Shown: piece by piece, positions 1 to 48,856 of the stretch
How the letters are laid out: every line of letters starts with the position of its first letter
How positions within the stretch are numbered: the stretch's first letter is position 1
Assembly: GCA_045656465.1 (NCBI GenBank)
Contig: JAZORG010000097.1
Coordinates: forward strand, 1-48,856
Length of the DNA: 48,856 nucleotides
Reading direction: 5' to 3'
Origin: Christensenellaceae bacterium
GTDB taxonomy: Bacteria; Bacillota; Clostridia; Christensenellales; Borkfalkiaceae
Notes under the pieces: model-generated
What the model was told of the DNA's origin: nothing
The model's input: only the letters and a program-made list of their open reading frames with translations
Databases searched by the model: none
Made by a program: the position numbers and the translations under genes

Positions 1-77
1 GTTGCTTCATTTCGGGAGAGTTATTTCGGCTGTCCGTTTGTGGACAAATGTTTCCGTGCCATAATTCTTTGATTACA

Positions 78-377
78 TCATTCATCGCTAACCTCCATAA
101 TAACAGAGGACGACCCATTACCGACTTGGCTCGGCTCTGAATCGTCCTCTTGGCTTAGATTTAATGCTTCTTCAATCGTGTGTGCTGTCACGAGTTTACC
201 TATCCAATTGGCAAGCTCTACTGTACTCATATTCTTACCTCGACACTTTTCAAGATCTTTAATGACTTTCTTAAGTACCTTTTCGCTTGCCTTGGGATAC
301 ATGTTTTTTAACGCTTGCAATATCATTTTGTTACCTCCTGTTATTGGTAACACCCACAATACCACAGAAGAGAGCAT
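78..377 (-). CDS. Small hypothetical protein. The true start is probably the ATG at 326, giving about 82 aa.
   Basis: ORF track. The internal ATG (324-326) is preceded by AGGAGGT plus a 6-nt spacer. Helical with an acidic C-terminus. No family recognised. Separated from the upstream phage genes by a hairpin at 473-510. Confidence 0.45.
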   Translation of the reverse strand: MLSSVVLWVLPITGGNKMILQALKNMYPKASEKVLKKVIKDLEKCRGKNMSTVELANWIGKLVTAHTIEEALNLSQEDDSEPSQVGNGSSSVIMEVSDE

Positions 378-472
378 AAGTCCAGTACTTTTTTGAAAAC
401 AAAACCAACTTTTTTCGCCGGGCTTATTCTTTGTTTATTGTGGCGCAAATTTTGAGGAGCGGAAGTATAAAG

Positions 473-510
473 AAAAATGCAACACAGACCTTCGTCCATG
501 TTGCATTTTT
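473..510 (-). terminator. Putative rho-independent terminator after the 301-aa phage-module gene
   Basis: Perfect 12-nt inverted repeat, AAAAATGCAACA (473-484) and TGTTGCATTTTT (499-510), with a 14-nt loop. There are T-runs on both strands. The stem is AT-rich, so it is weak. Confidence 0.4.
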
Positions 511-617
511 CTTGTTCAGCCACTCTCAATCGGCTTTTTCTCTTGGATTGAACTTAATATCCTTATGAGAACCTGCCTTTACCCTGCACTTTTTTGTTAG
601 TTTAACTAATTATTTTT

Positions 618-1523
618 TTATATAGTGAAAACTCCTGCACGAAGTCCATACATATACGCCACGTTGCTGTAATAATCCTCTAGAAAAATAGTAAGCCTCT
701 TTTCCTTATTGTAATCATTATAAGCGTTAAGTGGTTCCATACGGTCGTAATAACCGCAAACACATTTAACAACGTCATCATAATACCCTAAATCAATAAG
801 TTGGTCTTTAGTGAGTTCCACCATATTTGCTTCCATCCACTTTAAATATAGGCTCATATTAGAACGTTTGATTGTGTTTTCGTGCGTTTGCATTTGAATT
901 TCCAAAGTATTGTTATATTTAAATACTTCTCTTGCCGTTGTATCCGCCTTTTCTTTTAACTCGTCAACTTTAGCAAGAATTCTCTTCTCGTGCAACGACG
1001 AATAATAAGTATCTGCATTAGTTAGACTTTCTTCAAGCATAGTAAGAGTTGCATTATGTTCTGCAAGAGCATTATCTTTTTGAGTTGAAATGCTAAGCAA
1101 CTTTTCGTTCTTATCCTTTTCTAAACTTGTGAGTTTATCGAGGTATGCACTCGTATTGATAAGCCCGTTTTTAACTGCTTGCTCACGCAATTTTGTTTGG
1201 CTTTGCTCAAACAACGTCTTTGCACTTTCCGCTAATTTATCGTAATTTTGAGTTGTTGAAGTTATTTGACTATTTACCTTTGCAATCCTTTCGTTTATAT
1301 CCTTTTTTAGAGCAAGAATTTCCTTTTCTTCCTCTGCATCAAGCAAGGTTTCTGCGCGTGCTCTAAGCGTTTCGCTATCAGGAACGGTATAATCAATTTT
1401 ATCTAGTTTTAAACTAAGTTGTTCTACAAGTTCAAAATTAGACTTTTGATATCTGTAATAATGAAATAATTCTGTAAGTGTAGCGTACATTTCCTCTTTT
1501 GTCGTCGGCAACGCAAATTCCAT
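618..1523 (-). CDS. Hypothetical coiled-coil protein of the phage module (301 aa)
   Basis: Long ORF, 4 nt downstream of the preceding gene. Central heptad-like, K/E/L-rich region. No family recognised. Confidence 0.6.
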   Translation of the reverse strand: MEFALPTTKEEMYATLTELFHYYRYQKSNFELVEQLSLKLDKIDYTVPDSETLRARAETLLDAEEEKEILALKKDINERIAKVNSQITSTTQNYDKLAESAKTLFEQSQTKLREQAVKNGLINTSAYLDKLTSLEKDKNEKLLSISTQKDNALAEHNATLTMLEESLTNADTYYSSLHEKRILAKVDELKEKADTTAREVFKYNNTLEIQMQTHENTIKRSNMSLYLKWMEANMVELTKDQLIDLGYYDDVVKCVCGYYDRMEPLNAYNDYNKEKRLTIFLEDYYSNVAYMYGLRAGVFTI

Positions 1524-1527
1524 AAAA

Positions 1528-2769
1528 TCACCCCCTAACCGTATATTTTAGCGTAATATTTTTGACAAAAAACTCTTTGTCTTTCCACGTTAACTTAAGG
1601 CAAAAGTCAGTCGTGTCATAGTTAAGCATAAAAGTATTATTACCCTTTTTTAAGGTAATTTTCTTTTCTCCGTTTTCCCCAACAAGCGTAAGCAGACATT
1701 TAGAGCCAACGTATGCAGAAATTTTGACCAAATTCTTTGCGCCTATTTCTCCCGCCGTCAACCTTTTACTTATCCATTCACCGCCAGAAAATTCTCCCTC
1801 ATCCTCAAATAGCGAAAACAATAAATTTTCTGATAGTATTATTCCGTTATCGGCAATTTTATCTGTTGAATACCCCAAAAATTCTTCTTCTCCGCTAACT
1901 GTGTCATAAACAAAAATTCCCATCTGGTCATCATTGTCAAGATAAGAAATTATTAACTTCCCATCTTTTTTAGTTATTCCATTACACTTTTTAATCTTGT
2001 TATTCATTAGGCAATTAACCGAACTTATTTTTTGACCGTCAAAAGCATAAAGGATTCCATTACTTATAAAGAAGATTTTGTCAAAATTACGTTTTACAGA
2101 ATTTTCCAAAATCTTAATCGGTGAAGAACAGATTTTTTCTAAAATAAAATCAATACTTTCGGTATCACTTATAATGCGATATATAGCGCTTTCACAAAAA
2201 ACGTAAAGACAATCTTTATATTCACATAATTGCAAAATTTTGCCGTCGCTTGAACTTGTATTAAAAGTTGCGTAAGGTGTTAAAGGAATCGTTGCCTCTT
2301 CAAAATCATAACCGTCGTGCGCTGTTACACAGTTTTGATATGCGGAAAAAAGTCTGTCTTTTACTACCGCCATACTTGTCGTTTTTGGCATTGATACGTC
2401 AGAAAAACCGCTTTGTCCATGAAGAACAGCGTTTCCGTTATCATCAGCAAATAGTATTCTGTTCTGTCCACTAACTTTAATGACTGTTGCACAAAGTTTA
2501 CCAAATTGCTTTTGTATTGACTGTCCGTCCCCACTCTCTTTTAGTTCGTAAAGACCATCATTATACTTAAAAAATAATCGCTCATCTAAATAATGAATAC
2601 TTTCAGGACTAGTATCAAAAGGAATGCTCAAATTAATTTGACTTACCGAACTTGAGGATTTTATTCCGTTTTTAGAAAAATTCAAATTAATTGCTCGTGC
2701 TGTTTTAGACTTAAAATCCGACAACGTATAGGTTTTTTGTGCTCTTTTCACCTTTTCTATACCTTTCAT
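1528..2769 (-). CDS. Hypothetical phage structural-module protein (413 aa)
   Basis: Long ORF whose start overlaps the stop of the upstream gene by 1 nt (2769). Composition looks beta-rich. No family recognised. Confidence 0.6.
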   Translation of the reverse strand: MKGIEKVKRAQKTYTLSDFKSKTARAINLNFSKNGIKSSSSVSQINLSIPFDTSPESIHYLDERLFFKYNDGLYELKESGDGQSIQKQFGKLCATVIKVSGQNRILFADDNGNAVLHGQSGFSDVSMPKTTSMAVVKDRLFSAYQNCVTAHDGYDFEEATIPLTPYATFNTSSSDGKILQLCEYKDCLYVFCESAIYRIISDTESIDFILEKICSSPIKILENSVKRNFDKIFFISNGILYAFDGQKISSVNCLMNNKIKKCNGITKKDGKLIISYLDNDDQMGIFVYDTVSGEEEFLGYSTDKIADNGIILSENLLFSLFEDEGEFSGGEWISKRLTAGEIGAKNLVKISAYVGSKCLLTLVGENGEKKITLKKGNNTFMLNYDTTDFCLKLTWKDKEFFVKNITLKYTVRG

Positions 2770-3329
2770 TATTGCCAGCTCCTTTCTTTAATTGAGGCGT
2801 TTTTTACCGAGCGACGATTATTTATACTTTCCACATATCGACCATGCCACATAACAGCTTCTTCAAATGAACCCTTACAAATACAAAATTCCGCCGTAAG
2901 ACCGTAAGCTAGCGCTCCTACGCTGATATCACTTTCCGAATAACCTATAGCGTCGTTAAGGTCGTAATTTGGAGGCGCATATTCATATTCAATTTGTTTT
3001 GTTCCACTTTCAACCTTAATAAAAAATGCCTCGTCTGAAAAATTAACTGCCCTATCGTTTAAATCATAAACATTTATAATCCTAAGAGGGCGTTCAGAAA
3101 GCAAAGAGTATTCGATTTTTCCATTTTTTATCGATACCGTTTCCTTTTTTCGCATAGGAATAAAAGTGCCTGCAAGTTCACTGATAACAAGATTTAAGAG
3201 GGTTACAAAAGTATTTATTGCCGGCAAAGTTTGTTCGCCTACGTTGCTGTTTTCTCCGTCTAGATATGCAACTATATCTTCACGATTTAGTAGTGATGCA
3301 GAAGTTTTTATAATTTCTTTTACAGTCAT
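2769..3329 (-). CDS. Hypothetical phage head-associated protein (186 aa)
   Basis: First ORF after the capsid-gene hairpin, with RBS AAAGGAGAAGAA before the ATG at 3329. Its position is typical of head-completion or connector proteins, but no motif was recognised. Confidence 0.55.
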   Translation of the reverse strand: MTVKEIIKTSASLLNREDIVAYLDGENSNVGEQTLPAINTFVTLLNLVISELAGTFIPMRKKETVSIKNGKIEYSLLSERPLRIINVYDLNDRAVNFSDEAFFIKVESGTKQIEYEYAPPNYDLNDAIGYSESDISVGALAYGLTAEFCICKGSFEEAVMWHGRYVESINNRRSVKNASIKERSWQ

Positions 3330-3342
3330 TTCTTCTCCTTTT

Positions 3343-3379
3343 TATAAAAATTTCCGCACCGCAAAAGCAGTGCGGAAAT
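3343..3379 (-). terminator. Stem-loop/partial terminator immediately after the major capsid gene
   Basis: Perfect 10-bp stem, ATTTCCGCAC (3350-3359) and GTGCGGAAAT (3370-3379), with a 10-nt loop. It is followed on the minus strand by TTTTTATA. A hairpin after the capsid gene is common in phage late operons. Confidence 0.55.
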
Positions 3380-3401
3380 CTATTTTTTTATTTAAAGGTT
3401 A

Positions 3402-4577
3402 TTAATCTTCGTTAAGATTAATTAATGCTCCTTGAGCATAAGGACGGGCGCAGATAAGTTCTGCATATTTAACTAGCGTTGCCGTGTAAACAGGTTTGCC
3501 TGCTACTTGTTTCAACACCTTTCCGTCATCTCCTGTAAGCCATTGCCAATCACAAAGTTGATGCAAAGCAAAGTCGTTAGAGTTAAGAAGATAAACCGTA
3601 TATTTAGGACAAAATCTATCTGCTACAATCGGAATACCGTTATATGTCATCGCTTTATATCCGCCTGCAAGTTCAACTGAATTTACCATATGGTTTTTCT
3701 CTCTAAGCATTTTATAAATTTCTCTACGCATTCCTAAAGAACACATAATAACGTTTACAGGTGTTCCTGAATTTTGCTCTACTAAATCAAGTGTTTTTTG
3801 CAATACGTCTTCATTTATGTCGCCCATAACATCGGTAATTATCGGTTTCATCCATTGATTTTCGCTACGTTTCAATCCGTAAAGAGATTCAGATGTCGTG
3901 TCAAAAATTGCCTGCAATCCTGTAATTTCGTTACCTTTAGAGCCGTGAACAGTTACGTAACCATTCTTAATAACGTCTGTGGGTGTTTCACCATCGATTG
4001 TAATAGCAAGCCCGCCAAGCGTTACCGACCTAACGCGTCTTGCCTCGTACCCTTCTATAAGTTGTCCATCACTATTGTAAAAGTCTATTAGCATTCCTTC
4101 TATTAGACCTGCATTTTCAAACAAGTTAATTCTGCCGTCACTAAGAACTGCCGATACTCCGCTGATATTACCAGAGCCATCGCCGAATAACATTCTACCA
4201 AGATTGAATTTGCTAGATTTTATCAAGCCTTCCATCTCTGCGTTAAGAAGACTTACAAAAGCCCCCGTGTTGTTTTCAGACGCTCTAATTGCCTTGTCGG
4301 AAATTTCAATAACACCGTAAAGGTTTTTAAGCGTACTTACAAACTGGCTGTAGTTGTTTCCTGTTGCACTTGGTAAGATTCCATCTTCCGTACCTGCGCC
4401 GATTCCACCGTTTATACCGTGGATTGCTAGTTTTCTAATTTCCTTACCCCAAACGTCCTCGCTAGTCTTTTCTATCATTGCTAAGAAAGGGTTTACGTTA
4501 TTGTTGAGTTGTTCGCTTATCGCATCGAGATAAACTGATTTTAATGCGCTATCCGCATTTGCTAAATTTACTGCCAT
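3402..4577 (-). CDS. Phage major capsid protein (391 aa)
   Basis: Sits directly after the scaffold gene. Size is typical and the RBS (AGGAGAA) is strong. The N-terminal sequence (MAVNLANADSALKSVYLDAISEQL...) resembles capsid/coat families from memory. Not verified by search. Confidence 0.7.
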   Translation of the reverse strand: MAVNLANADSALKSVYLDAISEQLNNNVNPFLAMIEKTSEDVWGKEIRKLAIHGINGGIGAGTEDGILPSATGNNYSQFVSTLKNLYGVIEISDKAIRASENNTGAFVSLLNAEMEGLIKSSKFNLGRMLFGDGSGNISGVSAVLSDGRINLFENAGLIEGMLIDFYNSDGQLIEGYEARRVRSVTLGGLAITIDGETPTDVIKNGYVTVHGSKGNEITGLQAIFDTTSESLYGLKRSENQWMKPIITDVMGDINEDVLQKTLDLVEQNSGTPVNVIMCSLGMRREIYKMLREKNHMVNSVELAGGYKAMTYNGIPIVADRFCPKYTVYLLNSNDFALHQLCDWQWLTGDDGKVLKQVAGKPVYTATLVKYAELICARPYAQGALINLNED

Positions 4578-4591
4578 AATTTCTCCTGTTA

Positions 4592-5005
4592 TTATTTATT
4601 AAATATTTCCTGCGCCAACATTCCTGCTTGCGCAATGTTTTTTGGTCGGCTAACAGGCGTAGTTACGCTAACACCCGTTCCGTCCATAACTATTGCCGTC
4701 TGCTTTTTAGCCATAACACCTTTAAGGAATTCTTTTATAATATCGTTGTCTTCCGTGTGGTGTTTATCCTCTTCCGTTTGCGTCGGGGGAGTTTCCTTAT
4801 CGACGGCGGAAATTTTTGCTTCGAGTTCCTTTACCCTCTGACAGCGTTTGGTAAATTCAGATTGTAAAGAATTGTACGCATTAAGCAATGCCTCGGCATC
4901 CTTAAACTTGCCAAATGAGACTTCTACACTACTTTCGCCATTCATACTTTCCGCCTCTGCGGGGTGCGCTACGGTTTCCGTTTGTTCATTTTTGACTTGT
5001 TCCAT
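4592..5005 (-). CDS. Putative scaffolding protein (137 aa)
   Basis: Small, acidic, helical protein encoded between portal and capsid. RBS is AAGGAGAA. Overlaps the portal 3' end by 20 nt. Confidence 0.55.
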   Translation of the reverse strand: MEQVKNEQTETVAHPAEAESMNGESSVEVSFGKFKDAEALLNAYNSLQSEFTKRCQRVKELEAKISAVDKETPPTQTEEDKHHTEDNDIIKEFLKGVMAKKQTAIVMDGTGVSVTTPVSRPKNIAQAGMLAQEIFNK

Positions 5006-6866
5006 TTTTTTGTTCTCCTTTTTCTATTGTTCTTTCTTTATGTTTTAATATATGCGTATAATATCTTTGTTTCTGCTGGTCGTTAAGGCTTTTGTATTCA
5101 CTTAAAACGTATCTTGTATGTTCGTCAATGTGAATCTCGTCGTTATCTATTTCCTCAACCAAACAGTCCTCTACACGCATTCTTTCATTTTCGTCTAACG
5201 CTTTTTCTTCGTGAAGTCTAGACAACCCTTTCTGGTAATCCAAGTCTTTGTATCCTAAAAGAGAAAGCAATTTTTCCTTTGTGTTTGAACGGATTTTTCC
5301 CTCGTCGTCGTGTAACAATCCGCTCTCGTATAATTTAAATAGCATTTCTTTTTTCTGACTATGTGTATATAGTAATTCGTTTTCACTATCTAAATACACG
5401 TCGTCTGACGACATAACTCCCTCGTCAGCGTAGAAGATTTTTACCTTTTCATATTCGCCAGGTAAGCGAATTGCACGCACGCCTTCAGTAAACTGTGCAT
5501 AAAGGCGTATAACTTTTTTTGCTACTCCTAAATATGCGTTTCTTATTTCTTCTGCTGTCATAATCAATCTAGCGTTATCTTGTTCGACTAGAATTTCTAA
5601 CGCTGTACCACTTGATAGGGATGCGTTTGACGAACTCGACGAAACGTCGCTTACACCGCTGACTATAACAAACTCGTTTATGAGCCTACTTTCTTCTTCG
5701 CTAAAGTCGGGAGGTATAGTTGTTTCAGACATTATTTCGGGGGCTTTACTGCCCTGTCTATAAACCAAAACCTTACCTGGAGATAATCCGTCCTCTGCAA
5801 GGTCATCTACATCCACCGATCCGTCTTCTACTGTTAAAATCCCCATAGAAAGTCTGTTTAAGAATTCGTGTTTGCGATTTTTTACAGCGTTCAATGCGCG
5901 CTGAATAGGTATTAGCCTGTCGATTATACTTGTTCCAAAAAATGCACCTGTAACCGGCATTGAAGTTTGTTTTACAAACGGGTATCCCTTTTGTTTTTTA
6001 TCTCCCGTAATATAGGGAAGTTCGCCAACATATAAAAGTTTTCCACCAGCAACGGTAACCATTCTGCCTTGGGGAAATCTATTGTTCGGTCGTTCATATC
6101 TTTCGATAACGATAACCGAATTATCCACCGTCTCTTTAGCATTGCTAAATTGTCCGTCCGTTTGCTTTTGGAGGTTAAATACGCTTAGTTTCTCACCTTT
6201 AACCAAAACGCCGTACTTTTCGTAAACGGCGTTTACCCCCATAGCCCTTGCGTGAATTATGCTTTCACAATCGTCAATGTCCTGATTGTAAATATTATCG
6301 GGAAAAATCTCAAAAGGTGAAACGGCTAAAATTTTAACCTCCCCCTCGAATACTTGTTTTTCATCCATTTCTCCCAAAGCGTTTCCGCCCAAATTATCCC
6401 ACACGACCTTATAAAATCCCGTTCCGCACGTTTCGCTCCAAGATATAACTTTTTTCGCCACTTCTGAAAACTTATTTAGTTTAAAAGCGTTTTCTATGAG
6501 TTTTTCTGCAACGTTAGCATTTGAAACGTCTTTATCATCATCAGATTTTGGGCGGACGGATATTTGCGGTTGAATTCTAATAAACTTTGCTAGCCTACTG
6601 TCGATAATAGGCGCTATATGATTAAAAACTCCCCTCGACTGCCAGAAAAATTCCTTTCCGTCCGTCTCTATTTCCCCTCTTGAATTTATCCCACAATACT
6701 GGTTGCCTTGCAGAAAATTCATATTCAATTCCCATTGTCTTTCTAAAGAAAGTCTTTCTTTTCTTCTACGCTCAAAGTCTTCTTCTACTCCTGCAATAAG
6801 GTCTTGTTCATATTTATCATTTTCAAACTGTTCTATATCTTTAGTTCCCTTTTTATCGTTTTGCAA
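4986..6866 (-). CDS. Phage portal protein (626 aa; TTG start)
   Basis: Lies between terminase and scaffold/capsid, with a typical size. N-terminal segment (LSLERQWELNMNFLQGNQY) looks portal-like. The TTG start is supported by AAGGAGAA plus a 6-nt spacer. Confidence 0.75.
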   Translation of the reverse strand: MQNDKKGTKDIEQFENDKYEQDLIAGVEEDFERRRKERLSLERQWELNMNFLQGNQYCGINSRGEIETDGKEFFWQSRGVFNHIAPIIDSRLAKFIRIQPQISVRPKSDDDKDVSNANVAEKLIENAFKLNKFSEVAKKVISWSETCGTGFYKVVWDNLGGNALGEMDEKQVFEGEVKILAVSPFEIFPDNIYNQDIDDCESIIHARAMGVNAVYEKYGVLVKGEKLSVFNLQKQTDGQFSNAKETVDNSVIVIERYERPNNRFPQGRMVTVAGGKLLYVGELPYITGDKKQKGYPFVKQTSMPVTGAFFGTSIIDRLIPIQRALNAVKNRKHEFLNRLSMGILTVEDGSVDVDDLAEDGLSPGKVLVYRQGSKAPEIMSETTIPPDFSEEESRLINEFVIVSGVSDVSSSSSNASLSSGTALEILVEQDNARLIMTAEEIRNAYLGVAKKVIRLYAQFTEGVRAIRLPGEYEKVKIFYADEGVMSSDDVYLDSENELLYTHSQKKEMLFKLYESGLLHDDEGKIRSNTKEKLLSLLGYKDLDYQKGLSRLHEEKALDENERMRVEDCLVEEIDNDEIHIDEHTRYVLSEYKSLNDQQKQRYYTHILKHKERTIEKGEQKNGTSQK

Positions 6867-6879
6867 TTGATATTCTCCT

Positions 6880-7164
6880 TTATCCGTTTTTTAATAATTT
6901 TAATAGGCGTTCTTTCTCTTCTTTTAATTGCTCGTCAGTCATCATTGAAATAGGTTTAACGTCTTCTTCAAGTAACATTTTCAATGCCGTGATATCAGGT
7001 GGAACGTTCTTCTTTGTTACTCTTTTCTTTGTGAGTTTAATTCCCTCACCGTCTTCTGAATATTCTTCCACTACCTCTGTAAAGTCGTAACCTAACGCCT
7101 TCTTTTCTAATGCCTTTTTTAATTTTGTTCTTGCTTGATGTTCGGTTTTATCTTTTTCTTTCAT
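6880..7164 (-). CDS. Small, highly charged K/E-rich protein between TerL and portal (94 aa); function unknown
   Basis: ORF track. Overlaps the TerL 3' end by 17 nt. No clear RBS. Could be a DNA-binding packaging accessory protein, but this is unverified. Confidence 0.45.
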   Translation of the reverse strand: MKEKDKTEHQARTKLKKALEKKALGYDFTEVVEEYSEDGEGIKLTKKRVTKKNVPPDITALKMLLEEDVKPISMMTDEQLKEEKERLLKLLKNG

Positions 7165-8617
7165 TCATAATTTTTTTAATTAACCTCTCCTTATCTATTT
7201 GTATAGCGGTTTTAACCTTTTTCGGCGGAGTGTTTTCAGGTTTTGTCATCAAATAATACCTTAATTCGTCTAAACTATGATCGTCCTTTTTAACAGGATT
7301 TTCATTCTCTCCCCAACGGTAACTTTTAATTTCCCTAATAAGGTTTACGCATTGTGGAAAAATTCGCAATTTTGGCACACCGTTTGTGCATTTTAAATAC
7401 TGTTTAACCCTTTGAATACCACTAAACATATCCTTGTTAACCTGGGGATTAGCCATTATACCGAAATCGAAAAACAACTCGGTAACACTCCTATTAGACG
7501 CTAAAGTTTTCTGATTTGCAGCAGAATCAATGAGGGCATTTATTCTTCCAAAAGAATCTTTTTTCCAACCGAGTTTTTTGCTTATCTCGATAATCCTTTC
7601 TGAATGATAGGCTATATCTCTTCCCGCTTCGTAATGTTCTGCAACCACGTAAACGTTTCCATCGTAATCTACGCAATACCAATGAGCAGACAAGGGATTA
7701 TTGAGTCCAGGGTCAATGGATATTATATCTTGCCATTCAGAGGGAAGATTCATTGGCTCACTCATTACGTGAACGTTTTCATCAAATTCAGGATAAACCA
7801 ATCCGCTTGAATGCTTAAACCGCCCAAATCTTCTGCTTTCAAGTTGGTCTAAGGATAGCGAAGATGAAAGATTATCAACTTCCGTTGCATCTAAATATGG
7901 ATTGTCCGCCCACTCCATAAACTCATACCACACTTGCTTATCGTTATTTTTATTTAAGTAAATCTCGTCGTATATAAATGTAAGCCCTTTTAGCGGAGTC
8001 ATTGTTCCAAAAATTTCACCCTTTTTATCGAGAACACGCATACGGCACTCGTCATAAATGTCTTTTGGGGGTTCTTCATCAAACCATACAAAATCGAGAG
8101 AACTACCTTGGAACTTTTCTCTCCCTTGATCGCACGACTTAAACCCTATTACCGAAACACCTCCGAAAACGTTTTTTATTCTGATTTGATCAATCACACC
8201 ATATTTTAGGCTGTCTTTCTTTCCCGATATCATAGTAACGTCTAATATCCAAGATGGATTTATGTAGTTTAAGACTTTTGCTTGCGCAACGTCCCTTTGT
8301 ACTTGTTGAGAAAGCGAAACCACCCACCCGAATACGTTATCTTTGTTTTTCCTATACGGATGAACACCCCTTGCCATATATACTGTTTCTACCGCACCAC
8401 ATTCGGTTTTTCCACTACGGTTTCCGCCAAAAACCCATCTGTTTTTCTTTGGGTTTTTGTGAAAAGCAACTTGTTTTAAGTGAACTTTTTCGCCCGTATT
8501 GTATTTGTTTAAGTTATCGTGTTCTAATCGAAACTTTTCTTCCTTTTCGATTTCCAAAATCCTTTCAATTATCTCTCTCATATTTCCCTCAATCTTCGGC
8601 GCAATTGTAACAGTCAT
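7148..8617 (-). CDS. terL: Phage terminase large subunit
   Basis: Walker A-like GGNRSGKT and Walker B-like LDFVWFDEEP. C-terminal RNaseH-like nuclease signatures (ISIDPG, DDHSLDELRY). 489 aa. Confidence 0.9.
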   Translation of the reverse strand: MTVTIAPKIEGNMREIIERILEIEKEEKFRLEHDNLNKYNTGEKVHLKQVAFHKNPKKNRWVFGGNRSGKTECGAVETVYMARGVHPYRKNKDNVFGWVVSLSQQVQRDVAQAKVLNYINPSWILDVTMISGKKDSLKYGVIDQIRIKNVFGGVSVIGFKSCDQGREKFQGSSLDFVWFDEEPPKDIYDECRMRVLDKKGEIFGTMTPLKGLTFIYDEIYLNKNNDKQVWYEFMEWADNPYLDATEVDNLSSSLSLDQLESRRFGRFKHSSGLVYPEFDENVHVMSEPMNLPSEWQDIISIDPGLNNPLSAHWYCVDYDGNVYVVAEHYEAGRDIAYHSERIIEISKKLGWKKDSFGRINALIDSAANQKTLASNRSVTELFFDFGIMANPQVNKDMFSGIQRVKQYLKCTNGVPKLRIFPQCVNLIREIKSYRWGENENPVKKDDHSLDELRYYLMTKPENTPPKKVKTAIQIDKERLIKKIMNERKR

Positions 8618-8688
8618 TTCTTAATTTGCAAGGGGTTTATGACATAATTTTATAAAAAAATTTTTTGCATTTTTCTATAAAATGACGT

Positions 8689-8720
8689 AAAAAAACAGCC
8701 AGTTATTATATAACTGACTG
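8689..8720 (-). terminator. Rho-independent terminator of the MATE transporter gene
   Basis: 11-bp stem, CAGCCAGTTAT (8696-8706) and ATAACTGACTG (8710-8720), with one G-U-type mismatch and a 3-nt loop. Followed on the minus strand by a run of 7 T. Confidence 0.6.
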
Positions 8721-8742
8721 CTTAATTTTTTTCCTTTTGTCT

Positions 8743-10191
8743 TTATTTATTTGCTGTTTCTTCAGCGATATTATTTTGATTATCTTGATTTGTTGCGTTC
8801 AAATCGGTTTCATTTTCCTTTTGCATTGATTGAACAACACTTTCTTGCATAACCATACTTTTTGTTTTTTTGTAAACGTGCGGAATTACGCATACGTAAA
8901 TACAAATTGTAATAAACCAACTTAGCGGATACGTCAAATATATTATGTAGAATTCGGGAACAAAGAAAAATACTGTTTTGAGAAACAAAATCCTCAAAAT
9001 ACACGCACCAAATATGCTTATGATTAACGACACAACGGGTTTTCCCATTGCCCTTATGGAATTTGCAAATACTTCCATAACTGAACATATACAGTATGTA
9101 ATTCCCATAATAGTCAGTCGCACCGTAGCCATTTGAATTACCTCTTCCCCGCTTGCAATGATACCACAAAGTTGCGGAGCAAATATCGCAAATAGCACGC
9201 CAACTGCAAATGGAAGAATAATAGCGAGAAGTATCCCACTAAATATGCTTTGTTTTACCCTATCCATTCGTTTAGCGCCTATATTTTGACCGACAAATGC
9301 CATAACCGACATTGACACGGCATGACCAATATTGTAAACTATTACGTCAAACTGTTGCGCAGTCGTATTTGCGCTCATACCAACCTTACCGAAAGAATTT
9401 ACAGTTGATTGAATTAACACGTTTGCAATGTTAAACGCTACACTTTGAGCGGCTGACGGAAGTCCTATTCGCAAAATTTCTTTAACTTGCTCTTTAAAGA
9501 GTCTCAAATATTTGAGTTTCAAACTTGCAAAACCGTTACTTTTAAACAAAACTATTAAAGATAGCGTTGCAGATATCAACTGTGATAAGATTGTTCCTAT
9601 TGCAACCCCCTCTACCGTTAACCCCATAAGAATAAACATTATATTTAAGAATACGTTCGCAACACCGCCTATCGCCAAAAAAATCAGAGGGCGTTTTGTA
9701 TCTCCCGTAGCACGCAAGATTGAGGCGCTAAAATTATAAACCATCATTATAGGCATACCGAGAAAGTATATTCTCAAATAGACGGTAGCCATATCTAGAA
9801 TTTCAGGATCACATCCCATCCATTGTAAAAATAACTTTGAACAGGGAACACCAACGGCTAAAAGAACAAATCCAGCTATTAAGGCAATCAAAATAGAAGC
9901 GCCAACAGTTCGTCTTGCACCCTCAATATTTTTTGAGCCTACATATCTGGATAAAACTACGGTAGAACCTATCGACAATGTAACAAAAAAGTTGACTAGC
10001 AAACCGCTTAAAGCCGTGTTTGCCCCAACGGCTGCAACTGCATCATTGCCAACCATAATTCCTAAAACGGCTATGTCAGTTGCCGAAAAGAGAACCTGAA
10101 GAATGTTACTTAACACAAATGGTACTGCATAAATAAACAGTTTCTTCAGAATTGATCCACTAGTAAGGTCAAGTTCTTTAATTTTTGCCAT
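8743..10191 (-). CDS. MATE family efflux transporter
   Basis: 482 aa with about 12 hydrophobic segments. The N-terminus (ILKKLFIYAVPFVLSNILQVLFSATDIAVLG) is typical of MATE/NorM-like proteins. Confidence 0.9.
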   Translation of the reverse strand: MAKIKELDLTSGSILKKLFIYAVPFVLSNILQVLFSATDIAVLGIMVGNDAVAAVGANTALSGLLVNFFVTLSIGSTVVLSRYVGSKNIEGARRTVGASILIALIAGFVLLAVGVPCSKLFLQWMGCDPEILDMATVYLRIYFLGMPIMMVYNFSASILRATGDTKRPLIFLAIGGVANVFLNIMFILMGLTVEGVAIGTILSQLISATLSLIVLFKSNGFASLKLKYLRLFKEQVKEILRIGLPSAAQSVAFNIANVLIQSTVNSFGKVGMSANTTAQQFDVIVYNIGHAVSMSVMAFVGQNIGAKRMDRVKQSIFSGILLAIILPFAVGVLFAIFAPQLCGIIASGEEVIQMATVRLTIMGITYCICSVMEVFANSIRAMGKPVVSLIISIFGACILRILFLKTVFFFVPEFYIIYLTYPLSWFITICIYVCVIPHVYKKTKSMVMQESVVQSMQKENETDLNATNQDNQNNIAEETANK

Positions 10192-10236
10192 AATCTTTCT
10201 CCACTTTATTTTATTATTTTGTTAATCCTTTGATAA

Positions 10237-10300
10237 CAAAAAAGTAAAAAGTTGGCTAACGGAAAATTCCGCTGTTAGTCATCTTTTTACTTTGTTTTTT
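10237..10300 (-). terminator. Long hairpin with flanking T-runs downstream of folA (putative terminator)
   Basis: 10-bp outer stem, AAGTAAAAAG (10242-10251) and CTTTTTACTT (10283-10292), with additional inner pairing. T-runs follow on both strands. Confidence 0.45.
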
Positions 10301-10393
10301 GTAAATTATTTAATATTAAATTGTGTTGTTCGGTATCTAAAATCACCCGAAATAAAAAACAACATTTTACTTTCCCTATAAGGGTGCGTTAAC

Positions 10394-10888
10394 TTACTCC
10401 TTAACGCTGGAGTTTAAATATGTGGTAAACTTTATTTTATATCCGTTTGACTCAATTATATCACTTGTTTTTGTTAATGTCCAATCTTTTAACAGGTCTA
10501 AATTATTAAAAAATACAGTTGCATTTCCGTCTGCATCAACCTTTGTTACAAGCGCTTCTTTACAATAGGGTAGCAAGGAATTATAAAGCATTGCCCCGCC
10601 TATTAAAAACACATCATCTTCAGGATATTTTTTTATTTCTTCTAAAAGATTTTCCACACTGTCAACAACTATGCAATCATCTCTTTTAAGTTTAGAAGAA
10701 AGCACGATATTTACCCTATTTTTAAGTGGATTTCCATTAGGGAATGAACGCAATGTATTCGACCCCATAACAACAACTTTCCCTTTTGTTGTTTCCCTAA
10801 AGAACTTCATATCTTCGGGAATAGAAAAAAGCAAATCGTTATTTTTGCCTATACCCCATTTGTTATCCACAGCAACTATAGCACGCAT
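10394..10888 (-). CDS. folA: Dihydrofolate reductase
   Basis: N-terminus (IVAVDNKWGIGKNNDLLFSIPEDMKFFRETT...VVMGSNT) matches DHFR signatures. 164 aa. Translationally coupled to thyA. Confidence 0.9.
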   Translation of the reverse strand: MRAIVAVDNKWGIGKNNDLLFSIPEDMKFFRETTKGKVVVMGSNTLRSFPNGNPLKNRVNIVLSSKLKRDDCIVVDSVENLLEEIKKYPEDDVFLIGGAMLYNSLLPYCKEALVTKVDADGNATVFFNNLDLLKDWTLTKTSDIIESNGYKIKFTTYLNSSVKE

Positions 10889-11718
10889 TAAATTGCTACC
10901 TCAAATTTTTCGTCTATTTTATTATATTGATAATCTATAATTTCAAAATCATCTACCGTAAACTTATAAAAATCTTTTACGTCGGGGTTAAGTTTTACTT
11001 TAGGTGCAGTAAACTGCGGGTTTTTCATCATTTTCTCCACAACGGGAATATGTCTATCGTAAATATGCGCATCAGCGATTACGTGTACGAGTTCGCCAGG
11101 AATAAGATTTGACACTTGCGCCATCATCATAAGTAGTGCCGAATATTGAACAACGTTCCAGTTGTTTGCAACTGCCACGTCGTTAGACCTCTGATTGAGT
11201 ATTCCGTTGAGGACGTTTCCACTTACGTTGAACGTCATTGAATATGCGCAAGGATAAAGATGCATTTCGTGCAAATCCTCAAAGTTATAAATGTTGGTCA
11301 TAATACGCCTAGATGCAGGGTTATTTTTTAAATCGAAAAGCACTCTATCAACCTGATCAAATTCGCCCTCTTTGTATTTATGTTTTATTCCTAGTTGATA
11401 ACCGTAAGCCTTGCCTATCGACCCTGTTTCGTCTGCCCAACTATCCCAAATATGACTTTTTAGATCGTGAATATTGTTGGACTTTTTTTGCCAAATCCAT
11501 AAAATTTCATCAATTGCCGACTTAAATGCCGTACGACGCAAAGTCAATATAGGAAATTCCTCTTGTAAATTATATCTGTTTACTATGCAGAATTTTTTAA
11601 CGGTGTGCGCAGGTGTTCCGTCTAGCCATCTTGGGCGTACTTCAAGTTCGGTATCCCAAAAACCGTTGTTTATAATATCAGTACAATTTTTTATAAAAAT
11701 TTGATCTGCTTTACTCAT
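10888..11718 (-). CDS. thyA: Thymidylate synthase
   Basis: ThyA-type motifs, including RRIMTNIYNFEDLHEMHLYPCAYSMTF with the catalytic Cys, and QRSNDV. 276 aa. Confidence 0.92.
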   Translation of the reverse strand: MSKADQIFIKNCTDIINNGFWDTELEVRPRWLDGTPAHTVKKFCIVNRYNLQEEFPILTLRRTAFKSAIDEILWIWQKKSNNIHDLKSHIWDSWADETGSIGKAYGYQLGIKHKYKEGEFDQVDRVLFDLKNNPASRRIMTNIYNFEDLHEMHLYPCAYSMTFNVSGNVLNGILNQRSNDVAVANNWNVVQYSALLMMMAQVSNLIPGELVHVIADAHIYDRHIPVVEKMMKNPQFTAPKVKLNPDVKDFYKFTVDDFEIIDYQYNKIDEKFEVAI

Positions 11719-11730
11719 TTGTTTCCTCCC

Positions 11731-12516
11731 TTAAAAGGCATCTTTACTGTGTTTTTTCCATCTTCGTGCTATAAATTTAAGAACTAATCCCCTAGGCATA
11801 ATTTTTATAGAATAATATAAAAATTTATTAAAAAACCCAGGAATACATTTTATTTTGTTCTTTTTTACCGCTTTAAGCGCTTTGTTTGCAACGTAGCTTG
11901 CGGGCTTACTAGATAATTTTCCCCAAATTCCTTGACTTTTTATTTCTTCAACAAGGTCAGGACGTGTTGGCACGCCTCCCGGCAACACTACAGTAACGTT
12001 TACTCCCTCTTTTTTCAGTTCGTAATGAATACCTGTATAAAAGTTTGTTATCATTGCTTTTGTTGCGCTATACAATGCAAAATACGGCATTGGAGTTGCA
12101 CCCGACATACTCGATACGGCAATGAGTTCGCACTTTGGCGCTCTTCGTTTTAACAATGCATACGTTAAACATACCACCGCTTCCGAATTTACCCTTGTTT
12201 GAAACAAAACTTTTTGGTCTGTATAATCTAAAAAAGGTTTTTGAATGTCAACCCCGGCAACGTTTATAATTCTTTTAAACTTATAACCTTTTTCATCAAT
12301 ATAAGATAGCATTTCTTTTCTAGATATGTCGCTCGTTAAATCGCAAGCAAAAAAATCCACGCTAACGTGATATTTCTCGGTAAGTTGCTCTTTTAACTTT
12401 TTAAGTTTTTCAGCATCTCTTCCCGTTATAAAAAGATTATCTAGTTTAGATGCAACTAAATCACAAAACGCACTGCCTATTCCCCCCGTTGCACCGCTTA
12501 TAAAAGTATATTCCAT
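11731..12516 (-). CDS. SDR family oxidoreductase
   Basis: TGATGGIG cofactor motif near the N-terminus and the YSATK catalytic motif. 261 aa. Confidence 0.85.
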   Translation of the reverse strand: MEYTFISGATGGIGSAFCDLVASKLDNLFITGRDAEKLKKLKEQLTEKYHVSVDFFACDLTSDISRKEMLSYIDEKGYKFKRIINVAGVDIQKPFLDYTDQKVLFQTRVNSEAVVCLTYALLKRRAPKCELIAVSSMSGATPMPYFALYSATKAMITNFYTGIHYELKKEGVNVTVVLPGGVPTRPDLVEEIKSQGIWGKLSSKPASYVANKALKAVKKNKIKCIPGFFNKFLYYSIKIMPRGLVLKFIARRWKKHSKDAF

Positions 12517-12517
12517 A

Positions 12518-12760
12518 TTACTTTGTTGTCAAAACCTTACTTTTAACGCCCTTTATCATACCGATTTTCCCAGAAAGGCTATTAATAACCTCTTGCGTTG
12601 CATCAATCACTATGCTTATAACGTTTACGCCTTTTTCTCTATAAGGTATTCCCATTCTGCCTATAATGAACTCTCCAAACTCGTGCAAGGTTGCATTAAC
12701 CTGTTCAACGGCATTTAGGTCGTTAATAATAACTGCCAAAACGGCTATCTTGGTTTCCAT
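12518..12760 (-). CDS. TM1266-family (iron-only hydrogenase system regulator-like) small ACT-like protein
   Basis: The 80-aa product from the ATG at 12760 (RBS AAGGAGAA plus 5 nt) has the pattern QVN..LHEF...I.GRMGIPYRE...ISIV.....I..LSGK.G.I.GV, which I recall for this family. The track ORF extends to 12790, but that start has no RBS. Confidence 0.6.
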   Translation of the reverse strand: METKIAVLAVIINDLNAVEQVNATLHEFGEFIIGRMGIPYREKGVNVISIVIDATQEVINSLSGKIGMIKGVKSKVLTTK

Positions 12761-12825
12761 TGTTTTTCTCCTTGTTATATATTTTAACATAACAGCAGAG
12801 TTTTAGCAATAAAAACTTAAATATT

Positions 12826-13527
12826 TCAGCAATAAAATTGACCTTTTTTAACTGCTAAACGAAGTTTATCAATCGCCTTTTTTTCTATGCGTGAAATATA
12901 CGAGCGTGAAATTTTAAGAAAACTAGCCACTTCTCTTTGCGCATAATTTCTTTCACCCTTTAAGCCGTAACGCAAGCACAAAACGGTAAATTCTCTCTCT
13001 GAAAGCACACCCTTTATAAACTGCAAAAATTTTTCTCTCTCAATGGATTTATCCACTTTTGCAAAAACGGTGTCTTCTTTTTCTGCTAGCAAATCCATTA
13101 ACGTTAATTCGTTTCCGTCTTTATCTGCGCCTACAGGGTCAGATAAATAAAGATCGTTTTTATGCTTTTTATTTGCACGAAGTAGCATTAAAATCTCATT
13201 TTCAATACATCTTGCCGTATAAGTTGCAAGCCCCGTTCCCTTTCCTAATTCATAAGTATTAACCGCTTTAATAAGTCCGATAGAGCCTACAGAAATTAAA
13301 TCGTCGGTATCGGCTGCTCCCGAATACTTCTTAACAACGTGCGCAACAAGGCGCATATTGTGTGTGATTAGTTTATCTTTTGCGCTTTTATCACCCTGCT
13401 TAATTCTTCTTAAGCACTCCGCTTCTTCTTCCGCAGAGAGCGGTTTAGGATATGACGACGTGCCGAGAACACTACCAGCGAAAAAAGTTATTTTGCCTAA
13501 AACAAACATAATTGCATCCCAAAACAT
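12826..13527 (-). CDS. sigK: Sporulation sigma factor with pro-sequence, most like SigK (SigE is the alternative)
   Basis: Sigma-70 regions 2-4 are present, with a hydrophobic N-terminal pro-peptide. YPKPLS, RLVAHVVKKY, GKGTGLATYTARCIENEILM and RSYISRIEKKA resemble B. subtilis SigK. The gene is uninterrupted and is not next to spoIIGA/sigG. Confidence 0.7.
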   Translation of the reverse strand: MFWDAIMFVLGKITFFAGSVLGTSSYPKPLSAEEEAECLRRIKQGDKSAKDKLITHNMRLVAHVVKKYSGAADTDDLISVGSIGLIKAVNTYELGKGTGLATYTARCIENEILMLLRANKKHKNDLYLSDPVGADKDGNELTLMDLLAEKEDTVFAKVDKSIEREKFLQFIKGVLSEREFTVLCLRYGLKGERNYAQREVASFLKISRSYISRIEKKAIDKLRLAVKKGQFYC

Positions 13528-13810
13528 TTATTCACCTCACTAAACTTGGATAGAATACTTTATGCATTTTTTATTCGGGATATAATAGAAAGCAAGTCCA
13601 TATATTTAATTTTAATTTTTGTCATAAACCTCTTTACAAACATTTAAAGCGGTATATAATACCCTCGGCGTTTGGAAAAAATTCTTGGGAGGGAAAAATG
13701 TATAAGAATTACCATTTTTTAAGATTTACTTCATTTTATGAAAGGCTTAAGGCAATTATGGAAAAAGATAATGTCAAATAATTTTCCCGCCCGAAGGCTG
13801 GTGAAAAAAA

Positions 13811-14362
13811 ATGAATTTGAACATACTTAAAGAACTTGCAATGCAATACAGTCTGCCTACGGTGGTAATAGCGATAATTACTTCAGTATTAACCTTTTTA
13901 TCGGGTATTATGCTAAAAAATAAATCCCCCAAAATAATAAATGTTTTACCATTTATTATTGCAATAGTTTTATATTTAGGCTACGATATGGTTTTTACTT
14001 TTAAGACTTTTACCATTAAAACCGAGAGTATTTACGGTGGATTAATCTGTGGCTCGCTTGGTATTATAATTGTAAGCGCAATAAAAAAGATTGTTTCGGG
14101 AAAGCCATTACCCTTATCAGCAACCGCATTACTTATAGAAAGCCTTTTGGCTGAATTTGTAGATGAGAAAGTCCTTTTAGACACAGCGAAGGATATAGAC
14201 GACCTTGTTAACAATATCAATATTGATGAAAATCAATTACGAGAAAAAGTTGCCACAAAAATAAGCGACGTATCGCCTCATCTCTCGCAAACGGAATTGC
14301 GTTTTGCTTCTACAATTATTATCGAAGCGGTTAAAATGCTACGCTCGAAAATAAAAAAATAA
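13811..14362 (+). CDS. Hypothetical membrane protein (3 predicted TM helices plus a helical cytoplasmic tail)
   Basis: ORF track. Hydrophobic segments in aa 15-100. RBS is GGTGA. Followed by a clean terminator. Confidence 0.6.
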   Translation: MNLNILKELAMQYSLPTVVIAIITSVLTFLSGIMLKNKSPKIINVLPFIIAIVLYLGYDMVFTFKTFTIKTESIYGGLICGSLGIIIVSAIKKIVSGKPLPLSATALLIESLLAEFVDEKVLLDTAKDIDDLVNNINIDENQLREKVATKISDVSPHLSQTELRFASTIIIEAVKMLRSKIKK

Positions 14363-14382
14363 TTGTTACAACTTAATATTTG

Positions 14383-14410
14383 GGCGGAACTTTTGTTCCG
14401 CCTTTTTTTT
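14383..14410 (+). terminator. Rho-independent terminator
   Basis: Stem GGCGGAAC (14383-14390) and GTTCCGCC (14395-14402) with a TTTT loop, followed by a run of 8 T. Confidence 0.7.
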
Positions 14411-14424
14411 AGCATATTTTTATT

Positions 14425-15894
14425 TTGATTATCTATACTATGCGTATGAAATTAAAAAAACAATTAAAAGATAACATTGACTTTTTTAAAAGGACTTTCT
14501 CATCAGACGACGTAACTTTTTTAGATTTAAAAATAAACGATACGGATGGTGTTTTAATATTCGTTAACGATTTAGTCAATAAAGATGCGTTAGGCGATTT
14601 AATATTACGCCCCGCCTCTCAATTTAATAAACCTGTAAATGAACAGACACTTTTCGACTGTTTTTTATCCCCCGAAAAACAACAGTTAAACGATACCGAT
14701 AAAGTTATTTCCGATGCTCTTACAGGCAACGCTATACTTATATGCGACAATATAGAAGTTGCTTTATCTTTTGGACTTAAACATTATGATAAAAGAGCGA
14801 TAACAGAACCTCCCACGTCAACTGTAATAAAAGGGCCGAGAGAGGGATTTGTTGAAAGTCTTCCTGTAAACATAAGCCTAATGCGAAGAAAACTTAAATC
14901 CCCCGATTTGCGTTTTATAAATCTTACCGTAGGAAAGGTTTCAAAAACTTCTGTTTCTCTGTGTTATATTAACAAAATTGCAGATTTTAATTTGGTTCAA
15001 AAACTAAAAGATAAAATCTCCCAAATAGATATAGATGCTGTTTTGGACTCATCATATCTATCAAAACTTTTAGGCGAACACAACGTCTCGCTTTTTAAGC
15101 AAATAGGCAACACCGAAAAGCCCGATATTTTAGCAGCGAAAATTCTTGAAGGGAGAGTTGCGATTTTTGTTGATGGTTCTCCTATTGCTCTAACTGCTCC
15201 TTATTTATTGATAGAAGATTTTCAGTCTGCAAGCGATTATTATAATTCCACTTGTAGCGCAACTCTTGCCCGTATCATTAGATTGTTATCGGTATTTATC
15301 GCCTTATTTTTACCTGCGCTTTTTGTTGCTGCTGAACTTTTTCATTTGCAACTGATACCATTAAGTTTTCTATTGACGATTGTCAATAGCATAAAGGGAA
15401 TTCCGCTTTCCCCTAGTTACGAAATGTTTTTAACCCTTTTAATTTTTGAAATATTAAACGAAGCGAGCGTTAGAATGCCCAAATACGTGGGAATGGTCGT
15501 ATCCATTGTCGGCGGTTTAGTTCTCGGTGAAACGGCGGTCAATGCAGGAATTATCTCTGCCCCCACTCTTATGATAATAGCCCTTTCGGGAATATGTCTA
15601 TATACCGTTCCCGAACTTGAACAAACCTTTTCGCTCCTTAGAATACTCTTTTTAATAATAGCAGGCTCTAGCGGAATTTTTGGACTTCTAATGTCTATAG
15701 CGTGGTTTTTCGTTTATTTAATATCATTTGAAAACTACTCAACCCCGCTATGCGCACCGTTTTCCCCACTTATTAAAAAGGATTTACTAGACGGAGTTTA
15801 TAAAGGTTTCATTTTAGAACAAAACGAACGTCCGTACTCACTCAAAAACAAAAATAAAATCCGACTTAGAGTTACAAAAAAAGGAGAAGAATAA
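14425..15894 (+). CDS. Spore germination protein, GerA/GerKA (A-subunit) family
   Basis: Size, and a C-terminal membrane region with about 5 TM helices. The conserved core (TEPPTSTVIKGPREGFVESL) is typical of GerA-family A subunits. The start codon is uncertain: TTG at 14425, or ATG at 14441 or 14447. Confidence 0.85.
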   Translation: MIIYTMRMKLKKQLKDNIDFFKRTFSSDDVTFLDLKINDTDGVLIFVNDLVNKDALGDLILRPASQFNKPVNEQTLFDCFLSPEKQQLNDTDKVISDALTGNAILICDNIEVALSFGLKHYDKRAITEPPTSTVIKGPREGFVESLPVNISLMRRKLKSPDLRFINLTVGKVSKTSVSLCYINKIADFNLVQKLKDKISQIDIDAVLDSSYLSKLLGEHNVSLFKQIGNTEKPDILAAKILEGRVAIFVDGSPIALTAPYLLIEDFQSASDYYNSTCSATLARIIRLLSVFIALFLPALFVAAELFHLQLIPLSFLLTIVNSIKGIPLSPSYEMFLTLLIFEILNEASVRMPKYVGMVVSIVGGLVLGETAVNAGIISAPTLMIIALSGICLYTVPELEQTFSLLRILFLIIAGSSGIFGLLMSIAWFFVYLISFENYSTPLCAPFSPLIKKDLLDGVYKGFILEQNERPYSLKNKNKIRLRVTKKGEE

Positions 15895-16982
15895 TGAATA
15901 AAGAATTATGGAGTAGGCAAATTTGTCTAATAATAATTGCTTTTATCCCCATAAATAAATTGTTTGCAATGCCGAGTATTTTGGCAAAGAATGCATCTGA
16001 AGATATGTGGATTTGTTGTTTGATTTCTCTTGTCGTAGATTTTTTGTGTTTATTAGCGGTAATTTACACAATGAAAAAAACTCATTTAGACTTTTATTCA
16101 CTACTACAAAACTGTTTGGGAAAGGTGGGTGCTAAAATCATTCTTTTCTCATACTTTATATTTTTTTTGTTAAAGGCAGTTATCCCTATAAACGAGCAGA
16201 AAGAATATATTGACCTTACTTTATACACCTTAAAACCTAGCGTTTTTTACTTTCTTCCCTTTTTTATCAGCGCATTTTTTTTATGTATAAAAAGACTGCG
16301 TATTTTAGGTCGGGCGAGCGACGTTTGTTGGGCGCTTACACTTGTAGGTTTTGTTATACTTTTATCTCTATCTTTAGGGAATGCAGATTTTAACGCTCTT
16401 CTACCTATAGGTGCGCAAGGCGCTAAAAATATCTTTTCAGGCTGGTATAAAACCTTAAATTGGTTTGGCGATTGCGCTTACTTTGTATTCTTTATTGGCG
16501 AATTTCAATTTAACAAAAAAGATGGTATAAAAATTGCGCTATCCTATCTTCTTTGTGCAGTTATAGTGATGACTTTCATTATAGTATTTTATTGTATTTT
16601 TACCTCTATTGCATATAGACAGAGATTTGCTTTTACAGAAATTTCTAAATATACAACCGTCATAAATAATTTGGGAAGATTTGACTATATCGGCATAATA
16701 TTTTTAATGTTTTCAAACTTTTTCACCCTTTCTCTGCCCCTATTTTTTGCTTGTCACATACTAAATAAAATTTTCAACATTAAAAGACCTTATATAAGCG
16801 CACTAATCGTTATATGTATTCAAATTATTCCCATTCTCTTCTTTTCTAGATTTTATTCGGGAATAGAATACTTTGCGCAAAACTATGCAGGAATTATTTT
16901 TTTGATTTTTGGAAACGTTATTCCTGTGCTTACACCACTACTAACCTTAAGGAGAAAAGTTTATGCAAATTCGAAAAGCTAA
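15894..16982 (+). CDS. Spore germination protein, GerAB-type (spore permease, APC-like)
   Basis: 362-aa polytopic membrane protein (about 10 TM helices). Its start overlaps the stop of the A subunit. Sits in the middle of the tricistronic ger operon. Confidence 0.8.
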   Translation: MNKELWSRQICLIIIAFIPINKLFAMPSILAKNASEDMWICCLISLVVDFLCLLAVIYTMKKTHLDFYSLLQNCLGKVGAKIILFSYFIFFLLKAVIPINEQKEYIDLTLYTLKPSVFYFLPFFISAFFLCIKRLRILGRASDVCWALTLVGFVILLSLSLGNADFNALLPIGAQGAKNIFSGWYKTLNWFGDCAYFVFFIGEFQFNKKDGIKIALSYLLCAVIVMTFIIVFYCIFTSIAYRQRFAFTEISKYTTVINNLGRFDYIGIIFLMFSNFFTLSLPLFFACHILNKIFNIKRPYISALIVICIQIIPILFFSRFYSGIEYFAQNYAGIIFLIFGNVIPVLTPLLTLRRKVYANSKS

Positions 16983-18180
16983 ATTTATAATAATCATTCT
17001 AGTTATTCTTTTTTTATTCTTCTTTTCTAATGACTTCGGACTAATAGACGTGGAAAAAACATCAATTATTACTGCAATTGCCATTGATAAAGAGGAAAAC
17101 GGCAACTTTAATCTTACTGCACAAATCGCTGTGCCAGAAGCAACCGATACAAACACGGAAAATCAAAAATCACAGTTGTCGGGTACTGGTTCAACCGTGG
17201 GCGCTGCGCTTAATGACATAGGAGATTTATCTGGTTGGTTTCCTAAACTAGCATTTTGCAACCTTATTTTAATAGGCAATTCATTATCCCAAGATAATGT
17301 TATAACTGCGCTCGATTATTTTGCAAAGACCTTGCGTGTTCAAGACTCTGCTTTAGTTGCTATTGCGGAAAACACGGCAAAAGAACTGTTAGACCTAGCA
17401 ACTCCGTTAGACAACATATCCTCTTTCGCACTTCAAAAAATTATGCTTAAAACCTCTGGTTTTGACAGAGACGTTGCCCCTAGCGACGTTAAAACTTTTT
17501 GTGCTGACCATTATTCGATTGGACAATCTTCGTATATGCCTTTAATTAAAGTAATTTCCGCTGGTGGCGAAAAATCTTCTAGTGGACAAGGAGGTCAATC
17601 TAACTTAACGGGAGGAACTACGGGAAGTGGTGGAAGTTCACAACAAGACAGTAAAGATAATCTATTTTCCGCAAAAACTACCGCACTATTTGTTAAAGGG
17701 AAAAAAGTTGGCGAACTTGATGAACCCTTAACTATTGCTTTTAATGCCTTAAAAGCAAATATGGCAGGAACAACACTTTCAATTGACAATGTAAAATCCT
17801 CCTCTGGACAACCGTCAAATTATCTTCTTACAGTTGTCAAAAGCACCCCTAAAATGAAACTTATCGCAACAGATACTAGTTTAACCCTCAATATAGACAT
17901 AAAAGTTTACTGTAAGATAAGCGACCACGCTGCAGATGGTTCAGATGAAGCGTTATCGCAAAACAAACCACTCCCCGAAGAAGTTATTTCGGCAACCAAA
18001 ACTATGCTTGAAGATGACCTTAACGAACTGATTATTACAACAAGACAAACAGAATGCGATTTTTTAAAGATAAAAGAAAAACTGTACCGTCATAACTACA
18101 GACAGTACAGTATATATAAGGATAATTATCTAAAGGTTTTTAAGCCTCAAATTAATGTAACCGTTTTAGGTCAGGTTTGA
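16963..18180 (+). CDS. Ger(x)C-family germination protein, atypical because it lacks a lipobox cysteine
   Basis: Third gene of the operon, overlapping the B gene by 20 nt. The segment after the N-terminal hydrophobic anchor (IITAIAIDKEENG...LTAQIA) is typical of GerAC. Confidence 0.75.
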   Translation: MQIRKAKFIIIILVILFLFFFSNDFGLIDVEKTSIITAIAIDKEENGNFNLTAQIAVPEATDTNTENQKSQLSGTGSTVGAALNDIGDLSGWFPKLAFCNLILIGNSLSQDNVITALDYFAKTLRVQDSALVAIAENTAKELLDLATPLDNISSFALQKIMLKTSGFDRDVAPSDVKTFCADHYSIGQSSYMPLIKVISAGGEKSSSGQGGQSNLTGGTTGSGGSSQQDSKDNLFSAKTTALFVKGKKVGELDEPLTIAFNALKANMAGTTLSIDNVKSSSGQPSNYLLTVVKSTPKMKLIATDTSLTLNIDIKVYCKISDHAADGSDEALSQNKPLPEEVISATKTMLEDDLNELIITTRQTECDFLKIKEKLYRHNYRQYSIYKDNYLKVFKPQINVTVLGQV

Positions 18181-18184
18181 CCAA

Positions 18185-19156
18185 TTAAAACATAGCATCG
18201 ACAATGTCTTTAGCCGTTGCGCCGTTTACGTATTCTCCAACGTCTTTTAACGCCTCGGTTAAATCAGACCTTGTAAATCTTATGCCGCAAAGTTTATTTT
18301 CTAATTCTCCCACGTCTCTTTTTGAGAAAAAATCACCGATTATTTCAACGTTTTGCATTACTCCGTCCTTTGTGTCAAACGTAATTTTAACAATACCGAA
18401 AGGAAACTTTTGTTCAAACACGTTTTCGCCTTTTGGTGAATGTCCAATATTCCACTCGTATTGAGAATATTTTTCCTCCATTAATGTGGCAATTTTAAGT
18501 TTATCCGCATCGGAAAAGACGTAATTTTCGCAACCGTGTAAGAGTTTTTGTTTCAGTCCCTCTTTAAACTCTTCAATAGTAATATCGGACTTTAAAAACT
18601 CACTAATGTTAGCAACCCTTGCCCTAATTGATTTTATCCCCTTGCTTTGCATCTTAAGTTTATTTGGAATAAGAGATTTTTTTAAGCCCTCTAAATCGGT
18701 ATTAAAAAGCAAAGTTCCGTGATGCATTATTCTATCGTTAAAAACAGTTTGAGCATTTCCTGAAATCTTTCTTCCCTCAACAGTAATGTCGTTACGACCT
18801 GAAAATTCCGCATGGACACCTAATTCATTAAGATATTCTATTACAGGTGTTGTGAATTTTTCATATGAATTTTCTTTTTCATTATAAGGAGCAATTACCG
18901 TATAGCAAAGATTTCCCCTATCGTGATAAACCGCACCGCCACCCGTTAATCTTCTTACAACCTTAATATTATTCTCCTCGGTAAAGGTAAGATTCACTTC
19001 TTCTAGTGCGTTTTGGTTTGTACCCACAATTACAGCCGGGTCGTTTATCCATAAATAAAAATAAAACCCGTCTGTATGTTTTAATAAATATTCTTCAGAT
19101 GCGAGGTTAAAATAAGCATCATTAATATCGTGTGTAATAAACTTAAACTTTTGCAT
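18185..19156 (-). CDS. lplA: Lipoate-protein ligase
   Basis: 323 aa. Has RRLTGGGAVYHDRGNL and the GRKISGNAQ lysine motif typical of LplA/LplJ. Adjacent to the lipoyl-dependent dehydrogenase operon. Confidence 0.85.
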   Translation of the reverse strand: MQKFKFITHDINDAYFNLASEEYLLKHTDGFYFYLWINDPAVIVGTNQNALEEVNLTFTEENNIKVVRRLTGGGAVYHDRGNLCYTVIAPYNEKENSYEKFTTPVIEYLNELGVHAEFSGRNDITVEGRKISGNAQTVFNDRIMHHGTLLFNTDLEGLKKSLIPNKLKMQSKGIKSIRARVANISEFLKSDITIEEFKEGLKQKLLHGCENYVFSDADKLKIATLMEEKYSQYEWNIGHSPKGENVFEQKFPFGIVKITFDTKDGVMQNVEIIGDFFSKRDVGELENKLCGIRFTRSDLTEALKDVGEYVNGATAKDIVDAMF

Positions 19157-19218
19157 AATTACTTTTTCTCTTTTACTTAATTATATTCTAAATATAATAT
19201 TATGGTAAGGATTTTTTT

Positions 19219-19248
19219 AAAAACTTGGGGGCTGGTTTCAGCCCCCAA
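19219..19248 (-). terminator. Rho-independent terminator/attenuator between the E1 gene and lplA
   Basis: Perfect 10-bp GC-rich stem, TTGGGGGCTG (19225-19234) and CAGCCCCCAA (19239-19248), with loop GTTT. The minus strand continues GTTTTTAAAAAAAT. Confidence 0.55.
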
Positions 19249-19265
19249 AAAATTTTTAGGTTAAA

Positions 19266-21743
19266 TTAAACACCTTTCTTTGCTTTACGGAGAACTTCCG
19301 CATCAGACGTGTTGATTGTAGAAACGTGTCCTTTAAGCGGTAAGATCTTGTCGTTGATATAGTCGATAATCCAAGAATCTTGTGGGAAGAAGTCTGCATC
19401 AAATTCAAACGGAGGAGTAATCCAGTTTTGAGCGCCACAAACAACTGCAGGTGCATCGAGATAATCGAAGCAAAGTTCCGTAATGTTTCTTGCCATATCG
19501 TTGAGGATAGAACCTCTGGTGCAAGCATCTGAAGCGAGGATAATTCTGCCCGTCTTCTTAACAGATTCAACAACTTTTTCGTAGTTAAACGGAACGATTG
19601 ACCTTGCGTCGATAACTTCAGCCTCTACGCCGTATTTTTCAGAAAGAGTTTTAGCAGCATCCATTGCTCTATACAACGTTGCGCCGATTGTAAGAATAGT
19701 GATATCGCTACCAACTCTCTTAATATCGGGTTCGCCAAGCGGAATTTCATAATATCCTTCGGGAACACCTTCTTTTCTGAATTCTTCACCCTTGTCGTAA
19801 ATTCTTTGACTTTCAAAGAAGATAACGGGGTCTGTTCCATTAAGAGCAGAGTTCATAAGACCCTTAGCGTCATAAGGCGTTACAGGGAAGCAAACTTTAA
19901 GTCCAGGAACGTGCGCAGGAAGAGCAACCCAATCCTGTGAGTGTTGAGCACCGTATTTAGAACCAACCGAAACACGGAGAACAACTGGCATTTTCAAAAT
20001 ACCAGAACTCATTGCCTGCCATTTAGCGAGTTGGTTAAAGATTTCATCCCCTGCTCTACCCATAAAGTCAGCATACATAAGTTCAACGATAACTCTACCA
20101 CCGCAAAGGCCGTAACCAACAGCAGAAGAAACGATAGCTGCTTCGGAAATAGGAGAGTTGAATAATCTGTGGTAAGGAAGTGCCTCGGTAAGTCCTTTAT
20201 AAACAGCGAAAGCCCCGCCCCAATCACGAACGTCTTCACCGTAAGATGTAAGAGTTGGGTCTTTATAGTATCTGTCAATAATTGCTTCAAACAAACCGTC
20301 TCTGATGTTGAAACGTTTCATATTAGAAACAAGAGCGCCCTTTTCATCAAATGCATAACGTTTTTTGCCTGCAATTTGTTGAACTCTGGGGTTTTCTTCC
20401 ATAGTAATCTTAACGTCTTTACCTACTTCGATAGGTCTGTCTTCCATTTTTTCAACAGCGCCGTTAGAGAACATAAGGTCTTCAACGTAGTAAGGATCTT
20501 TCTTAAAGTCAAGATAAGGAGATTCAGCGGGATCTGCTGCAAGTTTGCAGAGTTTGAGCATTCTTTCTTTAATAGAAGCGAGAATATCATCAAACTTACC
20601 GTCCTTTTCAATTTTAGCGTCAACAAGCGCTTTTCTGTAAGTAACAATAGGATCGTATTGCTTCCAGTTTTCTACTTCCTCTATAGTTCTGTAACTCATA
20701 CTGTCTGAAGGAGAGTGTCCGCCGTAACGGTATGTTACAACGTCGAGCATACAAGGACCTTCGCCCTTTACGAGGATTTCTTTCTTTCTCTTCATTGCAT
20801 CAATAACAGCAAGAGGATTGAAACCGTCAACCCTTTCAGCATGCAACTGCGTGGGAGATACGCCTGCACCAAGACGAGCGAGGAAATCGTAAGCCATCGT
20901 TTCGCCTCTGGTTTGTCCACCCATACCGTAACCGTTGTTGAAGAAGTTGAAAAGAATAGGAAGTCCCCCTTTCTTTTCCCACAACTGACGGAATTGATCC
21001 ATAGATGCAAAGTTCATTGATTCATAAACAACGCCACAACCAACAGCACCATCACCAACGTTAGAGATAACGATACCGGGCTTGTCGTTTACTTTCTTAT
21101 AAAGTGCTGCGCCGAGTGCAACAGGTGCTGCACCACCAACGATAGCGTTGTTGGGGTAAATACCGAACGGCAAGAAGAAAACGTGCATTGAACCACCCAT
21201 ACCTCTGTGGAAACCTGTGCGACGAGCGAAAATTTCACTCATAAATCCATAAAGGAGGAAGTCAACAGCAAGGTCTTTTACGTTGCCGGTTTTGTTGAGT
21301 TTTTCAACGGGAGCAAGAGTTTCACCGCCCATAAAGTCTTTCATAATCTGATAGAGTTTATCGTCGGGAAGTCTGTTGATAGATGCTAAACCACGAGCAA
21401 GCACTTCGCTGTGTGAACGGTGTGAACCAAAAGTCATATCGTCCATATCGAGAATATAAGCTTGACCAACTGCAGCAGCTTCTTGACCCATAGAAAGGTG
21501 CGCAGGACCAGGATATGAATGCTTAAATCCTTGGTATTCACCTTTGATTTTGATTTCGTTAATCATGCTCTCGAATTCTCTGAGCATAGCGATATCATTA
21601 AAAATACGTACGAAATCGTCTTTCTTGAAGTTTTTCTTTTCGTCTTCAATTGTCTTGTTGTAAACGTTTACGGGAATATCCGTAAATTGAATTTTGCCTG
21701 GTGCCCTAATAAATAAGGGATCAATCACTAAATTTTTTGGCAT
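19266..21743 (-). CDS. 2-oxoacid (pyruvate/acetoin-type) dehydrogenase E1 component, fused alpha-beta subunits
   Basis: 825 aa. The N-terminal half has the TPP-binding motif (GDGAVGCG...NFFNNGYGMGG). The C-terminal half has the transketolase-like pyrimidine-binding beta-subunit signature (GEDVRDWGGAF...NSPISEAAIV...MYADFM). Confidence 0.85.
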   Translation of the reverse strand: MPKNLVIDPLFIRAPGKIQFTDIPVNVYNKTIEDEKKNFKKDDFVRIFNDIAMLREFESMINEIKIKGEYQGFKHSYPGPAHLSMGQEAAAVGQAYILDMDDMTFGSHRSHSEVLARGLASINRLPDDKLYQIMKDFMGGETLAPVEKLNKTGNVKDLAVDFLLYGFMSEIFARRTGFHRGMGGSMHVFFLPFGIYPNNAIVGGAAPVALGAALYKKVNDKPGIVISNVGDGAVGCGVVYESMNFASMDQFRQLWEKKGGLPILFNFFNNGYGMGGQTRGETMAYDFLARLGAGVSPTQLHAERVDGFNPLAVIDAMKRKKEILVKGEGPCMLDVVTYRYGGHSPSDSMSYRTIEEVENWKQYDPIVTYRKALVDAKIEKDGKFDDILASIKERMLKLCKLAADPAESPYLDFKKDPYYVEDLMFSNGAVEKMEDRPIEVGKDVKITMEENPRVQQIAGKKRYAFDEKGALVSNMKRFNIRDGLFEAIIDRYYKDPTLTSYGEDVRDWGGAFAVYKGLTEALPYHRLFNSPISEAAIVSSAVGYGLCGGRVIVELMYADFMGRAGDEIFNQLAKWQAMSSGILKMPVVLRVSVGSKYGAQHSQDWVALPAHVPGLKVCFPVTPYDAKGLMNSALNGTDPVIFFESQRIYDKGEEFRKEGVPEGYYEIPLGEPDIKRVGSDITILTIGATLYRAMDAAKTLSEKYGVEAEVIDARSIVPFNYEKVVESVKKTGRIILASDACTRGSILNDMARNITELCFDYLDAPAVVCGAQNWITPPFEFDADFFPQDSWIIDYINDKILPLKGHVSTINTSDAEVLRKAKKGV

Positions 21744-21771
21744 ATTTATTTCTCCTTAAATTTTTAACTAA

Positions 21772-23142
21772 TTATATTGTGAAAATCGCTTCACGAACGA
21801 TTTCGCATACCGTTGGGTGCGGGAATACGAGTTTTTTGATATTCTCGATATCTACTTCTAAATCAATCATAGCAGAAACGCTTACGATATATTCGCCAGA
21901 GTAACTACCGATAATATGCGCGCCGATTAAAGTGTTGGTTTTTTTGTTTACTACCAACTTGCAAATACCGTTAAGGTCTGTGTTTTCTGCAATGTATCTA
22001 CCCGAGAAAGTAAGAGGAATAGAAACGCACTTAACATCAAGCCCTTTTGCCTTTGCACTTTCCTCTGTTTCGCCAACCGAACCTACTTCTGGGTTGGTAT
22101 AGATAACAGACGGAATTACGTTGTAACGCATACGGTCTTTTTTACCTAAAATATTGTTTACTGCAACTTCAGCCTCTCTATAAGCGGTGTGTGCAAGCAT
22201 TACTTTTGCGTTAACGTCGCCTACTGCATAAACGTTTGCAACGTTCGTTCTCATCATATCGTCGGTAACGATTGCGCCACGGTCAAGGTTAACACCTATG
22301 TTTTCAAGACCAAAGCCTTGCGTTACTGCACGACGACCAATTGAGCAAAGAATTTTATCCGCTGCAACCTTTTCAACCTTGCCGTCTTTTTCATAAACAA
22401 CACCGTCTTTTTCAACTGCGGTAACTTTTGCGCCAAGTTTGAATTCAACGCCTTTCTTCTCAAGAGTTTTCTGTAAAATCTTGGATATTTCAGCCTCGGT
22501 TGGTCCTGCTATTTTATTAAGCATTTCTACAACTGTTACTTTTGAACCAACACTTGAGAAATAACTTGCCATTTCAAGACCGATAACGCCACCACCGATA
22601 ACAACGAGTTTTTCGGGGATTTCAGTAAGGTCAAGCACTTCCCTGTTTGTCATAACCACACCCGTTTCAACGTTTTCACGAAGTCCAGGGATAGGAGGAA
22701 CAAGTGCGCTTGAACCTGTTGCAATGATAAGGCGTTTTGCAACGAATTTTTCTTCGCCTGCTTTAATAACGAAACCTTCATCTGATTTTCCCTCAATGAA
22801 AGCCTCTGCCTTTTTCATTGTAACGTGATTTCTTTTAAGTTGACCTTCTACACCAGAAACGAGCATTTTTACTACGCCGTTCTTTCTTTCAACTACGAAT
22901 TTCTGGTCAACGGTTGCTTTACCAACGCCATTTACACCATAAGCGGAAGCGTGGTTTGCATAATCGAATACTTTTGCAGAGTTTAGAAAAGTTTTGCTGG
23001 GAACGCAACCTTCGTTAAGACATACGCCACCGAATGCTCTCTTTTCAATAACCATAGTTTTCAAGCCTGCGTGGCCTGAACGTTCAGCAGCGAGATATCC
23101 ACCAGGACCGCCACCGATAACGATTAAATCAAAAATTTCCAT
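21772..23142 (-). CDS. lpdA: Dihydrolipoyl dehydrogenase (E3)
   Basis: GGGPGGY FAD motif, redox-active disulfide GGVCLNEGCVPSK, and a second dinucleotide motif. 456 aa. Confidence 0.92.
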   Translation of the reverse strand: MEIFDLIVIGGGPGGYLAAERSGHAGLKTMVIEKRAFGGVCLNEGCVPSKTFLNSAKVFDYANHASAYGVNGVGKATVDQKFVVERKNGVVKMLVSGVEGQLKRNHVTMKKAEAFIEGKSDEGFVIKAGEEKFVAKRLIIATGSSALVPPIPGLRENVETGVVMTNREVLDLTEIPEKLVVIGGGVIGLEMASYFSSVGSKVTVVEMLNKIAGPTEAEISKILQKTLEKKGVEFKLGAKVTAVEKDGVVYEKDGKVEKVAADKILCSIGRRAVTQGFGLENIGVNLDRGAIVTDDMMRTNVANVYAVGDVNAKVMLAHTAYREAEVAVNNILGKKDRMRYNVIPSVIYTNPEVGSVGETEESAKAKGLDVKCVSIPLTFSGRYIAENTDLNGICKLVVNKKTNTLIGAHIIGSYSGEYIVSVSAMIDLEVDIENIKKLVFPHPTVCEIVREAIFTI

Positions 23143-23357
23143 AACATTCTCCTAAATATTTTAAGGTTTGTTTTTATTTATTGTTTAAGTTCTTTATTAA
23201 TGCGAAGTTTATAACTCCTTGTTTTTCACTTTGCACCTTTAAGGTGTTAGAAACGAGCAGTTCTAGGCTCGTGCAGGGTTTTGGATGAGATAAACCTTTT
23301 TGGTTATTGAAGTCAAAACCCTAAACAGAAACGCAGAAATGCGAAGTTTATAAATCC

Positions 23358-24998
23358 TTAAATAGAGTCAGCCATTAAATTTACGCTAAAGTTCTCAAGA
23401 TAATCTTTAAGTTCTTTAAGGAATCTAGAAGCGGGTGCGCCGTCAAGAGCCCTGTGGTCGTATGAAAGTGAAAGTGCCATAGAGGTATAAGGAATGATTT
23501 CGCCTTCTTTACCGAGTTTTATCTTTGTTTCGAGCGTATTTACGCCGAGGATACCCGTTTGGGGAGGATTAACTACAGGTGTGAAACTTTCAATACCGAA
23601 TGTACCAACGTTACTGATGGTGAAACTTCCGCCCGTCAAGAATTCGGGAGCGAGTTTTCCGTCAATAGCGTCTTGAGAAAGTTTTTTAGACTTAATAGCG
23701 ATTTCGCTTAAACTCATTGTATCTGCACCGAAAAGCGTGGGAACTAAAAGTCCTCTAGGCGTATCGGTTGCAATACCCATATTTACGTGTTCAAAATAAC
23801 GCATCGTATCGCCGTTTATGAGATGTGCGTTGAGGTCTTTATGATTTTTAATAACTCTTGATACAGCATATACTATAATGTTATTGATAGTAATGTTGGG
23901 GAGTTTAAGAATTTCAGCGTTATCTTTAAGATACTTTCTGAATTTCATAATATTTGTACAATCGAAAGAAATGGTGTGTGTAAGTTGAGCCATAGTTGAG
24001 AGAGAAAGAACCATATTCTTTGCGATAACTTTTCTGATGTTGGACATCTTTTCGTCTTTGTATGCCTTAAGGTCGTCAGAAGCCTTTTCAACAGCAGGTG
24101 CTACAACGGGAGCAGCAACAGGCGCTTTAACTTCTTCAACAACAGCCTTGGGAGCAACTGAAGCCGTGCGAACGTCTCTTTCAATAATTCTGCCGTTAGG
24201 GCCTGTACCTACTGCACTAGCGAGGTCAACGCCGAGTTTAACTGCCAAATTCTTTGCTCTGGGAGATGCAAAAATCTTACCATCAGCATTTGCAGTTTGA
24301 ACGGGAGCGCTTGCCTGTGCAACGGGAGCAGAAACCTCTGCTTTTACCTCTACTACAGGAGCAGGTGCTGCCCCACCAGGTGCGAGCGGAGAAGGATCGT
24401 CGCCTTTAGCGCCGATAGCCGCAACGTTAGAAAGAACGGGAACTTCATCGCCTTCTTCACAGAAGAGAGCCAAAACTTCACCCTCGATTTCTGCTTGATA
24501 ATCAAAAGAAGATTTATCCGTTTCATAAGAGAACATAACGTCGCCAACTTTAACAGCGTCGCCAACCTTAACGTTCCATTTTGTAAGAATACAACTTTCA
24601 ACCGTGATACCAGCCTTGGGCATAGTTACGGGTTTAGCATTTGTTGAAACAGCAACTGCTACGGGAGCAGGTGCAACGGCAGGAGCGGGTGCTTCTGCTT
24701 TAACTTCTTCAACAACAGGCGCTGCAGAACCGTTAGGTGCAAGAGCAGAAAAATCTTCGCCCTTTGCGCCAACTGCAGCAATGTTAGTAAGAACGGGAAC
24801 TTCATCTCCCTCTTCACAAAAGAGCGCTAAAACTTCGCCCTCAACTTCAGAGGTCAAGTCAAAAGAAGACTTGTCCGTTTCATAAGAACAGATAACGTCG
24901 CCAACCTTAACGGTATCGCCAACCTTAACGTTCCATTTTGTAAGAATACAACTTTCAACCGTGATACCAGCCTTGGGCATCATAATTGGATTTGCCAT
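23358..24998 (-). CDS. Dihydrolipoamide acyltransferase (E2) with two N-terminal lipoyl domains
   Basis: Two copies of the lipoyl-lysine motif (ETDKSSFD), Ala/Pro-rich linkers, a peripheral subunit-binding domain (ASPRAKNLAVKLGVDL) and the catalytic DHRALDG motif. Confidence 0.9.
   Translation of the reverse strand: MANPIMMPKAGITVESCILTKWNVKVGDTVKVGDVICSYETDKSSFDLTSEVEGEVLALFCEEGDEVPVLTNIAAVGAKGEDFSALAPNGSAAPVVEEVKAEAPAPAVAPAPVAVAVSTNAKPVTMPKAGITVESCILTKWNVKVGDAVKVGDVMFSYETDKSSFDYQAEIEGEVLALFCEEGDEVPVLSNVAAIGAKGDDPSPLAPGGAAPAPVVEVKAEVSAPVAQASAPVQTANADGKIFASPRAKNLAVKLGVDLASAVGTGPNGRIIERDVRTASVAPKAVVEEVKAPVAAPVVAPAVEKASDDLKAYKDEKMSNIRKVIAKNMVLSLSTMAQLTHTISFDCTNIMKFRKYLKDNAEILKLPNITINNIIVYAVSRVIKNHKDLNAHLINGDTMRYFEHVNMGIATDTPRGLLVPTLFGADTMSLSEIAIKSKKLSQDAIDGKLAPEFLTGGSFTISNVGTFGIESFTPVVNPPQTGILGVNTLETKIKLGKEGEIIPYTSMALSLSYDHRALDGAPASRFLKELKDYLENFSVNLMADSI
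24384..24980 (-). repeat. Tandem in-frame duplication (357-nt period) encoding the two lipoyl domains of E2
   Basis: The identical 63-nt string GCCAACCTTAACGTTCCATTTTGTAAGAATACAACTTTCAACCGTGATACCAGCCTTGGGCAT occurs at 24561-24623 and 24918-24980. Similarity is high across about 240 nt per copy. Confidence 0.8.
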
Positions 24999-25037
24999 AA
25001 AATTACTCCTTTATATAGTTGATATTTTTTTCGTTAA

Positions 25038-26309
25038 TTAAATTTTCTTCGCATTTGCGAGGAGGTATTTTTCTGCTTCAGCAGACCAGATACCGTTGTT
25101 GCGATCACAAATGTCTGCTAAATCAAGATAGAATTTATCGCCTGTTTCTTCGCCAACTTTTCTAAAGTCTGCAATTGCAGTCATAGGCATAGAAATGTGT
25201 GTATAAGCGAGTTTCTTTGCACCCTTAATGTTGGGAAGGTTAAGCGTTGTATCGATAACGCTGTCAAGTCCGCCTACGTGTGAAATCATAATTGACGGAT
25301 TAATTCTGCCCTCACCTGCGAGTTTAAGAGCCTCACGAAGGTCATTTGTATTTCCACCAGACGTTCCGGTAATTCTGTGGAATGCATAGTGTACGTCATA
25401 GAAATTGAATTTTGCAGAGAAATCTGTTTTTGTAGGACCTGCAAAGAAGTTAAGACATCCGTTGTGAGTTAAAAGAGCATCGCCCTGTTCAATAAGAGGA
25501 GCAACGGGAGCATAAACAAACACGTCGTCATAACCGTTACCACCGTTGAGTTCTTTCATATAAGCAACGGGGTCTTCTATTGCAGAAGTGTTAACGTAAA
25601 CGAGTTTAACGCCGTTCTTTGCAGCGTCTTCTACAGTAAGAAGACTAGCCGCTCTGTCAAGACGAGCCTGGTCTATATCGGTAACAACCATCAAAGAGGG
25701 TTTTCTGTCGCCGTGAATACCGTAGTCAACAGCGCCGAGACCCATAGGACCAACACCTGCTAAAATTGCAACAGCGCCACCTTCTTTAATACCCATATCG
25801 TGGCTGTGTGTTTCGTAAACGCTGTGGAAGTTTTCGTGATAGCCTGCGATTATACAAGACATAGGTTCTGCTAAAGATGCCTTAAAATAACTGTCTCCGT
25901 CATAAGGAATTAGACAATCTGTTTCCATAACTTCGTTGGGGATAATGATATAAGTAGCATCGCCACCGATATTCGTGTAAGAATATCCGGGAGCAGCCGC
26001 AGGATTTTCGGGTAAATTCATAGCCGGTTGAATACCGAACTTCATACCCTCTTTAAACTTATGCGCCCATTTAGCGCCAACCTTAACGATATCACCGCAA
26101 AATTCATGTCCGATGATAACGGGGTTTTTATCAATGTCGTTGGGAACTCTCTTGTGATTAGCACCCTGAATTGCAGCCTTATAACTTGACATACAAATAC
26201 TGTCAGATACAACACGTGCAAGGATTTCGTTTTCTTTAATTTCTGGCAATTCAAACTCTTCAAGTCTTAAATCGCTTTGACCGTAAAGCCTTACTGCTTT
26301 GGTTTTCAT
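25038..26309 (-). CDS. Zinc-dependent medium-chain dehydrogenase/reductase (long polyol/sugar-phosphate dehydrogenase-like form, 423 aa)
   Basis: Catalytic-zinc region (DSICMSSYK...GHEFCG) and a Rossmann motif (GVGPMGLG). First gene of the DeoR-controlled operon. Confidence 0.75.
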   Translation of the reverse strand: MKTKAVRLYGQSDLRLEEFELPEIKENEILARVVSDSICMSSYKAAIQGANHKRVPNDIDKNPVIIGHEFCGDIVKVGAKWAHKFKEGMKFGIQPAMNLPENPAAAPGYSYTNIGGDATYIIIPNEVMETDCLIPYDGDSYFKASLAEPMSCIIAGYHENFHSVYETHSHDMGIKEGGAVAILAGVGPMGLGAVDYGIHGDRKPSLMVVTDIDQARLDRAASLLTVEDAAKNGVKLVYVNTSAIEDPVAYMKELNGGNGYDDVFVYAPVAPLIEQGDALLTHNGCLNFFAGPTKTDFSAKFNFYDVHYAFHRITGTSGGNTNDLREALKLAGEGRINPSIMISHVGGLDSVIDTTLNLPNIKGAKKLAYTHISMPMTAIADFRKVGEETGDKFYLDLADICDRNNGIWSAEAEKYLLANAKKI

Positions 26310-26332
26310 TTTACAATCCTCCGATTTTTTTC

Positions 26333-26447
26333 ATTTGTGATTATTATAACATATATAATAATGTTTTGTATCCCCTTAAATATAAGTTGCAAAAAGAATT
26401 TTTTTATGATAAGATATAATCACAAATAAACAATAATAATCACATTT
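26333..26447. promoter_or_regulatory. Divergent promoter region with three copies of a TGTGATTAT/ATAATCACA motif (candidate DeoR operator sites)
   Basis: ATTTGTGATTAT (26333-26344) is the exact reverse complement of ATAATCACAAAT (26416-26427). A third copy, ATAATCACA, lies at 26436-26444. The first two sites overlap TATAAT-like -10 hexamers (26343-26348 on the minus strand, 26415-26420 on the plus strand). Confidence 0.4.
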
Positions 26448-26479
26448 AACACAAAAAACAATAAAAAAGGAATAAAATT

Positions 26480-27256
26480 ATGCTTTCACTTGAACGTCAA
26501 GAGGAAATTCTTGAAATTTTGAACAAAAATAAATCTGCAACGGTAGAAGAGCTTGCGCAAGAATTATTCGTAAGTGGTGCTACAATTCGCCGTGATTTAC
26601 GCACAATGGAAAAACAAGGGCTTATAAAGCGCTCTCACGGAGGGGCTATGCCCTTTAAGTCTAGTGCAGAAGAGTCTGCGTTTGCGATAAGAGAGCAAGA
26701 AAACACCTCTGCTAAAAGAACTATTGCTAACCTTGCCGTTAAACTTATAAACAACGGGGATTCGGTTTTTATGGATAGTAGCAGTACGGTTGGATTAACT
26801 ATTCCTATGCTAAACAATTTTAATTATCTTTCGGTTACCACAACGGGACTGCGTAACGCACTTTTACTCTCACAAACCAACAACGTGAAAATTTATATTG
26901 CAGGCGGACAAATACAAAACCACTCAAACTCCATTATTGGAACTGACACTATGGATTTTATTTCACGCATACACGCAGATATTTCTATTATAAGTTGCAC
27001 AGGGCTTGACCTAGTAAACGGCTTTACAGATGCAAGCATAGAGCAATCTAAACTAAAACAGCAAATGCGCAAAAATTCAAATAAAGTGGCAATGCTATGC
27101 GATAGCACAAAGTTTAACAAAACTTTCCTTTGCACGGATTTTCACTTTGACGAAGTCGATTATCTCATAACCGAAAAGATGCCCCCTATCGAATACGTCG
27201 AAAAAATATCAAACACAAAATGTAAGATCATCACTCCACAAAATACTAATTTCTAA
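26480..27256 (+). CDS. DeoR/GlpR family transcriptional regulator
   Basis: N-terminal wHTH (RQEEILEIL...SATVEELAQELFVSGATIRRDL) plus a C-terminal sugar-phosphate-binding DeoR-C-like domain. 258 aa. Confidence 0.9.
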   Translation: MLSLERQEEILEILNKNKSATVEELAQELFVSGATIRRDLRTMEKQGLIKRSHGGAMPFKSSAEESAFAIREQENTSAKRTIANLAVKLINNGDSVFMDSSSTVGLTIPMLNNFNYLSVTTTGLRNALLLSQTNNVKIYIAGGQIQNHSNSIIGTDTMDFISRIHADISIISCTGLDLVNGFTDASIEQSKLKQQMRKNSNKVAMLCDSTKFNKTFLCTDFHFDEVDYLITEKMPPIEYVEKISNTKCKIITPQNTNF

Positions 27257-27290
27257 AAAAACTGCGGTTGAAATCAACCGCAGTTTTTTA
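27255..27290. terminator. Bidirectional rho-independent terminator (ends both the DeoR gene and the eight-gene operon)
   Basis: Perfect 9-bp stem, CTGCGGTTG (27262-27270) and CAACCGCAG (27275-27283), with loop AAAT. Flanked by 7 A on one side and 6 T on the other. Confidence 0.8.
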
Positions 27291-28439
27291 ATCTAGTTCT
27301 GCATTTCTAAAGTTATCGTATTTATCTAAAAGGTCTGCTGGAATACTTGGTACAATTTTTTTAAATGCCTGTTCAAACATATCACGAGATAAAGGAATAG
27401 GTGTTGTTGAACGTGCCTCTATAAGTCTTTCCATAGCAATTCTGCACGCCTCTTCAACAACAGCGCAAATGTCAGCAGAAGAGAAATACGAATCAGTAAT
27501 TTCCTGCCCACAAACAACTTTTTTAGTTGCTTGCTCGGACATTTCAAGCACGTCTTCAGACGTAATACCATTAAGCGGTATTCCCGATAGTTTACCTTCG
27601 ATAATTGCACGTTTTGCAACTAAATCTGGTGGAGTTACGTGTATCAAGTGAGAGAAACGTTTATATCTTAAATATGCCGAATCGATAAGGTCGGGACGGT
27701 TAGTTGCGCCTATCAAAATACGCTTTGACCCGTCAACACCAAATCCGTTAATTCTCTGTAATAGTTCAGTAGTAACAGCCGACTTATAATCTTTTGTATC
27801 CGAAGTACGTTTACTGAATATTGATTCGCATTCATCTACAAAAAGTATTGCGCCGTCAGGACAAGCGTCTAGCTCTTCGAAAATTTGTTTTACCGCCTGT
27901 TCACTTTCTCCCACGTATGACTTAAAAATATCTGCAGGAGTAACGATTAACAGAGGGAGTTTCATTTCGTTAGCAATAGCCTCTGCTATCATAGTTTTAC
28001 CTGTTCCAGGTGCGCCGTACATTAAAAGCCCTAGCCCACCCTTTATTTTATAGTATTTTAAAATATCGGGATTTTGAGCCATAAAAAGGAATGTATGAAC
28101 GAGTTTTTTAACGCTATCAAGTCCTTTTACGTCATTTAATGTGGTTTCAGGTATCCTTGTTTGAATAACCGAACCATAACGCTCTGCCTCTTTGCTTAAC
28201 TGCTCGTGGAATTTTTTATATTTTGCGCTCTCTTCCCTATCCGTACTACGGTCGGAAATCTTTTTCGCAACGTTTGAAGCGTGGAGATATTCTGTACGCA
28301 AAGAACGCTTTTCCTCTAAAGTTAATTGAGTTTTATCAGGTTTTGAGGATAGAATTTTTCTAATCTCACCAACAACTTGATTAAACTCTTTTAAAAGATC
28401 GTCAAGTTGAACGCTTCCATTGTTTGCTTGTTCGCTCAT
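27288..28439 (-). CDS. Classic-clade AAA ATPase (Vps4/katanin/spastin-like single AAA module with a helical N-terminal domain)
   Basis: Walker A GAPGTGKT (aa 142-149), Walker B ILFVDECE, pore-loop-1 KSYVGESE and second region of homology ATNRPDLIDSAYLRYKRF. The first 100 aa or so are helical. RBS is AAGGAGGA. Confidence 0.9.
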   Translation of the reverse strand: MSEQANNGSVQLDDLLKEFNQVVGEIRKILSSKPDKTQLTLEEKRSLRTEYLHASNVAKKISDRSTDREESAKYKKFHEQLSKEAERYGSVIQTRIPETTLNDVKGLDSVKKLVHTFLFMAQNPDILKYYKIKGGLGLLMYGAPGTGKTMIAEAIANEMKLPLLIVTPADIFKSYVGESEQAVKQIFEELDACPDGAILFVDECESIFSKRTSDTKDYKSAVTTELLQRINGFGVDGSKRILIGATNRPDLIDSAYLRYKRFSHLIHVTPPDLVAKRAIIEGKLSGIPLNGITSEDVLEMSEQATKKVVCGQEITDSYFSSADICAVVEEACRIAMERLIEARSTTPIPLSRDMFEQAFKKIVPSIPADLLDKYDNFRNAELD

Positions 28440-28449
28440 ATTATCCTCC

Positions 28450-29169
28450 TTACGAAACTATATCGTCAATTCCGCCTGATGCTGATGAAGATGGTGCAGA
28501 CGCACTCGGAGCATCACTTTCATCCGCTAAACCTTTTTTAACCTTTACTCCGTGAATAAAGGCTTTCATTCTTGCGCTCTTCTCCATTGGCTCTGCGCCA
28601 GAAGTTTGGGCGATTTTCTTCTTGCGTTGTTCGGCTTGCTTACCCATAACCTTTTTCATTTTCATACAAGCACTTTGCATTGCATCAGAAAGCCCCGTAA
28701 CCATTTTGTATTTATATACCATACTTTCAGCAAGTTCATACATTCTGCCCGTGTTATTACGGATAGCCTTTTTCATTAAACGACGGCTTTTCATTCTTGC
28801 AAACCAGCCGTGTTTTTGCGCAACGCTATCTTCAAAAAGAATTTTATCAAAATTTATAGCATCGTCGATAAATTTTATAGCGTCTGATAAACATTCCATA
28901 GCCGTACTAATGCTGTTTATGGTATGCATCATATCTTGAAGTTCCATTGCAACTTCTAAAAAAGTTTGCATTAAAATCGTCAAATGGTCCTCTGCGCCAC
29001 GTTCCTTTTCCATTCTGTCTGTAGCCAAAGCAAGTTCATCTAAACGTTGGTAAAAACGCTGTTCGTTTTGCTGTTTTTGGTACCTTTGACGGTCGATTGT
29101 TCTTTCCTGCTCTTCTTGCATAAAAGTGTTGTTTGGTTTAACAATTTCCATTTGCTGTTTCTGTGCCAT
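28450..29169 (-). CDS. Hypothetical all-helical protein (239 aa) with a Ser/Ala-rich linker and a C-terminal GGIDDIVS peptide
   Basis: ORF with RBS AAGGAGAA, 10-11 nt gaps to both neighbours. Q/E/K/M-rich helices. No family recognised. ESCRT-III/PspA-like size and charge polarity is only an impression. Confidence 0.7.
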   Translation of the reverse strand: MAQKQQMEIVKPNNTFMQEEQERTIDRQRYQKQQNEQRFYQRLDELALATDRMEKERGAEDHLTILMQTFLEVAMELQDMMHTINSISTAMECLSDAIKFIDDAINFDKILFEDSVAQKHGWFARMKSRRLMKKAIRNNTGRMYELAESMVYKYKMVTGLSDAMQSACMKMKKVMGKQAEQRKKKIAQTSGAEPMEKSARMKAFIHGVKVKKGLADESDAPSASAPSSSASGGIDDIVS

Positions 29170-29180
29170 AACTTTTCTCC

Positions 29181-30665
29181 TTAATTATCACTTATTATTC
29201 CGTCTATGCCGTTATCGTTAGTTTGCTGTTTATTTTCTTCAGTCGCTGCAGTATTTCCGAGTAATTGCTCCATATATTTTGCTTTCTTTTCGTCTCTAAT
29301 TTTGTTTGCTTGCGACTGCTTTTGATTTTCCACCCTTTCGTCCTCAAGATAACTCTGTTCAAACTGCTCTTCGATTTTTTCCATACTGTCGAGGAATGCA
29401 TTGAGTTTGTCTTGAATTCTTCTTTCCACTTTGAGGTTATAGAGGTTGAGTTCGATAACGTAAGCAATTTCTTCGTCGGTAGCCCTTCCCTGCATAACTC
29501 TTGTAACTTTATCGTAATCGATTGCGCCACCCAAAACACAAAGCATAATCGGGTCGTTTTTAAAGCCTAGAATAGTTTTATTTAAGTATTCGAGTTTCTT
29601 TATAACCTTACCATATGCACGTTTTGCTCTCTTTGATTTTTGTATCTGCGCCCTGTTAATTTCAAGTTCTTTATTTATATCGGTAATTTTATCGTCAATG
29701 TCAACGCAATCGTCATAACACTCGTCTTCGCTAATCTGTCCTTGCTTAAACTTTTCAACAGCCTGTTGTTTTTCTTCTTTAAGTGTTTTGATTTGAGCCT
29801 CTAAAGACGCTACCGTTGCTTCTTCCTCTTCCGTTCCGTATCTATCGTTTATGATTGAATTTTTATAGTCTTTTAGGTTCTCTACGAAAATGTTTACTTT
29901 GCCTAACACTTCGCTACTTTCTGCAATAAACTGGAAGTCGTCCTTTTCAAATTTTCTTATATTTTCTTCTTTTGCCTTGTTGCTCTTTTTGAACAATCCG
30001 CCCTTAACTACTGCGCTTTTTAACTGTTGCCATTGATTAGCAAGATTAATCGCTTCGTCAATATAACTATTGGTTGCACTACTGTGCATATGTATAGATA
30101 CTTCATTTCTCCAAAGCACTATTTTATTAATTATGTCGTTAGCATAAAAAGCCGCCTGAACACTAGAATCATCAACAACGTCGCCTAATATTTTATCGAG
30201 CTGTTCGAACTTATCTATGCCATCTTGCAAAATAGCGTTTCTGCTATTTGCCATATCTACCGTCTGCATTACAGACGCACCTTTAACGCAAGAAGACGTG
30301 TACTTTTTAACTTCACCTAAAATGCTCATTTGTTTATTCTCCTTTAATAATCCGTCGGTAAAACTGAGAGTTTTCCCCACCTCTTTTTTAATTTTTTCTA
30401 ATTTTTTATCGGCTTTTGGGTCACTCATAAAAACAGCCGTTTTACACAACTCTTCAATGCTTTCCTTTATATCCCCCGAAAAACCGTTATTGACACCGTA
30501 ACGGGTGTATGTTTCTATTTTTTCGACTATCTCTTCAGAAAGTTTTTGACACGCATCGCTAGCGTATCCTTCTTCCTTTATGTATTTAAATTTCTCCTCG
30601 CACTTAACACCATTAGCGGTTAAAATCTCTGTAATTTTTGCTGTTTTCACTTTAATTCTCCTCAC
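29181..30665 (-). CDS. Hypothetical coiled-coil protein (about 490 aa) with a C-terminal NGIDGIISDN peptide
   Basis: ORF track (GTG at 30665). A better-supported start is the GTG at 30650, preceded by GAGGAGAA plus 5 nt and lying 1 nt after the upstream stop. Long K/E-rich heptad regions. No family recognised. Confidence 0.7.
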   Translation of the reverse strand: MRRIKVKTAKITEILTANGVKCEEKFKYIKEEGYASDACQKLSEEIVEKIETYTRYGVNNGFSGDIKESIEELCKTAVFMSDPKADKKLEKIKKEVGKTLSFTDGLLKENKQMSILGEVKKYTSSCVKGASVMQTVDMANSRNAILQDGIDKFEQLDKILGDVVDDSSVQAAFYANDIINKIVLWRNEVSIHMHSSATNSYIDEAINLANQWQQLKSAVVKGGLFKKSNKAKEENIRKFEKDDFQFIAESSEVLGKVNIFVENLKDYKNSIINDRYGTEEEEATVASLEAQIKTLKEEKQQAVEKFKQGQISEDECYDDCVDIDDKITDINKELEINRAQIQKSKRAKRAYGKVIKKLEYLNKTILGFKNDPIMLCVLGGAIDYDKVTRVMQGRATDEEIAYVIELNLYNLKVERRIQDKLNAFLDSMEKIEEQFEQSYLEDERVENQKQSQANKIRDEKKAKYMEQLLGNTAATEENKQQTNDNGIDGIISDN

Positions 30666-31794
30666 AAATATAATCCATTAAACTGTCTATTGCGCCCTCG
30701 TAATTTTTGCCTTTAAGGAACATTATTATATCGTCGTCAAAGAAAGTATAATTTTCCGCTCCGCCATTTATAAGACGTTTAATTTGCTCAAAATGATTAT
30801 TTTCTAATAGTTTTTTTATTCTGCTCATCTGTCCGCCTGAAAGGAATGCGTGTTTTCCTCCGGTATTAAAAAAGTATAAATAATACTCTTTCGTATCCCC
30901 AACCTCTTCAAGATTGTTTAATGTGCTTTGGGCGTTACTCATCTTGGTAAAATATCCGTCAATTTCATCAACTCTGCCGTTTTTACTTTCTATATATCTT
31001 ACCTCAAGCCCTTTTTGAATTGTTCTAAAAATTATTTTTGCTTTTTCCTTATCGCCTGTAAACAACTCTTTTAATTTTTCGCCGTCAAGTTTGTATATAC
31101 CGAAAAGTGGCGCTCTCTTCTTTTTGTTTGATGAAGTTATAAAAAGTTTTCTCAATTGGTCTGCAGGGTTTTCTCCACTACCCGAAGATGCGGTATGGTC
31201 AATTTCCATTGCGCCGTATATTGAGGTTATCTTATCAATATTAAACTCTTTATTATATTTTTTGAAAGCACCCAACTCTCTACTACTTGTAACTACAATA
31301 TTATACAGTCTTTTTGCTGCCTGTCTTTTTAGGTCTGCAAATTCATCAGATGTAAAACCTATTATGCCCTCTGATTTTTCCACCGAGGTTGCCGTGCTAT
31401 AACAAAGTGATGCGTAATACTCGAAAGCAACCCTCTTTTTATCCGCTTCGGATAGACTTTCCTCAAAATAACTTTCGTAATATCCGCCCATCTTAAAGAT
31501 TGCAAGGGGATGCCCTAAATAAGCCGACTCTTTACATACCGAGATTGCACGCTTAAGTAGTAATTCGTTTTCTTTAATAAACTTGCCCGTTTGCCCTTTT
31601 TCTTTTTTAGCCATTGTTAAATATTTAAAGTAGTAAAGTTCAGAAAGATTAAACAGGTCGTTATTTTTTTCGGTAATCTTAAAATCACGTATTACAGATA
31701 ATTCTTCTTTACAAAACGGACAGGTTAAAACGCCGTTAAAAAGTTCTAGTGGCGTGGCAATATTTTTCCCACACGCAGGATTAACACATTTCAT
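30652..31794 (-). CDS. Hypothetical protein with an N-terminal zinc ribbon and a Sel1/TPR-like helical repeat segment (380 aa)
   Basis: C3-x4-C8 ... C25-x2-C28 (CVNPAC...CPFC). The segment AYLGHPLAIFKMGGYYESYF...AFEYYASLCY is Sel1-like. RBS is GAGGTGA. Confidence 0.7.
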   Translation of the reverse strand: MKCVNPACGKNIATPLELFNGVLTCPFCKEELSVIRDFKITEKNNDLFNLSELYYFKYLTMAKKEKGQTGKFIKENELLLKRAISVCKESAYLGHPLAIFKMGGYYESYFEESLSEADKKRVAFEYYASLCYSTATSVEKSEGIIGFTSDEFADLKRQAAKRLYNIVVTSSRELGAFKKYNKEFNIDKITSIYGAMEIDHTASSGSGENPADQLRKLFITSSNKKKRAPLFGIYKLDGEKLKELFTGDKEKAKIIFRTIQKGLEVRYIESKNGRVDEIDGYFTKMSNAQSTLNNLEEVGDTKEYYLYFFNTGGKHAFLSGGQMSRIKKLLENNHFEQIKRLINGGAENYTFFDDDIIMFLKGKNYEGAIDSLMDYICEEN

Positions 31795-31803
31795 ATCTCA
31801 CCT

Positions 31804-34701
31804 CTACTCCGTTTGTTGTTCAATTATTGTAAACGTTACCGTATCGTTTTCTAATAAATAATTATTTATATCAGATGAATTGGTTATTTTTGCCGTTGCA
31901 GTATGTTGCCCTGCCGTAATCTGCCCACCGAGAACGTGAATTGATAGTCCATTTTCATTAACAGTTGCGGTCGGAATGTGTTTTTGTCCGTCATAGGTAA
32001 ACTCGGTATTCGCCCAAACAACTGTTACACGCTTCTTCTCTATACCAAATTCACAAACAGTGTTTTCAAGCGTATAATTGTTTTTATCCATAGCATCAGT
32101 TAACCTTGCAATTGCTGTATAATTAGTACCAGCATTAATTGCTCCACCTGTAACTTGTAAGCCAAGTGATTGCCCTTTAACACCACTAACGGTGGCTTTA
32201 GGCGTTTGCTCACTTCCGTTATACACTAAAATATCTTGCGACCAAATAACGTTTATACTCTTTTTCTCTATGGTATATTCTTTCGTTTGATTTGTCAACG
32301 TGTAATTTGTATTATTAACGCTTGCAGATGCCGTGTGCGTTCCTGCATCCGTACCACCCATTACTTGAGTATAAATCCTACCATCAGTTCCAAGTCCTGC
32401 TATATATGCTTGAGGCGCTTGTTCATATCCATTGTATGTAAGCGTTTTAGAAGTATCCCAAATAACTTCCGCCTGATAAGGCGTAATTACAAATTGATTT
32501 GTTACATCGCTGAAATTATAGTTACCGTCATAAATTTTTGCTGTCAACGTATGCGTCCCCGCATTTTTAACTGACTTATCGAATTCGTCTATGGCTATTT
32601 TCCCTATTATAGGAGTGTTTCCGTCAAGTCCAACTACCCCCATATAATATGCGGTGGGATATTGAACTTGTCCATTATAAACCTTTTCGGTATCTTCCCA
32701 AGTAACAGTCATATCTGCTTTTTGTATGGTGTATGCAACCTGATCTTCACTCAATGTGTAAAGTTCACCCCATTGCTCGCCGAGTGATAATCTCAACAAA
32801 TAATCTCCTGCATCAATTAAATCGTTATGCAACTCTATCGGTGCGGAAATGCTTTTATCTAAAGTTACAACGTCAGAACCGACCATTCCCGAAACGGTTG
32901 CGCTCCAAATTTTGGGCGCACCAGTATAAACTGCATTTTCGGGTTTAATCCATTCTACTTTAAGTTGTTTTTTTGCAACGCTTAAATCATAAGATATAAA
33001 CGCCGTTTTTTCCAAAGAGGATTTATCTGTTTTTGCTGTAACCGCTAGTATGTAATTGCTAGAATCTTGCGGACGGATAAGGTTGTTTACGTAACATTCC
33101 TCTCCACCTAAAATCTCCTCCCCTCTTTTCCATTGATAACTAAACGTTACGCCATCTGCCGAATGTGTTGGTGGTGCAGACAGTTTCAATGTTATTTGGT
33201 CGCCATAAACCGCACCATCATTCCCCGTGTCTTCAAGCACAACGTTTTCAACAGTAGGCGCTTGCATATCCCATATAGGATATATAATAAGGTTTTCAAG
33301 TTTTAAGTTGTTAGAAAGTTTATCTAATGGATATTGTGTTGCTATATCTCCGTAAGTATAAGTCCACGAAAGATTAAAGCCATCTCTTTTGACAATACCA
33401 TTTTCCGCATCTAGTTTTGTCAAATCGTTAGCAGTTGAATTTATAACGTAACGATAACCTGTTCCAAACGGATTTTTTACGCTATCGCTAACAATATATT
33501 TAGTATCGTTACTGTCGCCTATACGAAGTTTATATATCTGTTCAAACGCAAGATTTAGTTTCTTTGTGTTTTGATTTACCGACAAACCATTTATTGAGGG
33601 TTTTATTAGCACGTAGCCGTTATCCGAATAGCTTTCAAAAAGTGCTCTTTCGCTAGACGTGTCCGAATACTTAACATAATCGTAACCATCAGAAAAATCT
33701 TCAATATTAAACACGTCGCCTTGAGCGCCGAACCAAGCGTGAATAGGTTTTCCCTCAATAAGTTCAAAACTTTCTTTTGAATAAGCAAAAGTAATGAATT
33801 TCCCACTCACGTTTTTAGGCTGAATTGCATTATAGAAGTTTAGATATTCTTGACTATAATCGTTGTCTTTTACAGTTTTTGTCGCTAAATCCTTAAACTC
33901 GTTAAACTGCGCATAATCGACGATTATTTCCGTTTTTACGTCAGAAGGCATTTTGTTATTAAAAGTTACCTGTGTTCCATCTTCAAATTCTACCGACCTA
34001 AGATTTTTATCCGTAAAAGCCTTATCTTCAATCTTTAGCACGGGTTTAGCGTTAAACTCTTTTGGAATAAAGGCCTTTTCCGCTTTGCCCGAAGCAAACT
34101 CTTTTACCGTATATGAATCGGTATCTTCGTCGTACAAATAAATTGCGGGACGATAACTTAACTGACCTTGCCCGAAAAGACCGTTTCCTATTACAAACAC
34201 GCCGTAATAAACGGCAGTGGCCGTTAACAAAAGAAACATAAGTAAGGTAAACGCTTTTGCCCCTTTACCTATTTTCACTCCTAATAGCGAGGAAAATAAA
34301 ATAAGAATAGAAACTAAAATACGAATTGCAAAAAACAATACTTTTGCATCTTTAGAAAAAACCTCGCTACCAACACTTGTAATAACGACAAACACCGCCG
34401 AAATAACAAGTGTAACTACAGCGTAAATTGCGGGGATTATTAAACTGTAAACATATCTAAAGTTTGATTTAGAAACGCTTACAACAAGCGTAAATGATAG
34501 TAATAGCAACATAAACGGTATAATCCATACAGGGAAACCGCTTATTTTTATTCCGCTTATAATACATAATGCAAACAACACCGCATCTAAAAACATTGCG
34601 CATACAGAACTTAATATAAGCCCTGCTTTGGTGCTTTTTATCCTACTTTTAGTGATGGCGCTACCGCCTGAATTAGAACGTATCATATTCGCACCTCTCA
34701 A
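31804..34701 (-). CDS. Polytopic membrane protein (5 N-terminal TM helices) with a large extracytoplasmic LRR-like/Ig-like/MBG-type repeat region
   Basis: Hydrophobic helices in aa 26-172. A BspA-type LRR-like segment lies around aa 200-250, and an Ig-like segment (VTFSYQWKRGEE) follows. There are about five C-terminal modules with Y(N/D/T)G..(Q/K).P signatures (VYNGQVQYP, TYNGYEQAP, VYNGSEQTP, TYDGQKHIP). The track start is TTG at 34701. The ATG at 34686 has a better RBS (GAGAGGTG). Confidence 0.8.
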   Translation of the reverse strand: MRGANMIRSNSGGSAITKSRIKSTKAGLILSSVCAMFLDAVLFALCIISGIKISGFPVWIIPFMLLLLSFTLVVSVSKSNFRYVYSLIIPAIYAVVTLVISAVFVVITSVGSEVFSKDAKVLFFAIRILVSILILFSSLLGVKIGKGAKAFTLLMFLLLTATAVYYGVFVIGNGLFGQGQLSYRPAIYLYDEDTDSYTVKEFASGKAEKAFIPKEFNAKPVLKIEDKAFTDKNLRSVEFEDGTQVTFNNKMPSDVKTEIIVDYAQFNEFKDLATKTVKDNDYSQEYLNFYNAIQPKNVSGKFITFAYSKESFELIEGKPIHAWFGAQGDVFNIEDFSDGYDYVKYSDTSSERALFESYSDNGYVLIKPSINGLSVNQNTKKLNLAFEQIYKLRIGDSNDTKYIVSDSVKNPFGTGYRYVINSTANDLTKLDAENGIVKRDGFNLSWTYTYGDIATQYPLDKLSNNLKLENLIIYPIWDMQAPTVENVVLEDTGNDGAVYGDQITLKLSAPPTHSADGVTFSYQWKRGEEILGGEECYVNNLIRPQDSSNYILAVTAKTDKSSLEKTAFISYDLSVAKKQLKVEWIKPENAVYTGAPKIWSATVSGMVGSDVVTLDKSISAPIELHNDLIDAGDYLLRLSLGEQWGELYTLSEDQVAYTIQKADMTVTWEDTEKVYNGQVQYPTAYYMGVVGLDGNTPIIGKIAIDEFDKSVKNAGTHTLTAKIYDGNYNFSDVTNQFVITPYQAEVIWDTSKTLTYNGYEQAPQAYIAGLGTDGRIYTQVMGGTDAGTHTASASVNNTNYTLTNQTKEYTIEKKSINVIWSQDILVYNGSEQTPKATVSGVKGQSLGLQVTGGAINAGTNYTAIARLTDAMDKNNYTLENTVCEFGIEKKRVTVVWANTEFTYDGQKHIPTATVNENGLSIHVLGGQITAGQHTATAKITNSSDINNYLLENDTVTFTIIEQQTE
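31816..32973 (-). repeat. About five diverged tandem repeats, each about 80 codons, encoding MBG/YxG-type beta modules inside the surface protein
   Basis: A recurrent protein pattern runs from aa 577 to 962: (V/I).W.....(T/V)Y(N/D/T)G..Q.P.A.V.G......(V/L).GG...AG.(H/Y)TA.A......NY.L.N....F.I. Confidence 0.6.
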
Positions 34702-36338
34702 TTAATCGCCGTCGGTTTCTTTAAGTAACCGTTTTCTTTTATATCGAGTTTATCGACAATGTATTTTTTGTTCCCCATAACGAATAATATAATTCCGTCA
34801 TCTTCAAAACAGTATTTTTTTGTAAACATATACTTTAAGCGTACACCCAACGATAGCATTTCTTTATAATCAGCATAACGCAATCTTGCTTCCGACTTAT
34901 CAAAATCGGCAGTATGCGCAAAACAGGTTGGGCAAAGTTTACTCTTAACCGCATCAGTCGAAAAGGTTCTTCCACAACAAGAACATTTAACTGTTGCAGA
35001 ATTCCCCTCATCATTTATTTTTTCAATCATATCACGTTTATCAAAAGCAAACACCAAAGATGGAGTGTATCTTCTCTCCCCGTCGTTTGTGGTATAAACC
35101 ACTTCGGGATAAGGGCAGTCTTTACATTTAATCATAACGTTTCCGTTCTGCTCTATCTTAAATGTGTTTTCTTCACAACGCCATACCGTACACCCGGAAT
35201 TACGTGGATTTTCACTGCAAGAAATTTTTATAAAGTGCTTACCGAAAGTGCTAAAATCTCTTATCTTTTCCACGTCGGATTTACTCAACCCCAAATCGCT
35301 TTGCTCTAAATCAATAACAACACTCTCTTTGCCATAAGAGGTGTTAAGCGTTATCACGTTATCCTCAATAAGCGGTTCTGAATTTCTACAATTTAAGCAA
35401 CTAACGGTTACCGTTTTGCTTGCGCCCTGCGTAACTTTAAGTGCAGGACGTGAATTAAATATAACGTTATATTCTGTTGAATAATATTTTAATTTGGTAA
35501 GATATAAAACGTTAACGTGTTGGCACTCTAATTCAATCGCCTCGTGCGATAATTTTTCAAGCATTCCGTTAACAACTTCTTCATCTCTAATATCGCCGAA
35601 AACAAGATACTCTGCAAAGTCGCCGTCGTTATTTCCCTCCAAAAGATTTTCAAGCGCAGAAAGAGAAACGTCAACAACGTTTCCGTCTATCTCCCCTAAA
35701 TCTTCTTCATTATCTTCTAACGCAACGTCTTTTAGTCCGCCGTCAATCTTCTTTGATACAGAACTTTTAATAGGCGTCATCTTCTTTCCGTCTTTAGAAA
35801 AATAAACCTTACCTATAACAGGTACGGATGCGCCCGTACCACCACTTAATTCAAGTCTAACGGTTACGCCGTAAATATCCTCTTCAACGTCATTTTCTTC
35901 CCTTAATTCAAAACGATCACTCATCTGTGGAAAGAACTTATCGGTTATTGCTTTCACTGCGCTGAAAACACTGTTTCTTTCCTCTTCTTTTTGAACCTTT
36001 GTTTTGGGTTTTTGAGTGTATTCTAATACAGAATACATCTTGTGATATTCACCCGTAACGTTTTCTATAAATTCCGAGAAAACCGCATTGTCGTTATCTA
36101 CGGTTTCCCCTCTAAACCCCTTAAACCAACTTGCGCCGTCCTCTCCAAAACCTTTGCGAACGGAAGACGCTTCGTTTCTTATACTTTCTTCATACACAAA
36201 ATTATGTATTCCATCTGTTATACCACCTATCGTACGCTTAATTTCAGAGTTGTTAAAACATCCTGCGTCTATGAGTGAACAAATACTTTCAAAGGCTTCT
36301 TTATATTCTTTGCCAACCGTAATTTTCTTCAGTTCCAT
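34698..36338 (-). CDS. Hypothetical protein with a Cys-rich (multi zinc-ribbon) C-terminal half (546 aa)
   Basis: CxxC pairs at aa 314/317, 405/408, 452/455 and 469/472, plus C374, C383 and C388. Acidic central region. The ATG lies 1 nt after the helicase stop, with RBS AAGGAG. No family recognised. Confidence 0.7.
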   Translation of the reverse strand: MELKKITVGKEYKEAFESICSLIDAGCFNNSEIKRTIGGITDGIHNFVYEESIRNEASSVRKGFGEDGASWFKGFRGETVDNDNAVFSEFIENVTGEYHKMYSVLEYTQKPKTKVQKEEERNSVFSAVKAITDKFFPQMSDRFELREENDVEEDIYGVTVRLELSGGTGASVPVIGKVYFSKDGKKMTPIKSSVSKKIDGGLKDVALEDNEEDLGEIDGNVVDVSLSALENLLEGNNDGDFAEYLVFGDIRDEEVVNGMLEKLSHEAIELECQHVNVLYLTKLKYYSTEYNVIFNSRPALKVTQGASKTVTVSCLNCRNSEPLIEDNVITLNTSYGKESVVIDLEQSDLGLSKSDVEKIRDFSTFGKHFIKISCSENPRNSGCTVWRCEENTFKIEQNGNVMIKCKDCPYPEVVYTTNDGERRYTPSLVFAFDKRDMIEKINDEGNSATVKCSCCGRTFSTDAVKSKLCPTCFAHTADFDKSEARLRYADYKEMLSLGVRLKYMFTKKYCFEDDGIILFVMGNKKYIVDKLDIKENGYLKKPTAIN

Positions 36339-36339
36339 A

Positions 36340-39210
36340 TCAGTTCATCTCCTTGTCGTTAGACAGCATTTCCTGAATTTCAGAAACTTTTTTAGCCTCT
36401 TTTTCTAGGTTTTCACAGAATGCTTTGCCACCGTCCTGAACGTAATCGAATGCCGAACGGATATAAGTTTCAAAAGTACGAGCAACAACGGGGTGTAATA
36501 TTCCTTTAACCCCTCTTGCCGAACAAATAGGACAAGACGCTTCCCATTTTTTATCGAATTTTATAGTATGCGGTTTTGGGAAACAGGTTGCGTATTCACA
36601 ATCAGAACAACCGTTTACCGCTTCTGCCCCCAAGCCTACTCTACATTTAGGCGGGCAAATTGATTGATAATTACAACTTTCACATAATGATATTAGATCA
36701 ATCTCCGACGCATTAGGATTGAATTTATAATATTCAAGCGCAGGGCATCTCCCTTTAAGCGCACCCGAAGTAAATCTTTCACAATGCGCAATTGAACATA
36801 TTTTACGACAATATAGTTCACGGTCGCCATTATCTCCCGTGTTACACATCACGCCTCTTCCGGTGTTATTAAACGCCATACAGTAAAATCCACCGCCCTC
36901 TTCGGAGTTAGTTCTTCTTATAAGGCTACCGCAGTTATCGCACTTGCTTTCGCTACTATTTATTTCTGTCATAAGCGTTCCGCGCACGTCAAATTGCCTA
37001 CAACGTTCGTTTTCGTTACAGAATATTCTATCCGCATCGGGACTTCCTTCCGACGCTTTCTTTAAGTAAGCCTCGTAATCTTCTTTTGCAAGCAGTTTAA
37101 CTTTACCGCACGCCTCACAACGGATAGTAACCATATTATCGTTATTACTACCAGCAATTATCGCCGCATCTCCGCTATTACTATTCATTAAACCTATGTA
37201 TGTAAAGTAAGATAGAACGTAGCCCTCTAATTTACGCATATCAGCAAGAGAATAAACGGTAACGTCCCTCTCTTGACCTAAACGGAAAATACGCCCTATG
37301 CGTTGTTCCATTGCGAGTGGATTAGGTGTTACTTGGAAATTTACTATAACACTACTTTTTTGTAAGTTTGCACCCTCTGTAAACGCCGAATCAGTTACCA
37401 CCAACACGGCATCTTCTTTTAAGTTAAACTCTTTCTCAATTATCGATTTATCGCCCTCTCCACCAACTAAAACTCTTTTAGCGTATTTTTCGTCGTCGCT
37501 TAAAGCAGTTATTACTTGGTCGTAAAGACGCTCTGATTTTTTTATGTCGTAATCGAAAAAGATTATTACTCGTTCCTTGTCGTGCTTATCTAAAATTTCT
37601 TTTAAGACTTCATACTTAAATTGCAATTCGGATTTATTATAATAAGCCCTGTATTCTATCTCAGTGTTCTTTTCATCAACAACTCTCTTTGCCTTTCTTG
37701 ACCCAGAATATCTGCCTAAAATTTCCCAGTAATAACGCCTTGAGTTGGGTTTTGCAAAATCCTCGTCCGAAAGCCCTACTTGGTTAAATATACCATTTTC
37801 GTTAAATAGAAGATTAGCAACACCTGCGTTGACGTTGTTTTTATCGCCCATACGCTTAACGTATTCTGTGAGCGAATAAAACGAACCGTCTGCCGTTTCT
37901 ACAGCGTTAGGTGCGCATAGATTATTCAAATCCACGTAAAGGTTGTCATTCACCACACCTTTTATTTTGATTTTTTCCGCCTCTTTTTTAAGTGGGAAAA
38001 ACATAACGTTTACAATTTTTTTGCTCTTTCTTATGTTGTCGTTCGGTTGGCGTATCATTATAGAACGCAACACGCCGTTGTGATATGCTTTAGCGATATT
38101 ATCCGACACCTTATCTTTTATCGTGGGGTTTTCCTCCAAAAACTCCATTATTAAAAAGCGTTTTTCGGCGTCTAATAATTGAACGAACCCCTCTTGATTT
38201 TTCTTTTTTATAAACTCATCAAATTCCTGATAAAAGTTATCTGTAACTTCAGAGTAGCGAACCTTATTGATAAAGTCCATAACCGTTTCTGCGCCACGAC
38301 AAATATGCTCTTTATAATAATTCTTTTCTTTTATGTAGGTTTCTGACCTTTCGCTGTCTTCCCCTTCGTCAAAGTCCGCAGGGTTACCACCTTTACAGCG
38401 GATAAAATACCAAAGCCTAAACATACTTGCAAGATTTCCAGAGTGCGGTGTTGCAGAAAGCAATAAGCAATAGGTTTTCCTTGCCTTTTTCTTTGTTTGC
38501 ATTAAAACGGAAAGAAGTTTAAGCGATTTTGCATATTCCCCTTCTTCTGCGCAAAGGTTATGCGCCTCGTCAACCACAACAACGTCAAAGAGAACGCCAT
38601 CAACGTCGCTTTCTCTCCACTTTGCAAAGTCTTCTGCCTTAACTATTATAGGACGTTTGGCGTGCCAAAAGCCATCTTCCGCCCTTTCTAAAAGGTCGTT
38701 TTCATACGCTAACTGTTCAACGTTTTTCAAAACGCCCTCGCCAAGTCCAAATTTATTTTCCAAAACGTCAATCCACGTATTATATACTTGAGATGGAACA
38801 ATCAGTAGCATTGAAGAAATTTTGCCTTTTGCTGAAAGTTCTGATAATATCGAACAAGCCTCGAAAGTTTTTCCACTACCAACAACGTCTGCAAGCAACC
38901 CAAACCCACGCAATTCTTTAAGGAAGTTTTGCGTTGCTTTCTGTTGGTGAGATAAGATAACGTTATCTCCCTCGTGAAAATTCATTCTTTGAATGCCGTA
39001 TTTTTGATTGCCCTTTTTTGCAAAATCAGATGCAGACAACATTAAAGAGGCAAAATCGTCGTAACGATCAAGCACCTCAATGTGTTTATTCATCTCGGCA
39101 ATACGCTTTGTAAACTTTTTTCGGTCGTGAATACCCGAACGCTCACTTTGTCTATCGAATGCGCCCGAAGATACCGAAATCTTTAAGTTGTTGTTACTGT
39201 TTTTTTCCAT
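36340..39210 (-). CDS. SNF2/RapA-like SF2 helicase fused to a C-terminal Cys-rich (about 21 Cys) domain
   Basis: Motif I ADVVGSGKT (aa 107-115), motif II VVVDEAHNL, motif III LSATP and motif VI QRIGRIFRLGQ. There is a large insertion between the two RecA lobes. The Cys-rich array spans aa 698-896. Confidence 0.9.
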   Translation of the reverse strand: MEKNSNNNLKISVSSGAFDRQSERSGIHDRKKFTKRIAEMNKHIEVLDRYDDFASLMLSASDFAKKGNQKYGIQRMNFHEGDNVILSHQQKATQNFLKELRGFGLLADVVGSGKTFEACSILSELSAKGKISSMLLIVPSQVYNTWIDVLENKFGLGEGVLKNVEQLAYENDLLERAEDGFWHAKRPIIVKAEDFAKWRESDVDGVLFDVVVVDEAHNLCAEEGEYAKSLKLLSVLMQTKKKARKTYCLLLSATPHSGNLASMFRLWYFIRCKGGNPADFDEGEDSERSETYIKEKNYYKEHICRGAETVMDFINKVRYSEVTDNFYQEFDEFIKKKNQEGFVQLLDAEKRFLIMEFLEENPTIKDKVSDNIAKAYHNGVLRSIMIRQPNDNIRKSKKIVNVMFFPLKKEAEKIKIKGVVNDNLYVDLNNLCAPNAVETADGSFYSLTEYVKRMGDKNNVNAGVANLLFNENGIFNQVGLSDEDFAKPNSRRYYWEILGRYSGSRKAKRVVDEKNTEIEYRAYYNKSELQFKYEVLKEILDKHDKERVIIFFDYDIKKSERLYDQVITALSDDEKYAKRVLVGGEGDKSIIEKEFNLKEDAVLVVTDSAFTEGANLQKSSVIVNFQVTPNPLAMEQRIGRIFRLGQERDVTVYSLADMRKLEGYVLSYFTYIGLMNSNSGDAAIIAGSNNDNMVTIRCEACGKVKLLAKEDYEAYLKKASEGSPDADRIFCNENERCRQFDVRGTLMTEINSSESKCDNCGSLIRRTNSEEGGGFYCMAFNNTGRGVMCNTGDNGDRELYCRKICSIAHCERFTSGALKGRCPALEYYKFNPNASEIDLISLCESCNYQSICPPKCRVGLGAEAVNGCSDCEYATCFPKPHTIKFDKKWEASCPICSARGVKGILHPVVARTFETYIRSAFDYVQDGGKAFCENLEKEAKKVSEIQEMLSNDKEMN

Positions 39211-39221
39211 TGTACCCTCAA

Positions 39222-41147
39222 TTAACCTTTACTTACAGAAAAACTGCTAACGTTATCAAAAACTATCTCTATATCACGTGCATCTGCAAAAATATGCCTA
39301 TCTTTCCACAAAATTTCCACACGTTTTTTTGGCGAACAATTACGAATAAATGGGGTAGCCTTTCCGTGCTTATCTACACGAATACCCTCTATAAACTCCA
39401 ACACGTCGTCGTTTAAGATTGTAATCGGTTCACCGTCGTATCTAAAATAAATCTTGCTACGTGGACCGCCTGCAACTATTTTTAAATCTACCTTTTGAAT
39501 AGTCGCTCTGCGATATGCAGAATCATCATCCCCTATAAGAAGTTTGCCATTCACCGAATAACCCAACTCGCCTGCATACTTTCTTTCCTTAATATCCGAT
39601 TCGGTTATTATGGTAGAAAAAATCTCCTCACCGGTAACTCCATCTTTTCCCAAAGATAAGTCGGTAAAAAACTCTCTTCCGTCGTCAATCGGTTGACCAC
39701 GATTTACAAATATATCGAGCGTTTTTTGCTGTTCTCCTCTGTACGACCACGTTGCGTACGATAAGGATATAACCGTTTTAACTTCAATATTTTTTAGCGC
39801 AACAATCGCACTACCAACCGCTTGAGAGTAAATATTATCTTCATATGATAAAATTGAAAACTCGTCTCCCTCTTCGCAATTATCGTCAAAGGTATAAACG
39901 TTTACAAAAGCAAATTTTTCTTTTAGTTTATTTTTTATAAAGTCCGTTAAACCGTACGTCTCCGAAAGCCCACCCGAGATAATAATCTTTTTAACATCAC
40001 TATTACCAGGTCTTAAAAGTTCACTTTCTATATAATCGAAAACAGCCTTTGCTACACCCGTTCCATTTGAAACTCCAACGCAATCTAGCAAATTTTCTCT
40101 CGTTATTTTTCTTTGTAATATCAAATCACGAGAAATACTTACAGGCACACCGTTATTGAATATGCTATTCTCTCTTAACGGCCTACTTAAAATAATTTTC
40201 GCCTTTTTAATATCTTTCATCAAAAGATACTGTTTAGCGTACGTACTATGTTCGTCTATTTGACGTTGCCCGTTAAACGAACCCGTTCCGATAATTTCCC
40301 TTGAACAAATTCCCTTTTCTAAAAAATCGTTTATGGATTCATCAACGTTTACTCCGCCAATTTCTAACGGAAGATTATGCCCTTCTACACCCTCTGTAAC
40401 TAGATTGCCGTCTATGTGGCAAGCCTTAACAACCGAAAGGTATTCTTCCCCCATCTCGAACACAAGTACGTCGTCGTTATCGCCCACTAAATTTCTATGT
40501 TTTGCATAATAGGCAAGCGCTTTTGTCGATGAAAGGGTCTTTTTAATTTTATTCCCGAAAACCTTTCTAGCAAGCCTTTCAAGTTCAATAGCAAACTTAT
40601 CGCCAACGTGCGAGGGATAAACAAGGGATATTTCCACCTCGCTAAACGCTTCACCCATTATCGTCTGAAGTTTTTTCGTCTTTTCGTCAATTATATCGCC
40701 TAAATACTTAAAAAAACTTTCACATACCATTTGCGGAGTGTAATCGGGTGCTATAAAAGCCATTTGCTTTTCCACCATTTCAGCAAAGTTTTCTAGCATT
40801 TTTTTCCTTATCGGAAAATAAAACTTGGGGAAACTATGTTGTAAGCGGTAATATTTTTCATTGCTCTCACAAACACTCTCGTCCTTATTGCTCGAAAGCA
40901 ACGACAACAAACTCTTTATCTTTACAACCGTGATAAAGTTTTGATTTGCGCTCCTTTCAACGTCCGTTCCGTATAACCATTCTTTATCCTCTTCGCTATA
41001 ATAAGCGATTGCAGGTATTGCAATTTGGACTATTGCGTTTCCACCAGCAAATTTACCGTAAAACACCTCGCCGTCGCTATCTAGAGCGTATGCAATTTTT
41101 ACCGTATCGCTACCGAGGTCTATCCCGATTGCAAGTTTTGTTCCCAT
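39222..41147 (-). CDS. Hsp70-like (actin-fold ATPase) protein with a beta-rich C-terminal domain and no helical lid
   Basis: Phosphate-1 motif IGIDLGSDTVKIAYA. Degenerate phosphate-2 motif LVFEMGEEYLSV. Adenosine motif IIISGGLSETYGL. The last 190 aa or so are beta-rich, like an Hsp70 substrate-binding domain. 641 aa. Confidence 0.8.
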   Translation of the reverse strand: MGTKLAIGIDLGSDTVKIAYALDSDGEVFYGKFAGGNAIVQIAIPAIAYYSEEDKEWLYGTDVERSANQNFITVVKIKSLLSLLSSNKDESVCESNEKYYRLQHSFPKFYFPIRKKMLENFAEMVEKQMAFIAPDYTPQMVCESFFKYLGDIIDEKTKKLQTIMGEAFSEVEISLVYPSHVGDKFAIELERLARKVFGNKIKKTLSSTKALAYYAKHRNLVGDNDDVLVFEMGEEYLSVVKACHIDGNLVTEGVEGHNLPLEIGGVNVDESINDFLEKGICSREIIGTGSFNGQRQIDEHSTYAKQYLLMKDIKKAKIILSRPLRENSIFNNGVPVSISRDLILQRKITRENLLDCVGVSNGTGVAKAVFDYIESELLRPGNSDVKKIIISGGLSETYGLTDFIKNKLKEKFAFVNVYTFDDNCEEGDEFSILSYEDNIYSQAVGSAIVALKNIEVKTVISLSYATWSYRGEQQKTLDIFVNRGQPIDDGREFFTDLSLGKDGVTGEEIFSTIITESDIKERKYAGELGYSVNGKLLIGDDDSAYRRATIQKVDLKIVAGGPRSKIYFRYDGEPITILNDDVLEFIEGIRVDKHGKATPFIRNCSPKKRVEILWKDRHIFADARDIEIVFDNVSSFSVSKG

Positions 41148-41180
41148 ACGAAAATTTACCCTTTAATATTTAATATATAA

Positions 41181-41209
41181 ATATTATCACAACATATTAT
41201 TTTTTTCAA
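41181..41209 (-). promoter_or_regulatory. Putative sigma-A promoter of the eight-gene operon
   Basis: On the minus strand: -35 TTGAAA (41209-41204), a 17-nt spacer, and an extended -10 TGATAATAT (41189-41181). It lies about 30 nt upstream of the ATG at 41147 and downstream of the dtd terminator. Confidence 0.4.
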
Positions 41210-41238
41210 CTATTTTGTATCATTTTAGCGATTTATGC

Positions 41239-41271
41239 AAAAAAATAGCGCACCGAACTCATCGGCACGCT
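41239..41271 (-). terminator. Putative terminator of dtd
   Basis: Imperfect stem, AGCGCACCGA (41247-41256) and TCGGCACGCT (41262-41271), giving 8 of 10 pairs. Followed on the minus strand by TATTTTTTT. Confidence 0.45.
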
Positions 41272-41284
41272 AAAAAAGAAGTTT

Positions 41285-41728
41285 TTATTTTGTTTTTTCT
41301 AAAATCACCGTAAACGGACCATCGTTTATCTGCGATATTTTCATATCTGCACCAAAAACACCGAGTTTTACAGTCAACCCCTGTTTCTTTAACCCCTCTG
41401 CAACGTAAAGATATAATTCATTTGCTTTATCAGGACTTTCCGCCTCTATAAAAGAGGGTCTATTACCGTGAGAGGAATCTGCATATAAAGTAAATTGCGA
41501 TACCAACAAAACCTCTCCACAGGTATCTATAATAGATTTATTTATCTTGCCGTTTTCATCTTCACAAATACGGAGTGGCGGAATTTTTTTAATAAAGTAA
41601 TCAGCGTCTTCTTTTGTATCGCCTTTTTTTACGCCTAGAAAAATAACGTAACCTACACCTATTTCAGAAATAAGTTTTCCATCGACTTTAAGATTAGCCG
41701 ATAAAACACGTTGTACAACTGCTTTCAT
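41285..41728 (-). CDS. dtd: D-aminoacyl-tRNA deacylase
   Basis: MKAVVQRV start, plus SQFTLYAD and GADMKISQINDGPFT(V/I) motifs. 147 aa. Confidence 0.92.
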   Translation of the reverse strand: MKAVVQRVLSANLKVDGKLISEIGVGYVIFLGVKKGDTKEDADYFIKKIPPLRICEDENGKINKSIIDTCGEVLLVSQFTLYADSSHGNRPSFIEAESPDKANELYLYVAEGLKKQGLTVKLGVFGADMKISQINDGPFTVILEKTK

Positions 41729-41768
41729 ATTTCACCTCTTAACGACATAATAACATAAATCAAATTGT

Positions 41769-41797
41769 TTGACAAGTAAAATTCTGCGTCGTATAAT
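41769..41797 (+). promoter_or_regulatory. Consensus sigma-A promoter for the nrdG-like/CDF gene pair
   Basis: -35 TTGACA (41769-41774), a 17-nt spacer, and -10 TATAAT (41792-41797). It lies 35 nt upstream of the ATG at 41833 (RBS GGAG). Confidence 0.6.
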
Positions 41798-41832
41798 ATT
41801 ATAAATTCAATGATTTTATTTGGAGTTCTCCT

Positions 41833-42525
41833 ATGAAAATATCAGGTTTTGAAAAAATGTCGCTTGTCGATTACGATTCACTTGTTGCTTGTACGGTGTT
41901 TTTTGGTGGGTGCAATTTTAAATGCGGTTTTTGCCACAACTCTCCGTTAGTAACTCAACATTCAGCCCTCCCTGAAATTCCGCAAGAAGATATTTTAAAC
42001 TACCTATCTAAACGCAAGGGCGTTATCGACGGAGTATGCATATCAGGAGGAGAGCCGACGTTAAATAAAGAACTACCGCAATTTATAGGAAAAATTAAAA
42101 ATTTAGGATATAAAGTTAAACTCGATACAAACGGAACTAATCCCCAAATGGTTAAAGATTTGTTTAACGACAAATTAGTTGATTACTTTGCCATGGACAT
42201 TAAACAAAGCCCCGAAAATTACGCTAAAATTATTGGTTATGAATGTTTTGATATGTCAAAAATTCGCCAAACGGTATCGTTTTTTTTAAGCAACGACGTT
42301 GATTACGAATTTAGAACAACGCTCGTAAAAGAGTTTCACAGAGAGCAAGATATAGTTAAAATCGGAGAATGGATAAAGGGCGCAAAAAAATACTTTTTGC
42401 AAAAATTTATTGACGGTGAAAACTGTATAGAGCGTGGTTTTTCCCCTATTGAAAAAGAGGATGCAGAAAACTTTGTTAAGATTCTTTCTAAAAATATTAA
42501 TAACGTATATTTAAGAGGATATTGA
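41833..42525 (+). CDS. Radical-SAM activating enzyme, anaerobic ribonucleotide reductase activase (NrdG, long form)-like
   Basis: N-terminus MKISGFEKMSLVDYDSLVACTVFFGGCNFKCGFCHN carries the CxxxCxxC cluster motif. 230 aa. No nrdD gene is present in the window. Confidence 0.7.
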   Translation: MKISGFEKMSLVDYDSLVACTVFFGGCNFKCGFCHNSPLVTQHSALPEIPQEDILNYLSKRKGVIDGVCISGGEPTLNKELPQFIGKIKNLGYKVKLDTNGTNPQMVKDLFNDKLVDYFAMDIKQSPENYAKIIGYECFDMSKIRQTVSFFLSNDVDYEFRTTLVKEFHREQDIVKIGEWIKGAKKYFLQKFIDGENCIERGFSPIEKEDAENFVKILSKNINNVYLRGY

Positions 42526-43694
42526 TGATGACAAAACTGTTTAAGAAGTTATTCATAAAAAATTATACCGACGTAGAGAATCCCACAGTACGCACAGCGT
42601 ACGGTATTGCATCAGGGATATTTGGCATTGTTGGAAACGCTCTGCTTTTTGCCCTTAAAATTCTAGGCGGTATTTTATCGGGCAGTATTGCCGTGATAGC
42701 AGATGCAATAAATAATCTTTCGGATTTTGCAACCTCACTAATAACTATGTTTGGTTTTAAATTATCCTCTCGCCCAGCCGACAAAGAACACCCTTACGGA
42801 CACGCAAGATTTGAGTACATTACAGGGCTTATTGTCGCCTGCGTAATCTTATTTATCGGTATAGAAACAGGTAGAGGCGCAATAGATAAAATTATCTCGG
42901 GTATTCCTGCTAACTTTACAATTTTTACCTGTATTGTTCTCGGCGTTTCAGTAATTGTTAAAATCTGTATGGCAATAGTGTTTAAGGGGCTTGGGAAAAG
43001 CATTTCATCAGATACAATATCCGCAATGAGCGCAGACAGTCGTAACGACGCTATTTCTACAAGTATTATTTTAATTTGTACCCTCGTTAACATTATCTTT
43101 GACATTTCATTAGACGGATATTTGGGAATAGTTGTTTCAATTTTTGTTATCGTATCCGCTATAACGCTTATAAAAGACACTATAAATCCTTTAATCGGCT
43201 GTGCGCCCGACAAGGATTTTGTATGCAAGATAGAAAACAAACTCAAAAGTTATCCGGGTGTAATTGACATACACGATTTAATTGTACACAACTACGGGCC
43301 AACAAAAACCTTTGTTTCCGTTCATATCGAGGTAGATGCACAAATTGACGTTATGATATCACACGATTTAATCGACAATATAGAAAGAGATTTTATGAAA
43401 GAGTGCGGAATTTTTCTAACAGGACACCTAGACCCCGTTATGCTCAACGACCCCGAAACAAATTCCTTAAAAATGCTCGTATCAGACGCTATTAAAGAAA
43501 TATCAGATAAACTTACCTTGCACGATTTTAGAGTTGTTTACGGAAACACTCATACAAACGTTATTTTTGACGTAGTTGTTCCGTTTGAACTAAAAAATAT
43601 AGAAAACGATATTAGAAAAGCGGTAGAAACAAAATTATCCACCCTTGACAAAACCTATTACGTGGTAATAGAATTTGACAGAAGTTATAACTAA
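42522..43694 (+). CDS. Cation diffusion facilitator (CDF) family metal efflux transporter
   Basis: Six TM helices with the SIAVIADAINNLSD motif, followed by a C-terminal cytoplasmic domain. The likely start is the ATG at 42525, overlapping the upstream TGA. Confidence 0.9.
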   Translation: MMMTKLFKKLFIKNYTDVENPTVRTAYGIASGIFGIVGNALLFALKILGGILSGSIAVIADAINNLSDFATSLITMFGFKLSSRPADKEHPYGHARFEYITGLIVACVILFIGIETGRGAIDKIISGIPANFTIFTCIVLGVSVIVKICMAIVFKGLGKSISSDTISAMSADSRNDAISTSIILICTLVNIIFDISLDGYLGIVVSIFVIVSAITLIKDTINPLIGCAPDKDFVCKIENKLKSYPGVIDIHDLIVHNYGPTKTFVSVHIEVDAQIDVMISHDLIDNIERDFMKECGIFLTGHLDPVMLNDPETNSLKMLVSDAIKEISDKLTLHDFRVVYGNTHTNVIFDVVVPFELKNIENDIRKAVETKLSTLDKTYYVVIEFDRSYN

Positions 43695-43704
43695 AAAAAT
43701 AGAT

Positions 43705-43748
43705 AAGCCCCGCCTTGCATATCATTAGATATACAGGCGGGGCTTTTA
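43705..43748. terminator. Bidirectional terminator between the convergent CDF and sbcC genes
   Basis: 11-bp GC-rich stem, AAGCCCCGCCT (43705-43715) and AGGCGGGGCTT (43735-43745), with extra pairing in the loop. TTTT follows on the plus strand and an A-run lies upstream. Confidence 0.7.
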
Positions 43749-43761
43749 TCATTTATCTTTA

Positions 43762-46533
43762 TTAAACTATTTTACAACTACTGCCATTTTGCTCGCCCAA
43801 ACGTTTTGAAACGACAATTTGTTTATCTATCTTGTTTTTAAGTTCGCTAACGTGTGAAATAATTCCAACCAAACGATACCCCTCGGTAAGGTCTTGCAAG
43901 GTTGAAATTGCAAGTTGTAAGGACTCGTCGTCAAGAGAACCAAACCCTTCGTCCACAAACATTGTATCGAGTTTTATTCCACCTGAAGAAGATTGAATTT
44001 CATCTGAAAGACCTAAAGCCAATGCTAGCGAAGCCTTAAACGATTCTCCACCCGAAAGGGAATTTACAGGACGAACAGAACCATTATAATGGTCAATTAC
44101 GTCTATATCAAGTCCTGCTTGCGACCTAAAGTCTGAAGGGTCTAATCTTCTTACTAGGTCATATTGGCCAGCCGTCATTTTGTTTAGCCTTATATTCGCT
44201 CTACGCAAAATCCTATCGAAATAATTCATTTGAATATACGTTTCAAAAGATATTCTTTCTTTTCCCGTAAGCATTCCGTTTGCCGTTTGAGAAAGAGCAT
44301 TTACCCACTTAAATTCTTCTTCTATTTGCGAATACTCTTTTGCGCTTTTTTCAATGTTTTTTAAGCAGTTTAAATTTGTATTTATTCGTGATACTACCTG
44401 TTCTTTTTCGTTAGATAATTCACCTCGAACTTTATTGAGATTTTCTCTCTTTTCCTCTTCTAGTGCTAAATCAATATCGCAAACTTTTTTCAAAATTCTT
44501 TCTAGCGACTGTGTTTCCCCTTGCAGTTTAATTAAAATCTCATTTTTCTTCTCAAAATCAGCCTGTGCTTGCTCAAACGCTTTTGTCAATTTCTCTTTGT
44601 TTTCCGTTAAAGATTTTAAGACTTTTTCCGCTTCTGTTTTGCTAGAATACGTGAGTTTATTTTTTAATTTTTCCGCATTAACTTTCTTTTCTTCTAGCAA
44701 TGCGTTTAGTTCTGCTAAAAGGTTTTCGCACTTTTTATGTTCATCTCTGAACTGCTCGAGCAATTTTTCCTCTTCGGGGATTACGTTGTCCAACTTTTCT
44801 TTTCTTAAAAGATTTTCGCCCTCTTTTTTAATCGTTTTAACAAACTCGTCAATCTTTAACTGAATTGCATTTATCATTTTATCAATAACGGCTACTACTT
44901 GATCTTTACTTCCTGTTATTTTCTTTTCCTTAAGTTTTTCCTCAATCCCACCGTTTAACGCATCTAATTGACCTTTAAGTTTTGCGCATTCCGCACTCTT
45001 ATCTTCTGCCTCTTTTTGAGCCTTTTTCGTCTTTTCATCTAAAGCGTTTAACTCATTTTCCGTAGGCATTCCACTAACGGGTTTTGCCAAATTTGGATGA
45101 ACTTTTGCACCGCACACAGGACAAGATTCACCCTCTTTTAAGTTGCTTGCCATTAACCCTGCCTGTCCATCTAGATATGCCTTATTTAGATGTGCATATT
45201 CGTTTAATAGATTGTTTGCATTTTCTATAAGACGTTTGTATTCTTTTTGTATTGCGAAAAGTTCCTCTTCTTTCTTTTTAACCTTTTCTATCTCCCCTTT
45301 TAGGCTTATTAATTCTTCTTTTTCTTTTTCACAAAGTGTCTTTTCTGTTTGCGCTTTTTGTTTGTTCTCGCCTGAATTTTCTAATAGTTTACGTTCCTCT
45401 TTTAGGCTAATTATTTTATCTTGTTTTTCTTTTATAGAATGGTTTTTTTGTTCGGTTAAAACTTTACCATTTTCAATACGCTGAAGTATTATATCAATAT
45501 CATTTAAACAAGTAGAAAGAACAGTATAATCGTCAAGCTCGGAATTTATCAAGGTAATCTTCTTTTCCGTTTCCTCCCTTTCTGCTTGCCTACTTTTTTC
45601 CTTTTCAAACAAATTTCTAGCGTTTTCAAAATTGCTCATAGCAAGTGGGAGTTCTTCATTCTTCTTTTTAAGTTCCTTCTCGTTATTAATTTGTTCTTGC
45701 GCCTTGCCGATATTCTCGTTAACAGTTTTTAGTTCACCATCAAGCGCTGTGATTTTACTACTTAAAAGTACGTTTTTTTTATTATCATTTTCTATAAGTT
45801 TTCTCAATAAGATTACTGTGTTCTCCCAAGTCAAATTACCGATAACCGCAAGACTTGCCTCTTCACTTAATTGGTCGCCCTCTTCACATACTATAGATTT
45901 GTAAAAGGTTTTAAGGGATAAACTTTCTTGTTCAAATCTTGATTTTAATTCGTTTGCTCGTTCTTTTAAATCCTCTTGGAGTTTCTCAAATTTTTGCGTC
46001 TTAAATATCTGACGAAAAATCTTTTTTCTTTCCTCCGTGCTTGATAAGAGCATTTTACGGAATTCGCCCTGGGCAATCATTGCAATCTGTAAAAACTGCT
46101 TGCGGTCAATACCGATAATCTCTTCAATAGCCTTATTAACTTCAGATTTGCTTTTATTTACCACTCTTCCATCAGGGTATATTAGTTCTGCCCCTGCCGT
46201 CTGTTTTGTCATTCCCTCGCCACGTGTTTTCGGTCTTAAATACTCGGGGTTTCTACGTACCTTGTATATTTTTTCTTTATACATAAAGGTTAGTTCTACA
46301 AAAGTATCAGCCGTATTTTCAGCATACTTTGAACGCAACATTGAATCGTTTCTAATTTCACTACTCGGTTGGTCGTAAAGAGCGTAAGTAATAGCGTCAA
46401 AAATAGAAGTTTTACCCGCTCCAGTCGCTCCTGTTATAAGATACAATCCGCTTTCTCCCAACAATTCAAAATCCAACGTTTCCTTGCCTGCATAAGGCCC
46501 GAATGCGCTCATTACAAGTTTTAACGGTCTCAT
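43762..46533 (-). CDS. sbcC: Exonuclease SbcCD, ATPase subunit C (Rad50-like)
   Basis: N-terminal Walker A GATGAGKTSIFDAI. Very long coiled coil with a CPVCG zinc hook. C-terminal signature LSGGE and Walker B MFVDEGFGSLD. 923 aa. Confidence 0.9.
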   Translation of the reverse strand: MRPLKLVMSAFGPYAGKETLDFELLGESGLYLITGATGAGKTSIFDAITYALYDQPSSEIRNDSMLRSKYAENTADTFVELTFMYKEKIYKVRRNPEYLRPKTRGEGMTKQTAGAELIYPDGRVVNKSKSEVNKAIEEIIGIDRKQFLQIAMIAQGEFRKMLLSSTEERKKIFRQIFKTQKFEKLQEDLKERANELKSRFEQESLSLKTFYKSIVCEEGDQLSEEASLAVIGNLTWENTVILLRKLIENDNKKNVLLSSKITALDGELKTVNENIGKAQEQINNEKELKKKNEELPLAMSNFENARNLFEKEKSRQAEREETEKKITLINSELDDYTVLSTCLNDIDIILQRIENGKVLTEQKNHSIKEKQDKIISLKEERKLLENSGENKQKAQTEKTLCEKEKEELISLKGEIEKVKKKEEELFAIQKEYKRLIENANNLLNEYAHLNKAYLDGQAGLMASNLKEGESCPVCGAKVHPNLAKPVSGMPTENELNALDEKTKKAQKEAEDKSAECAKLKGQLDALNGGIEEKLKEKKITGSKDQVVAVIDKMINAIQLKIDEFVKTIKKEGENLLRKEKLDNVIPEEEKLLEQFRDEHKKCENLLAELNALLEEKKVNAEKLKNKLTYSSKTEAEKVLKSLTENKEKLTKAFEQAQADFEKKNEILIKLQGETQSLERILKKVCDIDLALEEEKRENLNKVRGELSNEKEQVVSRINTNLNCLKNIEKSAKEYSQIEEEFKWVNALSQTANGMLTGKERISFETYIQMNYFDRILRRANIRLNKMTAGQYDLVRRLDPSDFRSQAGLDIDVIDHYNGSVRPVNSLSGGESFKASLALALGLSDEIQSSSGGIKLDTMFVDEGFGSLDDESLQLAISTLQDLTEGYRLVGIISHVSELKNKIDKQIVVSKRLGEQNGSSCKIV

Positions 46534-47669
46534 AACGCATCCTCCTCTGCTTTTTCTATCAATTTCTTAACGTATTCACTTTGCTCTTTTGTCATATCCG
46601 AATTGTTTTGCGCTTTATAAAACTCCTCAAAAAGTTGATACGTTGTCTTTTTTTCGTTACAATTATCCGCATCAATTATAGAATTTTCCCTTGTTCTTTT
46701 GTTATCGTATCTTAAATTCATAGTATATTTATAGATACTGCGAAGTCTAGCCATTGCATTGGGAACGTCGTTCTCATCAGTAAGTGTTATTCGCAAATAG
46801 TGATCGGTTACGGGATTATTCTCGTAAAAAGATGTACTTGTAAGTTGCATAAACGTACCTTTAATTTCACTCATATCGTGTAAAGGTGTTAAGGGTATCG
46901 TTTGAATAATTACATCTTCGTTTTTTCCTTTAATTTCAACAACGGTAAGCGATTTTATATCTTTAGCCTCTGAAAAAGAATATTTTAACGGCGTACCTGC
47001 ATATCGAATAGTTTCTTTTAAGCAACTTTGAGCACGATGCAAGTGTCCTAAAGCCACGTAGTCAAAGTCCTCAAACACGCTAGCATCTACGTTATCCGTT
47101 CCCCCAACTGTTTCTTCCGATTCCGAACGAAGAGCGCCTGTAACAAATTGGTGCGTTATTAAAAGGTTACGCTCTAACTTGTTTACGCTCATCTTTGATA
47201 TAGCCACACTAATTGCATCAGTATAACTTTCAATGTTTTCCTCTTGATAAAAACGTTTCACGTGTGAGGGTTTAACAAACGGCAACATATAGACGTTAAG
47301 TCTCCCAAATTCATCCTCTAATTCTATAGGCGTAACGTTACCGTCGTAAACGGGCGAAAGATATATACCACTAATCCCCATAATTTTACTACCAAAAGCA
47401 ATTCGCTCGGGAGAATCGTGATTACCACTTATAATAAAAGTTTTTATTCTTCTTTGAGCAAGACTCGATAAAAACCCGTCGAAAAGTTGAACGGCTTCTG
47501 CACTCGGAACGCTCTTATCATAAACATCCCCTGCTATCATAATTCCGTCTATTTTAATTTCATCTGCGACAGATATGATTTGTTTTATTATATGCTCTTG
47601 CTCTTCTATCATAGAAAATTCGTTTACACGTTTTCCTAAATGAAGATCGGATAGGTGAATAAACTTCAT
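46530..47669 (-). CDS. sbcD: Exonuclease SbcCD, nuclease subunit D (Mre11-like)
   Basis: Calcineurin-like phosphoesterase motifs: HLSDLHLG, AGDVYD, GNHD and GHLH. 4-nt overlap with sbcC. Confidence 0.92.
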   Translation of the reverse strand: MKFIHLSDLHLGKRVNEFSMIEEQEHIIKQIISVADEIKIDGIMIAGDVYDKSVPSAEAVQLFDGFLSSLAQRRIKTFIISGNHDSPERIAFGSKIMGISGIYLSPVYDGNVTPIELEDEFGRLNVYMLPFVKPSHVKRFYQEENIESYTDAISVAISKMSVNKLERNLLITHQFVTGALRSESEETVGGTDNVDASVFEDFDYVALGHLHRAQSCLKETIRYAGTPLKYSFSEAKDIKSLTVVEIKGKNEDVIIQTIPLTPLHDMSEIKGTFMQLTSTSFYENNPVTDHYLRITLTDENDVPNAMARLRSIYKYTMNLRYDNKRTRENSIIDADNCNEKKTTYQLFEEFYKAQNNSDMTKEQSEYVKKLIEKAEEDAL

Positions 47670-47803
47670 AATAGCCCCTTTAAAAGCGCTTTTTTTCTTA
47701 TTATATCATTAAACGCACAATTTTTCAATAATTTAAGCCGTTGAGTTTAATCACTTTTTACTTAAATTAAATGATTGACGTAAATGTTTTCCCGTTCAAT
47801 CGT

Positions 47804-47832
47804 TTGCAAATTATATTATTGTATGATATAAT
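47804..47832 (+). promoter_or_regulatory. Putative sigma-A promoter for the LtaS-like gene
   Basis: -35 TTGCAA (47804-47809), a 17-nt spacer, and an extended -10 TGATATAAT (47824-47832). Confidence 0.5.
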
Positions 47833-47910
47833 TTTTTTGATTACTTAATATTATTTAAATAATATTACAATATAACAAAGTTCATTTTTTATAGGACGTT
47901 AAAGGATAAT

Positions 47911-48856
47911 ATGAAAAATCCATCAAAAAGCACTTTCAAACAAAGGACAATTAAACGCATTTTCCCAACGCTTATGGTAGCGTTTACTATTCCTTTTATA
48001 ATTTGTCTTTGTATTCCTTTTGAATTTTTCGCAAATAATATCGAGGAATTTTTATTCTCATTTTCCTCTTTCTTTCCTATTAGCATTCTTTTTGCATTTC
48101 TTTTTACTTGTGTTTTCTTTTTTGCGCTTTTATTTTTACCAAATAAGGTTTATAAAATATCTTGCGCAATTCTTATTGCAATAGCAATAATGTTCTTTTT
48201 ACAAGGAAACTATCTTAACCTTGGATTGAGTTCTCTTGCAGGCGATAACCTTGGCGACGCAACCATAACAATCGGTCAAAAAATATTTAACGTTATAATT
48301 TGGGTTGTGGTAATAGCCGTTGCAATTGTACTTGCAGTATTAAAAGATAAAAACGGTATAATAGGACTTATTGGCGTTTTAATAAGCGGAATAATTATGA
48401 TTACGCATATAATAGGACCTTTGACGTTAATTCTTACAAAAGACAGAATTTTTGCGCCTACAGAAGAAAGATTGAAAAGCAGTCAAACAGCGGTTACACC
48501 ACAGATTTTAACAACCAAAGGGCTTACCACTATTTCCTCAACGAACAACGTGTTTTTGTTCTGTGTGGATAGATTCGATTTAGAATATGCAAAATTAGGC
48601 TTTGAAAAATGTCCTGAAATCTATAATATGCTTGAAGGATTTACCTTTTTTGAAGATAATATCTCTTTGTACGGACATACTTTCCCCGGTATAACAAATC
48701 TTCTTACAAATAAGCATTTCGACGTTAAGTTGCCGAGAGAACAATTCTTAAACTCAGCGTATCTTGAAAATGATACTCTTAACGTTCTCAATCAAAACGG
48801 TTACAAAATAAACTTATTTACACAGCCTTATTACGCTTATACCGATGCGTCTTACT
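47911..48856 (+). CDS. Membrane protein, LTA synthase/sulfatase (alkaline-phosphatase superfamily)-like. Partial: the 3' end lies beyond the window.
   Basis: My own translation from the ATG at 47911 (RBS AAAGGA) stays open to the window end, about 315 codons. About 5 N-terminal TM helices are followed by NNVFLFCVDRFD, which resembles the start of the sulfatase domain in LtaS-type proteins. Absent from the ORF track because no stop is reached. Confidence 0.55.
   Translation, partial: MKNPSKSTFKQRTIKRIFPTLMVAFTIPFIICLCIPFEFFANNIEEFLFSFSSFFPISILFAFLFTCVFFFALLFLPNKVYKISCAILIAIAIMFFLQGNYLNLGLSSLAGDNLGDATITIGQKIFNVIIWVVVIAVAIVLAVLKDKNGIIGLIGVLISGIIMITHIIGPLTLILTKDRIFAPTEERLKSSQTAVTPQILTTKGLTTISSTNNVFLFCVDRFDLEYAKLGFEKCPEIYNMLEGFTFFEDNISLYGHTFPGITNLLTNKHFDVKLPREQFLNSAYLENDTLNVLNQNGYKINLFTQPYYAYTDASY

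Follow-up and report, generated by a model that had tools for sequence, protein, structure and literature searches.

An undescribed but conserved gene system in uncultured Clostridia of the gut that combines an Hsp70-fold protein, an SNF2-family ATPase and an AAA+ ATPase

What is the eight-gene block that lies on the minus strand of a Christensenellaceae bacterium contig, does it constitute a single system, and what might that system do? We analyzed the block within a window of 48,856 nucleotides (contig JAZORG010000097.1). A preliminary description had placed eight ORFs on the minus strand, and all of them were recovered at exactly the coordinates in Table 1. As had been claimed, they form one tight, co-directional unit with a spacing of -14 to +11 nt (from g1 to g8, in order, 11, 1, -4, 9, -14, 11 and 10 nt), and the block is a real operon. 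It is flanked by dtd and, at the other end, by DeoR and a dehydrogenase locus, and there are phage genes elsewhere in the window, both as reported before. GerA and GerAC are also encoded in the window, and SpoVAD is encoded in one flank.

Table 1. Features of the operon and their positions in the window.
Feature	Position	Strand	Basis
g1, divergent Hsp70 homologue, 641 aa	39222..41147	-	AlphaFold2 model, Foldseek, profile search, hhalign
g2, SNF2-family ATPase, 956 aa	36340..39210	-	Pfam SNF2-rel_dom, ResIII, Helicase_C
g3, signature protein of the system, 546 aa	34698..36338	-	alignment, AlphaFold2, Foldseek
g4, membrane protein, 965 aa	31804..34701	-	hydropathy scan, repeats, MBG_3 in homologues
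g5, 380 aa	30652..31794	-	alignment; weak Zn_ribbon and TPR matches in many members
g6, helical, coiled-coil-like protein, 494 aa	29181..30665	-	alignment, crude heptad segments, C-terminal tails
g7, Met-rich helical protein, 239 aa	28450..29169	-	alignments
g8, single-ring classic-clade AAA+ ATPase, 383 aa	27288..28439	-	Pfam AAA E 1e-32
Candidate sigma-70-type promoter	41181..41209	-	TTGAAA, 17 nt, TAATAT, TG extension; 9/12 matches
Likely bidirectional terminator	27255..27290	.	8-bp stem CTGCGGTT/AACCGCAG, A-run and T-run at its sides

A Shine-Dalgarno site had been claimed for every ORF. The four sites quoted are present, with AAGGAGGA, AAGGAGAA, AAGGAG and GAGGTGA preceding g8, g7, g3 and g5, respectively, but g4 and g6 have no obvious site, so that their starts (TTG and GTG) are less certain or the two genes are translationally coupled. 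Similarly, a sigma-A-like box had been proposed and is present at 41209-41181, 34 nt upstream of the g1 start, but it is weak evidence for a promoter since its class is barely above shuffled sequence (56 promoter-like matches in the region versus 42.5 +/- 5.3). Just upstream of the operon, dtd ends in an 11-bp hairpin with a T-run (41272-41246), and terminator-like sites within the operon show no excess (10 versus 10.7 in shuffles). Downstream of g8, the hairpin CTGCGGTTGA-TTTC-AACCGCAG, with A6 and T7 on either side, can be read from the sequence at approximately 27290-27255. Our pattern scanner for terminators did not report this hairpin, yet it is visible where a bidirectional terminator had been described, and it likely terminates both the operon and deoR, which converges on it.

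Conservation of the gene order across genomes, which had been named as decisive, is strong. The arrangement recurs in over 50 loci, which come from different species, and the operon represents a single conserved system of uncultured gut Clostridia that has not been described before. All carrier hosts belong to this group and are Christensenellales-like by record title (Borkfalkia, 'Christensenella sp.', Coproplasma and CAG-917); the system is distributed in this one bacterial lineage only. Wherever a locus is long enough for the comparison, g1 to g5 follow one another in the fixed order g1-g2-g3-g4-g5; most loci also have g6, g7 and g8, and one clade carries g1-g5 only. The eight-gene arrangement described earlier is real but represents a reduced version; the operon usually comprises ten genes. 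In most relatives, an HExxH peptidase-like gene and a helicase gene lie between g6 and g7, and the window form has lost this pair. The long-form helicase (approximately 1500 aa) has DUF4011 and an SF1 motor together with an MTES_1575 nuclease-like (restriction-endonuclease-like) domain, and the peptidase-like protein contains an invariant HExxH and gives weak matches to SprT, M48 and M90. The pair has been lost at least twice and is partly duplicated in locus L052, and g7-g8 stand at the 3' end with or without it. No recognizable nuclease or toxin is encoded in the eight-gene form of the window.

Divergence of the system tracks that of host DnaK and GrpE, the pattern that vertical descent would give. 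Its flanks consist mostly of housekeeping genes (tRNA synthetases, ribosomal protein S2 and EF-Ts, NrdD and the dnaK operon), and of 90 flanking proteins that were scanned no more than a few match defence families; in two clades the operon adjoins the canonical hrcA-grpE-dnaK-dnaJ operon. Chromosomal position is stable inside each clade and differs between clades; even L056, the window's closest relative, has the operon at another position. The viral contigs, phages and plasmids searched contained no copies.

All motifs previously read in g1, g2 and g8 were found in the translations, and the three NTPase classes are real (g1 by model and Foldseek, g2 and g8 by Pfam). The g1 protein carries GIDLGS and is modelled (pLDDT 88, pTM 0.88) as a full Hsp70 fold, comprising the nucleotide-binding domain and the beta-sandwich substrate-binding domain without a helical lid. 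In Foldseek it aligns best, along its entire length, with Hsc70 and DnaK (E 1e-23 to 1e-22), and its profile reaches the Hsc70 nucleotide-binding domain in the PDB at E 0.03. When motifs were mapped by hhalign against a DnaK, Ser was found at the site of the catalytic Glu171 and the DLGGGT loop read D/E-M-G-E-E. The g1 family contains 188 clusters, nearly all unnamed or annotated 'hypothetical protein'. The g2 protein carries GSGKT, DEAH, SAT and QRIGRIFRLGQ, and a conservation map shows that SNF2 motifs I, II, III and VI are conserved and that approximately 22 cysteines are invariant in a C-terminal domain of approximately 260 aa. These cysteines may form several zinc-ribbon or, possibly, Fe-S sites.

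Cys-rich or zinc-ribbon modules were confirmed in the g2 C-terminus, in g3 and at the N-terminus of most g5 homologues. In g3, two alpha/beta domains precede a zinc-ribbon cluster with 11 invariant Cys. The AlphaFold2 model of g3 is confident (pLDDT 81), and Foldseek gave no significant match for the fold in the PDB (best E 0.055, TM about 0.1) and none in BFVD (best TM 0.16). Only 226 representatives of the g3 family, nearly all full-length, were found among 1.84 billion. The zinc ribbon of g5 is followed by Sel1/TPR-like helical repeats, for which the PDB matches (Sel1, MotX and TPR) are sub-threshold, and by a C-terminal domain in which an F-x-D-D-D motif is invariant. The g6 gene overlaps g5 by 14 nt at its GTG start, and its product closes with a low-complexity linker followed by a short acidic tail, which reads NGIDGIISDN in the window. 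Family searches returned no match for g5, g6 or g7. The earlier claim of two coiled-coil proteins is supported by a crude heptad count for g6 and for g7 residues 43-116.

The g7 gene always immediately precedes g8, in eight-gene and ten-gene forms alike. In its product, a linker rich in Ser, Gly, Ala and Pro connects a helical part to a C-terminal peptide that is conserved (I/L-D/S-D-I/L-V/I/L), and the protein matches nothing in Pfam or the PDB, Snf7 and PspA included. The g8 protein (GAPGTGKT, ILFVDECE, YVGESE, ATNRPDLID) has Walker A and B motifs, a YVG pore loop and the arginines of the second region of homology, preceded by a family-specific helical N-domain of approximately 95 aa. It is the most conserved component, with 64-68% identity across the family compared to 23-60% for g1-g6. 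The preliminary description had called g8 'Vps4-type', which is too specific, as the closest relatives in the PDB are the D2 domains of VAT, p97, Cdc48 and AFG2 (E 1e-63 to 1e-55). Vps4 is absent among the top 60 PDB matches, and a profile of the N-domain matched neither a MIT domain nor any other PDB entry. NCBIfam matches of g8 to CDC48, PAN, CdvC, FtsH and IteA all fall far under their cut-offs.

The only membrane protein of the operon is g4, for which a hydropathy scan and repeat analysis agree with the five-TM protein and repeat ectodomain reported earlier. A short K/R-rich N-terminus, the start of which is uncertain, is followed by five hydrophobic helices within residues 33-171 and then by a presumed extracellular part of approximately 790 aa. 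This part closes with four tandem MBG-type repeats of approximately 75 aa, Y(N/D)GxxQxP, at approximately 655-960. MBG_3 is significant in g4 homologues (up to E 9e-24, 6 repeats), which range from 797 to 1454 aa and vary in repeat number. The g4 protein is also the fastest-evolving component, with approximately twice the divergence of its neighbours (73% identity versus 83-89% for the other genes and, in a second comparison, 40-43% versus 60-78%). Unusually fast evolution in the operon is confined to the g4 ectodomain.

Searches of PADLOC, NCBIfam, Pfam and the literature agree with the earlier statement that no named system fits. What matches in PADLOC is the generic core of the helicases and AAA proteins, the NCBIfam scores all fall well short of the curated cut-offs, and the partner genes of the named systems are absent from the operon. 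The best matches of g2 are BrxHII, DrmD, HmaA and DpdE in PADLOC (2e-32, 2e-28, 3e-24 and 1e-22, respectively), together with DrmD in NCBIfam (4e-34); RapA is likewise among the best matches in the two collections. The matches to the DISARM, BREX, Dpd and Hma helicases are limited to the two helicase lobes, with scores 5- to 10-fold under the curated cut-offs (118 versus 610; 99 versus 500). Compared to these helicases, only g2 carries the Cys-rich domain at the C-terminus. Furthermore, the operon lacks DrmA/B/C/M of DISARM, PglZ/PglX/BrxC of BREX, DpdA-C, and the Hma methylase and ATPase.

Zorya is similar in being a multi-gene system with a membrane-embedded component coupled to a cytoplasmic SNF2-family motor, and ZorD profiles match g2 weakly (PADLOC E 2e-13; NCBIfam E 4e-4, 18 bits against a cut-off of 1500). 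However, the operon has no MotA/ExbB-like or MotB/OmpA-like proteins, g4 instead joins an anchor of five helices to a large, repeat-bearing ectodomain, and g2 has no Mrr-like nuclease. Conversely, Zorya lacks an Hsp70-like protein, an AAA unfoldase and zinc-ribbon proteins. IetAS is reportedly an anti-phage pair, attributed to Gao et al., of the AAA ATPase IetA and the protease IetS. IetA profiles are the best PADLOC matches of g8 (E 3e-34, residues 40-309), but the operon lacks a subtilase-type IetS partner, and the NCBIfam IteA model (102 bits, cut-off 510) is outscored by CDC48, PAN and CdvC. DnaK-ClpB is a disaggregase, and Cdc48/p97 works in the repair of DNA-protein crosslinks together with SPRTN/Wss1, a protease of the SprT type. 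By its predicted activities (Hsp70 fold, Cdc48-D2-like ring, HExxH protein and helicases), the long form may be likened to these machines, but homology is at the domain level only. Compared to DnaK systems, g1 lacks the catalytic Glu and the operon has no J-domain protein or exchange factor; compared to two-ring unfoldases, g8 has one ring and the window form has no peptidase. The helicase of the long form, which is absent from the window, is collinear with PDC-S37 (E 1e-42), a single-gene defence candidate in PADLOC, and also resembles Hhe and Mokosh MkoA. In relatives it is not stand-alone but lies inside the operon, between the peptidase-like gene and g7.

The CoCoNuTs, which are predicted immune systems, include Hsp70-like proteins whose ATPase motifs are degenerate (PMC11090510). 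Type III CoCoNuTs offer a possible analogy, in that CnuD is an Hsp70-like nucleotide-binding and substrate-binding unit with degenerate catalytic motifs and coiled coils, zinc ribbons and, in some loci, extra AAA-type ATPases are present (PMC11090510). In contrast to these McrBC-derived systems, the operon lacks a McrB-type GTPase, a McrC/DUF2357 protein and a HEPN or other RNase.

As the likeliest of the readings considered, we tentatively propose that the system is a membrane-anchored, chromosomally stable form of surveillance against invading DNA or DNA-protein complexes, arriving by phage or conjugation. The long, rapidly diversifying Ig/MBG-repeat stalk of membrane-bound g4 would meet the outside agent, and the g2 motor would translocate along incoming double-stranded DNA. 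We infer that g3, g5 and g6 would be zinc-ribbon, repeat and coiled-coil scaffolds joining the g4 membrane domain to the cytoplasmic motors. Protein parts would be gripped and unfolded, or the scaffold assembled and reset, by g1 and g8, with g8 recruited via the conserved C-terminal peptides of g7 (and g6), and in the long form the helicase-nuclease and metallopeptidase would destroy DNA and attached proteins. The roles given to g3, g5, g6 and g7 are purely inferential. This working logic, with the agent sensed at the envelope and its DNA acted upon where it enters, is Zorya-like.

The surveillance proposal draws on the evidence that the genes form one unit (tight spacing, the invariant g1-g5 order, the presence of g6, g7 and g8 in most loci and the constant 3' place of g7-g8), on nucleic-acid motors with defence relatives (BrxHII, DrmD, DpdE, HmaA and ZorD for g2; PDC-S37 for the long-form helicase), and on modularity (loss and partial duplication of the peptidase-helicase pair and the g1-g5-only clade). 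It draws also on an outside-facing arms-race signal (the divergence and variable repeats of g4), on protein-handling parts (the g1 fold, the g8 pore loop and arginine fingers, and the HExxH protein), on the conserved C-terminal peptides of g7 and g6, and on the precedent of the degenerate Hsp70-like proteins in CoCoNuTs (PMC11090510). The cytoplasmic loops of g4 are very short, which we count against surveillance by inward signalling. The defence-type reading favoured earlier is weakened by the flanks, the divergence that follows host DnaK, the restriction to one lineage and the lack of phage or plasmid copies. The generic nature of the PADLOC matches and the eight-gene form, with its lack of a recognizable nuclease or toxin, also count against the proposal. 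Since these usual genomic signs of mobile defence are missing, we put forward a defence role as a hypothesis only.

The same observations fit a serious rival, which we rate as somewhat less likely: a lineage-specific, housekeeping-type cellular machine of these Clostridia rather than an immune system. A remodelling machine of this kind was the alternative given in the preliminary description. Such a machine could build, anchor or turn over the g4 surface protein, or remodel the envelope or nucleoid in growth or sporulation, with g1 and g8 as chaperones and the SNF2 and SF1 motors working on the cell's own DNA. Vertical descent, housekeeping flanks with a stable location within each clade, the single lineage, absence from phage and plasmid collections, proximity to the hrcA-grpE-dnaK-dnaJ operon in two clades and the nuclease-free form of the window are all consistent with it, as is a host that is a spore former, judging from GerA, GerAC and SpoVAD. 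However, chromosomal position varies between clades, even between the window and L056, and a core machine would not usually come in whole forms of 5, 8 and 10 genes. Two DNA and RNA motors and a nuclease-like domain have no obvious place in the biogenesis of a surface protein, no recognizable secretion or sorting partner for g4 is present in the operon, and the long-form helicase family is listed as a defence candidate.

It is doubtful that g7 and g8 remodel membranes as a bacterial pair of the ESCRT-III/Vps4 (or PspA/Vipp1) kind, in which g7 (and g6) would polymerize, g8 would disassemble the polymer by pulling on C-terminal peptides, and the remaining operon would steer the pair to a membrane site marked by g4. 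The size of g7 is close to that of ESCRT-III proteins, and its helices with a heptad-like stretch, flexible linker and conserved terminal peptide give a layout that we take to resemble ESCRT-III proteins with a MIM motif. Against this, Snf7/PspA_IM30 was not detected for g7 by single sequence, by profile versus the PDB or by 15 members versus Pfam (E up to 1). A family-specific helical N-domain does precede the single ring of g8, residues 16-377 of which align nearly end to end with CdvC positions 31-364 of 370, but with only 123 bits against a cut-off of 650. Likewise, a precomputed Pfam Vps4_C match exists in a few g8 homologues, whereas the N-domain profile and the best solved relatives of g8 point away from Vps4, as described above. 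Hsp70 acts on Vipp1 oligomers (PMC12798727), which we count for the pair.

Least probable is a juxtaposition of independent units sharing a transcript (a g1-g6 core, a g7-g8 chaperone pair and, in relatives, an inserted defence helicase and peptidase): the g1-g5-only clade, a peptidase-helicase pair that comes and goes, the single-gene status of PDC-S37 and the far higher conservation of g8 than of g1-g6 would suit it, but strong conservation of an AAA core is expected without implying independence, the g3 and g1 families are seen only within the gene order of the operon, all four g8 homologues looked up (64-89% identical) lie at the operon end directly after g7, and g7-g8 hold their position in eight- and ten-gene forms with gaps of approximately 10-20 nt.

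The eight genes g1-g8, minus-strand ORFs numbered here in the order of transcription, belong to a conserved system that is real and that occurs in forms of five, eight and ten genes. The composition of this operon matches nothing described before. The preliminary description had read the region as one operon, and all eight ORFs were recovered at the positions listed below, with successive gaps from g1 to g8 of 11, 1, -4, 9, -14, 11 and 10 nt. The ribosome-binding sites proposed ahead of g3, g5, g7 and g8 are all present; g4 and g6, which start with TTG and GTG, have no obvious site. The 3' end of dtd carries an 11-bp hairpin with a T-run (41272-41246), which is followed by a promoter box and then by the g1 start. 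The box (TTGAAA-17-TAATAT with a TG extension, 41209-41181) lies where a promoter had been proposed, and it has only candidate status because promoter-like matches as a class are hardly more frequent than in shuffled sequence. The terminator proposed downstream is an 8-bp hairpin between A and T runs (about 27290-27255) and separates g8 from the convergent deoR gene. Within the eight-gene block, terminator-like sites do not exceed their frequency in shuffles, and neither Rfam families nor tRNAs were found in the window.

Positions of the operon genes and of other annotated features in the window
Feature	Position	Strand	Remark
g1	39222-41147	minus	
g2	36340-39210	minus	
g3	34698-36338	minus	
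g4	31804-34701	minus	TTG start
g5	30652-31794	minus	
g6	29181-30665	minus	GTG start
g7	28450-29169	minus	
g8	27288-28439	minus	
DUF7934 protein	within 618-8617	minus	
SU10-like major capsid protein	3402-4577	minus	
P22/SU10-like portal	4986-6866	minus	
Large terminase	7148-8617	minus	
Sigma-70-family factor	12826-13527		
GerA/GerAC spore-germination genes	14425-15894 and 16963-18180		

Christensenellales-like Clostridia are widespread in the human and animal gut and are almost entirely uncultured. A locus scan that took a single genome for each species yielded 45 loci, and every one comes from uncultured gut Clostridia, under the labels Clostridia, Christensenella/Christensenellaceae, Candidatus Borkfalkia, Alloclostridium, Protoclostridium, Limadaptatus and "Acidaminococcus sp. 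CAG:917". As would be expected of the system first proposed, tblastn and ORF clustering placed g1, g2, g3, g4 and g5 in this order in all loci whose length allowed a judgment; most also have g6. Public records name the products "hypothetical protein", "ATP-binding protein" and, once, "Hsp70 family". The operon is a dark-matter system of common gut bacteria, kept in many species and taking up 14-21 kb of small genomes.

The common form has ten genes, namely g1-g6, an HExxH protein, an SF1 helicase, g7 and g8, as seen in look-ups from g8 homologues. We rejected the idea that g7 plus g8 and a protein of ~650 aa plus a helicase of ~1500 aa are alternative 3' ends, since g7-g8 are also found behind the helicase; the scanned loci are limited to 21.6 kb and g7-g8 in that position fall outside the limit. 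The ~650-aa protein has an invariant H-E-x-x-H and weak SprT, M48 and M90 matches. The ~1500-aa helicase is a DUF4011/AAA_11/AAA_12/MTES_1575 SF1 protein whose MTES_1575 domain is nuclease-like, and PADLOC matches it to PDC-S37 (E 1e-42) as well as to Hhe and MkoA. The additional pair was seen in related loci L050-L055 (~2.7-9.2 kb), in L001 (17653-21629) and in other long-form loci; the two genes lie 3-60 nt apart in 14 of the 15 loci that hold both and 144 nt apart in L007, and one lineage (L052/L053) has two HExxH paralogues. The eight-gene form was found in the window, in its closest relative L056 (g8 89% identical) and in a separate clade, L015-L027. Because ten-gene loci occur in most clades of the g2 tree, this phylogeny indicates two or more losses of the HExxH-helicase pair, one of them in the lineage of the window. 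In one clade (L003, L034 and L035; 16.7-17.9 kb), the locus itself holds only g1-g5, and a gap of ~0.4-1.2 kb (1.2 kb in L003) after g5 is followed by hrcA.

An AlphaFold2 model of g1, built on 56 homologues (pLDDT 88, pTM 0.88), contains the actin-like nucleotide-binding and beta-sandwich substrate-binding domains of the Hsp70 superfamily. Because Foldseek aligns this confident model from end to end with Hsc70(1-554) and DnaK (E 8e-24 to 1e-22, probability 1.00), g1 is a complete Hsp70-type nucleotide-binding and beta substrate-binding unit. Sequence searches of the PDB with g1, g5, g7 and the long-form HExxH protein gave nothing significant, save for a weak Hsc70 match of the g1 family profile (E 0.03), and the g1 protein of the window had no Pfam match, HSP70 included, at E <= 0.01. 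The canonical catalytic residues of Hsp70, DnaK Glu171 and DxGGGT, are missing. In an hhalign comparison with a DnaK, Glu171 is replaced by Ser (INEPTAA becomes LSSTKAL) and the DLGGGTFD phosphate-2 loop becomes D/E-MGEE-x-S. Because these residues are replaced and a Pfam HSP70 match is absent, g1 is by sequence a divergent Hsp70 branch. The protein may bind nucleotide yet hydrolyze it poorly, and is possibly a weak ATPase.

Pfam identifies both lobes of an SNF2-type motor in g2 (SNF2-rel_dom 46.9 bits, cut-off 24.9; Helicase_C 40.9 bits, cut-off 23.5). Across an alignment of 41 homologues, conservation reaches 90% or more in GSGKT, DEAH, SAT and QRIGR, which correspond to motifs I, II, III and VI. 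As judged from these signatures, g2 is an SNF2-family ATPase with both lobes and motifs I, II, III and VI intact. Its C-terminal ~260 aa (36340-37130) match no family and hold ~22 invariant cysteines grouped in fours, among them CX2CX5CX3C at residues 843-856, which could be several zinc ribbons or iron-sulfur clusters.

The products of g3-g7, five of the eight proteins, match no family, and the window proteins g1 and g3-g7 had no match in PADLOC or Pfam. An alignment of g3 shows 11 invariant cysteines with zinc-ribbon spacing. Its confident AlphaFold2 model (pLDDT 81) has no structural relative, as Foldseek gave no significant match in the PDB or among viral models. The g3 family comprised 33 clusters in a word-indexed search and 226 representatives, nearly all full-length, in an exhaustive profile search of 1.84 billion proteins. 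The product of g5 has a zinc ribbon at its N terminus and repeats of the Sel1/TPR type, and it carries at its C terminus a domain whose F-x-DDD motif is invariant.

The sole membrane protein of the operon is g4, with five hydrophobic helices at residues 33-171 and, after them, a stretch of ~790 residues with four MBG-type repeats at its end; MBG_3 is significant in g4 homologues (best E 9e-24). Homologues vary from 797 to 1454 aa through the number of MBG/Ig repeats, and among those in L001-L049 the ectodomain diverges about twice as fast as every other operon gene. This pattern suggests that the ectodomain is under diversifying selection at the cell surface.

The products of g6 and g7 are helical with heptad-like stretches, and both end in a low-complexity linker followed by a short conserved acidic/hydrophobic peptide. 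The two peptides are alike (GGIDDIVS in g7, 28450-28480; NGIDGIISDN in g6, 29181-29215), and the g7 motif I/L-D/S-D-I/L-V is conserved throughout the family. The terminal peptides may be a shared docking signal. No gene on record encodes the exact g7 product, which also gave no protease match. For g8, Pfam AAA scored 113 bits and the motifs GAPGTGKT, ILFVDECE, YVG and ATNRPDLIDSAYLRYKRF were read. These comprise the Walker A and B motifs, the aromatic-hydrophobic-Gly pore loop and the second region of homology with arginine fingers of classic-clade AAA+ proteins, and on this basis g8 is assigned as a classic AAA ATPase with a single ring and the full set of catalytic and pore-loop motifs.

It had been claimed that the gene set is not a named system, and PADLOC, NCBIfam, Pfam and the literature likewise yield none. 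Searches of the eight proteins with PADLOC, NCBIfam and Pfam gave, among named defense systems, only generic helicase and AAA core matches, every curated cut-off being missed several-fold. The defining partner genes of DISARM, BREX, Dpd, Zorya, IetAS and Cdv are not among the eight genes. The nearest profiles are DrmD, BrxHII, DpdE, HmaA and RapA for the g2 core and CDC48, PAN, CdvC and IetA for g8. DISARM was rejected with NF038317 (DrmD) at 118 bits against a cut-off of 610 and with none of the eight proteins showing a DUF1998, PLD or methylase domain. For BREX, only the BrxHI/HII helicase core matches g2, and no other BREX model matches g1 or g3-g8. Dpd failed similarly (NF041062, DpdE, 99 bits against 500; no other Dpd model matched), as did IetAS (NF042959, 102 bits against 510, with no protease match in g7). 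The ZorA, ZorB and ZorC models of Zorya match no protein, and ZorD matches part of g2 only (NCBIfam 18 bits, cut-off 1500).

In the literature, the nearest themes are the CoCoNuTs and the GTPase-Hsp70 conflict systems. What the CoCoNuTs share with the operon is only a general theme, the combination of coiled coils, zinc ribbons and Hsp70-like units whose motifs are degenerate. The CoCoNuTs have McrBC at their core, and the operon has no counterpart to it: no McrB-type GTPase (NxD motif) or McrC/DUF2357 match was found in the eight proteins with Pfam, NCBIfam or PADLOC. The GTPase-Hsp70-tubulin conflict systems need GTPases, which the operon lacks. Full-text searches on Hsp70, ESCRT, Christensenellales, DUF4011, PDC-S37 and conflict-system themes did not return this gene set. 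Furthermore, our searches turned up no report of one operon uniting an Hsp70 fold, an SNF2 motor, a Cdc48-like unfoldase, usually an Upf1-like helicase, and a fast-evolving surface membrane protein.

Divergence of the system genes runs parallel to that of their hosts. Where host DnaK proteins are 98% identical and GrpE 89%, g1, g2, g3 and g5 are 83-89% identical; at 93-94% for DnaK and 67-74% for GrpE these genes fall to 58-78%, and at 66-67% for DnaK and ~31% for GrpE, to 26-42%. The exception is g4, whose identity is 73% at the first of these distances and 40-43% at the next. The flanks are constant inside clades and differ from clade to clade. In the window, dtd, a radical-SAM activase, a cation-efflux transporter and sbcCD lie on one side and deoR, a zinc alcohol dehydrogenase and a 2-oxoacid dehydrogenase complex on the other. 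In L056, the closest relative, the downstream neighbors are TSCPD, DUF4364, NUDIX and BipA (11192-19381), as against deoR and the dehydrogenases in the window (19266-27256); chromosomal position therefore varies even among near relatives.

The preliminary description implied a defense-island context, which is absent. Among 90 flanking proteins from ~40 loci, most are housekeeping proteins, such as GltX, ribosomal protein S2 with EF-Ts, NrdD, CPSase, DAP epimerase and, in the flank of one related locus, SpoVAD. The few PADLOC matches in these 90 were HTH_VI in three proteins, mad8 in two, and single cases of a type IIG restriction-modification enzyme, mad3, SspH, pVip, DrmMI and PbeA. The operon has neither the defense or mobile neighborhood nor the patchy cross-phylum spread by which mobile defense systems and defense islands are recognized. 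An origin from a mobile element was likewise rejected, as searches of IMG/VR contigs, phage records and plasmids found no relative.

In two separate clades (L003, L034 and L035, ~17.1-21.4 kb; L036, L043 and L049, ~0.6-4.8 kb), the hrcA-grpE-dnaK-dnaJ genes directly adjoin the operon on opposite sides. The operon lies downstream of them in one clade and upstream in the other. This adjacency may reflect a functional link of g1 with DnaJ and GrpE, or may be coincidence. Control of the operon by HrcA/CIRCE was rejected, as CIRCE was found solely before hrcA and never before g1.

The reading we favor, tentatively and as something short of an even prospect, is that of a membrane-anchored conflict or immunity machine to which all of g1-g8 contribute. 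The g4 protein would meet an external agent through its fast-evolving, outward-facing repeat stalk, and the zinc-ribbon, repeat and coiled-coil proteins g3, g5 and g6 would connect it with the motors. The SNF2 ATPase g2 would work on incoming DNA, and g1 and g8, recruited by the g7 and g6 tails, would unfold or reset protein components. The long form would add destruction of DNA and attached proteins. Modular gain and loss of parts, the defense-type relatives of the helicases and the diversifying surface protein argue for this reading; against it stand vertical inheritance, housekeeping flanks, a range confined to one lineage and the fact that the form found in the window has no nuclease. If immunity is the function, the operon would add a mechanism based on a chaperone and an unfoldase, and it would show that large immune systems can pass vertically for long periods outside defense islands, where current discovery methods do not look.

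A more specific version of the immunity reading is modeled on p97-SPRTN. Here the hypervariable g4 stalk would mark the site of entry and the SNF2 motor would seize incoming DNA. The Hsp70-like clamp, the Cdc48-like unfoldase and, in the full form, the SprT-like protease and helicase-nuclease would strip and destroy DNA-attached proteins, candidate targets being terminal proteins, ejected phage proteins and relaxases. The g7 and g6 tails would be recruiting peptides for the unfoldase. That all these steps hold jointly, as a new class of immune machine that is chromosomally fixed in a major gut lineage and couples protein unfolding with DNA translocation at the membrane, we regard as improbable. 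If true, the operon would do in prokaryotes what p97-SPRTN does in processing DNA-protein adducts.

The operon could instead encode a lineage-specific cellular machine. We consider this rather unlikely, though a serious alternative in view of the same vertical inheritance and housekeeping flanks that weigh against immunity; it would point to new envelope or chromosome biology of the lineage. An ESCRT-III/Vps4-like remodeling role of g7-g8 is a good deal less probable, as the sequence tests lend it no support. No Snf7 or PspA_IM30 match at E <= 1 was found in g7 and 14 homologues, and the g7 profile matched no ESCRT-III or PspA protein in the PDB. The g8 protein had been called Vps4-type, an assignment we revise: among solved structures it is closest to the D2 domains of VAT, p97/Cdc48 and AFG2 (E 1e-63 to 1e-55; phmmer against VAT D2, E 7e-63), Vps4 is not among its top 60 PDB matches, a profile of its 95-residue N-domain shows no MIT domain, and the CdvC model gives 123 bits against a cut-off of 650. 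Juxtaposition of independent units is very unlikely, given that all four g8 homologues looked up sit in this operon. Clear experimental handles are offered by the motifs of the ATPases, the tail of g7 and the naturally occurring variants with five, eight and ten genes.

Phage packaging and structural genes occupy 618-8617 of the window on the minus strand, up to the contig end; this is a prophage or phage fragment, ~19 kb away from the operon. The window also carries GerA/GerAC genes, and the host is therefore a spore-forming Firmicute.
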